Positions 1-64,000 of a stretch of DNA of 64,000 nucleotides are shown piece after piece; positions within the stretch are counted from its first letter, which is position 1, and every line of letters begins with the position of its first letter. The DNA lies in the IMG/VR virus record IMGVR_UViG_3300031760_000028, positions 1-64,000 of that record. One strand, 5' to 3'. This DNA comes from a virus (taxonomy: Duplodnaviria; Caudoviricetes). The notes under the pieces are model-generated. The model did no database searches, was not told the origin of the DNA, and saw only the letters and a list, made by a program, of their open reading frames with translations. A program made the position numbers and the translations under genes.

Positions 1-1
1 A

Positions 2-106
2 GCTGATAATGATAGAGCAATCCACGTTTATGAGAAGTTCGGGTTTAAGAAAACAAAACCGACAATGTATTTGATGGAGGTAAACGCTGATGAAGATTGT
101 GATTGA
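2..106 (+). CDS. 3' end of a GNAT-family acetyltransferase (truncated by window start)
   Basis: Manual translation from nt 2: ADNDRAIHVYEKFGFKKTKPTMYLMEVNADEDCD*. NxRAIxVYEKFGF matches the GNAT C-terminal N-x-x-A-x-x-x-Y-E-K-x-G-F motif. Confidence 0.7.
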   Translation, partial: ADNDRAIHVYEKFGFKKTKPTMYLMEVNADEDCD

Positions 107-356
107 ATTATCAGAAGAAGATTATAATGACATTACACTAACAGGAAAAAATACAATCAATCTCGGTGTATTACTTACTTTACGAAAAGCGGTCAGAAAC
201 GGCATACCACTTCCAAAAGGACACGGTGCGTTGAAAGATACAGACAAAATTATAAGTGATGGAATCAGCAAAGGATTCTGCGATTGGTATGATGAAATAA
301 AGTATGCTGAAACAATCATAGAAGCAGATAAGGCAGAAAGTGAGGATAAGGAATGA
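90..356 (+). CDS. Hypothetical phage protein (88 aa)
   Basis: GGAGG RBS upstream; overlaps neighbours; GIPLPKGHG and IIEADKAESE segments resemble small clostridial phage ORFs. Confidence 0.75.
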   Translation: MKIVIELSEEDYNDITLTGKNTINLGVLLTLRKAVRNGIPLPKGHGALKDTDKIISDGISKGFCDWYDEIKYAETIIEADKAESEDKE

Positions 357-544
357 GTAATGCTAAAATCTGTGACCGATGCGGTCAAACTATAAAGTTG
401 TTTGAGTACGAACCCGATAAAGATGAAGCGTGGAGATATGAAGTGATTAGAGACTGTCACCCTTATCCAGATAGGGTAAAGATTGATTTGTGTAAGGATT
501 GTAAAAAAGATTTGGTAAGATGGTTAGGGATAAATAGAAAGTGA
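353..544 (+). CDS. Small putative Zn-binding protein (63 aa)
   Basis: CDRC and CKDC pairs; ATGA overlap with upstream stop. Confidence 0.7.
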   Translation: MSNAKICDRCGQTIKLFEYEPDKDEAWRYEVIRDCHPYPDRVKIDLCKDCKKDLVRWLGINRK

Positions 545-553
545 GAGAGAAAA

Positions 554-1090
554 ATGAATAAAATTTGGTTGACTTCTGATTTACATTTTTGTCATGATAG
601 GGATTTCATCTATAAACCACGAGGGTTCGACTCAGTACATGAAATGAATGAACAGATAATTAAAAATTTTAATGAAGTAATGGATTGGGATGATGAGTTG
701 TATATTTTAGGAGATTGCTTTCTTAATGATAATAAAGAAGGTATGTCTTATATGCGACAACTGCCAGGTAAAAAACATATAATCTGGGGTAATCACTGCA
801 CAATAGCTCGTCAAGAATTAATGTGGCTAGAAAATTTTGATTGTCTTGGATATGCTAATACATTAAAATATAATGGTTATCATTTTTTCCTTTGTCATTA
901 TCCTACTATGACATCGAATTTTGATACAAATAAACCATTAAAAACACGGATTCTGTCTTTAAGTGGACATACTCATGCTAAAAATATTTGGGACGCGGCG
1001 GGTGGCTATAATGTAGCACTGGATGCTCATAATTGTTATCCTGTTGAGATTAATGAAATTATAGAAGCTTTTAAGGAACATCGGACTTGA
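554..1090 (+). CDS. Calcineurin-like metallophosphoesterase
   Basis: Motifs TSDLHFCH, LGD, GNH(C), FLCHYP, SGHTH. Confidence 0.9.
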   Translation: MNKIWLTSDLHFCHDRDFIYKPRGFDSVHEMNEQIIKNFNEVMDWDDELYILGDCFLNDNKEGMSYMRQLPGKKHIIWGNHCTIARQELMWLENFDCLGYANTLKYNGYHFFLCHYPTMTSNFDTNKPLKTRILSLSGHTHAKNIWDAAGGYNVALDAHNCYPVEINEIIEAFKEHRT

Positions 1091-1115
1091 CATTATTCAA
1101 AATTTTTTATATAAT
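1087..1115 (+). promoter_or_regulatory. sigmaA-type promoter
   Basis: TTGACA-17 bp-TATAAT; the -35 contains the TGA stop of the upstream gene. Confidence 0.85.
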
Positions 1116-1181
1116 ATTAATATAGAAAGTTAAATCAAACAACTAATTATATAATATATTATATAGGAGATATAAGAACTT

Positions 1182-1658
1182 ATGAAAATTATTTCATGTG
1201 AATATGATGAAAAAACTGGGCGGACAGTCGCAAAATTAGGTACTGAATTAGGTATCTTTATAGGACAGTCTTTTTTTAATAAAGAAAAAGATCCTTTGCG
1301 CCCTTCTCGATTAATAGGCGGACAGTTAGCTGAAAATAACGCTTATCAACGTTATTATCAACAAATATTAAAAAATCAAAAGCAAGAATTGAAAGGGCTG
1401 AATCGTTTACTTGCCGCAATGCCAGATAATATACAAGGTAAGAAATACGCGAAAAATTTATATAATACAATTAAAACAGAAATTAGCGAAACTAAATGGA
1501 CTCTTATTGAATTACAAGAAAGACGCAGTCAAATTATTGAAGGTAGAGCTATATATATTCGCTCCCGTACAATAGATAAAGAGGAGCGCGCACAGATGTT
1601 ACAATCATTAGGTGATAGTTTAGCCTCTTTATCAAATATAAATAAGGACAAAGATTAA
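1182..1658 (+). CDS. Hypothetical protein (158 aa)
   Basis: AGGAGA RBS and own promoter; helical/coiled-coil C-terminal half; no motif recognised. Confidence 0.8.
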   Translation: MKIISCEYDEKTGRTVAKLGTELGIFIGQSFFNKEKDPLRPSRLIGGQLAENNAYQRYYQQILKNQKQELKGLNRLLAAMPDNIQGKKYAKNLYNTIKTEISETKWTLIELQERRSQIIEGRAIYIRSRTIDKEERAQMLQSLGDSLASLSNINKDKD

Positions 1659-1685
1659 TAATTTACCTCTCCTATTTTTGATATA
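1646..1685 (+). promoter_or_regulatory. Putative class II (non-sigmaA) promoter before phoH-holin-endolysin
   Basis: GGAC 1646, ATAA at +12, TTTTG-ATATA at +35; same geometry as four other sites. Confidence 0.6.
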
Positions 1686-1724
1686 TTATATATTTATAAT
1701 ATTTTAAGATAGGAGAGATTTTTT
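1667..1724 (+). terminator. Long hairpin with U-tract that also occludes the phoH RBS
   Basis: CTCTCCTAT (1667-1675) / ATAGGAGAG (1709-1717); inner ATATTATA / TATAATAT (1683-1690 / 1695-1702); followed by ATTTTTT just before ATG 1726. Confidence 0.55.
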
Positions 1725-1725
1725 C

Positions 1726-2973
1726 ATGTACTTTTACGATACTTGCACCTTATTAAAAAAATATAACGAAATTTTTAAACGTATTCATGATGAATCTTTT
1801 GTTATAAGTAATTTAACGCTGATGGAATTAGAAAATATAAAGACTTCAAAGAATAAAGATAATGAAGTTAAATATAAAGCTAAGAAAGTAAGTCAGCTAT
1901 TAAATTATTATTATGGGCAATACGAGTGTATTAATTATGAAAAAGAGTGGGATCGTATATATATTGACTCAAATCCAGTTCTCTTAGATAATAATGATAC
2001 TCGTATAGTTATTTCTGCCTTCGTATATTCAGATGCTCACCCTGATGTTATTTTTGTTACTGATGATGTGAATTGTAACAATATCGCGCGAAGTCTAGGG
2101 TTAACAACTAATGTACTAACACAATTTCATAATATCAATATTAATACGGGCTATTTAGTTCGCACTTGTTTTTCAGAAAATGAAATGAATGATATTTACG
2201 ACCGCATTGAAAATAATGATAATTTTGGTTTATTAGAAAATCAATATTTAATGGTTCAACAAGATAATAATATTATAGATAGTTTTGTATACACAAAAGG
2301 GAAAATGCGGAGAGTTCCTTTTCAGAGTTGCAATTCTAAAGAATTTGGAGAAGTTAAGCCTTTAGACGCTTTCCAAAAAATTGCAATTCATTCCTTAAAG
2401 AATAATAAATTAACCATGTTAAGAGGGGCGGCGGGAACCGGTAAATCGCTCTTAGGGTTGGGGTATTTATTTGAATGTCTTGAAAGTAATAAAATTGATA
2501 AGATTATTATTTTTTGTAATACTGTTGCGACAAAAAGTTCTGCTAAATTAGGGTATTACCCCGGCTCCCGCACAGAAAAACTTCTTGACTCACAAATAGG
2601 TAACTTTTTAGCTTCAAAATTAGGTAGTCGTATTGAAGTGGAGCGTATGATTCATGACGAAACTCTTATTCTTCTTCCAATGTCTGATATTAGAGGATTT
2701 GATACAACAGGTATGAACGCAGGAATTTATATCACAGAAGCGCAAAATCTTGATATAGAACTAATGAAGCTCGCGCTACAGCGAATTGGAGAAGATGCAA
2801 TTTGTATCCTCGATGGAGATAGCGAGACACAGGTTGATTTAGATATTTATTCTGGAGAGAATAATGGTATGAGAAGAGTATCTGAAGTATTTTCGGGACA
2901 GCCTTTTTATGGAGAAGTGACCTTACCAATTTGTCATAGATCAACAATAGCTGCTATTGCTGATAAAATGTAA
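1726..2973 (+). CDS. phoH: PIN-domain + PhoH ATPase fusion (PhoH2-like)
   Basis: N-terminal PIN motifs YDTCTLL, NNDTRI, FVTDDVN; Walker A GAAGTGKS; PhoH motifs RG..TEAQN and ILDGDSETQVDL. Confidence 0.88.
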   Translation: MYFYDTCTLLKKYNEIFKRIHDESFVISNLTLMELENIKTSKNKDNEVKYKAKKVSQLLNYYYGQYECINYEKEWDRIYIDSNPVLLDNNDTRIVISAFVYSDAHPDVIFVTDDVNCNNIARSLGLTTNVLTQFHNININTGYLVRTCFSENEMNDIYDRIENNDNFGLLENQYLMVQQDNNIIDSFVYTKGKMRRVPFQSCNSKEFGEVKPLDAFQKIAIHSLKNNKLTMLRGAAGTGKSLLGLGYLFECLESNKIDKIIIFCNTVATKSSAKLGYYPGSRTEKLLDSQIGNFLASKLGSRIEVERMIHDETLILLPMSDIRGFDTTGMNAGIYITEAQNLDIELMKLALQRIGEDAICILDGDSETQVDLDIYSGENNGMRRVSEVFSGQPFYGEVTLPICHRSTIAAIADKM

Positions 2974-3000
2974 ATTTAAAAATAAAGGAGGATAAAAGAT

Positions 3001-3405
3001 ATGGGTTTTTTAACTTTTATTAAACAATATTGGTTTTTAATTATCATAGCTATTGCAATTACGAGTGATATTACAATCATGATTTATCAGTGGCTAAAAA
3101 AACCAACTGAAGAACAGCTTGATAAAGTAAAGGAATGGCTTGTGTTTGCAGTAGCAGACGCAGAAAAATATCTAGGCAGTGGTACTGGTCAGATGAAGCT
3201 TAGATATGTTTATGATATGTTTGTTACGAAGTTCCCTGCTATTGCAGTATTTCTTTCTTTTGAACAGTTTTCAAAGATGGTAGATGGAGCACTTGATAAA
3301 TTTAATGAACTAATCAAAACTAATAATAATATTAAAGACTTTTACACCGAGCAAACTGTGACTCCCATTGAACAAGAGGAGGTACAAAAAGATGAAGAAA
3401 TCTGA
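3001..3405 (+). CDS. Holin, LL-H-like family
   Basis: N-terminal TM segment; KEWLVFAVADAEKYLGSGTGQMKLRYVYD signature; directly upstream of the endolysin. Confidence 0.8.
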   Translation: MGFLTFIKQYWFLIIIAIAITSDITIMIYQWLKKPTEEQLDKVKEWLVFAVADAEKYLGSGTGQMKLRYVYDMFVTKFPAIAVFLSFEQFSKMVDGALDKFNELIKTNNNIKDFYTEQTVTPIEQEEVQKDEEI

Positions 3406-4378
3406 CCTTGCAACAGTAGTAGTAGATTTTGGTACTACTAAAAGTAATCCAAGAGGGAATAATAAGATTATAGGTATTACACCTCATCATATGGCAGGGA
3501 AAATGACTGCGGAAGCTTGTGCAAAATCGCATAGAGATAATGCAAATATATCTTCTAGTGCAAACTATTATATAGGATATGATGGAACTATTTGCGCTGG
3601 AGTCTCTGAAGATCGCAGAGCTTGGACTTCTGCAAATAGAAATAATGACTATACACATATTACTTTTGAAGTTTCTAATGATGGCGGCGCGCCAGATTGG
3701 CATATCTCAGACGCATCATACAAGGCTCTTGTAAGACTTTGCGCAGACATCTGTAAAAGATATGATATTAAACCTCACTTTACTGGGAAACCAGATGGAA
3801 CTATTACATACCATCAGATGTTTGCAAATACAGATTGTCCAGGACCATATTTAAAAAATCTTATTGATAGTGGTAAATTTGAATCAGATATACAGCAAGC
3901 TATGGGCGGGGAAACTGTGCAGACAGATACCGCTCCTGTTGTTACGCCAACTTCGCAGACACTAAATTTAAAGCAGGGTGATATAATTAAACTTAAAGAG
4001 GGTGCAACATATTATAATGGAAAGGCCATTCCTTCTTGGGTAGTTAAATCTAAATTATATTATAGAGGAGTTAATAACAATGGGGTAATTATTAGCACAT
4101 TACAAGAAGGCAATATCACAGGAGTTGTTAAACCAGAAGATATTATCCAATCTAATCAAGAAACAAAAATAAAGCAATCGTCTTCTTATACTACTAAAAT
4201 TACTGTATCGAGTTTAAATGTAAGAACTGGCCCAGGCACTAATCATCCTGTTACAACAGTAGTGAGTAAAAATGAGGTTTTTACTATAGTAGATGAAGAA
4301 AATGGATGGGGTTTATTAAAGAGCTATCAGTCTAATCGTAATGGATGGATTTATTTAAAGTATACTCAAAAAATATAA
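3392..4378 (+). CDS. Endolysin: Amidase_2 N-acetylmuramoyl-L-alanine amidase + cell-wall-binding/SH3b domains
   Basis: ITPHHMAG, TFEVSN, YHQMFANTDCPG catalytic motifs; C-terminal SLNVRTGPG...GWI SH3b. Start moved from 3368 to ATG 3392 because the GAGGAGG RBS is at 3376-3382. Confidence 0.9.
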   Translation: MKKSDLATVVVDFGTTKSNPRGNNKIIGITPHHMAGKMTAEACAKSHRDNANISSSANYYIGYDGTICAGVSEDRRAWTSANRNNDYTHITFEVSNDGGAPDWHISDASYKALVRLCADICKRYDIKPHFTGKPDGTITYHQMFANTDCPGPYLKNLIDSGKFESDIQQAMGGETVQTDTAPVVTPTSQTLNLKQGDIIKLKEGATYYNGKAIPSWVVKSKLYYRGVNNNGVIISTLQEGNITGVVKPEDIIQSNQETKIKQSSSYTTKITVSSLNVRTGPGTNHPVTTVVSKNEVFTIVDEENGWGLLKSYQSNRNGWIYLKYTQKI

Positions 4379-4388
4379 ATCTAATATA

Positions 4389-4424
4389 AGAGGGTTTCAT
4401 ATATATGAAACCCTCTATTTTTTT
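4389..4424 (+). terminator. Intrinsic terminator after endolysin
   Basis: AGAGGGTTTCAT-ATAT-ATGAAACCCTCT (12-bp stem) followed by a T-run. Confidence 0.85.
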
Positions 4425-4451
4425 GACTTTTTTAAAAAATTTTTATATTAT
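4423..4451 (+). promoter_or_regulatory. sigmaA-type promoter (upstream tandem promoter of gyrB)
   Basis: TTGACT-17-TATTAT. Confidence 0.6.
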
Positions 4452-4513
4452 ATTATATTAAGAAAGAATTAAGAAATTATGCAATAACTAGAATTGCAGA
4501 ATCTTCCCATAAT

Positions 4514-4542
4514 TTGACAAAAAATAAAAAATATGATATAAT
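4514..4542 (+). promoter_or_regulatory. sigmaA-type promoter of gyrB
   Basis: TTGACA-17-TATAAT with extended TG. Confidence 0.88.
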
Positions 4543-4572
4543 TTATATATAATAAAATAAGGAGAGAAAATA

Positions 4573-6507
4573 ATGAGTGTACAAAATAATACAAGTTATA
4601 CAGCCGAATCGGTTAAGACTCTTGAAGGTTTAACACCTTTTAGACAATCTCCAGGTATGTACATTGGTTCAACAGATGTTAATGGTCTATTTCATATCGT
4701 TAAAGAAATAGTTAATAATAGCGTTGACGAAAAATTAAATGGTAATTGTAATAAAATTATTGTTACGTTACTTAAGGATGGCGGGATTAGCATTGAAGAT
4801 AATGGTAGAGGATTCCCACATGGTATGCAGGATGAAACTTTTTCTGTATTAGGTGCTTGTTTTGGAAAAGAGCATACTGGTGGTAAATTCTTAAACGATG
4901 GCGAGTCTGGATATAACTCATCCGGTGGTATGCATGGTATAGGATGTAAATGTGCGGCTGCGCTTGGTATTAAAACAGTTGCATATTCTTACAGAGATGG
5001 TATTGAGGAAATGGTTGAGTTTTCTCAGGGAGATATGCTAAAGCAGATTACAGATGGTAAGTGCGCAAAAGATAAGCATGGAACTCTTGTGATTTGGTAC
5101 CCAGATAAAGAAATCTTCAAAGAAACGCAAGAATTTGACAGAACTAGAATAGAAAAAGAACTTTGTCGAGAATACAGCTTCCTTAATAGTGGTCTTACTT
5201 TTGTTATGAAAGATGAAAGGGACGGATACGAAAAAACTTATTATTCAGAAAATGGTATAAGAGACTATCTTGATTTTTTAAATGGTAGTAATGATTATAT
5301 TCTTCATCCATTATGTCTTTCTGCAGAAGAAGGTTCATTTAGTATTGAAGTAGGTATAGCATATAATTCAAATTATGCGTCTACTATTAAACTTTATACA
5401 AATAGCGTACCACAATTTAAAGGTACTCATTTAACAGGATTTAAGACTGCATGGACTACTGCAATTAATAAATTTGCAAGAGAAAATAAGTGGCTTAAAG
5501 ATAAAGATGAAAACCTTACAGGTGACGACCTTGCAGAAGGACAGATTTTAATTATTAACTTTAAGATGATTAATCCTATCTTTGAAGGTCAGGTTAAGGG
5601 TAATCTTACTTCTGCGGAAGGTAGAACTTATACTAACAAATTAATTTCTAATTGTATTTATGATTATTTAAATGCATCAAAAGCAGAAGTAAAGGAAGTA
5701 GTACAAAAAGGTCTTAATGCAAGAAAGGTGCGCGAAGCTGCTAAAAAAGCTAGAGAAGCTGCAAGAGGAGAAAAGAAGAAGAAAGAAAAAGCATTAAAAT
5801 TTGATTCAAAACTTGCAGACTGTTATTCAAAAGATAGAAGTAAATGTGAAATATATATAACAGAGGGTGATTCAGCATCAGGTAACTTAAAAATGGCGCG
5901 AAACAATGAGTTTGTCGCAGTACTCCCTGTGCGTGGTAAAATTCTAAATGTAAGAAAAGCTACTTTGGATAAGATTCAAAAAAATGCAGAAATTATGACT
6001 ATGATAGATGCGTTTGGTTTAAAAGTAGATACAAAAACAATGAAATTAACTTTTGATGAGTCAGATCTTCGATATGGGAAAATTATAATCGAGAGTGATG
6101 CTGACACGGATGGAAATCATATTAAAAATCTTTTTTATACTTTTATATGGACTTTTTGTCCTAAATTAATAGAAGAAGGATATGTTTATGCAGGGGTGCC
6201 ACCTCTTTATAAAATAACACTTGGTAAAGATACTTATATTTATTTAAAAGATGATGCAGAACTTGAAAAATTTAGAAATGAACATAAAGGTAAAAAATAT
6301 TTAGTTAATAGACTTAAGGGTCTCGGTGAAATGAGTGTAGAAGAAACTGGTATATTGGTTGATCCAGATAAGAGAATAATCAAACAAATTTCAGTCGAAG
6401 ATATAAAAAATACAAATAAATTATTTGATGATTTAATGGGGACTGCTGTATTACCTCGTAAAAACTTTATTCAGAAATATAGCAAAGATGCAAACTATGA
6501 GGGATAA
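4573..6507 (+). CDS. gyrB: Type IIA topoisomerase B subunit (GyrB/ParE-like)
   Basis: GHKL motifs EIVNNSVDE, DNGRG, GGKF; TOPRIM EGDSA, PVRGKILNV, DADTDG. Confidence 0.93.
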   Translation: MSVQNNTSYTAESVKTLEGLTPFRQSPGMYIGSTDVNGLFHIVKEIVNNSVDEKLNGNCNKIIVTLLKDGGISIEDNGRGFPHGMQDETFSVLGACFGKEHTGGKFLNDGESGYNSSGGMHGIGCKCAAALGIKTVAYSYRDGIEEMVEFSQGDMLKQITDGKCAKDKHGTLVIWYPDKEIFKETQEFDRTRIEKELCREYSFLNSGLTFVMKDERDGYEKTYYSENGIRDYLDFLNGSNDYILHPLCLSAEEGSFSIEVGIAYNSNYASTIKLYTNSVPQFKGTHLTGFKTAWTTAINKFARENKWLKDKDENLTGDDLAEGQILIINFKMINPIFEGQVKGNLTSAEGRTYTNKLISNCIYDYLNASKAEVKEVVQKGLNARKVREAAKKAREAARGEKKKKEKALKFDSKLADCYSKDRSKCEIYITEGDSASGNLKMARNNEFVAVLPVRGKILNVRKATLDKIQKNAEIMTMIDAFGLKVDTKTMKLTFDESDLRYGKIIIESDADTDGNHIKNLFYTFIWTFCPKLIEEGYVYAGVPPLYKITLGKDTYIYLKDDAELEKFRNEHKGKKYLVNRLKGLGEMSVEETGILVDPDKRIIKQISVEDIKNTNKLFDDLMGTAVLPRKNFIQKYSKDANYEG

Positions 6508-6509
6508 AA

Positions 6510-7277
6510 ATGGCAGGAAAAGCAAAGGATTTAACAGGATATACAACTCCAGAAGGAGTTGTAGTCCTTAAACGAGTTGAAAATAAAGGTAATAAGCCAC
6601 AATGGTTATGTAGATGTTTTTGTGGAAATGAATTTATTACAAGAAGTGACGCTTTAAAATCAGGTCATACTAAATCTTGTGGGTGTTTACAAAAGAAAAA
6701 AGCTAAAGAGCAATTAATTACATATAATAAAAGTTTATCTTTAGATTTAACAAATCAAAGATTTGGTAAATTAATTGCTTTAGAGCCAACTGAAGAAAGG
6801 AGTGGCACCTCTGTTATATGGTTATGCAAATGTGACTGTGGAAATAAATGTAAAGTAAGTGCTGCTCATTTGACTAAACATGATGGCACTCAAAGTTGTG
6901 GATGTATTCAATCTTTAGGTGAAGCAAAAATTAAAAAAATTTTAGACGAAAATAATATTAAATATAGCACACAATATTATTTTTCATCTTGTCGTTTTCC
7001 TGATACGAATGGTATTGCAAGATTTGATTTTTTTGTAGATAATAAATATTTAATTGAGTATGATGGAAATGTTCATTATTGTACAAATAATTGTGGTTGG
7101 AATAATGAGCAAAATTTGACAAAAGTAAAAGAACATGATAAAATAAAAAACAAATATTGTATAAAAAATAAAATTCCTTTAATTAGAATTCCTTATACAA
7201 TATATGATAATTTATCTTTAAAAGATTTATTATTAGAAACAAGCAAATATCTTATTAAAGGAGAATATAATGAATAG
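6510..7277 (+). CDS. Free-standing putative homing endonuclease (Cys-rich repeats + Vsr/DUF559-like EDxHD-type nuclease)
   Basis: Two WLCxCxCG...SCGC repeats, then RFDFFVD..LIEYDGNVHY nuclease-like motif; wedged between gyrB and gyrA. Confidence 0.75.
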   Translation: MAGKAKDLTGYTTPEGVVVLKRVENKGNKPQWLCRCFCGNEFITRSDALKSGHTKSCGCLQKKKAKEQLITYNKSLSLDLTNQRFGKLIALEPTEERSGTSVIWLCKCDCGNKCKVSAAHLTKHDGTQSCGCIQSLGEAKIKKILDENNIKYSTQYYFSSCRFPDTNGIARFDFFVDNKYLIEYDGNVHYCTNNCGWNNEQNLTKVKEHDKIKNKYCIKNKIPLIRIPYTIYDNLSLKDLLLETSKYLIKGEYNE

Positions 7278-9603
7278 TGTAGAATTAAGTCAAGAATTAT
7301 TTCAAAATTTTATAGATTATGCGGTATCAGTTAATTCTGATAGAGCTATTCCAGATGCTAAATCTGGTCTTAAGCCTGTTGCACGACGTATAATATATGG
7401 AGCATTTGATACTGGCAGAACATCAAATAAACCTCATGTAAAATGCGCACGTATTGTAGGTGATGTAATGGGAAATTTACATCCGCATGGCGATAGCTCA
7501 ATTTATGGAGCATTAGTAAGATTATCTCAAGATTGGGTTATGCGTTATCCATTATTAGATTTTCACGGTAATAATGGAAGTATAACAGGTGATGAAGCTG
7601 CTGCATATCGTTATACCGAAGCTAGATTAAGTAAAATTACTGAAGACGGTTTACTTCAAGGAATAAAAAAGAATAATGTAGATTTTATCCCAACTTACGA
7701 TGAAACAAGTGAAGAGCCAGTAACACTTCCAGCCATCTTTCCTAATCTTCTTTGTAATCCAAACGAAGGTATAGGCGTGGCTATGGCTTGTAAATGGGCC
7801 CCGCATAATCTTAATGAAGTAGCTGCCGCAATATTAGATTACCTTGAAGGTAAGGAGCCTATGTTGCCAGGTCCTGATTTTCCAACAGGTGGAATCGTAA
7901 TAAATAAAAATGACATTCCTAATATAATGAAAACTGGTCATGGCTCAGTTAAAATTAGGGGTAAATATAAAGTAGAAAAGAATAATATTATATTTTATGA
8001 AATTCCGTATGGTCAAACAATAGAAGGATTAGTTGCAGAAATTGGTCAGGCAGCGGAAGATGGTAAACTTGATAATATTAATGATATAAGAGATGAAACA
8101 AATAAAAAAGGAATTAGAATAGTAATAGAGTGTGCGCGCGGTGCTAATCCAGATGCGATAGCAAATAAGATTTATGCTCATACAAATATGCAGAGTTCAT
8201 TCTCTTATAATATGGTAGGTCTTGTAGGTAAGACACCAACCGAATTAAATCTTAAAGACTGTATTAAGATTTATGTAGACCATAATATTGAGTGTATTGT
8301 GCGAGAAGCAAAATTTGATAGAAATAAAGCACTTGCAAGACTTGAAATAGTTGAAGGATTACTTATAGCATTAGCAGATATTGATAATATTATAGCTATG
8401 ATTAAGAAATCTGAAAGTGCGGCTGCCGCAAAAGAAGCTCTTATAAAGAAATATGGATTTACAGATAATCAAGTAACAGCTATTCTTAATATGAAACTTT
8501 CTTCTCTTGCTAAATTGGAAGGTGTAAAACTTGAAAATGAAAAAGAAGATTTGAAGAAAAATATTGAGAGACTTGAATATCTTATTATAGATAAATTAAC
8601 ACAAATAAAAGAACTTCATAATAGACTAGATGAAATTGTTAGAAAGTATGGTGATGCGCGTAGGACAGAGCTTGCGCAGATCGAAGAGCCAAAAGAAGAG
8701 AAAGAAATAGCTTTAGTTGAACCTGAAGATGTAGTAGTTATATGCACTCAAACAGGAGATATTAAGAGAGTTCCTAAAACTTCATTTAAGGTACAAAAGA
8801 GAAATGGTAAAGGTATAAAGACACAAGATGATGCAATATTATCATCTATATCAACTAATACTATTGATACATTACTTATCTTCACTTCAGAAGGTAGAAT
8901 GTTTAGAATGTTAGTAGATAATGTACCTGCGGGAACCAATGCTTCACGCGGAACTAACCTTGCGACTCTACTTAAACTTAATCCGAATGAAAAGATTATG
9001 TATGTAACTTCTCAGTTTAGAGAAACAGATGCAAAGTATGTTGTATTCTTTACTAAGAATGGTTTAATTAAAAAAACTCAGCTTGATGAGTTTAAGGCGA
9101 CAAAGAAGACAACTGGTATTCAAGCAATTAAGTTTAAAGAAGGTGACTCTCTTGCTAATGTAACTTTACTTAATGATGAAGATGTAATAGTTATAACTAA
9201 GGAGGGCATGAGTATTAAATTTGGAACTAAAGATATTGTTCCTATTGGTAGAATTGCTGCGGGAGTTAAGGCTATTAAATTAAAGGAAGGTGACGAAGTT
9301 CTTGTTGGATTACCCATCTCTAAACGAAATGATAATGATCTTGGCATTTTTACCACATCTGGACTTGGAAAGCGAATTAAAACCTCTGAAATTCCAACCC
9401 AAAATAGAGGTGGAGTCGGAGTCATTATTTCAGAAACCACGGTGGCTGGAGCTGCCCTTATCGACGACAGTGATAGCTTGCTTATCATCGGAAGACCAAA
9501 CTCTATCTGTATAGAAGCTAAGGATATAAGCATCATGGGACGCACCGCCGCAGGTGTTCAAGTAGTAAATGGTAGTAAAATTGAAAGGGTAATTAAATTA
9601 TGA
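7270..9603 (+). CDS. gyrA: Type IIA topoisomerase A subunit with beta-pinwheel CTD (GyrA-like)
   Basis: DGLKPVxRR-like SGLKPVARR, HPHGDSS, AAAYRYTEARL with catalytic Tyr; CTD repeats; GyrA-box-like QKRNGKG. Confidence 0.93.
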   Translation: MNSVELSQELFQNFIDYAVSVNSDRAIPDAKSGLKPVARRIIYGAFDTGRTSNKPHVKCARIVGDVMGNLHPHGDSSIYGALVRLSQDWVMRYPLLDFHGNNGSITGDEAAAYRYTEARLSKITEDGLLQGIKKNNVDFIPTYDETSEEPVTLPAIFPNLLCNPNEGIGVAMACKWAPHNLNEVAAAILDYLEGKEPMLPGPDFPTGGIVINKNDIPNIMKTGHGSVKIRGKYKVEKNNIIFYEIPYGQTIEGLVAEIGQAAEDGKLDNINDIRDETNKKGIRIVIECARGANPDAIANKIYAHTNMQSSFSYNMVGLVGKTPTELNLKDCIKIYVDHNIECIVREAKFDRNKALARLEIVEGLLIALADIDNIIAMIKKSESAAAAKEALIKKYGFTDNQVTAILNMKLSSLAKLEGVKLENEKEDLKKNIERLEYLIIDKLTQIKELHNRLDEIVRKYGDARRTELAQIEEPKEEKEIALVEPEDVVVICTQTGDIKRVPKTSFKVQKRNGKGIKTQDDAILSSISTNTIDTLLIFTSEGRMFRMLVDNVPAGTNASRGTNLATLLKLNPNEKIMYVTSQFRETDAKYVVFFTKNGLIKKTQLDEFKATKKTTGIQAIKFKEGDSLANVTLLNDEDVIVITKEGMSIKFGTKDIVPIGRIAAGVKAIKLKEGDEVLVGLPISKRNDNDLGIFTTSGLGKRIKTSEIPTQNRGGVGVIISETTVAGAALIDDSDSLLIIGRPNSICIEAKDISIMGRTAAGVQVVNGSKIERVIKL

Positions 9604-9770
9604 TTTTAGGAGATTTCACAGATTTAGAACTTAAAACAATAATTAATGATGAACCCGCAATTATCAAAATACCAAATGGACATTTTAATATAAATATTTT
9701 CATAGAAGATGGTCATAGAGAAATTGTTTGTACGATGACAGCAATAGATGATATAGAGGAGGAGCATTAG
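9600..9770 (+). CDS. Small hypothetical protein (56 aa), absent from ORF track
   Basis: ATGA overlap with gyrA stop; MILGDFTDLELKTIINDEPAIIKIPNGHFNINIFIEDGHREIVCTMTAIDDIEEEH*; ends inside a terminator. Confidence 0.65.
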   Translation: MILGDFTDLELKTIINDEPAIIKIPNGHFNINIFIEDGHREIVCTMTAIDDIEEEH

Positions 9771-9786
9771 CTCCTCTTTATTTTTA
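9759..9786 (+). terminator. Intrinsic terminator of topoisomerase operon
   Basis: GAGGAGC-ATTA-GCTCCTC followed by TTTATTTTTT. Confidence 0.75.
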
Positions 9787-9798
9787 AAGGAGGCTATT

Positions 9799-10575
9799 AT
9801 GCTATATGGAGCGATAATTGGTGACATTTCAGGTAGTAGATATGAATTTAATAACATTAAATATAAACCAAAATATATAATGGATGAAAAATGCTTTTTT
9901 ACAGATGATACAGTAATGACAGTAGCTATTGCTGATGCATTACTTTCATATCCTTATCAATTTGAAAATAAAATGAAAAAGTGGGGCAATTTATATCCCA
10001 ATGCTGGATATGGAGCAACATTCTTTGCTTGGCTAAGAGAAATCATTAAAGAGCCTTATAATAGTTTCGGTAATGGTTCCGCTATGAGAGTGTCTCCTGT
10101 TGCATATGTCGGTAAAGATTTAAAAGAAGTACAAGAATTAGCTAAATTAACAGCAGTTCCAACACACAATCATCCAGAAGGTATTAAGGGTGCTGTTGCT
10201 ACTGCATCTGCTATATATTTAGCAAAAGAAGGCTATTCAAAAGACTATATTAAACAATATATTATTGACTATGCAGATTATAAAATAGAATCGTGTGATA
10301 GTATAAGATTAAATTATAGTTTTGATGAAACCTGTCAAGGAACTGTTCCTCAAGCTATTTCCGCATTTTTAGAGTCAAACAGCTTTTCAAATTGTATTAG
10401 ATTAGCTATATCATTAGGCGGTGATTCAGATACTCTTGCTGCAATAGCAGGTTCAATAGCAGAAGCCTTTTATGGTGTGCCAGAAGTCTTTAAAAAAAGA
10501 TGTAGATATTTATTACCTAATGATATGTTATCTATTATAGATTCATTTGAAAATGCATCTCCTTGTTTTTTTTAA
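9799..10575 (+). CDS. ADP-ribosylglycohydrolase (DraG/ARH family)
   Basis: GAIIGDISGS, FTDDT, GNGSAMRVSP, THNHPEG, GGDSDTLAAIAG motifs. Confidence 0.92.
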   Translation: MLYGAIIGDISGSRYEFNNIKYKPKYIMDEKCFFTDDTVMTVAIADALLSYPYQFENKMKKWGNLYPNAGYGATFFAWLREIIKEPYNSFGNGSAMRVSPVAYVGKDLKEVQELAKLTAVPTHNHPEGIKGAVATASAIYLAKEGYSKDYIKQYIIDYADYKIESCDSIRLNYSFDETCQGTVPQAISAFLESNSFSNCIRLAISLGGDSDTLAAIAGSIAEAFYGVPEVFKKRCRYLLPNDMLSIIDSFENASPCFF

Positions 10576-10591
10576 AAATTTTTGCTATAAT
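10563..10591 (+). promoter_or_regulatory. sigmaA-type promoter
   Basis: TTGTTT-17-TATAAT with extended TG. Confidence 0.65.
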
Positions 10592-10624
10592 ATTTATAGA
10601 AAATAAATGAAAGAAGGGATAAAT

Positions 10625-10825
10625 ATGACGGTAAAAGAATTAAAGAATTTAATAAATAATATTGATAGTAAATATGATAATGAAGAAGTTTTAACAGATA
10701 ATAAAGATTATAATGAATATTGTTTAGGAAGTCCAGTAATAAAACTAACTGCATTAGATATGGGGCATACCGATTGTTTTAATAATAATAAAGGTGGATT
10801 TTATATTGAATTAATGACAGATTGA
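10625..10825 (+). CDS. Hypothetical protein (MTVKELK...)
   Basis: AAGGGA RBS favours ATG 10625 over 10607. Confidence 0.7.
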   Translation: MTVKELKNLINNIDSKYDNEEVLTDNKDYNEYCLGSPVIKLTALDMGHTDCFNNNKGGFYIELMTD

Positions 10826-10835
10826 GGTGATAAAT

Positions 10836-11006
10836 ATGAATGAAATAATAGATGAACTTTATGAGCTATATAAACAAAAAGTTGAAGAAGCAACTGATAT
10901 GTTTAAAAGTGAATGGTCATGTTCTCAAAAAGACGATGAAGAAAGAGATAAAGAAGATAATGAAGATTTAAAATATTTTAATTCTTTATTAAAAAAAATT
11001 GAGTGA
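10836..11006 (+). CDS. Small acidic hypothetical protein (56 aa), absent from ORF track
   Basis: GAGGTG RBS; MNEIIDELYELYKQKVEEATDMFKSEWSCSQKDDEERDKEDNEDLKYFNSLLKKIE*. Confidence 0.7.
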   Translation: MNEIIDELYELYKQKVEEATDMFKSEWSCSQKDDEERDKEDNEDLKYFNSLLKKIE

Positions 11007-11047
11007 TCATGCACCAATTCATCCACAGCAACAAATAGGAGGATAAT

Positions 11048-13000
11048 ATGATTAGTGCAGAAGATTATTTAGGACATATAAAATGTCTTAATGAATGGAC
11101 AAAAGCATATGATGAAGGTCATCCTATGGTGTCAGATAAAGAATGGGATGATTGGTATTTTGAAGTTGTTGAATATGAAAGAGAGTATCCTAATTGTATT
11201 CAACCAGACTCACCTACTCAAGTTATTCATTTTGAAGAAGTAAGTGAGCTTAAAAAGGTTAAGCATAATCATCCAATGTTATCACTTAATAAAACAAAAG
11301 ATATAGAAGAAGTTAAATCTTTTATAGGTGATAAAGATTATATTGTTATGGCTAAAATGGATGGTTTAACTTGTTCTTTACATTATGAGGGCGGGAAGCT
11401 GGTTTCCGCAGAAACAAGAGGAAATGGTGAAGTTGGAGAAGATATAACTCATAATGCTATAGTAATTCCTTCTATTCCTAAAAGGATACCAATAAAAGAC
11501 TCTTTTACTGTTGATGGAGAGATAATTTGTACTTATGCTAATTTTCATAATTGGTGTAATGATTATAAGAATCCTCGTAATTTTGCGGCAGGCAGCATTA
11601 GACTCCTTAATTCAAAAGAGTGTAAAGAAAGAGATCTTACTTTTGTAGCTTGGGATATTATAGATTCAGACTTTACCTTATTAAGTGATAAACTTGATTA
11701 TTTAGATTGTATAGGTTTTACTGTTGTTCCATATCTTTATAATGATGAGTTAAATAATGATATAGAAAAGTTAATGGAAGCAGTTAAATATAATGCAAAA
11801 ATGAAGTCATATCCAATTGATGGACTTGTTATAAAATACAATCGAACAGATGAATATGAAGCGGCAGGACGTACAGATCATCACTTTAAGGGCGGGCTTG
11901 CATATAAGTTTTATGATGAAGAATATGAAACTGAAGTAGAAAATATTGAATGGACAATGGGACGAACAGGTCAGTTAACCCCTGTTCTAATATATAAAGA
12001 TATTGATATAGATGGTTCAACATGCAATCATGCAAGTCTTCACAATATTAGTATTATGACAAAACTTATGGGTGGAGCATACCCTGGACAGAAAGTTTAT
12101 ATTTATAAGGCAAATCAAATTATACCTCAAGTAAGTTATGCTCAAAATGATAATCCTAATAATATGCCTTTAATACAAATACCTAGTCGATGTCCTTACT
12201 GTGGTGGAGAAGTAGAAATAAGAAAAGATGTAGATAGTGAAGTGTTATATTGTACAAATCCACAGTGTGAAGGTAAACTTATAAATGTACTTGACCATTT
12301 CTGCGGGAAGAAAGGTCTTGATATTAAAGGACTTTCAGAAAAAACGCTTGAAAAACTTATAGATTGGGAATGGGTTAATGATATAACAGATATTCCTAAG
12401 TTAAAAGAGCATCGCGCAGAATGGATTAATAAGCCAGGTTTTGGTCAGGCATCAGTAGATAAAATACTTAAAGCTATTGATGATAGACTTGCGGAAGCCC
12501 CTCTTCATGCCTTTATATCAGGTTTAGGTATTCCACTTATCGGTTCCCGCGTATCAAAGCAAATTTGTGAAAAAGTAGAAACATGGAGAGATTTTAGGGA
12601 TTTAATTCATGAAGAGTACGACTTCACGCAATGGGCAGGATTTGGTTACGAAATGAATAAAGCTTTACATAATTATAATTATGAAAAAGCTGATATTATT
12701 GTAGAGTATATTACATTCAAGCCTGAAGAATATCAGGATAAATCTACTAAGTTAGATAATGCAACTTTTGTAATAACAGGAAAACTTCAGAATTTTAAAA
12801 ATAGACAAGAGTTAGTAGATTTAATAGAAGCGGTTGGTGGCAAAGTGCAATCAAGCGTTTCTACAAAAACTATGTATCTTATCAATAATGATGTAAATTC
12901 TACATCTAGTAAGAATAAAAAAGCTAAAGAATTAAATATACCAATTATTACAGAAAAAGAATTAATGGAGATGCTAAATGATAAGAATATGGAGAACTGA
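11048..13000 (+). CDS. ligA: NAD-dependent DNA ligase
   Basis: KMDG adenylation motif, ETRGNG, NPRNFAAGS, CPYC/CTNPQC Zn finger, C-terminal BRCT (FVITG...GGKV). Confidence 0.95.
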   Translation: MISAEDYLGHIKCLNEWTKAYDEGHPMVSDKEWDDWYFEVVEYEREYPNCIQPDSPTQVIHFEEVSELKKVKHNHPMLSLNKTKDIEEVKSFIGDKDYIVMAKMDGLTCSLHYEGGKLVSAETRGNGEVGEDITHNAIVIPSIPKRIPIKDSFTVDGEIICTYANFHNWCNDYKNPRNFAAGSIRLLNSKECKERDLTFVAWDIIDSDFTLLSDKLDYLDCIGFTVVPYLYNDELNNDIEKLMEAVKYNAKMKSYPIDGLVIKYNRTDEYEAAGRTDHHFKGGLAYKFYDEEYETEVENIEWTMGRTGQLTPVLIYKDIDIDGSTCNHASLHNISIMTKLMGGAYPGQKVYIYKANQIIPQVSYAQNDNPNNMPLIQIPSRCPYCGGEVEIRKDVDSEVLYCTNPQCEGKLINVLDHFCGKKGLDIKGLSEKTLEKLIDWEWVNDITDIPKLKEHRAEWINKPGFGQASVDKILKAIDDRLAEAPLHAFISGLGIPLIGSRVSKQICEKVETWRDFRDLIHEEYDFTQWAGFGYEMNKALHNYNYEKADIIVEYITFKPEEYQDKSTKLDNATFVITGKLQNFKNRQELVDLIEAVGGKVQSSVSTKTMYLINNDVNSTSSKNKKAKELNIPIITEKELMEMLNDKNMEN

Positions 13001-13217
13001 TTTAGCAAATTGCCCTTTAAATAAAAGGATACATTTTCTTTGTCAAATGGGAAACTGTGTATATGAAATTATTGGAACTTTAACTTTAAACCCGTATCGA
13101 AGAGAAATTACAAGAGGAGAATGTATAGAGGGTGATGGAGAAATTTTTTATAGAAGCCAAATATTAGGGTGGGCGTCTTATGTAACACCGGAGGAGGCTA
13201 AATGTTTATATGAATAG
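12978..13217 (+). CDS. Hypothetical protein (79 aa)
   Basis: GGAG RBS; overlapping operon arrangement. Confidence 0.7.
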   Translation: MIRIWRTDLANCPLNKRIHFLCQMGNCVYEIIGTLTLNPYRREITRGECIEGDGEIFYRSQILGWASYVTPEEAKCLYE

Positions 13218-13422
13218 AGAAATGCGAAGAAAAATTAATAAACGACTAAAATTAAAGGCAGAACAAATTTGGACATTAGAAACACAAATTAATAATACTA
13301 TAAACGAGAGAGAAAAGGGGGCCCTCACGCAGGAAATAAATCAAATTGTTAAAGATTGTTCCTATGAAGATCTTCTATTGATAGATGAGTTTTTAGTCTC
13401 TCTCCACGGAATGATGAGTTGA
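13210..13422 (+). CDS. Hypothetical protein (70 aa)
   Basis: GGAGG RBS; MNREMRRK-type start seen in phage ORFs. Confidence 0.7.
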   Translation: MNREMRRKINKRLKLKAEQIWTLETQINNTINEREKGALTQEINQIVKDCSYEDLLLIDEFLVSLHGMMS

Positions 13423-13602
13423 AATATCTGAAAATTTTTGATATAATATATACATAATAAAGCATAAAATAAACAAAGAAAAAATTTGAAATATCTGAAA
13501 AATTTTGATATAATATATGTATAATAAAAAAGATATAAAAAAATAAATAAAGAAAAAAATTTGAAATATCTGAAAAATTTTGATATAATATATGTATAAT
13601 AA
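13419..13602 (+). repeat. Three tandem copies of a promoter unit (period 67 and 75 bp)
   Basis: TTGAAATATCTGAAAA(A/T)TTTTGATATAATATAT(A/G)(C/T)ATAATAAA at 13419, 13486 and 13561; each is TTGAAA-17-TATAAT with extended TG and A-tracts upstream. Confidence 0.92.
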
Positions 13603-13671
13603 AGATGTTGTACAAATGCAATGTCTTATTAATAAATAAAAAATTTTTAATATATAAAAGGAGAAAGTTCA

Positions 13672-14010
13672 ATGAAAGAGAACACAAAGATCGTATTTAA
13701 TTACATTAAGGAACATGAGGCAGATAATATTACAGCATCTGACATCGCAGAGAAGACAGGTCTTCCAGTTAAGTCAGTTAACGGAATCATCACAAGTGCG
13801 CTGATTGGAACAGGTAAGGCTAAGGAGTCTAAGGGTTATGTACAGAGAGTTGCAGGTTATGTAACATCTGTAAATGATGAGGGTGTAGAGCTTACAAAGG
13901 AAGCTAAGTTTATTAAGCTTACAGAGAGAGGTCAGGCTGCAACAGTAGAGTCTATCGAAGCAGATGAAATGGCTGCTCTTCAGGCTAAGCTTGCTGCAAA
14001 GAATGCGTAA
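13672..14010 (+). CDS. Putative winged-helix DNA-binding protein, probably highly expressed
   Basis: ITASDIAEKTGLPVKSVNGIITS helix-turn-helix then a beta-wing; strong AAG/GAG/CTT/GGT codon bias. Confidence 0.7.
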   Translation: MKENTKIVFNYIKEHEADNITASDIAEKTGLPVKSVNGIITSALIGTGKAKESKGYVQRVAGYVTSVNDEGVELTKEAKFIKLTERGQAATVESIEADEMAALQAKLAAKNA

Positions 14011-14028
14011 ATTAAAGTTTTTATATTA

Positions 14029-14070
14029 GATAAATAGGGCTGGTTAATCAACACCAGTCCTTTATCTTTA
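14029..14070 (+). terminator. Putative intrinsic terminator
   Basis: GATAAA(T)AGGGCTGGT ... ACCAGTCCTTTATC followed by TTTA. Confidence 0.6.
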
Positions 14071-14084
14071 TTAAAAGGAAGATT

Positions 14085-15038
14085 ATGATAATTGCATTAA
14101 TTATACTCATTATAATATGCGGTTTTCTTATTTATAAATTATCACAAAAGAAAAGCATAGATAAGGGCATTGAAGAATATAATAATACGTTAAAAATAGA
14201 AAGAGCTAAAATTCAAGAAGAGTATAATAATTTATCATATAATATAGAATTACAAAGAAATCAATTTCAAGAAAACCAAAATATTAATAATGAATTAGAA
14301 AATAAAATAAATAATAATAGAATTATTTTACAGAATACAATAGAACAGAATCAGGCAATAAGCGATAATGCGTTTGATAATTATTGGAACGCACTTGAAA
14401 ATAAATATACTGAATTAGAAAATGATTTTGATGTGCGGGTGTCCGCCTTAAACGATGAATTACTCGCGACTCAAAATGACTTAGACAAGCTAAAAGCAAC
14501 ACGAGCGGCCGCCCATGAAGCTTTATTAAAAGAGCAAGAAATAAAAGAAAATAAAGATAATTATAGATTAATAATTCCAGAGATAGAAAAAAGAGATATA
14601 AAAGTTCTTAATTCTATAAAAAAAGAACTAATTAGTGAAAGACCTGTCAATATGATTGTTTGGCAAACCTACTACTCAAAAAGAGCTAATGAATTATGCT
14701 CAAGGATTTTAGGGACAAAGAACGTTACAGGTATATATAAAATAACTGAAATATCTACAGGAAAATGTTATATTGGACAGTCTAAAAATATTAAAGAAAG
14801 ATTTAGAGAACATATGAAATGTGGACTTGGTATAGATACACCTAGTGGGAATAAATTATATCAAGCTATGTTAAATTCATCTATTGAAGACTTTACTTTT
14901 GAATTAATAGAAGAATGTAATGAAAATGATTTAGATGAAAAAGAACGATATTTTATTGAACTCTATGAGGCTTATGATTATGGATTTAACTCAAATAGAG
15001 GTAATAAAGGAGTAAAAAATTATGGCTTTTATGGATAA
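14085..15038 (+). CDS. Membrane-anchored coiled-coil protein with C-terminal GIY-YIG nuclease domain
   Basis: N-terminal hydrophobic helix IIALIILIIICGFLIY; long coiled coil; TGIYKIT...CYIGQS..ERFREH...EKERYFI...GFN. Confidence 0.85.
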   Translation: MIIALIILIIICGFLIYKLSQKKSIDKGIEEYNNTLKIERAKIQEEYNNLSYNIELQRNQFQENQNINNELENKINNNRIILQNTIEQNQAISDNAFDNYWNALENKYTELENDFDVRVSALNDELLATQNDLDKLKATRAAAHEALLKEQEIKENKDNYRLIIPEIEKRDIKVLNSIKKELISERPVNMIVWQTYYSKRANELCSRILGTKNVTGIYKITEISTGKCYIGQSKNIKERFREHMKCGLGIDTPSGNKLYQAMLNSSIEDFTFELIEECNENDLDEKERYFIELYEAYDYGFNSNRGNKGVKNYGFYG

Positions 15039-15669
15039 CAGAAAAATAACACAAATAACTCCAACGGATTTAATAACTGAATGTTTTAATAATACAGGCG
15101 AGCTAAAAAGTATAGAAGAAGTTTCTGAAAGATGGGACTTTATTAATAGAACGATGATATTAAATGATATAGATGAGGTAGTTGCAGATGCGATTTGTCA
15201 CTTAATCCGTTTTTGGAATGATGTTGATAATAAAGAGCAGATTGCAGTTGAATATCGTATTCCTATTAAAATTTATATTGACTCTTGCGGTGGCAGCTTA
15301 GTTGGAGCACTTACTATAGCGGACTCTGTTAGAATGTCCAAAACACCAGTTTATACAATCAACATCGGAGCTGCATATAGCGGAGGACTCCTTTCATTTA
15401 TTGCCGGGCATAAAAGATTTGCCTATCCTTCAAGTAGTTTCCTTTTTCATGAAGGATCTACTACTCTTGGAAACATAGACGCTGGCAAATTTAAGAATTA
15501 TGCAGGATACTATGAAAATCTCATTAAAAGGATGAAAAATTATCTTATTGAATTAACTAACATTAGTGAAGAACAGTATGAAAAGATTTCAAGAGATGAT
15601 TATTGGTTCTTTGCGGATGAGGCAGTAGAAAATGGTGTCTGTGATGAAATATTAAAGGAGTTTATATAA
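15022..15669 (+). CDS. clpP: ClpP-like serine protease
   Basis: IKIYIDSCGG, AYSGG (catalytic Ser), FLFHEG (His), RDDYWF(FA)DEAVENG. Confidence 0.88.
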   Translation: MAFMDNRKITQITPTDLITECFNNTGELKSIEEVSERWDFINRTMILNDIDEVVADAICHLIRFWNDVDNKEQIAVEYRIPIKIYIDSCGGSLVGALTIADSVRMSKTPVYTINIGAAYSGGLLSFIAGHKRFAYPSSSFLFHEGSTTLGNIDAGKFKNYAGYYENLIKRMKNYLIELTNISEEQYEKISRDDYWFFADEAVENGVCDEILKEFI

Positions 15670-15670
15670 T

Positions 15671-16327
15671 ATGCAATTTTCTAAAGTAGATGTATGGGGT
15701 TTTGAACACGCTATTCGCGGTGCCCGCAACCCCATGAATAGTTGGGCAAAAAGTGATAGCCACCTTTTGGATGATATTTTTATCATTGGAAAAAATGATT
15801 TAAACCTTCTACAGCGTCTTATTGCAGGTGGTCCTGAACATAGAAAATTTATGCGTCAAATTATGGTAAGTGTTGATATTACAGCTCCTATGTACATTTG
15901 GAGCGAATTTGATACTTACAAAGTTGGTACGGTGGCTAATAGCACAAGCAAAATGCATAAACTTGCTTCAACGCCAATTACAAAAGAGTGCTTTGAAATG
16001 GATGATTATGAAGGCAATTTACTAATGTATAAACGTGAACCTTATGATTTAGATACTTTTACTGATGATGTATGGGATAATATTATTAATTATTGTGAGA
16101 CATTAAGAAAAGGTTATCTTGAAACAAAAGATAAAAGATATTGGAAGGAATTAATTCGTATTCTTCCAGAGTCGTGGTTACAAACTCGTACAGTAACTAT
16201 GAATTATGAGAACCTTTATTCTATTGTACGTCAAAGAGGTTCACATAAATTATCAGAATGGCATACATTTATTGATTGGGTAAGAACATTACCGTATGCA
16301 AATGAATTGATTTTTTATGAAAATTGA
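15671..16327 (+). CDS. thyX: Divergent FAD-dependent thymidylate synthase (ThyX-like)
   Basis: GPEHRKFMRQI..ITAP, RILPESWLQTR.VTMNYENL and HKLSEW match the ThyX layout; the canonical RHR motif is not obvious. Confidence 0.7.
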   Translation: MQFSKVDVWGFEHAIRGARNPMNSWAKSDSHLLDDIFIIGKNDLNLLQRLIAGGPEHRKFMRQIMVSVDITAPMYIWSEFDTYKVGTVANSTSKMHKLASTPITKECFEMDDYEGNLLMYKREPYDLDTFTDDVWDNIINYCETLRKGYLETKDKRYWKELIRILPESWLQTRTVTMNYENLYSIVRQRGSHKLSEWHTFIDWVRTLPYANELIFYEN

Positions 16328-16352
16328 CAATTTTTAAAAAATTTGTTATAAT
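16324..16352 (+). promoter_or_regulatory. sigmaA-type promoter
   Basis: TTGACA-17-TATAAT; -35 contains the thyX TGA stop. Confidence 0.88.
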
Positions 16353-16394
16353 TATTATATAAATTGAAAGAAAATAAAAAAAGAGGTAATAATT

Positions 16395-16757
16395 ATGGCA
16401 GATGAAAGAAAAGATATTTTTATTGACACAGTAGAAAATTTATTTACAAAGTACGCATTTGAAGAAAGTATCCCACAGGAAGCTATTGAGTTTTTTGAAG
16501 ATTATAAGAAAGGTAAAACTTCAAAGAAAGAAGTAACAGATAAAGGTATTAATATTCTTAATGCACTTAGAGATATAGATGACTGGATTACTGCAAAGGC
16601 GCTTGGTGAACAACTTGATATTTCAGGACGTTCGGTATCAGGCACAATGCGCAAGCTCGTTGAAGATGGATTTGTAGAGAAGCGCGCAGGAAATCCCGCA
16701 GCATATAAAATTACTGATAAAGGTATTAACTTTCAGCCAGAAATAGCAGAAAGTTGA
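16395..16757 (+). CDS. Winged-helix transcriptional regulator (MarR/TrmB-like fold)
   Basis: ITAKALGEQLDISGRSVSGTMRKLVEDGFVEK...YKITDKG. Confidence 0.8.
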   Translation: MADERKDIFIDTVENLFTKYAFEESIPQEAIEFFEDYKKGKTSKKEVTDKGINILNALRDIDDWITAKALGEQLDISGRSVSGTMRKLVEDGFVEKRAGNPAAYKITDKGINFQPEIAES

Positions 16758-16782
16758 CAAAATAAAAAAATTATATTATAAT
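16754..16782 (+). promoter_or_regulatory. sigmaA-type promoter
   Basis: TTGACA-17-TATAAT; -35 contains the upstream TGA stop. Confidence 0.88.
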
Positions 16783-16816
16783 ATTATTACAATTTAAAAA
16801 ATAAGGAGAAAAAAGA

Positions 16817-17770
16817 ATGAGACAGAAGAATGAAAACACAATGAATATTGAAGGAAAGATTTATCAGATTGTTTTAGTAGAAAAGGTCACTGGGGAAAAT
16901 TCAAAGCAGCCGGGTACACATTATATTAGTGGTATGATTGATGTTGCTACAGATGCTTCACTTGAAAACATTGTTCAGGTTCATTATACATATGTCACAC
17001 CTGTATATAATTCAGGTAAGACAAATAACACATATACTGCTCTCAAGCAGATTATGGACAATCCTAAGACAGTTGTAACAGATGGATATGACGCAGCTAC
17101 AGTAGTTAAGCTGAATCCTTCATACTCAGTAAATGACTTTTATCCACAGGGTCAGGATACTCCAGTTTCTTCTCCAAGAAACGAAGGTGGATTTGTCACT
17201 ATTATTCCTGAAACTCAGCTTCATCCGGAGGGGGATATTGGAAGAAGTAAGTTTAGTTTTGATGCAATTCTTTATAATGTTGCAGAAGTTGTTCCTGACG
17301 AGGGCGAATCATATGCAAAGATCGAAGGATATGTATTTGATTTTAGAAATGCAATTATGCCAGTAACACTTACTGCAAGAAATAAGCAGGCAATCGCTTA
17401 TTTTAATAGCCTTGAAGTTTCAAATAAGAACCCTATTTTCACAAAGGTCTGGGGAAAGATTGTTAGTTCATTTAAGCAGATTGAGATTAAGCAGGAGTCA
17501 GCATTTGGTAATGCAACAGTTAATACAGTAACTCGTAAGAATAGAGAGTTCCTTATCACTGGCGCAAATCCAGTTCCATATGAGTTTGATACAGAAGTAA
17601 CAATCACTGCTCAGGAGCTTGAAAAGGCACTTCAGGATAGACAGATTTATCTTGCAGACGTTAAGAAGAGAACTGAGGAATATAGAGCTTCACAGGGGGC
17701 GGTAAGCAATAATGCAAGTCCAGCAACTCAGGCAGCTTCCGTAATTCAGCCAGGTGGTTTCAAGTTTTAA
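16817..17770 (+). CDS. Putative single-stranded DNA-binding protein
   Basis: Beta-rich OB-like segments, low-complexity tail ending GGFKF, strong codon bias, directly upstream of the AAA ATPase; function inferred. Confidence 0.5.
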   Translation: MRQKNENTMNIEGKIYQIVLVEKVTGENSKQPGTHYISGMIDVATDASLENIVQVHYTYVTPVYNSGKTNNTYTALKQIMDNPKTVVTDGYDAATVVKLNPSYSVNDFYPQGQDTPVSSPRNEGGFVTIIPETQLHPEGDIGRSKFSFDAILYNVAEVVPDEGESYAKIEGYVFDFRNAIMPVTLTARNKQAIAYFNSLEVSNKNPIFTKVWGKIVSSFKQIEIKQESAFGNATVNTVTRKNREFLITGANPVPYEFDTEVTITAQELEKALQDRQIYLADVKKRTEEYRASQGAVSNNASPATQAASVIQPGGFKF

Positions 17771-17820
17771 CTTGAAACCATGCTGTTAGAATTACTTAAT
17801 TGAGGAGGATTAATAATATA

Positions 17821-18810
17821 ATGGATATAGATATTTTTAATATTCAACCGCACAAAGTTAGTCGTGATATGCGTGGTTACTCAGTGTTTTTCTTTGGCGA
17901 TGCAAAGACGGGTAAGACAACTGCCGCAACTAAGTTTCCAAATTCTCTGTTACTAGCTTTTGAGCGTGGTTATAATACACTTGCAGGAGTTAAACCACAG
18001 CCTATTAATTCTTGGGCGGAGTTTCTTAAAGTATTACGTCAGTTAAAAGATGAACGTGCTAAGGAAATGTATGAAACCATCATTTTAGATACGGTTGATA
18101 TAGCATATGACTACGTTAATAAGTATATTTGCGCAAATGAAGGGGTGGATAATATCGCTTCGATTCCATATGGTAAAGGATACACTTTAGTGGCTCAGGA
18201 GTTTGATGAAAAGCTTAGGTCTATTGTACAAATGGGGTATGGTATTGTACTTATTTCTCACGCAACAGACAAAACCTGTAGAGATGAATCAGGAGTAGAG
18301 TATAATAAAATCGTTCCTACTCTTGACAAGAGAGCTAATAATATAGTATCAAGAATGGCTGATATTATTGGATATTCAAGAACAGTTGCTGATGAAAATG
18401 GCCACAATAAGACAATGCTCTTCATGAGGGGTACACAAAGATATGAGGCTGGTTCAAGATTTAAGTATACGCCAGACTATATAGAATTTAACTATAATAA
18501 TCTTGTAAATGCTATTGCTGATGCTATTGATAAACAAGCAAAGGAAGATGGAGAAGAACTTTTTACAGCAGATAGAGAGAATGTTTACAAAGATACTTCT
18601 TCACATCTTGATTTTGATGAGTTGATGACAGAATTTACAAATATAATTAATAAGTTTCAAGAGGATGAAACAAAAATGTCAACTTATTATGCTCCTCGTA
18701 TTACTCAGATTATTGATACTTATTTAGGTAAGGGTAAGAAAGTTAATGAAATGAACAGAGACCAGGTTGAACAGCTTTCTCTAATCATTGATGACTTAAA
18801 AGCTTTGTAA
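17821..18810 (+). CDS. AAA_24 / Sak4-like ATPase (putative recombinase)
   Basis: FFGDAKTGKTT Walker A, LAFERG, IILDTVD Walker B, LISHA, MADIIGY. ATG 17821 follows GAGGAGG at 17802-17808. Confidence 0.8.
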   Translation: MDIDIFNIQPHKVSRDMRGYSVFFFGDAKTGKTTAATKFPNSLLLAFERGYNTLAGVKPQPINSWAEFLKVLRQLKDERAKEMYETIILDTVDIAYDYVNKYICANEGVDNIASIPYGKGYTLVAQEFDEKLRSIVQMGYGIVLISHATDKTCRDESGVEYNKIVPTLDKRANNIVSRMADIIGYSRTVADENGHNKTMLFMRGTQRYEAGSRFKYTPDYIEFNYNNLVNAIADAIDKQAKEDGEELFTADRENVYKDTSSHLDFDELMTEFTNIINKFQEDETKMSTYYAPRITQIIDTYLGKGKKVNEMNRDQVEQLSLIIDDLKAL

Positions 18811-18831
18811 AAATATTAGATTTGATTTAGT

Positions 18832-18869
18832 AATAAAAGTATTTGATATTTATATCAAATACTTTTATT
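18832..18869 (+). terminator. 17-bp inverted repeat terminator
   Basis: AATAAAAGTATTTGATA-TTTA-TATCAAATACTTTTATT. Confidence 0.8.
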
Positions 18870-18896
18870 GTATTTTATAAAAAAATATTATATAAT
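18868..18896 (+). promoter_or_regulatory. sigmaA-type promoter
   Basis: TTGTAT-17-TATAAT overlapping the terminator arm. Confidence 0.7.
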
Positions 18897-18939
18897 AAAT
18901 ATATAAAGAAATAAATGATAAATAAAGAGGTGATTATAT

Positions 18940-19110
18940 ATGACAATTAAAGAGCAAGTTATTAATGACTTAATTAGAGAAATAAGGGTTTTATTAATCG
19001 AAGACGAAAAGATCCCAGTCCCTTCAGCTAAAAAAATAAATGATGATCTAACAATAATTTTAAAGTTACTTGAACAAGGAGATGAACCTAATGGCTCAAC
19101 ATATGGTTAA
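18940..19110 (+). CDS. Small hypothetical protein (56 aa), absent from ORF track
   Basis: GAGGTG RBS after promoter; MTIKEQVINDLIREIRVLLIEDEKIPVPSAKKINDDLTIILKLLEQGDEPNGSTYG*. Confidence 0.65.
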   Translation: MTIKEQVINDLIREIRVLLIEDEKIPVPSAKKINDDLTIILKLLEQGDEPNGSTYG

Positions 19111-19624
19111 ATGTCTTTATTGCGGAGAGTATTTTAATGCTAAACCGGATGAAGAAAATATAGTTTGGATAAAACCAAGAGTTAATAGATATGCACATAT
19201 CAAATGTTGTAAAGAACATGAGCAAAATACTTCTAAAGAAGAGAGTGCATTTCATGAATTATATGAATATGTAAAAAAAGAACAAGGTGTAAATTTTAAT
19301 TTTGTACAGTTTAAAAAGATAGTAAATACCTGGTGTAAAGATTATAATTATACATTTAGTGGCATTTTAAAAAGTCTTTGGTATTTTTATGAGGTTAAAG
19401 GTAATTCAAAAGAAAAATTTAGAGCTGGTTCAATAGGTATAGTACCATTTTGTTATACACAAGCATATAATTATTATTATAATATATATATAGCATCACA
19501 ACTAGCAGGGAGCGGCGATTATGATACCTCTCTTAAAAGAGAAGTTGAAATAGAGGCTCCGATCGCAAAGACGCTGCCGCCCAAATTATTCAACTTAGAT
19601 ATGGAGGATGAAGATGAAGAGTAA
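19091..19624 (+). CDS. Zn-finger protein upstream of helicase (possible helicase loader/initiator)
   Basis: VKCLYCG...YAHIKC motif; AAGGAG RBS favours ATG 19091; coupled to the helicase gene. Confidence 0.65.
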   Translation: MAQHMVKCLYCGEYFNAKPDEENIVWIKPRVNRYAHIKCCKEHEQNTSKEESAFHELYEYVKKEQGVNFNFVQFKKIVNTWCKDYNYTFSGILKSLWYFYEVKGNSKEKFRAGSIGIVPFCYTQAYNYYYNIYIASQLAGSGDYDTSLKREVEIEAPIAKTLPPKLFNLDMEDEDEE

Positions 19625-21158
19625 CTATATAGATACAAAATCAATTATACAAGTAATAGGAAGTCTTTATCAAAATCCTTCGTTATTAGATGATACACAA
19701 TATAAATTTAATGAAGAAGATTTTCCGCAAGAATTTCATAAGATAATGTTTGGTTCAATATATAATCTTCATGCGCTTGGCGCAAAAGTAATCACAGCTA
19801 ATACAATAGAAGATTACCTTGAACAGAGAGATAAAAAACTTGCAGTTTATAAATCATATAATGGCGCAGAATGGTTACAAAATTGTGTTGAAACTGTTTC
19901 TGTTGCTACTTTTGATTATTACTTCAAGAGAATGAAGAAATTTACATTACTGCGTATGTATGATTCTTGCGGAGTTGATGTAAAATATATCTATGATGCA
20001 AATAATGTTATGGATATAAAAAAGAAGCAACAGCAAGAAGATTGGCTAGATAATCATTCTCTTGAAGAAATAGCAGAGTTAATAAATAATAAAATTGAAG
20101 ATATTAAGTTAAAATTTGCGGATAATGGTTCAGATGATATTTGTCATGCGTCTGAGGGTGCGGACGAGCTATTTGAAGAACTTCAGCATACACCAAACGT
20201 TGGTTATCCTATGTGCGGTAAGTACATTAATAAGATTTTTAGAGGTGCGCGCTTCGGTTGCTTCTTTTTGCGTTCAGCGCCTACTAACTGTGGTAAGACA
20301 AGATATATGGTTGCAGATGCTTGTAACTTTGCTTGTGGCGAAATATATGATACAGAAAAACAAGAATGGGTTATTAATGGTACATCTGAACCTACATTGT
20401 ATATTACGACTGAACAAGCAAGAGACGAAGTTCAAACTATTATGTGGGCTTTTGTGGCAGGGGTAGATGAGCAGCATATCCTTGAGAACACTTGTACTTT
20501 AGAAGAAACAGAACGTATTCAAAAAGCAAAAAAAATTATTGCAGAGAGTCCTCTATTTATAAAGGAGTTACCTGACTTCTGTTTACAAGATGTAGAAAAT
20601 ACAATTAAACTTGGCATCCGCAAATATAATACAAGATACGTATGTTTTGATTATATCCATTCAAGTATGAAGATATTAAGTGAAGTTAGCGGACGCGCAA
20701 ATGTAAAAGGATTAAGAGAAGATAACGTTCTTTTTATGGTGAGTGTAAGATTAAAAGATATAGCAAAGCAGTATGGTGTTTTTATTCTGTCGTCAACACA
20801 GTTAAATGGTGATTATGTAGATGCTAAAACGCCTGACCAAAATTTATTACGTGGTGCTAAGGCTATTGCAGATAAAGTTGATGCTGGTATGATTATTCTT
20901 CCGGTTACAGAGGCAGATAGAGAATCACTTAAAGCATTTTGTTCAAAGAATGGATTTGAAATACCAACATATAAAATATCAGTCTATAAGAATAGACGAG
21001 GTAGATACAACCACCTTTTCTTATGGTGCAAACCTGATTTAGGAACTTGTAGATTTAATATTATATTCCTTACTTCATATTTCTATGAACCTATTGAGAT
21101 AGAAGATTTAATAATAAATATAAAACCTAAAACAGAGAAATGGGAGAGTGCATTTTAA
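19608..21158 (+). CDS. dnaB: DnaB-like replicative helicase (SF4)
   Basis: Walker A RSAPTNCGKT, Walker B VCFDYIH, SSTQLN, arginine finger KNRRG. Confidence 0.88.
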   Translation: MKMKSNYIDTKSIIQVIGSLYQNPSLLDDTQYKFNEEDFPQEFHKIMFGSIYNLHALGAKVITANTIEDYLEQRDKKLAVYKSYNGAEWLQNCVETVSVATFDYYFKRMKKFTLLRMYDSCGVDVKYIYDANNVMDIKKKQQQEDWLDNHSLEEIAELINNKIEDIKLKFADNGSDDICHASEGADELFEELQHTPNVGYPMCGKYINKIFRGARFGCFFLRSAPTNCGKTRYMVADACNFACGEIYDTEKQEWVINGTSEPTLYITTEQARDEVQTIMWAFVAGVDEQHILENTCTLEETERIQKAKKIIAESPLFIKELPDFCLQDVENTIKLGIRKYNTRYVCFDYIHSSMKILSEVSGRANVKGLREDNVLFMVSVRLKDIAKQYGVFILSSTQLNGDYVDAKTPDQNLLRGAKAIADKVDAGMIILPVTEADRESLKAFCSKNGFEIPTYKISVYKNRRGRYNHLFLWCKPDLGTCRFNIIFLTSYFYEPIEIEDLIINIKPKTEKWESAF

Positions 21159-21493
21159 TGAATATAATATTAATATTAGCAATTATATTTGGATTTATTT
21201 TATTGCCAATCGGAATATTTATTCTGTTTACAGATGATGAAAAAAAAGCAATGCTTGGTTGTATTTTAGGAATAATAGGTATTTTATTAATACTCTTTAG
21301 TATTACAGGCATATCAATTAAATCAATGCGAGAAAAGCATACTGTTGTCATTACAACAGAAGCTGGAGAAGATATATACACAGATTGCAGAGTAATAGTT
21401 ACAGAACGAAATCGTTCCACAAAAATAGTTATTGCAACAAATGATGAAGAACAGATAGTTTATCTTAATCCTATTAAATATGAGGTAAAATAA
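21158..21493 (+). CDS. Small membrane protein
   Basis: Two hydrophobic helices then a short beta domain; start/stop overlaps with helicase and primase. Confidence 0.7.
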   Translation: MNIILILAIIFGFILLPIGIFILFTDDEKKAMLGCILGIIGILLILFSITGISIKSMREKHTVVITTEAGEDIYTDCRVIVTERNRSTKIVIATNDEEQIVYLNPIKYEVK

Positions 21494-22605
21494 TGTCAAT
21501 TTCTTTTGATAAAGATGAAATAAAGAACTCTTTAACCACAGAACAAATTGAGCAGTTTCTTGCGGAACATGGCGGCGATCCAATTAAAAGAATGGGGTAT
21601 CTAGTATCAAGAACTATTTGTCACAACCCGCCAACCGCAGATGCGTCCCATAAATTATACTACTATGAGAATACAAAATTATTTAAGTGTTATACAGAAT
21701 GTGCTGACACTACTGGATTTGATATATTTGATTTAACGCGTAAAATGATGAAGATTCAATCGGGTGTTGAATGGACATTATATGATGCTCAAATTTATAT
21801 AATAAATTATTTCGGACTTGATGTTGAGAGCGATTTTCAGAATAATACGGATAAAATATCGGATTTTTCAATTTTTGACAAATATAAAACGAATTTAATC
21901 GTTGACGCACAACAAAAAATCATCGAAATGAAAATTTTCCGTCCAGACATTTTACAACACTTGCCTTATCGCCCTATTCAGCCGTGGCTTAATGAAGGTA
22001 TAACCGAAGAAGTTATGAAAGATAGGAGCATCTGTTTCGATCCTTATAATTGGGGTGTAGTAATACCACATTTTAATATTGATAATGATTTAATTGGGAT
22101 TAGGGAGCGGACGCTGGTTAAGGAAAATGAAGCGCGTGGTAAGTATATGCCTGCTATCATAAATGGACAAATGTATAACCATCCATTAGGTTTTAATCTT
22201 TATAATATAAACAAAAGTAAAGATAATATAAAGCAATTAAAAATTGCTATTATTGGTGAAGGTGAGAAGTTCTGTTTAGGATATGCTTCATATTTTGGAA
22301 TGAACAATGATATTACTGTTGCTACTTGCGGAAGTAATTTAACAACACATCAGTTTCAAATGCTTGCGGCGCTTGGAGTTGAAGAAATTGTTATTGCTTT
22401 TGATAAACAGTTTCAAAAGCCTGGTGATGCAGAGTGGAAACGATGGACTAAGAAGCTCACATCAATCCATAATAAATTTGGAAAATATATTAAAATAAGT
22501 TTTATGTTTGATACAGAAAATAAACTAGATTATAAAGCCAGTCCTATTGATAGTGGCAAGAAAATGTTCCTTGAAATGTTTGAGCATAGAATTACACTAG
22601 ATTGA
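21493..22605 (+). CDS. dnaG: DNA primase (DnaG-like)
   Basis: N-terminal CHN..H..CYTEC Zn-binding segment; IGIRER; TOPRIM IGEGEK..; IAFDKQF. Confidence 0.82.
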   Translation: MSISFDKDEIKNSLTTEQIEQFLAEHGGDPIKRMGYLVSRTICHNPPTADASHKLYYYENTKLFKCYTECADTTGFDIFDLTRKMMKIQSGVEWTLYDAQIYIINYFGLDVESDFQNNTDKISDFSIFDKYKTNLIVDAQQKIIEMKIFRPDILQHLPYRPIQPWLNEGITEEVMKDRSICFDPYNWGVVIPHFNIDNDLIGIRERTLVKENEARGKYMPAIINGQMYNHPLGFNLYNINKSKDNIKQLKIAIIGEGEKFCLGYASYFGMNNDITVATCGSNLTTHQFQMLAALGVEEIVIAFDKQFQKPGDAEWKRWTKKLTSIHNKFGKYIKISFMFDTENKLDYKASPIDSGKKMFLEMFEHRITLD

Positions 22606-22630
22606 TTTTTTAAAAAAAATATGATATAAT
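22602..22630 (+). promoter_or_regulatory. sigmaA-type promoter
   Basis: TTGATT-17-TATAAT with extended TG; -35 contains the primase TGA stop. Confidence 0.8.
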
Positions 22631-22665
22631 AATATTAAATAAAAAAATAAGAGAGGTATGAAAAA

Positions 22666-23058
22666 ATGAATACTTATATGGACATTGATGATTTTGACAG
22701 AATTATGGATAAGCTCTTTCCTCCATCAGAATTTAAGCCTGGCGACATAAAAACTGTTACTACTGACACTAGAGGACACATAGTTATTAAAAGAGGAGAG
22801 GGGTCTGCAATAAAAGTCGCAGACACGAGTGACCAAATAAAGAGATATAAAATTAACAATTTCCGTCATCTAATTAAAGATGTTATTTTCAACGATCCCG
22901 CAGTAATTATAAAGTGGATTGATGGCACAAAGACAGTAGTGAAGTGCCAGAAGGGTGACAAGTTTGACCCTGAGAAGGGATTTGCGCTTGCAATAGTAAA
23001 GCATCTTATGGGAGACATCGGCTATTATAACACCATCTTTAAGGATTGGATTGATTAA
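22666..23058 (+). CDS. Hypothetical phage protein
   Basis: IKDVIFNDPAVIIKWIDGTKTVVKC..GDKFDPEKG segment looks like a recurrent phage hypothetical family; GAGGT RBS. Confidence 0.8.
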   Translation: MNTYMDIDDFDRIMDKLFPPSEFKPGDIKTVTTDTRGHIVIKRGEGSAIKVADTSDQIKRYKINNFRHLIKDVIFNDPAVIIKWIDGTKTVVKCQKGDKFDPEKGFALAIVKHLMGDIGYYNTIFKDWID

Positions 23059-24827
23059 TGAAATATAAATTAATAGCACCTGTGACCTATAATAACACTT
23101 GTGCGCAGGTGCTTTTAAATAGGGGTATTACACAAGATAATTTTAATAAATATATTTACGCATCTTTAAATGATATTCATTCACCATTAGATTTTGGTGA
23201 AGATAACATGAAAGAAGCTGTGAAGATGGTGACGCAGCACGTAAAAAACAATGACAAGACAATTATTATTGTAGACCCCGATGTAGATGGTAATACATCT
23301 TCCGCGCTTTTATTAAATTATTTATATGACCTTTTTCCTGAATGGACAAAAACTATTAAAATATACTTTCACGATGGAAAGCAACATGGTTTAAATGATT
23401 GTGTTGATTATATACTTGATAATGAATATAAATTTGTATTATGTCCAGATGGCGGAAGTAATGACCGATTTGAATGTGCAACATTGCAAAAGTATGATAT
23501 TGATGTATTAATACTTGACCACCATGATTTAGATACTAAAAATCCTTATGCAGTTATTATCAATAATCAAGAGGGTTATAGTAATTATCCAAATAAAGCC
23601 TTAAGCGGTGTTGGAGTAGTATGGCAATTTTGTAGATATATTGATAGTATTATGGGAACGAACCATGCTATGCAATATCTTGATCTTGTTGCAATCGGAA
23701 ACTGCGCAGACATGATGGATATTCGTTCAATAGAAACAAGAGCGGTAATAATTGAAGGATTAAAACAATTACGTAATCCATTTATCTTTTATATGGCGCA
23801 AAAAAACGCTTTTAAACTCGGTGATAAAATAACACCAACGGGCGCGGCATTTTATATAGTACCGCTACTTAATGCTATACAACGTAGTGGTACATTAGAA
23901 GAAAAACAGCTTGTATTTAAAAGTATGGTAAAGTATTATGCGTTTGAAAAGATCCCATCAACTAAACGAGGGCACCAACTTGGAGAAATGGAAACAGTAG
24001 TTGAACAAGCAGTTAGAACTTGTACCAATGTAAAAAATAGACAGACAAGAATTCAAGATGCTGCGGTTGCCGCATCAGAAAAACAAATTGAAGAATATAA
24101 TTTATTAGATAGCTGTAAAGTTCTTATTCTTTTGTTAGATGAAAAAAGTGATGTACCTGCGGAAGTGCGCGGTTTAATTGCTAATAAATTTATGGCAAAA
24201 TATCAACGACCTTGCTGTATACTAACAGAACATAAAGAAGAGGATGGAGAGGTATCATTTGCGGGTAGCGCCCGCGGATGTTCACTTGCTGGAGTAGATG
24301 ACTTTAAGCAATTATGTCTAGATTCAGAGTGCATTGAATATGCAGTGGGTCATCCTAATGCCTTTGGTTTGAAGATACATAAAAAAGACCTCCAGAACTT
24401 TATTAATTATATGAATGACATATTAAAAGATATGCCGAACGAACCTATTTATTATGTAGACTATGCTTTTAAAGGACAACAAGTTGATGGTAATGTAATA
24501 TTAGATATAGCAAACATGGAATCATTTTGGGGAACACAATTAGATGAACCTTATATAGCTGTTGAAGGTTTAAAAGTTACTCCTGATATGATTAATATAT
24601 ATAAAAAGAAAACTAATACAATAAAGATTAGTTTAAATAATGGAGTAAGCATTATGAAGTTTAATGCTGACCAAGAATTATGTGATAAATTAACTAAAAA
24701 CAATACTGGCTATATGGAAATGGATATTGTAGGAAAATGTAATGCCAATAATTATATGGGTACTATAACTCCACAAATTTTCATTGAAGATTATAATATT
24801 ATTGACAGTTCTAAATATTATTTCTAA
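23058..24827 (+). CDS. recJ: RecJ-like ssDNA exonuclease (DHH family)
   Basis: DPDVDG, LCPDGG, ILDHH, LSGVGV, GNCADMM, GSAR and GHPNAFG motifs. Confidence 0.9.
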   Translation: MKYKLIAPVTYNNTCAQVLLNRGITQDNFNKYIYASLNDIHSPLDFGEDNMKEAVKMVTQHVKNNDKTIIIVDPDVDGNTSSALLLNYLYDLFPEWTKTIKIYFHDGKQHGLNDCVDYILDNEYKFVLCPDGGSNDRFECATLQKYDIDVLILDHHDLDTKNPYAVIINNQEGYSNYPNKALSGVGVVWQFCRYIDSIMGTNHAMQYLDLVAIGNCADMMDIRSIETRAVIIEGLKQLRNPFIFYMAQKNAFKLGDKITPTGAAFYIVPLLNAIQRSGTLEEKQLVFKSMVKYYAFEKIPSTKRGHQLGEMETVVEQAVRTCTNVKNRQTRIQDAAVAASEKQIEEYNLLDSCKVLILLLDEKSDVPAEVRGLIANKFMAKYQRPCCILTEHKEEDGEVSFAGSARGCSLAGVDDFKQLCLDSECIEYAVGHPNAFGLKIHKKDLQNFINYMNDILKDMPNEPIYYVDYAFKGQQVDGNVILDIANMESFWGTQLDEPYIAVEGLKVTPDMINIYKKKTNTIKISLNNGVSIMKFNADQELCDKLTKNNTGYMEMDIVGKCNANNYMGTITPQIFIEDYNIIDSSKYYF

Positions 24828-24837
24828 GGAGTGAAAT

Positions 24838-25362
24838 ATGGCAATAAATATTGGATATTTACAAAGTAGAACTGATAAAGCTTCAGATGAGACTTTTACT
24901 CCTGAGGAAGCTGTTTTACCAATAATAAAATATATAGATAAAAGTAAAGTAGTATGGTGTCCTTTCGATATAAAAGGACAAAGTAAATATGTAGAAATTT
25001 TTGAAAAAAATAATATTAAAGTAATAGCGAGCCATATTGATACTGGACAGAACTTCTTTGAATATGAGCCAGACGAACATTATGATTATATCATTTCAAA
25101 TCCGCCGTTTAGTATTAAAGACATGGTATTAAAACGACTTACTGAATTAAATAAACCCTTTGCTATGCTATTGCCGTTACCAACGTTACAAGGTCAAAAA
25201 AGGTTTGAATATTTAAAAAATTGTGAAGCATTAATATTTGATAAACGTATTAACTATTATAGAGATAAAGATATGAAAGAAATTCAAAAAGGTGTTGCTT
25301 TTGCAAGTATATATATCTGTAAAGGTATATTACCTGAGAAATTAATTTTTGAACAATTATAA
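24838..25362 (+). CDS. Orphan amino (N6-adenine-type) methyltransferase
   Basis: DETFTP, VWCPFD, motif IV SNPPFS; no adjacent restriction nuclease. Confidence 0.75.
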   Translation: MAINIGYLQSRTDKASDETFTPEEAVLPIIKYIDKSKVVWCPFDIKGQSKYVEIFEKNNIKVIASHIDTGQNFFEYEPDEHYDYIISNPPFSIKDMVLKRLTELNKPFAMLLPLPTLQGQKRFEYLKNCEALIFDKRINYYRDKDMKEIQKGVAFASIYICKGILPEKLIFEQL

Positions 25363-25376
25363 TATTACTTTAGGAT

Positions 25377-25445
25377 GTCGGAGCGGGAACGGCTGCAAAT
25401 CTGAATTTAAAACAGGTTTTCAACTTTTTTCGCCCGATTTTTTGT
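25377..25445 (+). other. GC-enriched intergenic element able to form a long stem
   Basis: GTCGG-A-GCGGGAA (25377-25389) pairs with TTTTCGCCCGAT (25427-25438): 12 bp with one bulge, followed by a T-run. Confidence 0.35.
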
Positions 25446-25450
25446 TCTTA

Positions 25451-25479
25451 TTGATTTTCTTTAAAAAATATAATATAAT
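25451..25479 (+). promoter_or_regulatory. sigmaA-type promoter
   Basis: TTGATT-17-TATAAT. Confidence 0.8.
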
Positions 25480-25513
25480 ATTTATAGAAAAAAAGAAATA
25501 GGAGATTTTACAA

Positions 25514-26704
25514 ATGGAGCTTACAAAGAAGCAAGAGGAAGGATTAAAATTAGTTATTCATAGATTTTTAGAGCATGAGAAATATAGTGTAATAGCTGGT
25601 TTTGCAGGTAGCGGTAAGAGCACTCTAATAAGATTTATGATTGAAGCGTTATCTGCATATGGGATAGAAGAAGCAACGGATGTGTGCTTTTGTGCTTACA
25701 CCGGGAAAGCTGCACAGGTGCTTATTGATAAAGGTAATAAAAATGCTATTACCGCACATAAATTATTATATCAAGCTTTCCCTAAGCCTGATGGGACTTT
25801 TATGTTTAGACCGAAAACCGAACTTGAATACAAAGTAATTATTGTTGATGAGTGTAGTATGCTACCAAAAAAAATGACAGAAAGACTACTTGCTTATCCA
25901 AATATATATGTAGTATTTTGTGGAGATCCAGGTCAGTTACCGCCAATTAACAAGGACGATGACAATCATCTACTCGACCATCCGCATATTTTCCTTGACG
26001 AGATTATGCGTCAGGCAGCTGATAGTGGAATCATTCAGCTTAGTATGAAAGTTAGACATGGTGAAGGAATAGATGGTTTTAAAACTAATGATGCTATTGT
26101 ATTACCAAAAACAGAATTAAATACAGGTATGCTTGAATGGGCAGATATAATTTTGTGTGCTACAAATGCAACAAGAATAAACATTAATAATGAAATGCGT
26201 AGACTACTTGGTCATGAAGGTGAAATATGCGACGGAGACAAGGTTATTAATTTAAATAACTCATGGGAAACATTTTCAGAAAATGGTAATGCTCTTACCA
26301 ATGGCGTAATTGGATATTTTTATAATCCTTTTGAATCATATGTGCGCACTCCATCATTTGCAAAAATACCTTTTAATGAAATAAAAACATATATTGGTCA
26401 TTTCGTAACAGAAACGAATGATGATTTTGGAACTTTATCTATTGATAAAAAAATGATTGACAAAGGTGAATTTAGTTTAACATCTAAGCAAAAGTTTTTA
26501 TTAGGTAGAAATCAAAAGTACGCAAGTCTTATACCATATCAATTTACTTTTGCTTATGCAATTACAACACATAAAGCTCAAGGTTCAAGTTGGAAAAATG
26601 TCCTTGTTATAGAAGAGAAGTTTCCATATCAGTCAGAGGAGCATAAAAAATGGTTATATACCGCAATCACTCGTGCAGAAGAGAAAGTTGTTGTAGTGAG
26701 GTGA
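25514..26704 (+). CDS. RecD2/Dda-like SF1B helicase
   Basis: GFAGSGKST, AYTGKAA, VDECSML, GDPGQLPP, IMRQ, TTHKAQGS, YTAITRA. Confidence 0.9.
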   Translation: MELTKKQEEGLKLVIHRFLEHEKYSVIAGFAGSGKSTLIRFMIEALSAYGIEEATDVCFCAYTGKAAQVLIDKGNKNAITAHKLLYQAFPKPDGTFMFRPKTELEYKVIIVDECSMLPKKMTERLLAYPNIYVVFCGDPGQLPPINKDDDNHLLDHPHIFLDEIMRQAADSGIIQLSMKVRHGEGIDGFKTNDAIVLPKTELNTGMLEWADIILCATNATRININNEMRRLLGHEGEICDGDKVINLNNSWETFSENGNALTNGVIGYFYNPFESYVRTPSFAKIPFNEIKTYIGHFVTETNDDFGTLSIDKKMIDKGEFSLTSKQKFLLGRNQKYASLIPYQFTFAYAITTHKAQGSSWKNVLVIEEKFPYQSEEHKKWLYTAITRAEEKVVVVR

Positions 26705-26707
26705 GAT

Positions 26708-26944
26708 ATGAAAAAAGTAATTAATTATATTATTGCGGGTAAAGAAACCGAATATTATACTTTAATATCAAATGACCGATTTATAATTGATGTTATAATA
26801 GTAAATCCAGATAACCCTCCTCATAAGTGGGGTTTTAGACGCGCTTCAATTATATATTTTGATGCAGCATTAGCAACAAAAAGCAGACAGTTTATTATAG
26901 ATGAAATTTTAAAACCTGAGTGTGAGAAATTTATTATTACTTAA
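26708..26944 (+). CDS. Hypothetical protein, paralog of 26954-27202
   Basis: Shares Y(I/V)IAGK..DRF(I/F)I(D/E)VI..NP..RR...I(Y/F)(F/L)DA(A/S)L...(I)(L/I)KP with the next gene. Confidence 0.78.
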   Translation: MKKVINYIIAGKETEYYTLISNDRFIIDVIIVNPDNPPHKWGFRRASIIYFDAALATKSRQFIIDEILKPECEKFIIT

Positions 26945-26953
26945 AGGGTAAAC

Positions 26954-27202
26954 ATGAAAAGACATATTTGGTATGTTATAGCAGGAAAACAAACTATGCA
27001 TTATGGTATAGATGGAGATAGATTTTTTATTGAAGTCATAACAATTAATCCTCAAGATGAGGGGAGAAAATTTCTTTTTCATGGGCGACGTTGCACAACG
27101 ATATTTTTAGATGCTTCGTTAGAAGCAGCAGATAAAGATTTTGTAAATGAATTTATAAAACCTTGTTGTTGTGTAGGTGAAAAAGAAATCATTATTATTT
27201 AA
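26954..27202 (+). CDS. Hypothetical protein, paralog of 26708-26944
   Basis: See previous entry; AAGGGT RBS. Confidence 0.78.
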   Translation: MKRHIWYVIAGKQTMHYGIDGDRFFIEVITINPQDEGRKFLFHGRRCTTIFLDASLEAADKDFVNEFIKPCCCVGEKEIIII

Positions 27203-27298
27203 GGAGTTTAAAATGGATTGGATAAAAGTTATAATTAGCGAAATGCTAAAGGTAACTTCTCATTCTTAATCCTGATTGTAGGTATATTACAATTAATT

Positions 27299-27505
27299 AT
27301 GATGGTAAAGAATGGAAAGAAGGGTAAAAAGATGACTCCACAAATATATGAAAATTTAGAACAATTAACTTATAGAGAATTACTTGAAGCTATTAGTAAT
27401 ATAAAAGAAAAAATATATAACCAACACAAGCCTGTGTTTTATTGTCAAGATTGGAATTATTATATCGCATTAATGAAAGAGCTGGATAAACGACAAGAAA
27501 GTTAA
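27299..27505 (+). CDS. Hypothetical protein (start uncertain; ATG 27332 also possible)
   Basis: ORF track; AAGAAGGG upstream of the second Met cluster. Confidence 0.55.
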   Translation: MMVKNGKKGKKMTPQIYENLEQLTYRELLEAISNIKEKIYNQHKPVFYCQDWNYYIALMKELDKRQES

Positions 27506-27549
27506 AATTAAGGAAAGTATATTTACATTGGAGTAGAAAGCAGATAAAG

Positions 27550-27578
27550 TTGACATTTAATAAAAAATATAATATAAT
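27550..27578 (+). promoter_or_regulatory. sigmaA-type promoter of dnaE
   Basis: TTGACA-17-TATAAT. Confidence 0.88.
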
Positions 27579-27645
27579 ATTTATATGAATTGAGAATTTC
27601 AGAATTATTTAGAACTCATTATGAAAGGAGGGAAGGTAACGACAG

Positions 27646-30157
27646 ATGAAAAGATTTAGTCCTCATAATCATACAGAAATGTCGAACTTCCGTTTACTTG
27701 ACTCAATTAATAAGCTTGAAGATTTAGTAAAAAGAGGTATAGATATAGGATTAGCGGGATTAGCTATTACAGACCATGAAACAATAGCTAATTCTGTTCG
27801 TATTTGCCAACTTCAAGAAAAATATCCTGATTTTAAAATTGCAATAGGTAATGAGATATATTTAACTGATACAAGAGATAAAAGTCAGAAATATTATCAC
27901 TTTATTTTAATTGCAAAGGATGCAGAAGGTCATCGACAGTTGCGCGAACTCAGTTCACAGGCATGGTTAAACAGCTTTTATGATAAAGGAATTGAAAGAG
28001 TTCCTACATTAAAGAGCGAACTTAAAGATATAGTTGACCGCAATCCAGGACATTTAATTGCAACCTCCGCTTGTATAGGTGGGGAGCTATCTTCAAATAT
28101 ATTAAGTCTTTTAAATGCGCGAACAACTGGGGATAAAAACGGTGAAGTTGTAGCTTATAATAATATTATTAATTTTATTGATTTTTGTATAAAATTATTT
28201 AAAGATGATTTTTATATAGAGATAGCACCTGGTGCAAGCAAAGAACAGGTTGCCGCAAATAGAATGCTTGTAACTATTGCAAGAAAATATGGATTCAAAA
28301 TAGTTATAGGTGATGACTCTCACTATTTAAGAAAAGAAGATAGATTTGTACATAAAGCATATCTTAACTCAAAAGAAGGAGATAGAGAAGTTGATGCATT
28401 TTATCAGTATGCATATTTACATGATGAAGAAGATTGTATAAAAGATTTAGCCCCAACATTCAAAGAGGATATACAAGCAACAGAGCTTTATTATCAGGTT
28501 TTATGTGCTAACAGTATGGATATGTTTAATAAAATAGAAATGTATGATATTCGTCATGCACAGACTATTCCATCTGTTGATGTTAAAGATTATCCTAAAA
28601 AAGAAAATTGTGGGATCGGCAAGCAGTTCCCAATATTAAGAGAAATGTATGTCTCTGATGATAAATATGAGAGATATTGGGTTAATGAATGTGTTCATAA
28701 GTTATATCAGTTAGAAAAAAATAATAACACATATTTTTCTGAACTTGAGCACGAAGCAAAAGTAAAGAAAACGATAGGAGAAAAGCTTGGTACAAATATC
28801 TTTAAGTATCCTATCACTCTTCAGCATTATATTGATATGATGTGGGATTGCGGAAGCTTAGTTGGAGCGGGAAGAGGTTCATCCTGTGCTGGATTGAATC
28901 ATTATCTTCTTGGTGTAACTCAGCTTGACCCTATTAAATGGAATCTTCCGTTCTTTAGATATTTGAACGTTGATAGATTAGAGCTTCCTGACATCGATCT
29001 CGACCTTTGTCCAAGCAAGCGTCCGCTCATCATGAAGAAGATTAAAGCGGAAAGAAGTCAGAAATTTGCGGAAGGTGTTAATCCAGAACTTGGAGCAACC
29101 TTTGTGACGACATTCGGAACAGAAACCGCAAAGTCAGCTATTCAAACTGCTTGCCGCGGGTATAGAAGTACAGAATATCCTGATGGTATTGATTCAGATA
29201 TAGGCACATATCTTGCGTCATTAGTTCCAGTAGAAAGAGGATTTAATTGGACAATCGCAGATATGGTTGAAGGAAATCCTGATAAAGGTCGTCAGCCAGT
29301 ATCATTATTTATTAATGAAGTAAATCAATATCCAGGTTTGCTAGACATTATAAAAGGTATTGAAGGTCTTGTTAAGTCAAGGGGTATTCATGCATCAGGT
29401 GTTATTATGTTTGATGAAGATCCATTTGAGTTTGGATGTTTTATGAAGGCGCCAAATGGTGAGGTAGTAACACAGTATGACCTTCATGATTGTGAAGCTG
29501 CGGGAATGACAAAATATGACTTTCTTTTAACTTCTGTGCAAGATATGTTATGTCAATCCATTAAGTTCTTACAAGAGGATGGAAAACTTCCGCAAGATAT
29601 GACACTTCGTGAAGTGTATGACAAGTATCTTCATCCTGAAGTACTTGATATAGAAGATAAAGCAACATGGGATAATATAGATAAAGCAAAAATATTAGCT
29701 TGCTTCCAGTTTGATAGTGATATTGGTAGCCAGGGTATTAAAAAGGTACAACCGCACGATATTCTTGAATTAAGTAATACAAATGGTCTTATTCGTCTTA
29801 TGGCTCCGGATGGAGAAGAAAATCCGATGGACAAATATATGAGATTTAAACGCAATCCAGGTGAATGGGATAGAGAAATGATGCAATATGGTCTTACAGA
29901 AGAAGAGCAGATGGCGTTTAGAAAATATCTTAAAGTTTCATTTGGTATTGGTATATCACAGGAACAATTAATGAAGGCGCTAATGGATGATGATATTTGC
30001 GGATTTAGTCTTAAAGATGCAAATGCCGCACGTAAGATTATAGGTAAAAAGCAGATGTCGAAAATTCCTGAACTGCGAACACAAATAAAAGAGCAGGCTA
30101 AAAGTGACGCAGTAGGAAGATATGTGTGGGATGCCATCGCGCGACCGCAATTAGGGT
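27646..30157 (+). CDS. dnaE: DNA polymerase III alpha (DnaE), exon 1
   Basis: PHP motifs HNH, TDHE, GNE, DSH; GRGS; catalytic PDIDLD and KYDFL; stops abruptly at ...RPQLG just before the conserved Y-x-F-x-x-x-H motif. Confidence 0.93.
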
Positions 30158-31306
30158 AAACGAAGAAACTTGCCCTTAAACACCTTTTCCGCTTATCAGC
30201 GGGGTATTTAAAACTTTGGTCAAAGTTAATTAAATGCTAACGGGGAAAACTAAAATAACAATAGAGATATAAAAAATATCCTTGTTGTTATCATGTCAAT
30301 CCCGTGGGAAAGAATAAAGGATATGATAACAATAATATAATATTGGAGGTAGATTAAATGTATTATATTTATTGTTACACAAATAAAATAAATAATCATA
30401 AATATGTAGGTCAAACAAATAACTTAAAAAGAAGAATTAGAGAACACAGTTCAGCAGCTTTTAATCCAAATGCAAGTTCTTATAATGATTTAATTCATAA
30501 AAAAATTAGAGAATACGGGGAAGATAATTTTCAAATAGATATTCTTGAAAAAGGTTATACAAATGATATAAATATAATAAATGAAAAAGAACAATATTGG
30601 GTTGAAAAAATGAATTCTTACTGTGGTAATGGTCAGGGATATAATTCAGATCATGGCGGATGTAATAAAAACCATAGTAAAAAATTAACTAATGAACAAA
30701 TAATTGAAATAAAAAATAAATTAAAACAAGGAATATCTTTTATAGATATTGAAAAAGAATATAATATTAGTTCAAGTTTTATTTCAAGTATTAATCACGG
30801 AAACTATTTCTATGATGATAGAGAATCTTATCCATTAAGCAAATATTATAAAGAGGATAAAGATTATGATGAACTCATAGATTTATTATTAAATTCTTCT
30901 TTAACATTAAATGATATAGCTAAACAATTAAATATAAGTTATGCAACAATTAAAAAAATTAATGCAGGAACTTTAAGAAAAGGTTTATATCCAGATTACC
31001 CAATTAGAAAGATAACCGCAAATGAACAGAGAGCTAATAAAATAAAAGACCTACTTTTAACAACAACTTATACAAATAAAGAGATTGCAAAAATCGTTAA
31101 TTCTTCAGAAGAAACAGTAAGAAGAATTAATGTTGGACAAACTTTTAAAGATAATAATTTATCATATCCTTTAAGAAACCTGTAACGACTATCCCGAGTG
31201 AGATTGGGAGTACAACTGCTATTGATACGCAGTTGGAAATGGGTGTTCTATAATGAAATATTATAGTAAAAGATAGTCTACACCATTGGAAACAATGGAT
31301 AATGTG
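30158..31306 (+). ncRNA. Group I intron (IA-like, with P7.1/P7.2 extension), 1149 nt, in dnaE
   Basis: 5' exon ends GGGU with P1 U-G pair to UUGCCC; P3 AACACC/GGUGUU; P4 CGGGGA/UCCCG; R CUGUAACGACUA; S AAGAUAGUCU; P7.2 CAACUGC/GCAGUUG; P8 CUAUAAU/AUUAUAG; P9 CCAUUG-GAAA-CAAUGG; terminal G at 31306. Splicing restores the frame (GGG T|AC AGT TTT = G-Y-S-F). Confidence 0.92.
30358..31185 (+). CDS. Intron-encoded GIY-YIG homing endonuclease with C-terminal HTH-like repeats
   Basis: YYIYCYTNKINNHKYVGQT..RRIREH..EKEQYW..GYN; repeated I..IN.G helix units; GGAGG RBS; stop codon overlaps the intron R element. Confidence 0.88.
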   Translation: MYYIYCYTNKINNHKYVGQTNNLKRRIREHSSAAFNPNASSYNDLIHKKIREYGEDNFQIDILEKGYTNDINIINEKEQYWVEKMNSYCGNGQGYNSDHGGCNKNHSKKLTNEQIIEIKNKLKQGISFIDIEKEYNISSSFISSINHGNYFYDDRESYPLSKYYKEDKDYDELIDLLLNSSLTLNDIAKQLNISYATIKKINAGTLRKGLYPDYPIRKITANEQRANKIKDLLLTTTYTNKEIAKIVNSSEETVRRINVGQTFKDNNLSYPLRNL

Positions 31307-32730
31307 ACAGTTTTTCAGATATTCATGCTCTTGCATATAGTTTCATAGGTTATCAAACAGCATATATTGCAACTAAATGGAGTCCTATATATTGGGATAC
31401 AGCAGTATTAGTTGTAAATAGTGGAAGTCTTGAAGAAAATGAAATTGATGATGATTTAGATTTAGAAGCAAAAGAAAAGAATTCAGATTATGCAAAAATA
31501 GCAAAGGCACTTGGTGAAATTATTGACCATGGTATTAAGGTATCTCTTGTAGATATTAATAAGTCCGATTATGGATTTAAGCCAGATGTAGCAAACAACC
31601 AAATTTTATTTGGTTTAAAGGCATTAAGTGGCGTAAATGCGGAAATGATAGATATTATTAAGGCTGGTAGACCTTATGCCAATATTAAAGACTTCATGGC
31701 TCATATCAAGATTAAAAAGCCAGCTATGGTTTCATTAATTAAGGGTGGCGCATTTGATAATATTGCAGAACCGCTTGGTTGCGTGGATAAAGAAAAAGCA
31801 AGATTTTATAATATGGCATATTATTTATATCAAGCGAGTGAACCAAAACAGAAGTTAACTCTTCAGAACCTTAATGGTCTTATTCAAGAAGAAATGATTC
31901 CAGATAGTCTTGATTTTGAGAAGAGAGTCTATTATTTTAATAAGCATCTTGGTCAACATAAATGGATAGATAGAAATACAAATATAGAGTATTATGTTAT
32001 AGTTCCAAAAGAAGCATATGATTTTTATGCCCAGCATTTTAATATAGATTATATTGAAGTAAAAGATGGAGTTCCAATTATTCAGCAGAAAATATGGAAA
32101 AAAGAAATTTATGATGTTTATATGGATAAGGTTAGAACTTGGTTAAAGGAACATCATGATGAGACATTATTTGAATATAATTCTATATTATTTAAAAAGA
32201 CATGGAAAAAGTATACAAAAAAGAATAATCTTTCTGCATGGGAGATGGAATCATTATGTTTCTATTATCACGAACATGAGTTAAAAAATCTCGATAAAAA
32301 TAAGTATGGTATTAAGAATTTCTTTGATTATTCAACAGAACCGACTGTGGAAAGAACATTTAATCGCGGCGGGCGCAAGTTACCTATCTACGAATTATTT
32401 AGAATTGCAGGGACTGTTATTAGTAAGAATGATACACGTCATACAGTATCACTTTTAACAACAGAAGGTGTTGTTCCTGTTAAATTCACTAGAGATATGT
32501 ATGCGATGTATAAGCGTCAGTTAAGTGAAGTTCAATCAGACGGTACAAAGAAAGTAACCGAAAAAGGTTGGTTTACACGTGGAACTATGCTTATTATAAA
32601 TGGATTTAGAAAGGACGATATGTTCGTAGCTAAGAAGTATGCAAATACACAAGGACATACAATTTATAAGATAGATGAAATAGATGAATATGGTAATGTT
32701 AAAATTGAGAATGAAAGAGGAGCAGCGTAA
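31307..32730 (+). CDS. dnaE: DNA polymerase III alpha (DnaE), exon 2 (spliced protein 1311 aa)
   Basis: In frame after splicing: YSFSDIHALAYSFIGYQTAYIATKWSPIYW...VDINKS..FGLKALSGV..; continuous with ORF 31645-32730 (offset 336 nt); C-terminal OB-like IAGTVI. Confidence 0.92.
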
Positions 32731-33284
32731 TGTATAGAATATTAGGATTTGTTGGTCCGAGTGGTTGTGGAAAAGACACAGCCACTCAATATATAGGAAA
32801 CACAGAAGGTTTTCATGTGGTTACTCTCTGTACCACCCGCCCAAAAAGGGACACTGAAAAAGGTAATGAATATCATTTTCTTGATCCAAGCGCATTTCTA
32901 ACAAAGGTCTTAAATGGAGATATGCTTAATGCTCAAGAGTTCAGGGGATGGTATTATGGAGTAAGTAAAAAAGATTTAAGTGAAGATAGTATTAATGTTA
33001 TGGCAATGAGTAATCTTATGGTAGATCAAATGATGGAGGAAAAATGCTCTGAAATTGAATTAATGCTAGTTTATATTGATGCTCCCGAAAAAGATAGACT
33101 AATGAATATTTTACAGAGAGAAAAAGATCCAGATTGTGCGGAAGTATGTAGAAGATTTTTAACAGATGAAAAGGATTATACATTAAACGCTCGCTTAAAG
33201 AACTCTTGCCGCTATATTATTAGTAATAACTATACAGATGACTTTTTTAATAGTATCATGTTAATTAAAAATCTTTATTCTTAA
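32730..33284 (+). CDS. gmk: Guanylate kinase-like nucleotide kinase
   Basis: GPSGCGKDT P-loop; TTRPKR..E..EYHF; WYYG. Confidence 0.85.
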   Translation: MYRILGFVGPSGCGKDTATQYIGNTEGFHVVTLCTTRPKRDTEKGNEYHFLDPSAFLTKVLNGDMLNAQEFRGWYYGVSKKDLSEDSINVMAMSNLMVDQMMEEKCSEIELMLVYIDAPEKDRLMNILQREKDPDCAEVCRRFLTDEKDYTLNARLKNSCRYIISNNYTDDFFNSIMLIKNLYS

Positions 33285-33289
33285 ATGAA

Positions 33290-33329
33290 GGTCTTTTTAC
33301 TTTAATATTATTATAAATTTTTTCATATA
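33290..33329 (+). promoter_or_regulatory. Putative class II promoter before nrdD
   Basis: GGTC 33290, TTAA at +12, TTTC-ATATA at +35. Confidence 0.6.
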
Positions 33330-33370
33330 TATTATGACACTAAAATATATAATTAATTGTGGAGGTAACT

Positions 33371-35527
33371 ATGAAAAAAATTATAAAACGAGATAGTAGA
33401 GAGGTTGATTTTGATAAAAGCAAAATCAAAGATGCGGTATTAAAAGCTTTTAAATCCGTAGACGGTAAAGTGTCAGCCTACGCCATTACTAAAGCTGAAA
33501 ATATTGCAGATTTTATTGAAAAGAGTATACAATTTCAAGACAAAAATTTAACAGTGGAAGAAATTCAAGATTATGTAGAAAAAGGCTTAATGTCTATTAA
33601 GCGCAAAGATGTTGCAAAAGCATATATTCTTTATAGAAAGCAAAGGGATTATGCACGAAAGAATACTATTGATGATACAATAGACGAAATTATTGCTAAC
33701 TCTAATAGCTATTGGACAAGTGAAAATTCTAATAAAGATTCTAAACTAGCAACTACTCAAAGAGATTATATCGCAGGAGCAGTGTCTACTGACGCAACAA
33801 GACGAAGACTTCTACCCCCAGATATTGTGAAAGCACATGATGAAGGGCTTATACATTTTCATGATGCAGATTATTTTATTCAGCCTATTCATAACTGTTG
33901 TTTAATTAATCTTGAAGATATGCTACAAAATGGTACAATTATTAGTAAAACAAAAATTGATAAGCCAAAGAAATTCTCAACTGCTTGTAATATTGCGACT
34001 CAGATCATAGCGCAAGTTGCAAGCTCGCAATACGGTGGTCAATCAATTAGTCTAGCACATTTGTCTCCATTTATTAAAGAGACAAGAGAGAAGTATCAGA
34101 AGGAATTCCCATCTTTTACTAAAGAACAGATTGAACATTTAGTCAATATGGATATTGAGAGTGGTGTGCAAACAATTCAATATCAAATATTAACATTAAT
34201 GACTACTAATGGGCAGACTCCATTCATAACAATTTATATGAATTTAGCAGAAGCGCCCGAAGGACAGGAAAGAGATGACTTAGCTAAATGTATAGAAGAA
34301 GTATTAAAGCAAAGAATACTAGGGGTAAAAAATGAGGCGGGAGTATATATTGCTCCAACCTTTCCTAAATTAATTTATGCTTTAGATGATTTTAATATAT
34401 ACCCAAATAGCAAATATTTTTATTTAACTAAAATAGCCGCAGAGTGCGTTTCTAAAAGACTTGTTCCAGACTTTATCTCTAATAAAGTTCAACGAGAATT
34501 AAAACAAGGTCAGACATATACTTGCATGGGGTGTAGAAGTTTCTTGACAAACGATAGAACCACAAAAAACTATGCTAAAGCATTAAATTATAAAGAGGGA
34601 CAGCAAAAATTCTATGGTCGATTCAATCAAGGAGTGGTTACTATTAACTTAGCCGATATTGCTTTATCTTCCCATAAGGATATAAATAAATTTTGGGAAA
34701 TTTTTGATGAAAGATTAGAATTATGTCATAGAGCTTTGCAATGCCGCCACAAAAGATTAAAAGGAACTTTATCAGATATTGCTCCAGTTTTATGGCAGCA
34801 CGGGGCTTTAGCAAGATTAAAAAGTGGAGAAGCTATTGATGAATTACTTTATCATGGTTATTCTACTATTTCTCTTGGATACGCCGCTTTATATGAATGT
34901 GTATATTATATGACTGGGAAGTCTCATACAGACGAAGAGGCTAAGCCATTTGCTATTGAAATTATGCAGCACTTAAATGATGCTTGTAATAAGTGGAAAG
35001 CAGAAGAAGATATTGATTATTCTGTTTATGGAAGTCCTATTGAATCTGTAACTTATAAATTTGCGAAATGCTTAAGAAAAAGATTTGGTATTATTCCAGA
35101 AATTACAGACCATGATTACATAACTAATTCATACCATGTAAACGTAAGAGAAAAAATTGATGCTTTTACCAAACTAGCTAAAGAAGCCGAGTTTCAAAAG
35201 CTAAGTCCAGGTGGCGCAATAAGTTATGCAGAAATACCAAATATGCAGCACAATCTTGATGCAGTTATTACATTAATACAGTTTATCTATGAGAATATCA
35301 TGTATGCTGAATTAAATACAAAAGCTGACTATTGCCATGTATGTGGATATAACGGTGAAATTCAAGTTAAAGGTACTCAAGGACATTATTATTGGGAATG
35401 TCCTAATTGCGGCAATAGAGATCAAAGTAAAATGACAGTCATAAGGAGAACTTGTGGATACATAGGCGGAAATTATTGGAATCAAGGTCGAACTGAAGAA
35501 ATTGCAGAGAGAGTATTGCATTTATAA
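33371..35527 (+). CDS. nrdD: Anaerobic (class III) ribonucleotide reductase with ATP-cone
   Basis: ATP-cone IIKRDSREVDFDKSKI; HFHD; HNCCL; MGCRSFL; Zn site CHVC/CPNC; glycyl-radical motif RTCGYIG. GGAGGT RBS supports ATG 33371. Confidence 0.95.
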   Translation: MKKIIKRDSREVDFDKSKIKDAVLKAFKSVDGKVSAYAITKAENIADFIEKSIQFQDKNLTVEEIQDYVEKGLMSIKRKDVAKAYILYRKQRDYARKNTIDDTIDEIIANSNSYWTSENSNKDSKLATTQRDYIAGAVSTDATRRRLLPPDIVKAHDEGLIHFHDADYFIQPIHNCCLINLEDMLQNGTIISKTKIDKPKKFSTACNIATQIIAQVASSQYGGQSISLAHLSPFIKETREKYQKEFPSFTKEQIEHLVNMDIESGVQTIQYQILTLMTTNGQTPFITIYMNLAEAPEGQERDDLAKCIEEVLKQRILGVKNEAGVYIAPTFPKLIYALDDFNIYPNSKYFYLTKIAAECVSKRLVPDFISNKVQRELKQGQTYTCMGCRSFLTNDRTTKNYAKALNYKEGQQKFYGRFNQGVVTINLADIALSSHKDINKFWEIFDERLELCHRALQCRHKRLKGTLSDIAPVLWQHGALARLKSGEAIDELLYHGYSTISLGYAALYECVYYMTGKSHTDEEAKPFAIEIMQHLNDACNKWKAEEDIDYSVYGSPIESVTYKFAKCLRKRFGIIPEITDHDYITNSYHVNVREKIDAFTKLAKEAEFQKLSPGGAISYAEIPNMQHNLDAVITLIQFIYENIMYAELNTKADYCHVCGYNGEIQVKGTQGHYYWECPNCGNRDQSKMTVIRRTCGYIGGNYWNQGRTEEIAERVLHL

Positions 35528-35534
35528 ATATAAT

Positions 35535-35563
35535 TTGATTTTTTTGTTATTTTTTTGTATAAT
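35535..35563 (+). promoter_or_regulatory. sigmaA-type promoter
   Basis: TTGATT-17-TATAAT. Confidence 0.75.
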
Positions 35564-35591
35564 ATAAATATAAAAATAAAGGAGAAAAAGA

Positions 35592-35972
35592 ATGGCTGAA
35601 AATATTAGTTTAGAGATTGGTAATTTATATGAAGCTAATAAACAATTAATTAAACAATATGAAAAACCGCTAACTCATCCTGAACTAGCAGCGAAACAAG
35701 AGGAACTTGAAGACTTCTTTGAAAATATTGTGCAATACGCTATGTTATTGTGTAATGAGCAAAAAGATTATACTGTTTTTCATTTATCAAGAAGTATTAC
35801 TTCACCACATTTTGCTGCGCGCGAAGCTTTAGGATGTTGCACAGATAGAGGAACTGTCTATTCAATAGAGAAAACTGAAGATGGTATAGCTTATGAAATT
35901 TGGATAGAGATAGATGGTAAAATGTACTGTTATTATCTTTTTCCTTATGACCAAGCAGTTATTGAATGTTAG
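35592..35972 (+). CDS. Hypothetical phage protein (126 aa)
   Basis: AAGGAG RBS; own promoter. Confidence 0.8.
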   Translation: MAENISLEIGNLYEANKQLIKQYEKPLTHPELAAKQEELEDFFENIVQYAMLLCNEQKDYTVFHLSRSITSPHFAAREALGCCTDRGTVYSIEKTEDGIAYEIWIEIDGKMYCYYLFPYDQAVIEC

Positions 35973-36274
35973 AGGGGGAGAAAGTAATGATTAATTTAAT
36001 AAGTTTCATCAGACCTTTCTCTATTGAACAAAAAATATTTATTAGAAACAGCGCGGTTCCTGATAAAATTAATATAGTTTCAACGAATTTATCTAAATAT
36101 TCAGAAACTATTTTTGAACTTATTGAACAATATAAAGAAGAGCAACCAGACTTAACTTTATACGGACCGGTAAATTATTGTGATAAATTGCGACAGCAAA
36201 TTGTTACAGAGAGTTTATCTAAATATAATAGAATGATACAAGTGACTTTAAAAAGTGAAAATGAGGTAGAATAA
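35966..36274 (+). CDS. Hypothetical protein (start may be ATG 35987)
   Basis: ORF track; GGGGGAG RBS before the second Met. Confidence 0.7.
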   Translation: MLEGEKVMINLISFIRPFSIEQKIFIRNSAVPDKINIVSTNLSKYSETIFELIEQYKEEQPDLTLYGPVNYCDKLRQQIVTESLSKYNRMIQVTLKSENEVE

Positions 36275-36278
36275 AAAT

Positions 36279-36518
36279 ATGAAGTATTTAACACAGATAG
36301 TGGAAACATACAGAGTTGATGATGAAGAGATGGTCTTAGAGATGATAGAAGAGGCTAAGAAGGATAAGCGCTTTACTCTAATCAAGCACACTTCTCAGTA
36401 TAAAGAAAAGAAAGCAAAGGGAGAAGTTATTGATTGCTGGTATAAAGTAAGTTTAACTAAGCAGTTCTGTGACGAAAAGGAACCTGATGCAACAGTTACT
36501 ATTGAATATAAGGAGTAA
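36279..36518 (+). CDS. Hypothetical protein (79 aa)
   Basis: GAGGT RBS; operon context. Confidence 0.75.
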   Translation: MKYLTQIVETYRVDDEEMVLEMIEEAKKDKRFTLIKHTSQYKEKKAKGEVIDCWYKVSLTKQFCDEKEPDATVTIEYKE

Positions 36519-36528
36519 GGATTACTAT

Positions 36529-36984
36529 ATGAATAGTTTCATTTTTGATTGTCCAATAGAAATAAAAAAGTTATCGAATACTGCAATTATACCTACAAAA
36601 GGGAGTGAATATGCGGCGGGTCATGATTTATATGCAGATTTAAAAGAAGCAATTCAAGTAAATCCGGGTGATACTTTAAAGATACCTACGGGAATAGCTA
36701 TGGCTATTCCTAATGGCTACTTTGGAGCTATATATGCGCGCTCTGGGCTTGCTACTAAACAGGGACTCGCTCCTGCAAATAAAGTTGCGGTGATCGATTC
36801 TGATTACAGAGGAGAACTTATAGTCGTATTATATAATCAAAGTAATGTACCACAAATAGTGCATCCCGGAGATAGAATCGCTCAATTAATTATTCAACCT
36901 TACATTGATTATGATGTTAAAATAGTTGAGGAATTAAATTCTACTGAACGCGGAGACGGAGGATTTGGTCATAGTGGAAAATAA
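36529..36984 (+). CDS. dut: Trimeric dUTPase
   Basis: AGHDL, ARSG, VIDSDYRGE, GDRIAQ, RGDGGFGHSG; start at ATG 36529 by RBS. Confidence 0.95.
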   Translation: MNSFIFDCPIEIKKLSNTAIIPTKGSEYAAGHDLYADLKEAIQVNPGDTLKIPTGIAMAIPNGYFGAIYARSGLATKQGLAPANKVAVIDSDYRGELIVVLYNQSNVPQIVHPGDRIAQLIIQPYIDYDVKIVEELNSTERGDGGFGHSGK

Positions 36985-36988
36985 CAAG

Positions 36989-37020
36989 AAGAGCTGGCGC
37001 GAGTCAGCTCTTTTTTATTT
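36989..37020 (+). terminator. Intrinsic terminator after dut
   Basis: AAGAGCTGGC-GCGA-GTCAGCTCTT plus TTTT. Confidence 0.85.
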
Positions 37021-37124
37021 ACAACTGCCAATTATCATTTAATTTTAACTGCAAATATCATCAAGATGATAATTGATTCATTCGTTTTAAAAAATCATTG
37101 ATTAGATTTTAGCACTTCCCGCAC

Positions 37125-37153
37125 TTGACAAGAATAAAAAATTTTGATATACT
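37125..37153 (+). promoter_or_regulatory. sigmaA-type promoter
   Basis: TTGACA-17-TATACT with extended TG. Confidence 0.8.
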
Positions 37154-37180
37154 GGATGTAGATAAGGAGGTATATAAACC

Positions 37181-37708
37181 ATGAGTGATATATATACTAT
37201 AGCTATTGATGCCAGCACGAAATCAAGTGGAGTAGCTATTTTTAAAAATCAACAATTAATTCAATATGAATGCATCATTCAGTCATCAAAAGATGTTTTA
37301 TTTAGAATTAAAAATATGACTAGCGCAATAGAATCAATATATAATATTTACAAAGATAATGAAACCCAAATTATAATGGAACAAATTATTCCGGATAATT
37401 TGAATGAAGTAGAAGAATGGACTAAAAACCAACAGACATTTAGGGTATTATTTTATCTACAAGCGGCAATAGTGCTAATGTTTCATAATTATAATAAAAC
37501 AGTTGAATTCATAGGAGCTTCATCGTGGCGAAAAAAGTGTGGAATTAAACAAGGCGGGGTAAAGCGAGATACATTAAAGATGAGAGATGTGCAATTTGTG
37601 CAAAACGCTTATAATATTTCAGTTAATGACGATATAGCGGATGCTATATGTATAGGTCATTCTAAAGTAAATACGATACCTGTACCGCCACCATTTAATT
37701 GGGAATAA
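37181..37708 (+). CDS. ruvC: RuvC-like Holliday junction resolvase
   Basis: IAIDASTKSSG, IIMEQ, SWRK and NDDIADAICIG catalytic acidic residues. Confidence 0.82.
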   Translation: MSDIYTIAIDASTKSSGVAIFKNQQLIQYECIIQSSKDVLFRIKNMTSAIESIYNIYKDNETQIIMEQIIPDNLNEVEEWTKNQQTFRVLFYLQAAIVLMFHNYNKTVEFIGASSWRKKCGIKQGGVKRDTLKMRDVQFVQNAYNISVNDDIADAICIGHSKVNTIPVPPPFNWE

Positions 37709-37746
37709 AAATAAGGGAGATGTATAATTACATCTCCCTTATTTTT
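37707..37746. terminator. Bidirectional terminator at the convergence of the two arms
   Basis: Perfect 18-bp inverted repeat AAAAATAAGGGAGATGTA-TAAT-TACATCTCCCTTATTTTT; both flanking stop codons overlap its ends. Confidence 0.92.
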
Positions 37747-39958
37747 ATATTTTTTCAATACATTTCTTTGCATTAATACTCATAGAGCCTCCTGTTAAAT
37801 CAAAACTTATAGTGTTAATAATATAGTCTCCATAAATACCTACTTCAGGAACGTTAAAAGACACTCTCGTGTTTGGCTCTAAGTGATAGATAGGTAGGCA
37901 TGTTATTGTAATACTTTCATTATAATTAGTATAATCAGTTAATAATTGTCGCACGTGCTGATAACACGAATTAAAATTACCGCCTTCTCCAAGAGAGCTA
38001 TAAATGGCATCAGAAACTTGAGTTGGAATTAGTCCAAGTTCTTTTAATTGAATTGCGGTCATTTCACTACGCATATCTGCTTGATCTGCACTATTCTCGG
38101 CTGTATTAATCATAATTACATCCGGAATATCTGGCTCAAATACACAATTACATTTATTATCTGTAGTTACATAACTTCTTTTTCCTATATTACTAATAGA
38201 GAATTTACTTAAATTAGAATCATTATCAATAATATCTAGCCACCAATCTAAAGAAGAGGGAATATCTAAGCATCCTTCATACCAATCATTATGCTCAATA
38301 TCGTATATTTTAGGCCATTCATTATACATTTCAGCCCAATAATCGCTTGTCTGAAGTCCTTGCGCAGCAGCATATAAATCTTGAAAATATAAAATATTTC
38401 GCCAATTAGTCTGTTGCACTCCTTCTGCGGTTGGACCTGGAATTATAAAATCTCCAACACTATAATAAACACCTAATGGCATTTTTAAGTATCCTGCTTC
38501 TGTTGCAGTTTCTTCACTAATATCAACGGCATTATTTCCCGAACTCTGATAGTTAGTTAATAAATTATTATAGCTATCTATATCTGTAACCCAAGTATAG
38601 ACATCATGTTGAGGTCCTACGACATAATATTTCCCAACCACCCCTTGTGGGTATCTTGTTTTTAAATCGTTTATATCACTAAAACTACCCGGCTCAACAG
38701 GATAGCATCTTCTAATTTTATCATTCATACTGGTGTCAAAACAAATAGGTATAGGATTACTATATGACTCATATAATTTTGGTCTGTTGTCAATAGCTAA
38801 ATGATAGCGGCAAGGTAATTCTACCCCTCTTTCATCTTTTCTCGTCCCCCAAACTACAAAGTCATTTTTAATCATATTATATTGAGGTGCATTACTTGCA
38901 TTAATAATAAAATCACTATTTTGGAAATTGTATACCGCATTATTTAAACGGGTGTTATATGCATAAGGAAGATACCCTTCGGGACTCTTTAGTCCATCAT
39001 TAAATAAAGTACGCCATTCAGAAGTATTGACATAATTTTTTATTTCTTGAAAGACAAAATTACCAAAAATATCATAAAAATATTCATAGTTACCAAGAGT
39101 ATCTTTAATTTTATCCAATACTGTACATACTGTATCACCAGCATTAGCGGTCAGTTGACCAGGGTATACGAAGTCTGTATAAGTATATCCAGCATCATAA
39201 TTATAAATAATCTTTTTAATACTCCACAGACCTGGAGGATTTACTTGGCTAGTCATGGTTGTGTAAAAGATATTTCGAGGCTCATTAATATTTTGCCATA
39301 GAAATAATGCATTTGCACCACGCCATTTTAGTACCTGTTTAATCTTGCTATCAATATCATTAACAATAATATGATTAAGATCTTCTTTTCCAAAATGATT
39401 AACTAATTCTGGGATAATTTGATTAATTTTTATAAATTCTGTATGCAAACTACCATCTGGACCAAGAGTATCATAAGATTCAAAATTAGTAGATGCAGGA
39501 ATTGTACCTCCCGCCTCCCCGTTTAATAAACTCATTTTATCATTTAAAGACAATGATAAATTTATCCCACTATTATCATAAGTCATTGAGCAATTTGCAA
39601 TAATGAAAGTACCACAAGGAAACCAAATAATAGGATAATTTGTATATTGACCAACATGGATATAATTATTCTTTAGACCTATCTCTAAAAAAACTTTCTT
39701 GTTAATAGAAAATAAACTATCTGTATTATCGTATAATATATCATCATGTAATATTTTTACATTCAAATTAGCCGTCCTGCGCACTGAGGAGTCTCCATTT
39801 ATAGATATAGAACCAGAGATAATCTTCCCTTCAATATCTTGTAAGCGTCTCTCCTGCCAATCTAAAACAGTAATACGAGAATAAATAACTTTATTATGCT
39901 GTTGATATATATTATCTAAAAATTTTGTGTCTTTTAAGTAAGGGTACTTCTTTTTCAT
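37745..39958 (-). CDS. Putative tail/baseplate protein (737 aa)
   Basis: GSISINGDSSVRRTANL, DKMSLLNG and YFYDIFGNFVFQEIKNY segments resemble phage tail hub proteins; late-module position. Confidence 0.6.
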   Translation of the reverse strand: MKKKYPYLKDTKFLDNIYQQHNKVIYSRITVLDWQERRLQDIEGKIISGSISINGDSSVRRTANLNVKILHDDILYDNTDSLFSINKKVFLEIGLKNNYIHVGQYTNYPIIWFPCGTFIIANCSMTYDNSGINLSLSLNDKMSLLNGEAGGTIPASTNFESYDTLGPDGSLHTEFIKINQIIPELVNHFGKEDLNHIIVNDIDSKIKQVLKWRGANALFLWQNINEPRNIFYTTMTSQVNPPGLWSIKKIIYNYDAGYTYTDFVYPGQLTANAGDTVCTVLDKIKDTLGNYEYFYDIFGNFVFQEIKNYVNTSEWRTLFNDGLKSPEGYLPYAYNTRLNNAVYNFQNSDFIINASNAPQYNMIKNDFVVWGTRKDERGVELPCRYHLAIDNRPKLYESYSNPIPICFDTSMNDKIRRCYPVEPGSFSDINDLKTRYPQGVVGKYYVVGPQHDVYTWVTDIDSYNNLLTNYQSSGNNAVDISEETATEAGYLKMPLGVYYSVGDFIIPGPTAEGVQQTNWRNILYFQDLYAAAQGLQTSDYWAEMYNEWPKIYDIEHNDWYEGCLDIPSSLDWWLDIIDNDSNLSKFSISNIGKRSYVTTDNKCNCVFEPDIPDVIMINTAENSADQADMRSEMTAIQLKELGLIPTQVSDAIYSSLGEGGNFNSCYQHVRQLLTDYTNYNESITITCLPIYHLEPNTRVSFNVPEVGIYGDYIINTISFDLTGGSMSINAKKCIEKI

Positions 39959-39975
39959 AGTGCTTTAATACCCCC

Positions 39976-41670
39976 TTAATCATTAAATTTTTGTATGTTA
40001 TATAATTTAAAATTTTGCACAGAACAATCTCCAATCTCTGTTGCTGTACAAGAGAAATCATAAACCATACGGCCGATTTCCTGTTTAGGAGTTAAAGTTA
40101 CATCTGTTAAACGAACTAAAATATTTCCTTCTGGCGTTGATCTAAATAATTTTGGACTATCATCATAGAAATAATCTAAAACCATTTCTCTAAATTTTCG
40201 TTGAGTAATGCGATCATTGCGCTGATTAAAATAATGATTTACTAAATAACTTCCATAAACATTAATCCAATCTCCATAGATACTACTTCGGCTAGTAAAT
40301 TGATGTTCGCTGTCCATCTCATAAGCAATCGTTCCGCTTAAAGAGAAGCTTCTGTAATCTGTAGCGCTATTACGAGTTATATAAGGATATTGACTTCCTA
40401 AGGTAGTGACAATATTGTCAGAAACATTTCTTTTAAATGTTGAAATACTAGGATTAAATTTAACACATAACTGTACTCCTTGACCTGTTAGAAAAGCATG
40501 GTCAAAAATAGAAATAATAGGACCTTCTACAATCGTATAAACATTATTATTATAAGTATAAGAAATTTCATATTTATATAAGATACCACTTTCAATAGTA
40601 TAGTCATCATATGATATAGGAGCGGCAACAGCCGAGCTTAGTGTTTTTGACCATATAGTATCCCAAAACATAAACCCATCTTTATCAGAGCCTCTTCTGA
40701 CAGAAATGATAGACCCTTGCGGAATTGTCCCTGCATTACTTTGTGGCTCAAACGTAATATTCACTTTTCCTATTACAGTGTCTACTGATGTAATTTCTGT
40801 AATATATTGTTGATCACTCCAATTATTATGGCTATATGATGCGGCAATATGATAATCAATCTGTCCCTCATAAAGATTAGCTGTTGTATATTTAAAAGTT
40901 AATATAGTATCAGCATTTTCATTAAAATAATAAGGCATCTCATAATAAAAACTGTTAATATCTTTTAGGTTATCAAGAGCGCCACTATCAAATAAAATAT
41001 CTTCTGAAGTTGCGTCTTTTAGTACAAATTGATAGCTATGAAGATATTCTAAATCATTTACCCCGTTTACAAGAGGTGTCCCAGCGATGGCTGGTAAATC
41101 TATAACTTCCTTTATGTAATTTCCGGAGAGTATTAAACTACTTGTGTTAATTTGATTAATTTCCGCAGTATCAAGAGCCTGCCCATTACCATCAATATTA
41201 ATAGTCGGCGCGGCAATGAACCTTACTAGACAAACAGTAGACCATTCAGAGAAGTTTATTAAGTTAGATTCATTTGTCAAATACTCTGATAGTGCTTGAC
41301 CTGATAATGCTGAAGCAGGACAAGTAATTTTTGATAGTCGCACTTGAACTTTATAGTATTCATTATAACTAATTTGATTAATATTAAAAGTCGTTGCACT
41401 ATAAGGAATAGTGATACTATTATCAAACTCTGTCGGAGAAAAGTTTTTAACATATACTCCTCTAACATATCGAATTTTATTAAATCCTGATTCATAATTA
41501 CTCTGTCGAGTAAAAGAAATATGTATAGATTGAATATCTTGTAAAGAATTAAAATTCGATATATTAAAATTAATTCTTAGTCCATTAGTTATAAAATCTT
41601 GAATAGTTTGCGCCGGAGCGTAAGCATCGATTATAGGAGGGAATAATCCTCCTTCAGCAATAGTTGCCAT
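39976..41670 (-). CDS. Putative tail-tip structural protein (564 aa)
   Basis: Beta-rich; C-terminal FNPSIS.FK..TLGSQYPYI.RN...FSLSG...KLFRSTPEGN resembles distal-tail-like domains; function inferred from context. Confidence 0.55.
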   Translation of the reverse strand: MATIAEGGLFPPIIDAYAPAQTIQDFITNGLRINFNISNFNSLQDIQSIHISFTRQSNYESGFNKIRYVRGVYVKNFSPTEFDNSITIPYSATTFNINQISYNEYYKVQVRLSKITCPASALSGQALSEYLTNESNLINFSEWSTVCLVRFIAAPTINIDGNGQALDTAEINQINTSSLILSGNYIKEVIDLPAIAGTPLVNGVNDLEYLHSYQFVLKDATSEDILFDSGALDNLKDINSFYYEMPYYFNENADTILTFKYTTANLYEGQIDYHIAASYSHNNWSDQQYITEITSVDTVIGKVNITFEPQSNAGTIPQGSIISVRRGSDKDGFMFWDTIWSKTLSSAVAAPISYDDYTIESGILYKYEISYTYNNNVYTIVEGPIISIFDHAFLTGQGVQLCVKFNPSISTFKRNVSDNIVTTLGSQYPYITRNSATDYRSFSLSGTIAYEMDSEHQFTSRSSIYGDWINVYGSYLVNHYFNQRNDRITQRKFREMVLDYFYDDSPKLFRSTPEGNILVRLTDVTLTPKQEIGRMVYDFSCTATEIGDCSVQNFKLYNIQKFND

Positions 41671-41706
41671 GGTGTATATACCTCCTTTTATCTCATTATA
41701 ATAAAT

Positions 41707-41730
41707 TAAAGGGAACGAATGTTCCCTTTA
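41707..41730 (-). terminator. Hairpin after 41728-42183
   Basis: TAAAGGGAAC-GAAT-GTTCCCTTTA. Confidence 0.7.
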
Positions 41731-42183
41731 ACTCTCGCGCGGCGGCTGCTTAGGAAGTTCTCGAATTTCCTTCATTAGGGCCGCAATAAAACTATTGCCC
41801 TTCTCTTTTTGATAATGACTATATCTCCGCTCTAAACAATCTAGGCTATAGTCATCTATCCATCCCTTTTGGTAACAAAAGTGATGATGCTCTTTTGTGA
41901 TATAAGCTTTTATATCATCTCTATCAGAAGCCATTAGGATGTCAACTTTATTGCCAATAGTTTCTACGCATTTGGTCATGTCTAAGACATTTTTCTCAAG
42001 AGAGCTAAGTCGTTCTTTTAACTCAGCGTCTTCGTCATGCTTTAAAATAGTTTTTTCATCTCTTTGTCGAATTTTGCTTTTTGCCCAATCCATAAAATCA
42101 AAAACTTTTTTAAAAGTAACCGCCAATAGAACTATAAACAATATTATTTGAGGAATTGTAAAAGTAGAAAGTAAGTCTGTCAT
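41728..42183 (-). CDS. Membrane protein with coiled coil (possible second holin/lysis accessory)
   Basis: N-terminal TM helix, coiled coil, ERRYSHYQKEKGNSFI-type C-terminus seen in holin-like phage proteins. Confidence 0.55.
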   Translation of the reverse strand: MTDLLSTFTIPQIILFIVLLAVTFKKVFDFMDWAKSKIRQRDEKTILKHDEDAELKERLSSLEKNVLDMTKCVETIGNKVDILMASDRDDIKAYITKEHHHFCYQKGWIDDYSLDCLERRYSHYQKEKGNSFIAALMKEIRELPKQPPRES

Positions 42184-42226
42184 ATGGTTGCTCCTCCTTG
42201 TTATATATGATACTTTTCTCTCTCTA

Positions 42227-42266
42227 TAGTTAAAAAAACTCTTTGTTTAATTAAGCTAGTCAGTCC
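42227..42266 (-). promoter_or_regulatory. Putative class II promoter
   Basis: Minus strand GGAC (42266), TTAA at +12, T-run then AACTATA at +35. Confidence 0.5.
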
Positions 42267-42463
42267 TCGATTTCAGAACCATTTTTAATTGCCATGCGCG
42301 CCTGCTCAATATAGTTTTTGTATTGTAACGCAACTGAGTCGTATATATTTGACATAACATAATATATTACGCTTACGGGCAAGTGCGAAGAATTAAGAAC
42401 AGTCATTAGACTGTCCCTAAAATCTTCTATAGCTAAATTAATATCTATTTTTTCATTATCCAT
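42260..42463 (-). CDS. Small hypothetical protein (67 aa) after the tail-tip gene
   Basis: AAGGAG RBS; helical. Confidence 0.7.
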   Translation of the reverse strand: MDNEKIDINLAIEDFRDSLMTVLNSSHLPVSVIYYVMSNIYDSVALQYKNYIEQARMAIKNGSEIED

Positions 42464-42489
42464 TTTTTTTCTCCTTTTATCTCTTATTT

Positions 42490-45400
42490 TTATTGTTCTT
42501 TAATTACATTAAGATGAGTTATAGGGTTACTTCCTGATTCACTTCGACCCGTCACTCCGGTTACATATCGACCAGTTGTATACTGTCTAACCTTTTCTGT
42601 AATATAGTCATCTAAAGAAGTACCATTTATACTTAAACTTTTTACAGTCACAGCATTTAAGTCTGCATTGCCACTTTGGTAAATATTATAGGTTCCTCCT
42701 GCGCCTGAGAAACTAATCTTTTCTTTTGATATATCAATACCTCCACTAGAGCCACCTAAGAATATGTTTTTATCAAAGGTAACAGTTTTATGAAAACGAC
42801 TATCTTCCCAAACAACAATTCCTCCATAAAATACGAACCCATTAGGTCCAGCTGTCAGATAGGTATCACCTATATAAAATTTTTCTCCTACTGCAAGTCG
42901 AAGTCCATCATCTCCAAAAGTGGATCCTGAAGGAGTGCTAAAACTTCTACCTACGAAAGTATTTCCATTATTTTGAAAACTTGCTGTACCATCAGACCTA
43001 ATATACCATTGCTGACCTTGTAAATTACCATTCTCATCTGCGGAAAATGCTCCAATAGTCAGTCTATCAGGAGCGAGTCTAACGTTCCCATTAACTGAGC
43101 CAAGATAATTTCTATTAATAACCCAGTTTCCAATGCGGCCAGTTTCTGTAAACAATTTACCATTGAAAAAAGCTTCTCCAGTATTTGTTACATAAAAATT
43201 CTTATTATATAAAGCATACTTCTGAGACATACCTTGAGAAGTATCTAAATACATATAAGTGCTGTTCCATGGTTCGTTATCTGCTGGTAGATGCCAAGGA
43301 TACCAATTATATTCAATAAATAGTGTACCTGCGGAATGGCCGTCTGCATCATCGCTGATATTGCCTATTTGACCTGATTTAGCCATGATTTTACCTTTTA
43401 CACAGGCTGCAACATCATCTGTTCCTGTCCCTCCGGTGTCTTTTATCCAGAAGTTCTTATTCCATAAAATATAGTGCTCGCTACCTTTCCAAATATTAAT
43501 ATCTACTCTATTAACACTTGTACCAAAAGAGCCACTTGTTGCAACAATAGAGCCAACCGCATCTAGGTCGCTACAATGAACGTGCCCACCATAAGTTAAA
43601 TAAAAATTAGGCGTTCGGCTCATAAAATTACTATAATTAATATTTGTATTACTAGCCCATAAAAACCTAGTATCATCAGTTACTTCATCTTCCCATGGAA
43701 TATACATTCCCGCAGACCCCTGTCCTGTATTAGGAGGATCTACATCATCTCCTTGACTAAGCTCATTAAAGGTAAGATTATTTCCTTCTCCAATAGGCTT
43801 ATATAATAAGTCTCTATCAAAATACCATCCTGCAAGACGTGACCATACTCTGCGGCTTGTTGTTGGTACTCTTGGGTCAAGGACAATCTGTGTACTACCT
43901 GTTGGACCAAAAATCGCACGCCCGGTTTGTGCATCAATAAACATGGTGCGCGCCCAAGACTCAGGATCATTAGTATTTGGAGTTCCATATCCGAATAGTC
44001 CTATTTCATTTTTTCTTTCATCATTGTCTGGATAGAAATTAGTTCCTAAAGTAATTCCGGTAAAAGTATTGTCATTATTTTTAACCCCTGCTGCAATTTT
44101 TGAAGAAATCATATAGGCGTCGTCAATAATGGTTTTTTTACCATCCCAGTTATTAATTTCTGTCGAACCATATTTATTACATAATATATTTATAGGGATA
44201 AGAGCCTCTGCATTATACACTTGATTTTCACTCTTTACATAAGTAATATTAACAGAAATCCAAGAATTAAATAAATCTTTTTGAGCGACCATATCATATT
44301 TATTATAAGGTCTTACGCTGAACTTTTGTATGGACTCATTTAGTTGAACTACTTCTTCCCAATAAGGAGTTACAAAACTTCCAGGCTGATACGTGTTAAT
44401 GATTTGATCATCAGCATCTTTTATTTCTACGAGCTGCCCCTTAGTATATGAGGTATTACATACGTAAACTTTATTATTGTAGCGGCAATATTTCTTATAT
44501 AAATTCTCATTATTACTAAAACTTGCATAAGTTTGAATTTCCTCTGTTGAAGAAATTGAATTAATTGGTTGAAGCCCGTCTGAATGGCTCCAATAAATAT
44601 TCGTTTTACCTGTTGCGATTCCATCTACGACTTCTTGAGTAATATTTTTACCTTCCTCATCAAATATAAAGAAAGTAAATGGCTCTTGTTTATTATAGGA
44701 TGGATTTTCCCCTGCACTATCATAGACAATCTGATCAAACCCGCCCGTTACAACAATATGCTTAGCCGGGTCAAAGCCCGCTGGCATTGGCTCACTACCG
44801 GTAAAATTAAAGTAAAAATAAGGAATTGCATAATATCCATAATTAAATCTCTGGATAGAGGTATCTTCTCCTAGTGTTTTTGAAGATGCTACTCTTATTA
44901 TATTATTAGCAATTTTCTTATCATAAGTGACTCCCTCTATAGTGTAATCAGTAATAAGAGTTGGTTTATAAGTCATCTCAACCTGATTTTCGTTATCTGT
45001 CATATAAGGAATTCTTAATTGAGTATATTGACCTGTGGTGTTAATAATATTAAAAGAAGGTTTTAGATAATATTTTATACCCTTATATGCTCCCTTGATA
45101 ATTTCAGAACTCCATACAGAAGAACTGTCAATAACACTCATTTGTCCATCTTGGTACCAATATCCATATAAGGTTGTTGTAGCAGAGCCATTAACTCCAG
45201 TAGGAGAGCCATCTATATTCATAGCTCCAGCCGCAAATTTTAAATTTACATATCTACAAGTATTTGTAGAAAGTTGCGGTTCCCCATTTGCATTATACGC
45301 CATAGTTGCAAATAGATAGGTATTACCTAAGTGTCTTTGGCTAGGCTGATAATGTTTCGTGACAGTCCTGCCGCCTTCTACAGTAGAGAAATCACTCCAT

Positions 45401-48036
45401 TTTTTTTCAGATAAAATATTGCTTTTATATTGATTATATACATTATCATCTATGTCTAATAACATATTAGTACCGTTTGTACCCAAGTCACCTTGTTTAA
45501 CAAAAGTAAAATGTGTAGTTGCCATAACTACTGCGTCATTATATGTAACCTTAAGCTCTATATTACTATTCTCTTTTTTATTAATATCATATTCTGATGC
45601 TAATGAATAGACTAAATTACTAGCATTAGCAACTTCTAAAACCGTTGCATCTGTAGCAGATACACTGCACATTGTAGAACCTTTATATCCAGTTTTTATT
45701 AAACTATAAGGACTATCATAAAATCTCCATATTGGGTTTAAAGATGTTATATTAATAGTGGATGAAGTATTCTCAGGATACTCGCTGTCAAATAATAAAG
45801 AGCCCGCTTTATCATAAAGCTTAAAAAATAGCGGCTTAATTAAAATATCCGGTGAAAGTCCTCCTTCATTATACATGAACCCCTGTGTACCATTAGTGAT
45901 CTCCAAACTGTAATCTAAAGATGCTCCACTAGAATTAATTAAAGTAATTTCAGCTGTGCCAATAGGCTGGCTCACATTATTTTCAGTTAATATTGCAGTA
46001 ACTTTATAAGTTGCTTTATTGCCAATTTTATAAGCTGGTAAATTATACAAAGTATTAACAACTTGTTCGGTATAAAGCTGTGTTCCATAATAATAAGGGT
46101 GTGTGTTTATTATTTCTGCACTTCTATAATCTTTTAATTCTTCATTTGCATAACGCGCTGATACGCTACTCGGTCCAAGGATATAATAAGAGCTATTATC
46201 ATTATCCATGGTATACATATGCTTAATATTGGTAGTTTTAACAGATACAATAGTTTCACTACGTACTTTTGCCCTTTGCATTTGAATAGCATCAGATTGA
46301 GGATTTTCATATAATTGAGTGTATCTGTCATGATAATAGTTATATCTTTCCCTACATAGTACAACATTAGGATTTGCGGCTAGGTAATCTGTGATTTCTT
46401 CATCCGACAAAGTCTCATTATCTTGCTCTTGATCCCACTCTAAATTATTTATTAATATATCGTCAATTAATGTTGACGGTAGAGATTTCTCAATCCCTTT
46501 TTCATCTATTTCCACCCAATGATAATTAATATTATTATTTAATGTTCTACTGCGAGGGGCTGTTCCACCAATATCTTGAAATACGCCTGCTGTTAAAGTA
46601 AAACCGCCAAGTCCATTATAACTTTGGACTTTTCCATCTTTAGAGTGTAAAAGTATATAATATCCTTCTCTATTTAAAACTTCTTTAATTTCTGAAGAAA
46701 TAATTTGATTTTCATAAAAAACTACGCACTTAATTCTAGTAATTTTACCTTTACATAAACTTCTCAAAATAGAAATGTCAGGCATATTATAGTTCCATTC
46801 TATAGCTTGTCCTCCAACAGAAGTATCAGATTGTAAAATTGTATAATTCTTTAAATCTTCTTTTGTTGCGGAAGCTGCATCGTATATAATTTTATTACCA
46901 GTATTTAAACAATACCATCCCTTGCCAGTATATTTATTATATTTTGGGTGGTTAATAGAGTCTACTGTCACATCCTCTTTTGCCCAATAGTATTGAACAT
47001 TCTGATTACTTGATGATTGAACGGGATTTCCATTAACCTTTAGTGTTGCACGACATACAATCTCAGGTTTATATACATCAATATCATCATTTGTACGAAT
47101 AAAAAAATCAAAATTATCATCGCTCTGAACTTCTACTCGGTACTTGTCATTATTAGTATCATATAGTTTAACTGCTTTATACAAGCCAATATCTTTAATG
47201 TATATATCTCTAAAAAGCTGTCCTGGATCTTCTCCTTGTGGAAATCCTACTACATACTCTTCAATTTTATCAATCCCAACAAAATCTGTTTGGTCCACTT
47301 GCCAATAATCATATTGTGGCATATACACATTAAAATTAAAAGGACTTCCACTCATATGGAAAGTATCTAATTTAAAATTTTTATAATAAATATCTCCTGT
47401 AGAAACGTTTTTATACTTGAAAGTTACAATAATACCATAATCTCCGCTAACTTTTCTACTGTCGTCTAAAGTTGTTTTAAAACTTGCGCCAACTCTAATA
47501 GCGGTTGCGGTCTTTAAGTATTCATTTGCTTGAGAGTTAATATTTAATAAATTAATAGCTCCTGGGGATGGATTTGCACTCCACAGAGTTTTGCGATACA
47601 TATTTGGCGCACCCCAATAGCTCGATAAATTAATATCTTGTTCACCGTTTAAAGAAATATAGTTACTGCCATCTACTGAATACGCTTGATCCCCTTCTAA
47701 ATAGGTTGCATAAGTACGTTGTGAACTATCATTAGAAGCTGCGCCTGTAATGAATAATCTATTATTCATATCGTTACCAGGAACTAAAACATATACAAGA
47801 GCATTATTCATATATGTTGTTAAAGTGTCTCTACTGTATGCAGTATAATAGCCATTTTGATATTTTATTTTATACTGTCCAATAGTAGCATCAGTACAAA
47901 ACTGTATTGTTGCTAAAATAGTTTTGTCATAACTTGCATCTTGCACTGATTTTTCTGCACTTCTTTTAAAAGTATTAATTAATACTTCTTTGATTTCTTG
48001 TGTTGACATATTGTTTGAATTATTATATGCCGTCAT
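42490..48036 (-). CDS. Large tail-tip / host-specificity protein (about 1848 aa)
   Basis: Directly downstream of the tape measure; beta-rich; GRIGNWVI and GQIG repeats near the C-terminus typical of tail fibre/adhesin genes. The RBS abuts TTG 48048, so ATG 48036 is the likelier start. Confidence 0.7.
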   Translation of the reverse strand: MTAYNNSNNMSTQEIKEVLINTFKRSAEKSVQDASYDKTILATIQFCTDATIGQYKIKYQNGYYTAYSRDTLTTYMNNALVYVLVPGNDMNNRLFITGAASNDSSQRTYATYLEGDQAYSVDGSNYISLNGEQDINLSSYWGAPNMYRKTLWSANPSPGAINLLNINSQANEYLKTATAIRVGASFKTTLDDSRKVSGDYGIIVTFKYKNVSTGDIYYKNFKLDTFHMSGSPFNFNVYMPQYDYWQVDQTDFVGIDKIEEYVVGFPQGEDPGQLFRDIYIKDIGLYKAVKLYDTNNDKYRVEVQSDDNFDFFIRTNDDIDVYKPEIVCRATLKVNGNPVQSSSNQNVQYYWAKEDVTVDSINHPKYNKYTGKGWYCLNTGNKIIYDAASATKEDLKNYTILQSDTSVGGQAIEWNYNMPDISILRSLCKGKITRIKCVVFYENQIISSEIKEVLNREGYYILLHSKDGKVQSYNGLGGFTLTAGVFQDIGGTAPRSRTLNNNINYHWVEIDEKGIEKSLPSTLIDDILINNLEWDQEQDNETLSDEEITDYLAANPNVVLCRERYNYYHDRYTQLYENPQSDAIQMQRAKVRSETIVSVKTTNIKHMYTMDNDNSSYYILGPSSVSARYANEELKDYRSAEIINTHPYYYGTQLYTEQVVNTLYNLPAYKIGNKATYKVTAILTENNVSQPIGTAEITLINSSGASLDYSLEITNGTQGFMYNEGGLSPDILIKPLFFKLYDKAGSLLFDSEYPENTSSTINITSLNPIWRFYDSPYSLIKTGYKGSTMCSVSATDATVLEVANASNLVYSLASEYDINKKENSNIELKVTYNDAVVMATTHFTFVKQGDLGTNGTNMLLDIDDNVYNQYKSNILSEKKWSDFSTVEGGRTVTKHYQPSQRHLGNTYLFATMAYNANGEPQLSTNTCRYVNLKFAAGAMNIDGSPTGVNGSATTTLYGYWYQDGQMSVIDSSSVWSSEIIKGAYKGIKYYLKPSFNIINTTGQYTQLRIPYMTDNENQVEMTYKPTLITDYTIEGVTYDKKIANNIIRVASSKTLGEDTSIQRFNYGYYAIPYFYFNFTGSEPMPAGFDPAKHIVVTGGFDQIVYDSAGENPSYNKQEPFTFFIFDEEGKNITQEVVDGIATGKTNIYWSHSDGLQPINSISSTEEIQTYASFSNNENLYKKYCRYNNKVYVCNTSYTKGQLVEIKDADDQIINTYQPGSFVTPYWEEVVQLNESIQKFSVRPYNKYDMVAQKDLFNSWISVNITYVKSENQVYNAEALIPINILCNKYGSTEINNWDGKKTIIDDAYMISSKIAAGVKNNDNTFTGITLGTNFYPDNDERKNEIGLFGYGTPNTNDPESWARTMFIDAQTGRAIFGPTGSTQIVLDPRVPTTSRRVWSRLAGWYFDRDLLYKPIGEGNNLTFNELSQGDDVDPPNTGQGSAGMYIPWEDEVTDDTRFLWASNTNINYSNFMSRTPNFYLTYGGHVHCSDLDAVGSIVATSGSFGTSVNRVDINIWKGSEHYILWNKNFWIKDTGGTGTDDVAACVKGKIMAKSGQIGNISDDADGHSAGTLFIEYNWYPWHLPADNEPWNSTYMYLDTSQGMSQKYALYNKNFYVTNTGEAFFNGKLFTETGRIGNWVINRNYLGSVNGNVRLAPDRLTIGAFSADENGNLQGQQWYIRSDGTASFQNNGNTFVGRSFSTPSGSTFGDDGLRLAVGEKFYIGDTYLTAGPNGFVFYGGIVVWEDSRFHKTVTFDKNIFLGGSSGGIDISKEKISFSGAGGTYNIYQSGNADLNAVTVKSLSINGTSLDDYITEKVRQYTTGRYVTGVTGRSESGSNPITHLNVIKEQ

Positions 48037-48073
48037 ATCTTTTGGCAACCTCCTTTTCTCTCTTATTATAAAA

Positions 48074-48113
48074 TATATAAAAAAACTACAAACATATTTA
48101 AAAAGAAATGACC
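48074..48113 (-). promoter_or_regulatory. Putative class II promoter before tail-tip gene
   Basis: Minus strand GGTC (48113), TTAA at +12, T-run-ATATA at +35; begins at the U-tract of the tape measure terminator. Confidence 0.62.
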
Positions 48114-48155
48114 AAAAAAGAAGGGAGCTAGTCTTGACTAACTAGCTCCCTTCTT
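48114..48155 (-). terminator. Intrinsic terminator after tape measure gene
   Basis: 15-bp inverted repeat AAGAAGGGAGCTAGT / ACTAGCTCCCTTCTT with a minus-strand T-run. Confidence 0.85.
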
Positions 48156-48156
48156 A

Positions 48157-51100
48157 TTAATGAGGTGCATAATTATTATTTATCACAGAATAATCTTGTT
48201 GTAACCCATAGTTTTGTAATTCTAACAAAGCTTGATAAATTGCGTCAGCACTTCTTACTCCACTGAAATCTGCGTTAATAGTCATGCTGCGAGATATAGT
48301 ATTGTTATCATTAGTAACCATACTTGCAAGAGTCTGAGCAATACCCGAACTAATTTGCATTAGTGCTTGAGACTGCGCGCCACCGCTCTTAATCAGAGCA
48401 TCTTCAATCCCACTCGTATTAATAGTGGAGCTACCCACCATCTGTCTTAAGGCGGCAACTGCTTTTAATATATTAGAAGTATCATTTTTATTTAAGATTA
48501 ATTCTTTCTCATGGAGAATTCCAATCTTTCCAGAAGCGCCCCAGTCACCAGTATAACCTCCTGTATCAAATTTAGGAATTGATTTATTGATAGACCAGTT
48601 TCCATCTTCTCTTGTAAAGTCTCGTTTCTTTAACCACTCTACTGTTTCATCTACACTTCTAGTCATAACTTGTAATTTATTATCTATGTAGATGCCATAC
48701 CCTCCAGCACCATAAGGACTTGTTTGAACAACAAATTTAGGGTGAGATGTAAATAAAACTGGACCGGCTGCGTCTCCTCCCGTGCCAGTATTTGAAGGCG
48801 AAGCAGGAGTTTTATTTTTAGAAGCGATACTAGGTGTTATGCGTGAAGCACTATCTGCTGCACTAACTGCGGCTCTAATTTGCTGTAACGTATTAATAGT
48901 TGTATTAGCTAAAACTTGCATTGCGTTATTAGCAGATTGAATAGCGCTCACCGCAGCTCTCTCTAAATTATAATATTCTGTCTCAATAGCTTTGAGATTA
49001 TATTCTTGTTCTCTTAATTGGTCATTAATATTGTCAAGAGTAGCTGATAATTCTTCGTTTGTACCAACTAAATCTTCTAAGCTATCTTTAACAGGATCAA
49101 CACCATTATCTTTAAGATGCTCATAATTTACTCCAGCCTCTGTTAAAATCACAGAAGTTCTTTCTGCATATTGCTCTTGTGTTGATTCAAGTTCGTTGAT
49201 TGCTTTAGTTACAGATGTTATAAATCCATCTTGAGAGCCTCCCCCAACCCAAGTATCAACTAATTGACGCACAGTTGTTTGCGCAGTTGGTAAAATAGCT
49301 GCATTATCTACTTGAGCAAAGAATTGCGCAGTACCTTGATATAAGTCTTGTTTGTTTTTTTCTGCTTCTCCAAAGGCTGCTACAATTTCTTCTTGGTTTC
49401 TTTGGTATAACTCTTTTAGAACTTGCGCTCTTTCAGATTCACCATTTTTCTCGGCTTCATCAATTTCTTGTAATAAAGTAGACTGCTTTTTTTGTAAATC
49501 AATTATCCAATCCGATGTTTCTTTATATCTTTTCTTTACAAGCTCATACCAAGCTTTTTTCGCTGTTAAACCGCCTTGTTCAGCTTGTTCAATAGCTTGT
49601 TCGTCACCAGTATATTGATAACTATAATTACCTTGACTATCTCTACGAAGCCTCATATTACTCTTATTTTTTTGAGCATCTTCAATAGCGATTTGTTGCT
49701 TTAAAATCTCTAATCTTGCTTTAGACTCTTCAATATCATAAGAAGTTAATTTTTCTTTCTCGTTTAATTTCTTTAACTCCTCATCTCGGAACCTATTGAG
49801 TTTCTCTTGATTGGCGGCAGTTAATCCAACCGCTTTAGCGGCCTCGTTAAGAGTGTCTGTATAACTTTCCATCTCAATAGCTCGTTCAACATTATCTAAA
49901 TACTTGTCTGAGTAGTCGTTAATTAATTTCCATTCTTCTTCGACGGTATCTAAGCCAAAACCATCAGACATTGCTTTGTCTAATACATCCTCTATTGAAG
50001 CAATTTGATTTTTTCTCCACTCCTCTAAATGCTTTAACGAGCCTTCAACAGTCTTGTCTAAATCGCTAACTGCTTTAGCATAATTTTCACTTGCTTTTTC
50101 TAAACTATCTGAATATGTTTGCCATTGTACAGTATTCTTATCAGTTACTTTTAAGAGTTCTGTATATTTAGCGATTTCATCTTTCCAAAAATCTTGAGAT
50201 TGTCTTTGAGTATTAATTAAATTTAAATCATTTTTATACTGTTGGTCTAAAAATCTTTCAAGAGGCTCGAATGATTTTTCTCCGCTAACTAATTTAATTA
50301 ATGCAATATCATGCTCAATTTGGTCTCCAATTTGATTCCATCCCGCAACTTGTTTATTAATTTTGGTCTGAGCATCCTCAAGCATTTTTAAATAAGTAGT
50401 TGAAATACTTTTAACTTCTTGTTTTGCGGATTTCAAAGCATCCATCAGTTTATTTCTATAATTTTCCAGATTTTGCTTAGAGGCTGCTGAATCATCTCCA
50501 AATAAGCTATCTTCACCACCCCTATTTGCGGAAGCTATTTGCGCCTGAACCTCTTGCACCGTATCAGCCAAATGATTAGTTAATACTGCGACCTCACTAT
50601 TAACATTATCTCCAATAAGAGTATTTAATTTACCTAAGCTCTTTGCGATCTGTCCACCAAAATCAGTATCTTGAACGTCTTGAACAACATCATACCAAAA
50701 ATCATTCCATTCTTTTTCTGCGTCATCCAATTCTAAATGCACATCTACCATATTATTGAAAAGCTTAATTTCGTTTTCAATTTCTGCATAATGAGCATCT
50801 AATAATGAATCAAGAGTTGATTGATAGTCAGAAAATTTACTTTCATAATCATTGATTTTATTTTCAATTTTATTAATTCTATCTTTTTCTGCATCTAATT
50901 GGTCTTTATAAGTCTCTTGTTCCGCTGCAGATAACGCATTGTAAGTATCAACCATTTCGTTATAATGAGCATACAATGCATTTAGTTGACCTTCCGCATT
51001 AGTCATGGAGCTTCCGTCATCCGAAAAAACAACACCTTCATACTCCAACTGTTTTCTTCTAGTTGCTAAATCAGCTTCTTGTAACCTTTTTTTCTGTTCA

Positions 51101-54100
51101 AGCTTTTGTAATTGAGTATCTAATAATTTATTTTCTTCTTCTAAAGTCTTCTGCGCATCAAGACCCCATTCATGATCATTAATTGTTTGAATACGGCTTA
51201 ATGTACTTTCTATTTGATTTAGTTCCTCGTTAATAGACTTAAGAATATCTTCTTCTCTTTCAAGGTGTTTTTCAGTTTTTGGTTCTGTTGCCTTTTTAGA
51301 AGCACTTGATTTAGCTTTTTCGTTTTTCCCAAGAAGTTTACTTGTCGGTTGCGCTGCTACAGAATTAATTAACTGCATACGATTATAGTATGCTTGCGTA
51401 ACCTCTTTTGTTGCCGCGCTATTTTTTAACGCAGCATCCTTAGCAAGAGCAAGCCCGTTTAAAGCGTTAATACCTCTGCCGCACGCTTCAATTACGTCAT
51501 TAATACCAGCAATCGTATACTGATGTTCAGCATTATACATATTTTGAGCGGCGGTTACGTTCTCTCCCATCGCAATAGCACTTAACTCATTCATATACAA
51601 TTCTGTTGCTTCAATGCGGGCTTGTTGCAATTTAGCTTGCGCTAATTGCTGCATGGTTTCTTCGTTTAGCGACATCTGCCCATTTTGCAACTGTAAAGAA
51701 GCAATATATGAATCATCCATGGTTAATAACTGTTGAAGATTATCTAAAGATATTGTTCCTGTTGAGTTATATTCTTCAACAATACCTTGCAAAGTTTGGT
51801 AACTAGATTGAAGAGTATCTAAATCACTATTTAATAATCCGATAGATGTTTTTAAATCTGCGATTTGCTGTAAGTAATTAACTGTTGTTGAAATAGCATC
51901 TTTTTGCTCTTGCTGCAGTTCAGATTGATGTTGTTCTGCGACCTGTAATTCGTTTGATACCTTTTTTAACTCTGGTATACTTGATGAAAAATTTTGAATA
52001 TAAGAAGCTAGTTCATCATAAGTACCATTAAACCCTTCAAATAAGGTTTTTAAGACATCTTTATTTTTGAATTGATCAAATACTTCATCATATTTTTCCA
52101 TAACGACGGCTATATCGCCTTCGCTCTCGTTAAGAATGTCACGCAGTTGTGACATTGCTTCGCCATACTCTTGAGTTACTTCAGAAATATCTAGATTACT
52201 TGTATCGACTCCTTGCATCTGTAGCTGGCCTTGAACGTTCTGTTCTTCAACTTGTGTTAAATACTCTAACCGTTCTTTGCTAGCAGCTAATTCTTCAACT
52301 CTTGTATTAGTTTCACCAATAGCCTTGTCTAATTGAATATTATTCTGTTCTATCTCAGCGAGTTCTGCTTGAGACAATGATTGTATTTTTGCAATTTCTT
52401 GTTGTTTACTTTGTACTAAAGCGTAATATTGATCGCTTTTGGACATGGTTGAAAATCGCTCTGGAGATACTCCTATGTCAATCGTATCATCTGTAAATAA
52501 ATTGTTTAATGCTTCTTTAACATCTTTATTCTTAGTATTAATATCTCCATTTAAAACAATATCAATATTAGCAACATGATCTTTAGCTTCAGCAATTTCT
52601 AAAGAATTATTTACTTCATCTAAGATGGTTTGTAAATCTGTTCCATCTTTAATTAAGTGTCCAAATAAATCAATATGCGCTGCGATATATGATAAATCAC
52701 TATCGTCAACATTATTTAATCGTTCTAAAATTGAATCAACATTGACTTGTTTTCCATCCTCGGATATACTATCTATAATATCCTTCATCGCTTGAGCTAT
52801 AGTATCTTTCTGATCGAAAGTTTCAAATTCTTCACTGTAACCAGCTAAGAAATTCTTTGCCCAAGCTCTGCCGTCCTCTTCACCTGCGGCAGTCGCCTCT
52901 TCAGCTAAAGTATTTAATACTGTTTCGTAAGAAGGAAGATTTGTGATACCTTCTATGTCTTCTTGATGTTTATACCCAATATCAGTTAATGTAGCTTCAT
53001 GAGTAGCTTTTCCAGCAGTCTTAGTTTCTTGAATAATGTCTTGATTATCAGATATTATTTTACGAATTTGAGTAACGGCTTTTAAATTTTCATATTTACT
53101 TAATAATGCTTCTAATACAGTAGAATCAGTCGTTAATAATTTTTCTAAATTATCATAAGTAATATGACCCCATTCATCTATGACTTCTTTATCTGAATGA
53201 AGAATTTGTCGCACTTCTTCTCTAAAATCTTTATTATTATTAAAAAGACCAAAACCACTTAAATCATAATGTTCTCCATCATCTTCCGTCATCTTGGCTT
53301 GGCTTTTTATGCTAGACTTCAAAGCTAGCTTATAACTACCCTCAGTTTCTTGAGATTGTCTTAGAACATCTTCATTAGCCGCAGCTTGTGCTCTTTTAAT
53401 ACTTTCTTCAAGATTATCATAATCTCCGCTTAAGGCTTTAATAATTAAATCTTGATCCCCATAAGCACGTACTAATTCATAAATTTGACTTTGTTGAGCT
53501 TTTGAAAATTGATTATCCGCTTCTCTTTGAGCCTTTAAATCTGCGTAAGCCTTAGCCAAATTATCTATCTCTTGTTGTTCTTGTTTAGATGAATCTAATT
53601 TTTCTTTTTGTGATTCAGCAAGACTCTTATTCGCCTCTGCCGCATTTTCTAAGGATTGCTTATATGATTTATAAGCAGCTGTAGCAACTGTAACTGCCGC
53701 CGTAATTCCTGCAATAGCCCAGCCTATTGGTCCAAGAGTCGTGAGAAAAGTCTTTAATCCACCTGTAACCGCAGTAATTGCACCCTTCAAGCTAAGATTA
53801 GATATTGTTAACTTATCTGTAACTGCTTTCCATATTTGCGTCACAGTTAAATCTTTTGTTTCAACTCCAGTTAAGATACCTATGGTTGTTACAAGTCCTT
53901 TAGCAGCAGAAATTAACATCGGAAGAGTAAATACAAGAGAACTTGCTATTTTCTGCGCTTTCTCTAATCCATCTAAATCTTCATCAGCTATAATTGAACC
54001 TATTTCACTTGCTGAAGAAATAACAAAAGCAAGTTGTGATAATTGTCCAATTAGTTGAGTCGCGGCTTGCACTTTACGCTCTGTTGCAAGCGCATCTAGT

Positions 54101-56457
54101 TCAAGTGCTTGGCTTGCGCCATTAATCGCCTCTGTATAAGCTTCTTCTGCCGCTTTACCATCTTGCAGTAATTTAATAAATTTTTGTAATTGCTCATCAG
54201 TTAAATTTAAGCTATTTTGAAATTCATTAATACCTTTCAAATCATCTTTTGTAAAGTCTTTTTTAGTTCCTTCACTAATCTCTTGAACTTTCTTGTTAAT
54301 TTTTTCTAATGCTGTTTGAGCTTTATTAAAAGATTTATCATCTATTAATTTTAAGTCTTTTAATTTTTGAAGTTTTGGCATCATTCCAGTCAAAGACTCC
54401 ATTTGCTCTTGTATAGATTGTAAAGCGTCTGTCTTGCTTTTACTGTTTTGTTTTGCGGCATTGTAAGTATTAACATTTTTAATTAATTCTGTAAATGCTC
54501 CATTTATATTATTAAGAACTTTTTGGTCTTGCGCAAGACCATCTTGCAAAGTTTTATTCTGGGTATTACCGGGAGTCATATAAGTGCTCGCGCCTACTTT
54601 TATAGCGTCTTGCTCGTGCTGACTACCAACTAATTTAATATACTCTTCAAGCTCTTGTTTAGTTTTTCTGATTTCTTCTCGCTTATCCGCCCATTCGCCA
54701 GCTTCACGAATTATATTTTGACCTTTATTAAATTGCGTTTCTGTCATTAAATCTTTGTATTGCAGAAACTCTTTATTTAATTTTGTCATTGTTTCTGCGG
54801 CTGCGGTTCCAATCTCTCCAGATGCAGCTTGCGCATTTATATTATTAGTAATTTGATCTAACACTTGCTCATTCGCTTTAACAGCTTCCATATTTTGAAG
54901 TAAAGGTGTAAATATACCTTGAGAAAGCTGTTTGCTAAATACAGATGTTAGTGTTCCAGCCAGTCCTAATAAAGCAGTTTTGCCACCGCCAATTAAATCA
55001 ATGAACTTTGTTATTTTATCTAATAATTCAGTAAATTTATCTATTACCCCATTAATGGAGTCTGTATCTAAAACTGAATCATATAAGTCCTCCCACTGTG
55101 TCTTTAAGGTCTTTAAATGAGCGCCAACAGACTCTAAATAAACATTCTGTTGCTGTTGTAATGTTCCTTCCGCATTTTGAGACATCTCAAGAGAACTATT
55201 ATACATATCCCAGTTATCAAATAATGCAAGTAAATTATTATATTGGCGCTTTCCGGCAATGGCTTGGGCAATCGCGCTTTGTTGTGCTTTAGTCCAACCT
55301 TCCCACTTATTACCAACTTCCTCGATTACTTCTCCAAGATCTCTTAAATTGCCTGATGCATCTAAAACATGGACTCCAATAGAATCAAGAGTAGAGGATA
55401 CATCGCCTAATTTTATACCTTCTTCATCTTCTCCGCCAATCTTTAAATCTTCCATACGGGCGTAGATCGTCTTTAATGCGGTACCTGCTGATTCAGGCGC
55501 TTGTCGAGTAACAGATACAATAGTCGCTAACTGCGCATTTAATTGGTCTATGTCTACACCCATATTATTTGCGGCTGAAGCAACTTTAGACATACCTACA
55601 GATAATTCTTCGAGGTCTGCGGCGGTTCCTGCAGCAACGGCAGCTAATTTATCAACATACTTTTCAGTTTCTTCTGCGGTTACTTTATAACCATTCCAAA
55701 CTGCTGTGAGCTGTTCTGAAACTTGCGCACCTGTTTGCCCGGTAACATTGGCTGCTTTAAGAGTTGTCTCAGCTCTGGCTTTAACTTCTTCATCACCTAA
55801 ACCTTGCTGATAATAAATCAAGGAAGCTTCTGTGTAAGCAGTTGTAGACTGACCTAGATCTTTAGCGGCTTGGTTTGCAGATCTTGCAAAGCGGTCCATC
55901 TCTTCTGCTGATTTGCCAGTTACAATACGAATATCATTTAATGAAGTGTCTAAATGTTGAACATACCCAAAAGCCTGCTGAAACACGCCTACAAAATTAT
56001 TAATGAGCGATGAAGAGACTGACCATTTTAAACTGTTAACTAAAGTCTGCCCCATCTTATCTAATATATTAGATGTTTGTTTTAAGTTAACATTTGCAGT
56101 TAATGCAGCTTTAGATATATTTAAAAGAGCTTGTTGTCCTTGTGGACCAATAGCATTTAATCGCTGTTGAACCTCTTGAAAACTAATGCTCTTTAATGAC
56201 TCTTGAAGCTTTTGTAGATTAAGCACACCGGTAGTAGTGTCAAAACTTTTGTCTAAAGCAGGTCCGAGTTCTTCGGCGGCCTTCTGCACTTTTTTCATCG
56301 CGGAAAGCGCTTGCGCCATGCTTAAACTAGGGTTATCTATTTTAATTTGTGTCGCTGATAACTTACTAATATCAGTTAATTGCTTTTTTAAATCAGTTAA
56401 TCCTGTCGGATCTACATTATACCGAATTGTATAATCTATATTGCCTCCATTTAACAT
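48157..56457 (-). CDS. Tape measure protein (2766 aa)
   Basis: TP901-like core (LDTSLNDIRIVTG, EASLIYYQQG, KLAAVAAGTAADLEEL, GTALKTIYAR); long Ala/Leu helical and coiled-coil repeats; C-terminal FDTGGYTG..LHEKELILN. Confidence 0.92.
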   Translation of the reverse strand: MLNGGNIDYTIRYNVDPTGLTDLKKQLTDISKLSATQIKIDNPSLSMAQALSAMKKVQKAAEELGPALDKSFDTTTGVLNLQKLQESLKSISFQEVQQRLNAIGPQGQQALLNISKAALTANVNLKQTSNILDKMGQTLVNSLKWSVSSSLINNFVGVFQQAFGYVQHLDTSLNDIRIVTGKSAEEMDRFARSANQAAKDLGQSTTAYTEASLIYYQQGLGDEEVKARAETTLKAANVTGQTGAQVSEQLTAVWNGYKVTAEETEKYVDKLAAVAAGTAADLEELSVGMSKVASAANNMGVDIDQLNAQLATIVSVTRQAPESAGTALKTIYARMEDLKIGGEDEEGIKLGDVSSTLDSIGVHVLDASGNLRDLGEVIEEVGNKWEGWTKAQQSAIAQAIAGKRQYNNLLALFDNWDMYNSSLEMSQNAEGTLQQQQNVYLESVGAHLKTLKTQWEDLYDSVLDTDSINGVIDKFTELLDKITKFIDLIGGGKTALLGLAGTLTSVFSKQLSQGIFTPLLQNMEAVKANEQVLDQITNNINAQAASGEIGTAAAETMTKLNKEFLQYKDLMTETQFNKGQNIIREAGEWADKREEIRKTKQELEEYIKLVGSQHEQDAIKVGASTYMTPGNTQNKTLQDGLAQDQKVLNNINGAFTELIKNVNTYNAAKQNSKSKTDALQSIQEQMESLTGMMPKLQKLKDLKLIDDKSFNKAQTALEKINKKVQEISEGTKKDFTKDDLKGINEFQNSLNLTDEQLQKFIKLLQDGKAAEEAYTEAINGASQALELDALATERKVQAATQLIGQLSQLAFVISSASEIGSIIADEDLDGLEKAQKIASSLVFTLPMLISAAKGLVTTIGILTGVETKDLTVTQIWKAVTDKLTISNLSLKGAITAVTGGLKTFLTTLGPIGWAIAGITAAVTVATAAYKSYKQSLENAAEANKSLAESQKEKLDSSKQEQQEIDNLAKAYADLKAQREADNQFSKAQQSQIYELVRAYGDQDLIIKALSGDYDNLEESIKRAQAAANEDVLRQSQETEGSYKLALKSSIKSQAKMTEDDGEHYDLSGFGLFNNNKDFREEVRQILHSDKEVIDEWGHITYDNLEKLLTTDSTVLEALLSKYENLKAVTQIRKIISDNQDIIQETKTAGKATHEATLTDIGYKHQEDIEGITNLPSYETVLNTLAEEATAAGEEDGRAWAKNFLAGYSEEFETFDQKDTIAQAMKDIIDSISEDGKQVNVDSILERLNNVDDSDLSYIAAHIDLFGHLIKDGTDLQTILDEVNNSLEIAEAKDHVANIDIVLNGDINTKNKDVKEALNNLFTDDTIDIGVSPERFSTMSKSDQYYALVQSKQQEIAKIQSLSQAELAEIEQNNIQLDKAIGETNTRVEELAASKERLEYLTQVEEQNVQGQLQMQGVDTSNLDISEVTQEYGEAMSQLRDILNESEGDIAVVMEKYDEVFDQFKNKDVLKTLFEGFNGTYDELASYIQNFSSSIPELKKVSNELQVAEQHQSELQQEQKDAISTTVNYLQQIADLKTSIGLLNSDLDTLQSSYQTLQGIVEEYNSTGTISLDNLQQLLTMDDSYIASLQLQNGQMSLNEETMQQLAQAKLQQARIEATELYMNELSAIAMGENVTAAQNMYNAEHQYTIAGINDVIEACGRGINALNGLALAKDAALKNSAATKEVTQAYYNRMQLINSVAAQPTSKLLGKNEKAKSSASKKATEPKTEKHLEREEDILKSINEELNQIESTLSRIQTINDHEWGLDAQKTLEEENKLLDTQLQKLEQKKRLQEADLATRRKQLEYEGVVFSDDGSSMTNAEGQLNALYAHYNEMVDTYNALSAAEQETYKDQLDAEKDRINKIENKINDYESKFSDYQSTLDSLLDAHYAEIENEIKLFNNMVDVHLELDDAEKEWNDFWYDVVQDVQDTDFGGQIAKSLGKLNTLIGDNVNSEVAVLTNHLADTVQEVQAQIASANRGGEDSLFGDDSAASKQNLENYRNKLMDALKSAKQEVKSISTTYLKMLEDAQTKINKQVAGWNQIGDQIEHDIALIKLVSGEKSFEPLERFLDQQYKNDLNLINTQRQSQDFWKDEIAKYTELLKVTDKNTVQWQTYSDSLEKASENYAKAVSDLDKTVEGSLKHLEEWRKNQIASIEDVLDKAMSDGFGLDTVEEEWKLINDYSDKYLDNVERAIEMESYTDTLNEAAKAVGLTAANQEKLNRFRDEELKKLNEKEKLTSYDIEESKARLEILKQQIAIEDAQKNKSNMRLRRDSQGNYSYQYTGDEQAIEQAEQGGLTAKKAWYELVKKRYKETSDWIIDLQKKQSTLLQEIDEAEKNGESERAQVLKELYQRNQEEIVAAFGEAEKNKQDLYQGTAQFFAQVDNAAILPTAQTTVRQLVDTWVGGGSQDGFITSVTKAINELESTQEQYAERTSVILTEAGVNYEHLKDNGVDPVKDSLEDLVGTNEELSATLDNINDQLREQEYNLKAIETEYYNLERAAVSAIQSANNAMQVLANTTINTLQQIRAAVSAADSASRITPSIASKNKTPASPSNTGTGGDAAGPVLFTSHPKFVVQTSPYGAGGYGIYIDNKLQVMTRSVDETVEWLKKRDFTREDGNWSINKSIPKFDTGGYTGDWGASGKIGILHEKELILNKNDTSNILKAVAALRQMVGSSTINTSGIEDALIKSGGAQSQALMQISSGIAQTLASMVTNDNNTISRSMTINADFSGVRSADAIYQALLELQNYGLQQDYSVINNNYAPH

Positions 56458-56482
56458 ATCCTTGTACCTCCTTTATAAAATT

Positions 56483-56517
56483 AAAAACGCTCTTATTATA
56501 TATAATAATAAGAGCGT
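56483..56517 (-). terminator. Hairpin with U-tract whose loop is the class II -10 element
   Basis: ACGCTCTTATTA (56487-56498) / TAATAAGAGCGT (56506-56517), loop TATATAA; minus-strand T-run follows. Confidence 0.75.
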
Positions 56518-56538
56518 CTTATTTAAAGTGTTTTGTCC
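56499..56538 (-). promoter_or_regulatory. Putative class II promoter of tape measure gene
   Basis: Minus strand GGAC (56538), TTAA at +12, ATATA at +35. Confidence 0.62.
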
Positions 56539-56561
56539 ACCAATCTTTTATTTTATAACTT

Positions 56562-57083
56562 CTACTTGTCCTTTTGTGAATTACTTAAAGAATCCACCGC
56601 ATTATTAATTATTGTTTTAAAATCTTCTTCATTTAAATATTTTACAGCATCTTCTATTTTCTCGATTAAATTATTAAAAGTATAGGCAAATGATGTTCTT
56701 ACTTTAATATTCAAATCTAATTGCTTTTCCACAAAATTCATTAATTCCGTGAATTCTGCTTCTGGAATATGAGAAGTAACTGCACCTATAATACCATTAC
56801 TATTTAAAATATCGAATAACTGCATTGGATTTGCTTTTTCTTCATCTGTAAATTCAAGATTTGTATAAAAATATACTATATATAAATATACATAAGCATC
56901 TAAACGCAATGTATTATAAATATTACTATCTGCCGCCTGCTGTAAAGCTATTTGCACTAAAGATATTTTATCTTCAATAGGTAAATACTTTTTAATGGTA
57001 ATTGCTTTTCCTCCCGGAAGAGTAATAGATGTAACTGTCTTATCAATAGTAAGATTTAATGAACTAAAAGTAATATTATCCAT
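56562..57083 (-). CDS. Hypothetical protein upstream of tape measure (possible tail assembly chaperone)
   Basis: Position between tail tube region and TMP; AAGGAG RBS; own sigmaA promoter. Confidence 0.6.
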   Translation of the reverse strand: MDNITFSSLNLTIDKTVTSITLPGGKAITIKKYLPIEDKISLVQIALQQAADSNIYNTLRLDAYVYLYIVYFYTNLEFTDEEKANPMQLFDILNSNGIIGAVTSHIPEAEFTELMNFVEKQLDLNIKVRTSFAYTFNNLIEKIEDAVKYLNEEDFKTIINNAVDSLSNSQKDK

Positions 57084-57121
57084 TGATTATTTTTCTCCTT
57101 TTTTCTTTTCTTCTTTTTTAT

Positions 57122-57150
57122 ATTATAACAAAAATTTTTTTAATTGTCAA
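57122..57150 (-). promoter_or_regulatory. sigmaA-type promoter inside the tail module
   Basis: Minus strand TTGACA (57150-57145)-17-TATAAT (57127-57122), extended TG. Confidence 0.85.
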
Positions 57151-57156
57151 GAAAGT

Positions 57157-58797
57157 CTAATTATTTTTCATGTAGGCAAAAGGATTAATATGACCTTCAA
57201 TAGAAGCAGAATTGATAGCATTATTTAATTCTTCTACTCGGCGGTTATGGTTATAAAAAGCATTTCCTTTGTTTAAATCATTCCACCATCCATTTCTTCC
57301 CGGAATAGAAAAAACTACTCCAGAGTTGGCAGTCATTGAACTGGTTGTATTCAAAGCTTTATTACTCTCCAATATCTTTTTCACAATATCCCACATACTT
57401 ATAAGATTACCATTTACAAACATAAAAGTCGCAAAATCTTCAATGCCTCTTGCGCCGAATAAATATAAAGTAGCTCTAGTGAATAAAGCGTTTTGTAAAG
57501 CCTGTACTGCTGGAGTTAGGTCTTCCGCCTCTTGCCTCATTTCAGAAGGAGCTCCATTAGATGACCATGCCAAAGTATTGTATGCTAAATATTTTAATCT
57601 ATCTTTTGAAGATTCTGTACTTATCAATAGGTTAAAAGCCGTATTTAAAGGTAAACTACCACCAGTTACTAAGTTTCTAGGAGTAATATTATTTTTCTTT
57701 CCTAACTCTAAAGTTTTATATGCTTTATTTGATAGTCCAATATCTAAAGTAATTTCTCCATAATTCGCACCAAAAATTTGAGAAAGTGAAAGTTGTACAT
57801 TATTAAATTTAACATCCGCTTTACCTTGCTTTTTCGAACCTATTTTTTCTTTACCAGCTCTTGTATAACTACCTGACACGCCAGATGAAATTCTCTCAAC
57901 AGAAGTTTGACCAGTAGATTTAATATTTTCCACTGTATTTTTAACTGTTACTGCTGATGTTTCAACGGCCGCTTCAGTTATCATCATTGCTGCGGACTCT
58001 CCTAAAACTGTAGAGAAGAAATTTCTATCTATACTATCTTTTAAATATTGTATTGTAATTGGTCGAGGGTCTTTAGGATTTAATGTACCTGATGCATCTC
58101 CCGTTGTTAATTTTGCAGCAATTTTATGTAAAGCGTTAGCCGCTTGTTGAAGCTGTTGTCCTTTTAAGGTAGAGCCATCAAGATTTAGACTTTGAAGTTT
58201 TACAGATAATTCTTTTCCAATATTATACAAACTAAGATCGTTATTAGTCTTTTGTAATTTCCCATTTACTTTATAAATCCCCCCAGCAGACCTAATTGCT
58301 GCGGCCATTGCTGATTCTTCACACCCTTCTAAAACTTCTATTGCTTCAGCAATATTTGCTAGTAATGAATCAAAACCTTTCCACGGTTTTGCGTTAATAT
58401 CAAGTTGCTTTTTTAAAGAGTCTGCCGAAGACTCCCAATCAATATTTTTCTGTATTTCTATTAATTTTTGAGCCATTGCAGAATTTAATCCTTTTGAAAA
58501 ATGCTCTTGTAATACTTCATTTATTTTATCAATATTCCCATTATCTTTAAATAATTGTGAAACGGCTGCTCGGTCTTGACTAGAAACATTTTCTATAAAT
58601 AATTCTTTATACTGTGTCTCTAGAGCTTCTTTAGCGTCTCTTCGTAGACTGTTAAAATTATCCACTAATGTTTTTACTTTAACAGGCTTCCCGCCATTCT
58701 TTATTGCACCTATTTGTTTTTGATGCAAATGAATATAAAAACCACCATATTCTATATAATTCAAATTTTTATAGTAATCTGTTTGAATTTCACTCAA
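57157..58797 (-). CDS. Uncharacterised 546-aa protein with a PD-(D/E)xK-like motif
   Basis: TTG start with AAGGGG RBS; LGE...GKADV...IGLSNKAY arrangement resembles a restriction-endonuclease-like core. Confidence 0.65.
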   Translation of the reverse strand: MSEIQTDYYKNLNYIEYGGFYIHLHQKQIGAIKNGGKPVKVKTLVDNFNSLRRDAKEALETQYKELFIENVSSQDRAAVSQLFKDNGNIDKINEVLQEHFSKGLNSAMAQKLIEIQKNIDWESSADSLKKQLDINAKPWKGFDSLLANIAEAIEVLEGCEESAMAAAIRSAGGIYKVNGKLQKTNNDLSLYNIGKELSVKLQSLNLDGSTLKGQQLQQAANALHKIAAKLTTGDASGTLNPKDPRPITIQYLKDSIDRNFFSTVLGESAAMMITEAAVETSAVTVKNTVENIKSTGQTSVERISSGVSGSYTRAGKEKIGSKKQGKADVKFNNVQLSLSQIFGANYGEITLDIGLSNKAYKTLELGKKNNITPRNLVTGGSLPLNTAFNLLISTESSKDRLKYLAYNTLAWSSNGAPSEMRQEAEDLTPAVQALQNALFTRATLYLFGARGIEDFATFMFVNGNLISMWDIVKKILESNKALNTTSSMTANSGVVFSIPGRNGWWNDLNKGNAFYNHNRRVEELNNAINSASIEGHINPFAYMKNN

Positions 58798-58821
58798 AAA
58801 TAAACACCCCTTCTTATATAT

Positions 58822-58860
58822 AAAAAAAATGCGGAAAGTGCTTAAATAAGCACCCCCCGC
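58822..58860 (-). terminator. Intrinsic terminator after major tail protein
   Basis: Minus strand GCGGGGGGTGCTTA-TT-TAAGCACTTTCCGC followed by ATTTTTTTT. Confidence 0.8.
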
Positions 58861-58879
58861 ACCTTTATATTGTCAATTA

Positions 58880-60193
58880 TCAGCCTGCTGGCACAACAGT
58901 TACTGTATAAGTACCTGACTCATATCCTTCAGCACTGGCTGTAATTGTTACAGTTCCTACTGCGACACCTGAAACTGTACCATCAGATACAGTAGCCTTA
59001 GTAGTATCACTTGAACTCCATGTAATAGTAGCTCCATCAGGAATTGATGCTCCGGTTAATGTTAAGCTACCATCAACTTCGACAGTATTACTTGCGCCTG
59101 TTATAGTAATCTTAGCATTGCCCTTTGTAGTACCTGAGCCTGTACCAAATCCAATGTAATGGCTATCATCAATTTCTGTACTATCATGTTCAAGAACCTC
59201 GTTATGTGGCATTATAGGATTGATTATCTTATCAGCATTGGTCTGATCCTCAATTACCTGAATTACACAAAGAACCTCTTTTGACTTATCGAAATAAGTA
59301 TATCCTGGAAGAGCATCCATTGTAAAAGTAAATGTAGAAGGGTCTCCAGTACTAGAAAGAGAAAATGATAAATTAGACTGAATCTTAACATTTGGGAATG
59401 TTAAGTTAGCTGGCATATCAATACCATCTTTCTTACGTCTAAATAATGTATCAGCTTCAACATAATAGTTGCCAGCAAAGTTATCAGCAGCAATCTGAAG
59501 TTCATCAACAGCCTGAGCATTCTTATCAAGATAGTAGTCTACGAATACAGCAATCTGTTCTCCATCTGTAAGAGTCTTTGCTGAACCAGCCCAAGACTGC
59601 TTACCTATTACACTTGGCTTAGTAATTCTAATTGCCTGATATACACCGTCTCCACTAGCCGGTGTAAAAGTAGAACCAGATATTGTACCTATTTCAACCT
59701 TAGAGCCTTCAATCATTTCACCTGTAATATCACCTGAATCATCTGTAATAATTACAAAGATTGGAGAGTCATTTGTTGAACATAATGTCTCCTGTGCACC
59801 AAGCACTTCTGATAAATCAATAGTTGCAACCTGACTCGCGCCGGTGCCGCTAATTTTCATTGTAGCAGTGCTAGTTGTGTGGAAATGAACTTTTGAAATT
59901 GTTGAGCTGCCTTGGAATAAATCTGCTCCAGAAAGCATCGCAAGAGAAATTGGCGAAAGTAAAGCGTCTTCTACAGTGAAAGTAAGAGTTTTCTCACCTT
60001 CCCAAGAAATCAGACGAACGTTACCTCTACCACCTCGTGCATATACAGATGTAGTAGACTGCTCAACAGTTGAAGTTGTTGCTGAATCAATATAAAGAAC
60101 TGGTTGTCCAGCTTTGAACTTATATTTACCAATATTAGTAGGAGTCTTAGCTCTAAATACTATATTGGCACATTCTCTAACTCCAAATTTCAT
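58880..60193 (-). CDS. Major tail (tube) protein with C-terminal Ig-like (Big_2) domain
   Basis: MKFGVRECANIVF.., ARGGRGN..L.SWEGEK; C-terminal ITWSSSDTTKATVSDGTVSGVAVGTVTITA is a Big_2 signature; strong codon bias. Confidence 0.78.
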   Translation of the reverse strand: MKFGVRECANIVFRAKTPTNIGKYKFKAGQPVLYIDSATTSTVEQSTTSVYARGGRGNVRLISWEGEKTLTFTVEDALLSPISLAMLSGADLFQGSSTISKVHFHTTSTATMKISGTGASQVATIDLSEVLGAQETLCSTNDSPIFVIITDDSGDITGEMIEGSKVEIGTISGSTFTPASGDGVYQAIRITKPSVIGKQSWAGSAKTLTDGEQIAVFVDYYLDKNAQAVDELQIAADNFAGNYYVEADTLFRRKKDGIDMPANLTFPNVKIQSNLSFSLSSTGDPSTFTFTMDALPGYTYFDKSKEVLCVIQVIEDQTNADKIINPIMPHNEVLEHDSTEIDDSHYIGFGTGSGTTKGNAKITITGASNTVEVDGSLTLTGASIPDGATITWSSSDTTKATVSDGTVSGVAVGTVTITASAEGYESGTYTVTVVPAG

Positions 60194-60216
60194 ATTTGTT
60201 TTCCTCCTTTTTTATT

Positions 60217-61011
60217 TTAATCATCATCGTTGTTGTGATCACCAAAGACTGCGGTTGCCTGCCAATCTTTAGCATCCTTTATACCTGTTGCTCCAGCAAG
60301 TTTAGCTTGGATTGTATATTCAAAAGCTTGTTTTAAATTAAAGCGTTTGAACTCTTCAATTAATTGAAAAACTGAATAATTACTTAAAGTATTTTTATCT
60401 TTACCTTCTCCTACTGCAAGAATGTCTATATATCTACAAAAGATACTTTCCATCTCGCTGTATCTATTTCGCTCTTTCTCTATTTCTGCGAGTAACATCT
60501 TTCTTTTTTGGAGTTTCTCGGCTATGGCGCGAGCGCGTTCTCCGACCGGGTTATATTCATTGTCTGCCGCATTTGTAAATTCTGCCAAACAAAAGACGTC
60601 ATAGATAATTTGTCCAAATTTTTCAAAATTTGAATTGTCAAGAATATGAATAGCTTTATTACCATTATTTTCTTGTAAAATTATAGAATTAGTAAACATA
60701 ATATTATATTCAGGAAAAAGTAAATATAAGACTTGTTTAATTGCGTCTGATACTTGTTTTCCTTTATCAGTTTTTTCTTGAATAATTGTCATAAGTATAT
60801 CAAAATTAGAAGCTTGAGATGGGTTAATCTTGTCCTCAATATTTGAGTAATTTTTAGATAAAGCATTTGCGCCCATTAAAAAAGAAGATTCTGCCCCACT
60901 CATTTCAATTTCTTTTACTGAAGGTTGATAGATAGTAATTTGAGCTTCTGGGAAAGGAATTGGTGCTCTCGTATCAAGTAAACCTTGAGATACTACCGGC
61001 TGTCTTTGCAT
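60217..61011 (-). CDS. Hypothetical virion-module protein (264 aa)
   Basis: Operon position between neck genes and tail tube. Confidence 0.7.
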   Translation of the reverse strand: MQRQPVVSQGLLDTRAPIPFPEAQITIYQPSVKEIEMSGAESSFLMGANALSKNYSNIEDKINPSQASNFDILMTIIQEKTDKGKQVSDAIKQVLYLLFPEYNIMFTNSIILQENNGNKAIHILDNSNFEKFGQIIYDVFCLAEFTNAADNEYNPVGERARAIAEKLQKRKMLLAEIEKERNRYSEMESIFCRYIDILAVGEGKDKNTLSNYSVFQLIEEFKRFNLKQAFEYTIQAKLAGATGIKDAKDWQATAVFGDHNNDDD

Positions 61012-61601
61012 TATTTACTCGATAATTCTTCTAACTTAGCATCATCTTCTGTAAAATGCACCGCTGCATAAGACAAAGTATACCCCGCTAAATTAGAATT
61101 TAAAATTAATTCTTGACAACCTAAGAACATAAATTTCCCAACTCCAGATAACCTACTCATATTTAAAATACCATCTATATATCCAGCAATCATTAAAGGC
61201 CTAAGTCGAAAATCGTCCATCTGCCATTGTTTCGTGTTGCATATAATATCAAAAGTAACCATACAATCTCTGAACCGCTCATTTACTGGATTCGTAGTAA
61301 AATTATCAAAAGATAAGAGTAAATAGGATTGAACTTCTTCATGCTCTTTTAGTTCTAATCTAGGACTAAATCTAATATAAGTTTTATCATATAAATCATG
61401 AATAGAATATTGGTTTACAATATCGTCATACCTAGTAATATTAGAATCAAGACAATCAGGCGTATTAATAATCAATAGTCTCTTAAGCCAATTTCCATAT
61501 TTACCGCTTTCAATAAATAGTCTATTTAAAATTAACTCAGTATCTTGCGGACAAGATAAAAAAGAAGATTGTATAGGATCAATCCTAGCATTTCTTTGCA
61601 T
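61011..61601 (-). CDS. Putative tail terminator/completion protein
   Basis: Position; VTFDIICN..W....RPLMIAGYID..L pattern; function inferred. Confidence 0.5.
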   Translation of the reverse strand: MQRNARIDPIQSSFLSCPQDTELILNRLFIESGKYGNWLKRLLIINTPDCLDSNITRYDDIVNQYSIHDLYDKTYIRFSPRLELKEHEEVQSYLLLSFDNFTTNPVNERFRDCMVTFDIICNTKQWQMDDFRLRPLMIAGYIDGILNMSRLSGVGKFMFLGCQELILNSNLAGYTLSYAAVHFTEDDAKLEELSSK

Positions 61602-61627
61602 TATTTATTCTCCTTTTATCTCTTCCT

Positions 61628-62644
61628 TTACATAGATTTTATGATAATATGTTTAATTTTTTGATTACCATAAAAAATATCTAAGTCACCAGTTTTCCCA
61701 TTTAAAAGTTGAAAAGTTGCAATAGTTTCATTCTCTGAAACAACAGCATCTTCTATCTTTAAATTAATTCCAGAAGTTTTATTTTTTACTTCCCATAAAG
61801 CATCAGGAATATATAAAGTGCGCACTGCAAATCGGTCATAAGGATATACTACAAGATCTTCATACTTATCATAATTATCTTGTATCTTTTGTTGCTCTTG
61901 CGCGCTAATCTCTTCAAACTGATTATTAAAATATTCTTTAACATGAACTTCTAAAATATCTTCAACTGAATTTGGGTTTACCGCTTGAACTTCCCACGGT
62001 TCTAATGTTCCTTCTATATTAGGAAGTTTAATAATCTTAAAACGCTTAAAAGTATTGAAAGTTTTTTCGTCTCTCTTAATATAAATTACTCTTGTATAAT
62101 TTAATTGATTATAAACTTCTTTATTTTTTCTAATCCAATCTAAAGTTTCTTGATTCTCTCCAACAGAAGAAAACCAGTACTGTACACCTTCTATCTCAAG
62201 CGGATACGGGTAACATTTTCGAATATCTGCCCTAAAATAAGCTAATTCTGTTAAATATCTTAATGTAATCAACCAACGAGTGCCTGTTTCCTTCCAAATA
62301 AAAGTGGTTCCGCACTTAATAGGAATTTTAACTCTTCCCTCGGACATTTTTCCAATTCTTGGTTTATTTAAACAAATATCTTCAAAAGGTACTGATAGCA
62401 TCTTCTTATCTTCATTAAACGTAGTTTTATCAGGATTAATTAAGCATCTAAATTCAAGCGTTTGAGGTTCATCATTAGATGAATTATCTATATAATCAGG
62501 ATTTTCAATAATCATGGTGTCAGCTTGATAAGAGTCTAACAGACCTTTTCGCAAACTGCGGTCTTTATCTTTTATCATTCGACTTTGCTGCTTCCCGCCA
62601 CCATTATATTGCAATCTTCGTTTCATATTTTCTAAAGCTTGCAT
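61628..62644 (-). CDS. Putative head closure/neck protein
   Basis: Position; G..FIWKETGTRWLI motif typical of stopper-type proteins; function inferred. Confidence 0.5.
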   Translation of the reverse strand: MQALENMKRRLQYNGGGKQQSRMIKDKDRSLRKGLLDSYQADTMIIENPDYIDNSSNDEPQTLEFRCLINPDKTTFNEDKKMLSVPFEDICLNKPRIGKMSEGRVKIPIKCGTTFIWKETGTRWLITLRYLTELAYFRADIRKCYPYPLEIEGVQYWFSSVGENQETLDWIRKNKEVYNQLNYTRVIYIKRDEKTFNTFKRFKIIKLPNIEGTLEPWEVQAVNPNSVEDILEVHVKEYFNNQFEEISAQEQQKIQDNYDKYEDLVVYPYDRFAVRTLYIPDALWEVKNKTSGINLKIEDAVVSENETIATFQLLNGKTGDLDIFYGNQKIKHIIIKSM

Positions 62645-62646
62645 AT

Positions 62647-62949
62647 TTAACTTATTTTACTTAGCAAAGCTAGACATTCAAAAATAGTTCTGCGATATAA
62701 AGGCATATCTTTGTCGTCCGCTAAGCTAAATAAACCTTCCAATTTACAAATAACTGGGAATAAATCAGACTGCAAGTCGAAAACCAGTCTATCCATCCCA
62801 ACAAGTTCTTCTATTATAGTTTCTAAAGGTTTTTCCCAGTCATTTCCTTCCTCGCGCATTGGAAGTAATTTATAAACTAAATTAATAATTCGTTTGAGGT
62901 TATGATTTAATGTTTCATTACTAACCTCAAAATTATATTTAGTCTTCAT
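62647..62949 (-). CDS. Hypothetical protein (MKTKYNF...)
   Basis: ATG 62949 overlaps the upstream stop; LIN.VYKLLPMREEG motif. Confidence 0.7.
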   Translation of the reverse strand: MKTKYNFEVSNETLNHNLKRIINLVYKLLPMREEGNDWEKPLETIIEELVGMDRLVFDLQSDLFPVICKLEGLFSLADDKDMPLYRRTIFECLALLSKIS

Positions 62950-63484
62950 ACCAAAAATCTTCTTTTTGAGTTTCCGGATCTTCATTACCTTGCGCGAATG
63001 GGTAAGTTAAATCCTCCATAATAGTGTGCATTGTAGAACGATAAACACCATTAGAATCTTTCTTTCTACGTTTATACAATCTTTGGAGATGAAAACCTTT
63101 TCTTTCATACTCTTTTTGAAGACTCTGTAATTTCGCTAAATGATTAGCTTGAGAAGTTAATTTAAAGTCTGCTCCGCTGTATTTCATTCGGGTATTTTCG
63201 ATACTAGCAAGCTGCTGGCCAATCCATTCTACCGTCATGTAAATAGCTAAAATTTTAATTTCCTCTGCGCTTAAATCACTAAGAAAATACCCTTCTTGAC
63301 CATCATCCCCGCCTTCATTAATTAGCTCAAATTCTAGCGACTTCCGCGGAAATTCAAACCACGGAATCGCAGATTCAAGTAAATCAAAAAGCATATTTGT
63401 AGTATCTTCATGTGTCATTTCCATATACATATCATCAGTAATCTGTCTAAGGAACGCATTATACACAATATTAAAATCGGTCAT
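62939..63484 (-). CDS. Putative head-tail adaptor
   Basis: Helical; DFKLTSQANHLAKL motif; first gene of the neck cluster; function inferred. Confidence 0.55.
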   Translation of the reverse strand: MTDFNIVYNAFLRQITDDMYMEMTHEDTTNMLFDLLESAIPWFEFPRKSLEFELINEGGDDGQEGYFLSDLSAEEIKILAIYMTVEWIGQQLASIENTRMKYSGADFKLTSQANHLAKLQSLQKEYERKGFHLQRLYKRRKKDSNGVYRSTMHTIMEDLTYPFAQGNEDPETQKEDFWYED

Positions 63485-63506
63485 GTTATTTGTTCCTCCT
63501 TACGTT

Positions 63507-64000
63507 TTATTTTGTTGATGATTGAACTACTTTTCTAACAGGTCCTTGTGTAGTAGTTGGAATAGATGCTTTTCGAGTAGGCTTATGCTGTTCAGCATCT
63601 TCTCCTTCAGCGGCCTTTGCATTTACAATCGCATTAGTAACACTAAATCCGGTTTTCTTTAATATAAGATCTCTTTTACCAATATCATTTAAAGGCAATG
63701 AAACTGATAAAGTTTTAATTAGCTCAATAACCCCTACAGGAGCAAAATTGAGAAGGTCTTCAAATTCATCCAACGACCCACTTATCATAAGCCTGCGCAC
63801 ATCTTCATCAGTATAATTATACTCTGGCTCGACCTGTCCAAGTAATTCTTGAATCGCCTCTTCATCTTTGATAATTAAATAGTTTTCAATGATATAGTTA
63901 CCACCCGGAACTTGAGATAACATAAATAATTCCTCAAAAGGAATATTCTTTAATTCATTAGGTTGATAATCTCTATGTAAATTATTTAAGTCAGGAATCG
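63507..64000 (-). CDS. Hypothetical protein, 5'-truncated by window end
   Basis: Frame stays open upstream of ATG 63923 (IPDLNNLHRDYQPNELKNIPFEELF-MLSQ...) to the window edge. Confidence 0.75.
   Translation of the reverse strand, partial: IPDLNNLHRDYQPNELKNIPFEELFMLSQVPGGNYIIENYLIIKDEEAIQELLGQVEPEYNYTDEDVRRLMISGSLDEFEDLLNFAPVGVIELIKTLSVSLPLNDIGKRDLILKKTGFSVTNAIVNAKAAEGEDAEQHKPTRKASIPTTTQGPVRKVVQSSTK

What the first reader, a model, noticed from the sequence alone, without database searches (positions are those of the whole stretch)
1646..58857. Second promoter class with fixed geometry, likely read by a phage sigma factor
Seen: five intergenic sites share GG(A/T)C, then (T/A)TAA exactly 12 nt later, then a T-rich run and ATATA (AACTATA at one site) exactly 35 nt after the first G. 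They are 1646(+, phoH-lysis), 33290(+, nrdD), 42266(-), 48113(-, tail tip) and 56538(-, tape measure). Two degenerate copies are 13617(+, TGCA-N8-TTAA, ATATA +35) and about 58857(-, ATATA +36). None has a TTGACA -35. Established: large Firmicute phages (e.g. SPO1) use phage sigma factors, and sporulation sigmas read CATA-type -10 boxes. Inference: a late/middle regulon whose sigma is encoded outside this window.
Basis: partly seen in the sequence, partly recalled or inferred. Interest (0 to 1): 0.72.

Follow-up and report, generated by a model that had tools for sequence, protein, structure and literature searches.

The report
Phage-specific late promoter class confirmed
An uncultured cattle-gut phage and hundreds of its relatives carry a second, phage-specific promoter-like signal in front of tail, lysis, nucleotide and homing-endonuclease genes. 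A conserved sigma-like DNA-binding protein made from an ordinary host-type promoter is the best candidate to read it.

Summary
GG(A/T)C, (T/A)TAA at +12, a T-run and ATATA at +35 occur at all five stated sites. The strict pattern occurs 4 times in the window against 0.01 expected. The contig (82,870 bp; the window is its first 64 kb) holds three more candidates beyond the window: 71505(-), 72410(-) and 69359(-). Every site lies 72-91 nt before a start codon. The two "degenerate" copies (13617, 58857) are not members, and 58857 is a terminator.

The same geometry recurs in two distant relatives and in 60 of 80 related IMG/VR loci, at orthologous places (tape measure, tail-fibre operon, nrdD, HNH endonuclease). 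Columns not used to pick the sites are conserved: A+4, AA+14/15, A+35. The roughly 30 ordinary promoters are TTGACA-N17-TATAAT; this class lacks the -35 G.

The "phage sigma" reading is partly supported. Outside the window, ORF 75496-76647(-) matches PHROG 5767 "sigma factor" (5e-49). It sits behind a canonical host-type promoter and heads the arm that carries the motif (53 sites downstream against 3 upstream in 36 loci). Only a sigma-region-4-like HTH and a zinc ribbon are detectable, with no sigma-2 domain. No RNA data exist, so start sites and timing are inferred.

The scan noted this motif before, on this same genome.

The parts
1646..1686 (+). Class C site before the PIN-PhoH / holin / amidase cassette. 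GGAC 1646-1649, ATAA 1658-1661, T-run 1675-1679, GATATA 1680-1685. Start codon at 1726 (+80).
   Evidence: sequence and exact pattern. (PhoH, endolysin, holin). PWM trained on relatives scores 23.1, above every shuffle.
1667..1720 (+). Hairpin CTCTCCTAT...ATAGGAGAG followed by U6. It pairs the PhoH Shine-Dalgarno sequence with a segment upstream of the putative -10, so only RNA started inside the hairpin would have a free ribosome site.
   Evidence: -21.9 kcal/mol, z -3.9, 0 of 200 shuffles fold as well.
33290..33330 (+). Class C site before nrdD (33371-35527). GGTC, TTAA at +12, T6, CATATA.
   Evidence: NrdD identified. Leave-one-out rank falls directly behind the training sites. An equivalent site lies before nrdD of relative G002 at 36217.
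42225..42266 (-). Class C site (weakest -10: AACTATA) before the 151-aa / 564-aa / 737-aa tail-fibre-type operon. The GGAC overlaps the stop codon of the 67-aa gene.
   Evidence: loose pattern. Leave-one-out rank 60 of 165,622. Equivalent sites lie before the orthologous operon in G001 (206) and G002 (58852).
48073..48113 (-). Class C site before the 1848-aa tail protein. GGTC starts directly after the U-tract of the tape-measure terminator.
   Evidence: Best PWM score among the window's sites. Terminator 48155-48118.
56498..56538 (-). Class C site before the 2766-aa tape measure gene. The putative -10 TATATA lies in the loop and upper stem of a terminator hairpin (56520-56484).
   Evidence: (-22.1 kcal/mol, z -4.8). 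The same arrangement stands before the tape measure gene in G001 (80665) and, as a GGCC variant, in G002 (71599).
13617..13657 (+). Not a member: it has no GGNC, and its TATATA lies only about 23 nt before the start codon.
   Evidence: Absent from all PWM top lists. Sequence.
58817..58866 (-). It is an intrinsic terminator after the major tail gene (compound hairpin plus U8), followed by TATATATA. Not a member of the class.
   Evidence: 19-pair stem. Strain contigs carry indels at 58815 and 58821. No PWM score.
57122..57150 (-). Canonical host-type promoter TTGACA-N17(TG)-TATAAT in the tail arm, listed for contrast with class C.
   Evidence: (12 of 12 matches).
63990..64000 (-). Placeholder at the window's end for parts that lie beyond it, given in contig coordinates, which continue the window's numbering. 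(a) Class C site 71465-71505(-) before GIY-YIG homing endonuclease 71433-70858. (b) Class C site 72370-72410(-) before HNH homing endonuclease 72330-71605. (c) Candidate class C site 69319-69359(-) upstream of the portal region. (d) Gene 75496-76647(-) for the 383-aa candidate factor: PHROG 5767 'sigma factor', a sigma-4/LuxR-like HTH at about residues 231-331, and a C-terminal four-cysteine zinc ribbon. It stands behind TTGACA-N17-TATAAT at 76691.
   Evidence: (a). (b). (c). (d).

Best explanation
The sites are a phage-specific class of promoters for genes expressed after the early phase. They are not recognised through the usual sigma-A -35 contact.

The signal has three conserved parts at fixed distances:
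- GGNCA at positions 0 to +4, about -46 to -42 if the A at +35 is the -11 base.
- (T)TAA at +12 to +15, about -34 to -31.
- A T-run followed by N-A-T-A-T-type bases at +29 to +40, which is an A/T-rich -10 region.

Host RNA polymerase is directed to these sites by a phage-encoded factor made early. The best candidate is the 383-aa protein encoded at 75496-76647(-). It is transcribed from a canonical host-type promoter and has a sigma-region-4-like helix-turn-helix followed by a zinc ribbon. Whether it replaces sigma-A (a very divergent sigma) or works beside it (an activator or sigma appropriator bound at -46/-33) is open.

The sites sit directly behind or inside terminators, so each large tail or lysis unit is started afresh. 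At 1646 and 48113 the leader of read-through RNA can pair with the ribosome site, so only RNA started at the class C site would be translated well.

Shown: the motif, its geometry, its conservation, its placement, and the factor gene with its promoter. Inferred: promoter activity, timing, and the link between factor and motif.
For: Non-chance and fixed geometry:
- 4 exact matches against 0.01 expected.
- Offset peak at d=35.
- Leave-one-out PWM ranks.
- In 17.5 kb laid with four strain runs there are 8 indels. None lies inside the three motif spans, while indels occur in the neighbouring terminator loop and in the non-member 58857.

Placement:
- All 8 sites point at a gene, with the start codon 72-91 nt downstream.
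- The downstream genes are PhoH/holin/amidase, NrdD, tape measure, tail proteins and two homing endonucleases.

Distinct from host-type promoters:
- About 30 TTGACA-N17-TATAAT sites exist in the contig.
- Class C has G at the -33-equivalent column in 3 of 22 sites and 1 of 53 sites.
- Class C sites are not among the listed sigma-70 consensus matches in 41.5-59 kb.

Conservation:
- The GGNC->T-run offset peaks at 29-31 in G000 (14 against 1.2), G001 (19 against 2.9) and G002 (8 against 0.9).
- In 80 IMG/VR loci the count is 235 against about 20 per three offsets, and 60 of 80 loci carry a site.
- SPO1 (0) and Phass-1 (2 against 1.6) show no peak.
- Columns not used for selection are conserved in 53 non-redundant sites: A+4 48/53, A+14 43/53, A+15 45/53, A+35 46/53.
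- Sites occupy orthologous places before the tape measure gene, the tail-fibre operon, nrdD and the HNH gene.

Factor:
- PHROG 5767 'sigma factor', E 5e-49.
- ESM features nearest to GerE/LuxR (0.93) and Sigma70_r4 clusters (0.80-0.81, below the tool's 0.9 line, so a lead only).
- In the AF2 model (pLDDT 86), residues 231-331 give sigma-H as best match (3mzy, Z 7.1, 76 residues, rmsd 3.2), then SigB, WhiG and CnrH at Z 6.1-6.3.
- Four invariant cysteines.
- 37 of 54 relatives have TTGANN-N16-18-TATAAT within 160 nt upstream, and none has a class C site there.
- In 36 loci, class C sites lie 53 times downstream on the factor's strand and 3 times upstream.
Against: - No transcript data exist. 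No run listed as holding the sequence is RNA, so no start site, timing or dependence on the factor is shown.
- The factor has no detectable sigma-2 domain or any Pfam/NCBIfam sigma hit. This holds in six-frame searches, for the protein itself and for 98 diverse relatives.
- There is no PDB sequence hit and no Foldseek hit.
- The sigma-4 structural matches have Z about 6-7, which is in the range the tool calls middling.
- Enterococcus phage VRE9_3 has a 46%-identical homologue of the factor but only a weak offset peak (7 against 2.5). G002 has the motif but its 68%-complete contig lacks the factor. Co-occurrence is therefore not strict.
- An upstream element 30 nt before the -10 hexamer is unusually far for a sigma -35 contact.
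- Three of the five window sites score only within the upper range of shuffles when taken singly.
Confidence: 0.55

Rival explanations
1. These are host sigma-A promoters with a weak -35 (TTNAAW, 17-nt spacer to NATATA). They are helped by an ordinary phage activator that binds GGNCA one helical turn upstream, as Mu C or phi29 p4 do. Candidate activators are the winged-helix proteins at 16395-16757 and 13672-14010, or the 383-aa protein acting as a LuxR-type activator. No new sigma is involved.
For: - The distance from TTAA to ATATA is 23 nt from start to start, which is exactly the sigma-70 -35/-10 geometry.
- The T-run plus -10 region closely resembles the spacer and -10 of the contig's canonical promoters: TTTTTGATATAAT against TTTTTGATATATT.
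- GGNCA lies where class I activators and alpha-CTD bind.
- The factor's nearest feature clusters are GerE/LuxR regulators, and no sigma-2 domain is found.
- MarR/TrmB-type winged-helix genes behind canonical promoters exist and are conserved in G002.
Against: - The -35-like box lacks the G that is invariant in this phage's sigma-A promoters.
- The putative -10 often has A rather than T at the hexamer's last position.
- The small winged-helix genes were not found in G001, which has the motif (that contig is incomplete).
- The PHROG family is annotated as sigma factor.
Confidence: 0.3
2. The motif is not a promoter. It is a protein- or RNA-level signal at gene junctions, such as a processing site, an antitermination or terminator-associated element, or a site for a DNA-binding protein unrelated to initiation.
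For: - Three sites adjoin or overlap terminator hairpins (56538, 48113, and the G001 and G002 tape-measure sites).
- A T-rich stretch often precedes GGNC.
- No start sites are known.
Against: - Sites 33290, 42266 and 71505 have no significant structure.
- The conserved downstream half is a T-run plus an A/T hexamer 35-45 nt before the ribosome site, as in promoters.
- The sites stand before free-standing homing-endonuclease genes, which need a promoter of their own.
- Orientation always matches the downstream gene.
- No Rfam family matches.
Confidence: 0.1
3. The match is a chance resemblance among A/T-rich intergenic sequences, picked out after the fact.
For: The genome has 32.6% G+C and its intergenic DNA is full of TATA-like words. 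The pattern was defined from the sites themselves.
Against: - Shuffle expectation is 0.01 against 4 observed.
- Offset peaks appear in four independent data sets.
- Unselected columns are conserved.
- A PWM from other phages recovers the sites.
- Strand and side bias is 53 against 3.
Confidence: 0.02

Closest known systems
Bacillus phage SPO1 sigma cascade (gp28 middle, gp33/gp34 late promoters)
   Same: A large lytic Firmicute phage. Early genes use host sigma-A promoters. A phage factor made early redirects host RNA polymerase to promoters with their own two-box consensus and an A/T-rich -10 (GATATT for gp34, from my own knowledge of the literature).
   Different: hhalign finds no similarity between the 383-aa family and gp28, gp34 or gp2.21 (probability below 1%). 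SPO1 shows none of the GGNC->T-run geometry. Here the upstream box lies about 11 bp further from the -10 than a -35 box, and there is an additional (T)TAA box.
Phage Mu late promoters with activator C (and middle promoter with Mor)
   Same: The promoters have a recognisable -10 but no typical -35, and the activator binds the region overlapping and upstream of -35. Host RNA polymerase holoenzyme is used (abstract of PMC2582627).
   Different: Mu C is a 16.5-kDa dimer in a Gram-negative temperate phage. Here the candidate is a 383-aa protein with a sigma-4-like HTH and a zinc ribbon. The site shows no dyad symmetry, and there are many sites per genome.
Ltr superfamily of late activators of Gram-positive temperate phages (RinA, ArpU, LtrA with Sigma70_r4, LtrB, LtrC)
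   Same: A phage-encoded regulator, in one family with a sigma-region-4-like DNA-binding part. Its gene lies at the border between the early and late clusters, and it switches on late morphogenesis and lysis genes (PMC3753634).
   Different: Ltr proteins are about 15 kDa and act on one promoter upstream of terS through repeats. Here the protein is 383 aa and has no Pfam Sigma70_r4 hit. At least 8 dispersed promoter-like sites share one fixed-geometry motif.
T4 late and middle transcription (gp55/gp33/gp45; MotA/AsiA) and T4 promoter-in-hairpin control of gene e and I-TevI
   Same: An A/T-rich -10-type element without sigma-70 -35 recognition. Homing-endonuclease genes have their own late-type promoters. 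The start lies inside a hairpin that hides the ribosome site in earlier read-through RNA (own knowledge; review PMC2988020 for late transcription).
   Different: T4 late promoters are -10-only (TATAAATA). Here two conserved upstream boxes exist. The MotA box lies at -30, not -46. No gp55, gp33, MotA or AsiA homologue was looked for specifically.

Membership tests
Sigma-70-family sigma factor (for ORF 75496-76647) | Sigma-2 domain (regions 2.1-2.4; Pfam Sigma70_r2) that binds the beta-prime clamp helices and reads the -10 element | tested here: inconclusive
   No PF04542 match in six frames of the contig, G001, G002, Phass-1 or VRE9_3. No match for the protein at E<=10 or for 99 family members. 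The N-terminal 190 residues give only generic helical-hairpin fold matches. Divergent phage sigmas can escape these models.
Sigma-70-family sigma factor (for ORF 75496-76647) | Sigma-4 domain (region 4.1-4.2 helix-turn-helix) | tested here: inconclusive
   No Pfam Sigma70_r4 or r4_2 hit. Residues 231-331 of the pLDDT-86 model match sigma-H 3mzy (Z 7.1, rmsd 3.2, 76 aligned), SigB 8x6g (Z 6.3), WhiG 7lq4 (Z 6.2) and CnrH 4cxf (Z 6.1). ESM features are nearest to GerE (0.93) and Sigma70_r4 (0.80-0.81) clusters.
Sigma-70-family sigma factor (for ORF 75496-76647) | Binds core RNA polymerase and confers promoter specificity | not testable with these tools
   Needs biochemistry or infected-cell pull-downs.
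Housekeeping sigma-A promoter (for the class C sites) | -35 hexamer TTGACA with conserved TTG | tested here: not met
   The column equivalent to -33 is G in 3 of 22 sites and 1 of 53 sites. The consensus is wTTAAw. The contig's canonical promoters all keep TTG.
Housekeeping sigma-A promoter (for the class C sites) | -10 hexamer TATAAT-like (A at position 2, T at position 6), 16-18 nt after the -35 hexamer | tested here: inconclusive
   A at +35 in 46 of 53 sites fits position 2. Position 6 (+39) is A or T about equally. The spacing from TTNAAW to NATATA is 17 nt.
Intrinsic terminator (T-run read as a U-tract) | G+C-rich hairpin directly before the T-run | tested here: not met
   No such hairpin ends at the +28..+33 T-run of 33290, 42266, 48113 or 1646. 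The feature is met only at 58857, which is therefore a terminator and not a member.
T4-type late promoter | A -10-only element with no conserved upstream sequence | tested here: not met
   GGNCA at 0..+4 and AA at +14/+15 are conserved across 53 non-redundant sites.
Activator-dependent promoter of the Mu C / class II type | Recognisable -10, no -35, and a conserved protein site between about -30 and -55 | tested here: met
   The sequence architecture fits. Binding of an activator could not be tested.
Ltr (RinA/ArpU/LtrA-C) late activator system | [quoted passage not shown] | tested here: not met
   The candidate is 383 aa. At least 8 dispersed sites exist, and they carry no repeats. Family features are taken from PMC3753634.

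The most novel reading that the evidence does not exclude
The 383-aa protein founds a very divergent, widespread family of phage sigma factors: more than 6,000 proteins, 1,516 clusters at 50% identity and 534 IMG/VR loci. It would have a sigma-4-like domain, a C-terminal zinc ribbon and an unrecognisable sigma-2. It would read a three-box promoter in which the zinc ribbon or sigma-4 contacts an extra GGNCA element at about -46, one helical turn upstream of a -35-like TTAA. That promoter architecture is not described for any sigma.
Probability: 0.25. Interest if true: 0.8.

Novelty: new variant of a known kind. Interest (0 to 1): 0.6.

Why it matters
Temporal control by phage-specific promoters is known from a handful of model phages. 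For the many large uncultured gut siphoviruses it is unknown.

This work gives three things. The first is a precise, cross-validated promoter model: GGNCA-N7-(T)TAA-N14-T4-5-N-ATAT, about 72-91 nt before the gene in this contig. The second is a map of which genes it precedes. The third is a single strongly conserved candidate regulator expressed from a host-type promoter.

That makes the regulatory switch directly testable with in vitro transcription, EMSA and reporters. It improves operon and timing annotation for hundreds of metagenomic phage genomes. It may also reveal a new way of directing bacterial RNA polymerase, through an element one helical turn upstream of -35 read by a protein that combines a sigma-4-like domain with a zinc ribbon.

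Tried and rejected
- RNA evidence: none of the runs listed as holding the sequence is RNA. All are bovine or gut metagenome DNA.
The 123-kb contig that encodes the identical chaperone protein, and the relatives at about 51-54% identity in that protein, could not be fetched.
- megablast of the tape measure region against GenBank phages found no match.
- Relatives found through the 173-aa pre-tape-measure protein are only 28-46% identical. They do not carry the strict pattern in the fetched loci. The looser geometry test was needed to see the motif there.
- Strict pattern with one mismatch in G001, G002, Phass-1 and VRE9_3: background level apart from one exact match, G001 43606.
- Sigma detection failed in every test: Pfam r2/r4/r4_2 in six frames, Pfam and NCBIfam on the protein, Pfam on 99 relatives, PDB sequence profiles, Foldseek against PDB on two models, BFVD, which returned only uncharacterised homologues, and hhalign against three SPO1 sigma proteins.
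- Rfam gave no family at gathering score anywhere in the contig. The intron-like gaps therefore remain unconfirmed, and no known RNA element overlaps the sites.
- Strain variation: the substitution table is cut to the best-supported rows, all of them in coding sequence. Only the indel table could be used.
- GGWCAAA as a word alone is common in coding sequence and uninformative.
- Sigma-54, ECF, SigB, SigD and sporulation-sigma consensus sequences (from my own knowledge) do not fit the spacing or the boxes.
- Literature searches found no description of this motif or protein family.

Full report
**Material**

The window is bases 1-64000 of an 82,870-bp IMG/VR viral contig. The contig has 32.6% G+C, no end repeats, and a CheckV completeness of 61%. 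DNA runs that hold it are bovine or gut metagenomes.

Plus-strand genes run from about 76.8 kb through the contig end and from base 1 to 37.7 kb. They comprise small early genes, then replication and nucleotide metabolism. Minus-strand genes run from 76.6 kb down to 37.7 kb and are structural.

Tail-protein relatives are large siphoviruses of Enterococcus (EF1, VRE9, H1; about 140 kb), Phass-1, Lactococcus 949-like phages and large Bacillus siphoviruses.

**1. The observation**

The strict pattern GGWC-N8-WTAA-N19-ATATA occurs four times in the window, against 0.01 expected from dinucleotide shuffles. It occurs nowhere else in the contig. Site 42266 fits with AACTATA.

I counted all pairs of GG[AT]C and intergenic ATATA by distance. 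Distance 35 has 5 pairs, and distance 37 (the same sites, ATATATA) has 4. Other distances average about 0.3.

This test turned up a sixth site beyond the window, 71505(-). PWM scans added 72410(-) and a candidate at 69359(-).

In leave-one-out scans, 33290, 48113, 56538 and 71505 rank directly behind the training sites among 165,622 positions. Site 1646 ranks 18th and 42266 ranks 60th.

All sites point at a gene whose start codon lies 72-91 nt from the first G.

The two 'degenerate' copies are not members. Site 13617 lacks GGNC, and its TATATA is only about 23 nt from the start codon. The T-run at 58857 is the U-tract of a 19-pair terminator after the major tail gene. Neither scores with any PWM.

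**2. What the other promoters look like**

Aligned on their -10 hexamers, about 30 intergenic sites are TTGACA (or TTGAAA, TTGATT, TTGTTT)-N17-TATAAT, often with TG. Those in the replication arm seemed at first to lack a -35. They have it inside the 3' end of the upstream gene.

The consensus scanner finds one perfect site of this kind in the tail arm (57150-57122). It does not list the class C sites.

**3. The genes behind the sites**

| Site | Downstream genes |
|---|---|
| 1646 | PIN-PhoH, holin-like, amidase endolysin |
| 33290 | NrdD |
| 42266 | 151-aa, 564-aa and 737-aa tail-type proteins |
| 48113 | 1848-aa tail protein |
| 56538 | 2766-aa tape measure |
| 71505 | GIY-YIG homing endonuclease |
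| 72410 | HNH homing endonuclease |
| 69359 | portal region |

Terminators lie directly before 48113 and after the major tail gene. At 56538 the putative -10 lies inside a terminator hairpin.

At 1646, the segment between GGAC and the -10 pairs with the Shine-Dalgarno sequence (-21.9 kcal/mol, z -3.9). At 48113, the GGUC region and the U/C-rich segment after it pair with the AAAAGGAGG...GCCAAA ribosome-site region in the minimum-energy fold. Transcripts that start inside these structures would have a free ribosome site; read-through RNA would not. This resembles T4 gene e and I-TevI (own knowledge).

**4. Conservation**

Two IMG/VR relatives were read in full. Their pre-tape-measure protein is 41% identical to ours. 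They are G001 (94 kb, read with TAG as a sense codon) and G002 (89 kb).

The distance histogram from GGNC to TTTT-N1-2-W5 (intergenic) peaks at 29-31 in all three genomes. With a filter for a downstream ribosome site, the counts are:

| Genome | Count at 29-31 | Expected per three offsets |
|---|---|---|
| G000 | 14 | 1.2 |
| G001 | 19 | 2.9 |
| G002 | 8 | 0.9 |
| SPO1 | 0 | - |
| Phass-1 | 2 | 1.6 |
| VRE9_3 | 7 | 2.5 |

The sites occupy orthologous places:

| Position | G000 | G001 | G002 |
|---|---|---|---|
| Before the tape measure gene | 56538 | 80665 | 71599 (GGCC variant) |
| Before the tail-fibre operon | 42266 | 206 | 58852 |
| Before the HNH gene | 72410 | 50519 | - |
| Before nrdD | 33290 | - | 36217 |

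Before the tape measure gene, the -10 region lies inside a terminator hairpin in all three genomes.

In 80 further IMG/VR loci (1.18 Mb) fetched through the candidate factor, the same peak stands out. The counts are 80, 99 and 56 at distances 29, 30 and 31, against a median of 5 at the other distances (mean about 7). Sixty of the 80 loci carry at least one site.

In 53 non-redundant sites from these loci, columns that played no part in the selection are conserved. These are A at +4 (48/53), A at +5 (38/53), A at +14 (43/53), A at +15 (45/53) and A at +35 (46/53).

A PWM built from 45 of these foreign sites, leaving out any site more than 70% like a G000 site, recovers all five window sites and the three extra ones among the top 11 positions of the contig.

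Among four strain runs laid on 41.5-59 kb, the complete indel table has 8 entries. None lies in a motif span. Two lie in the 58857 T-run/TATATA region and one in the 48135 terminator loop.

**5. Who reads it**

Six-frame searches with Pfam Sigma70_r2 find nothing in the contig, G001, G002, Phass-1 or VRE9_3. Sigma70_r4 and r4_2 give only sub-threshold helix-turn-helix echoes in a homing endonuclease ORF and a 112-aa ORF.

A PHROG scan of the genes beyond the window gave a lead. ORF 75496-76647(-), 383 aa, matches phrog_5767 'sigma factor' at E 5e-49. GenBank homologues (42% identical) in Enterococcus phages are labelled 'sigma factor' by the same route. The homologue in Brevibacillus phage Sundance is labelled 'luxR family' or 'sigma factor'.

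The family is very large. More than 6,272 proteins match at E<=1e-5. There are 1,516 clusters at 50% identity and 534 loci in IMG/VR.

Independent support for 'sigma' is thin:
- No Pfam, NCBIfam or PDB sequence hit exists for the protein or for 98 diverse relatives.
- hhalign against SPO1 gp28, gp34 and gp2.21 gives probabilities below 1%.
- Foldseek finds nothing.

Positive signs concern only the C-terminal half:
- Protein-language-model features are nearest to GerE/LuxR clusters (0.93). Sigma70_r4 clusters follow at 0.80-0.81, which is below the tool's 0.9 line and so a lead only.
- In a model built from 99 diverse sequences (pLDDT 86), residues 231-331 give sigma-H (3mzy; Z 7.1, rmsd 3.2, 76 residues) as the best of 48,161 chains.
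- SigB, WhiG and CnrH follow at Z 6.1-6.3. All other rows match a generic helical hairpin at residues 131-187. The tool classes these Z values as middling.
- Four cysteines (342, 345, 370, 373) are invariant, which indicates a zinc ribbon.

The genomic logic fits a regulator of class C:
- The gene is the first of the minus arm and sits behind TTGACA-N17-TATAAT.
- In 37 of 54 relatives a near-perfect host-type promoter lies within 160 nt upstream. None has a class C site there.
- In 36 loci with 10 kb on both sides, class C sites lie 53 times downstream on the factor's strand. They lie 3 times in the upstream divergent early region and once on the opposite strand downstream.

Against a strict link: VRE9_3 has a homologue of the factor but hardly any motif, and G002 has the motif on a contig that lacks the factor, though that contig is incomplete.

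**6. Mechanism**

If A(+35) is the -11 base, then (T)TAA lies at -34..-31 and GGNCA at -46..-42. GGNCA is then on the same face of the helix, one turn upstream of a -35 box.

That position fits either of two readings. One is a sigma-like protein with an extra DNA contact; the zinc ribbon follows the sigma-4-like domain and would point upstream. The other is an activator bound next to sigma-A holoenzyme, as in Mu C-dependent late promoters, which have a -10 but no -35 (PMC2582627).

I rate 'a phage-specific post-early promoter class that depends on a phage factor' at about 0.55. Within that, I rate the 383-aa protein as the factor at about 0.4 overall, and as a true sigma at about 0.25.

Winged-helix proteins at 16395-16757 (MarR/TrmB-like) and 13672-14010 are alternative regulators.

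**7. Comparison and novelty**

The closest systems are:
- the SPO1 sigma cascade;
- Mu C/Mor-dependent promoters;
- the Ltr/RinA/ArpU/LtrA late activators of Gram-positive temperate phages (PMC3753634);
- T4 late and middle transcription.

The 'minimal sigma' and gp33-type HTH proteins discussed for jumbo phages (PMC7824862) show that single-HTH factors can recruit RNA polymerase.

None of these shares the motif or a detectable sequence relationship. Three literature searches found no description of this motif or protein family. I therefore file it as a new variant of a known kind: factor-dependent phage promoters.

**8. Limits**

There is no transcript evidence of any kind. Gene calls are my own simple ORF calls. 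Some pattern hits in the pooled loci lie in conserved coding sequence, for example inside the factor gene and at the equivalents of 66708. The contig is incomplete. One tool (look-up of encoding contigs) was closed. An earlier first-stage note of this scan lists the same motif on this genome at seven sites. That agrees with what I found independently, and it is not counted as evidence.

Noticed in passing
contig 66625-66708 (-), beyond the window (L036:2625-2708): The best-scoring class C-like sequence lies inside the 462-aa gene that follows the portal gene. It is followed at +83 by AGGAG-N5-GTG, in frame with that gene. The sequence is conserved in many relatives. This may be an internal promoter plus a nested in-frame start, as in protease/scaffold gene pairs. 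It may also be coding conservation alone.
   Followed up: partly
window 27646-32730: The DNA polymerase gene is split. ORF 27646-30159 and ORF 31645-32730 match successive parts of the same PHROG polymerase families. They are separated by 1.5 kb that holds a GIY-YIG homing endonuclease ORF (30358-31185). This looks like an intron, but Rfam finds no group I intron at gathering score.
   Followed up: partly
contig 69.3-73.9 kb, beyond the window (L036:5300-9900): A dense run of homing-endonuclease genes (HNH 72330-71605, GIY-YIG 71433-70858, endonuclease 73813-73160) and long non-coding gaps. A gene of phrog_15503 is split into a 125-aa and a 78-aa piece around one of them. Terminase-like fragments lie nearby.
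   Followed up: partly
G001 (IMGVR_UViG_3300031867_000025), e.g. L038 and L008: This relative reads TAG as a sense codon. The factor gene has 8 in-frame TAG codons, and the tape measure gene is open only if TAG is read through. Phass-1, a more distant relative, is filed under the 'code 15 clade'. The window's own phage uses the standard code.
   Followed up: partly
G002, L007 and L009 late-gene leaders (e.g. G002 72206, 45128, 55337, 42411): A G+C-rich hairpin of the form GCGGC-N-GGNCC-GCCGC sits about 5-15 nt before the ribosome site of several late genes in these relatives. It is absent from the window's phage.
   Followed up: no
window 41671-41727 and contig 64062-64147 (the latter just beyond the window); also L007, L008, L009: A recurrent leader, (A/T)GAGATAAAAGGAG(G), lies directly before start codons of head and tail genes in several relatives. 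It is longer than a Shine-Dalgarno sequence alone.
   Followed up: no
window 13423-13671: Three tandem, near-identical TTGAAA-N17-(TG)TATAAT promoter units stand in front of a 112-aa helix-turn-helix-like gene (13672-14010). This is far more promoter than any other gene here has. The gene is conserved in G002 at 40% identity.
   Followed up: partly
window 56684-57267: In laid metagenome contigs this bin has 5-60 times the depth of its neighbours (310, 186 and 109 against about 5-20). Many contigs break at 57089-57150, which is the canonical promoter before the 173-aa gene. The promoter segment seems to be shared by many different phage contigs.
   Followed up: no
contig 76648-76797, beyond the window: A divergent pair of perfect host-type promoters lies between the factor gene and the first plus-strand early gene. 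The same layout is seen in G001 and in most of the 54 relatives checked.
   Followed up: partly
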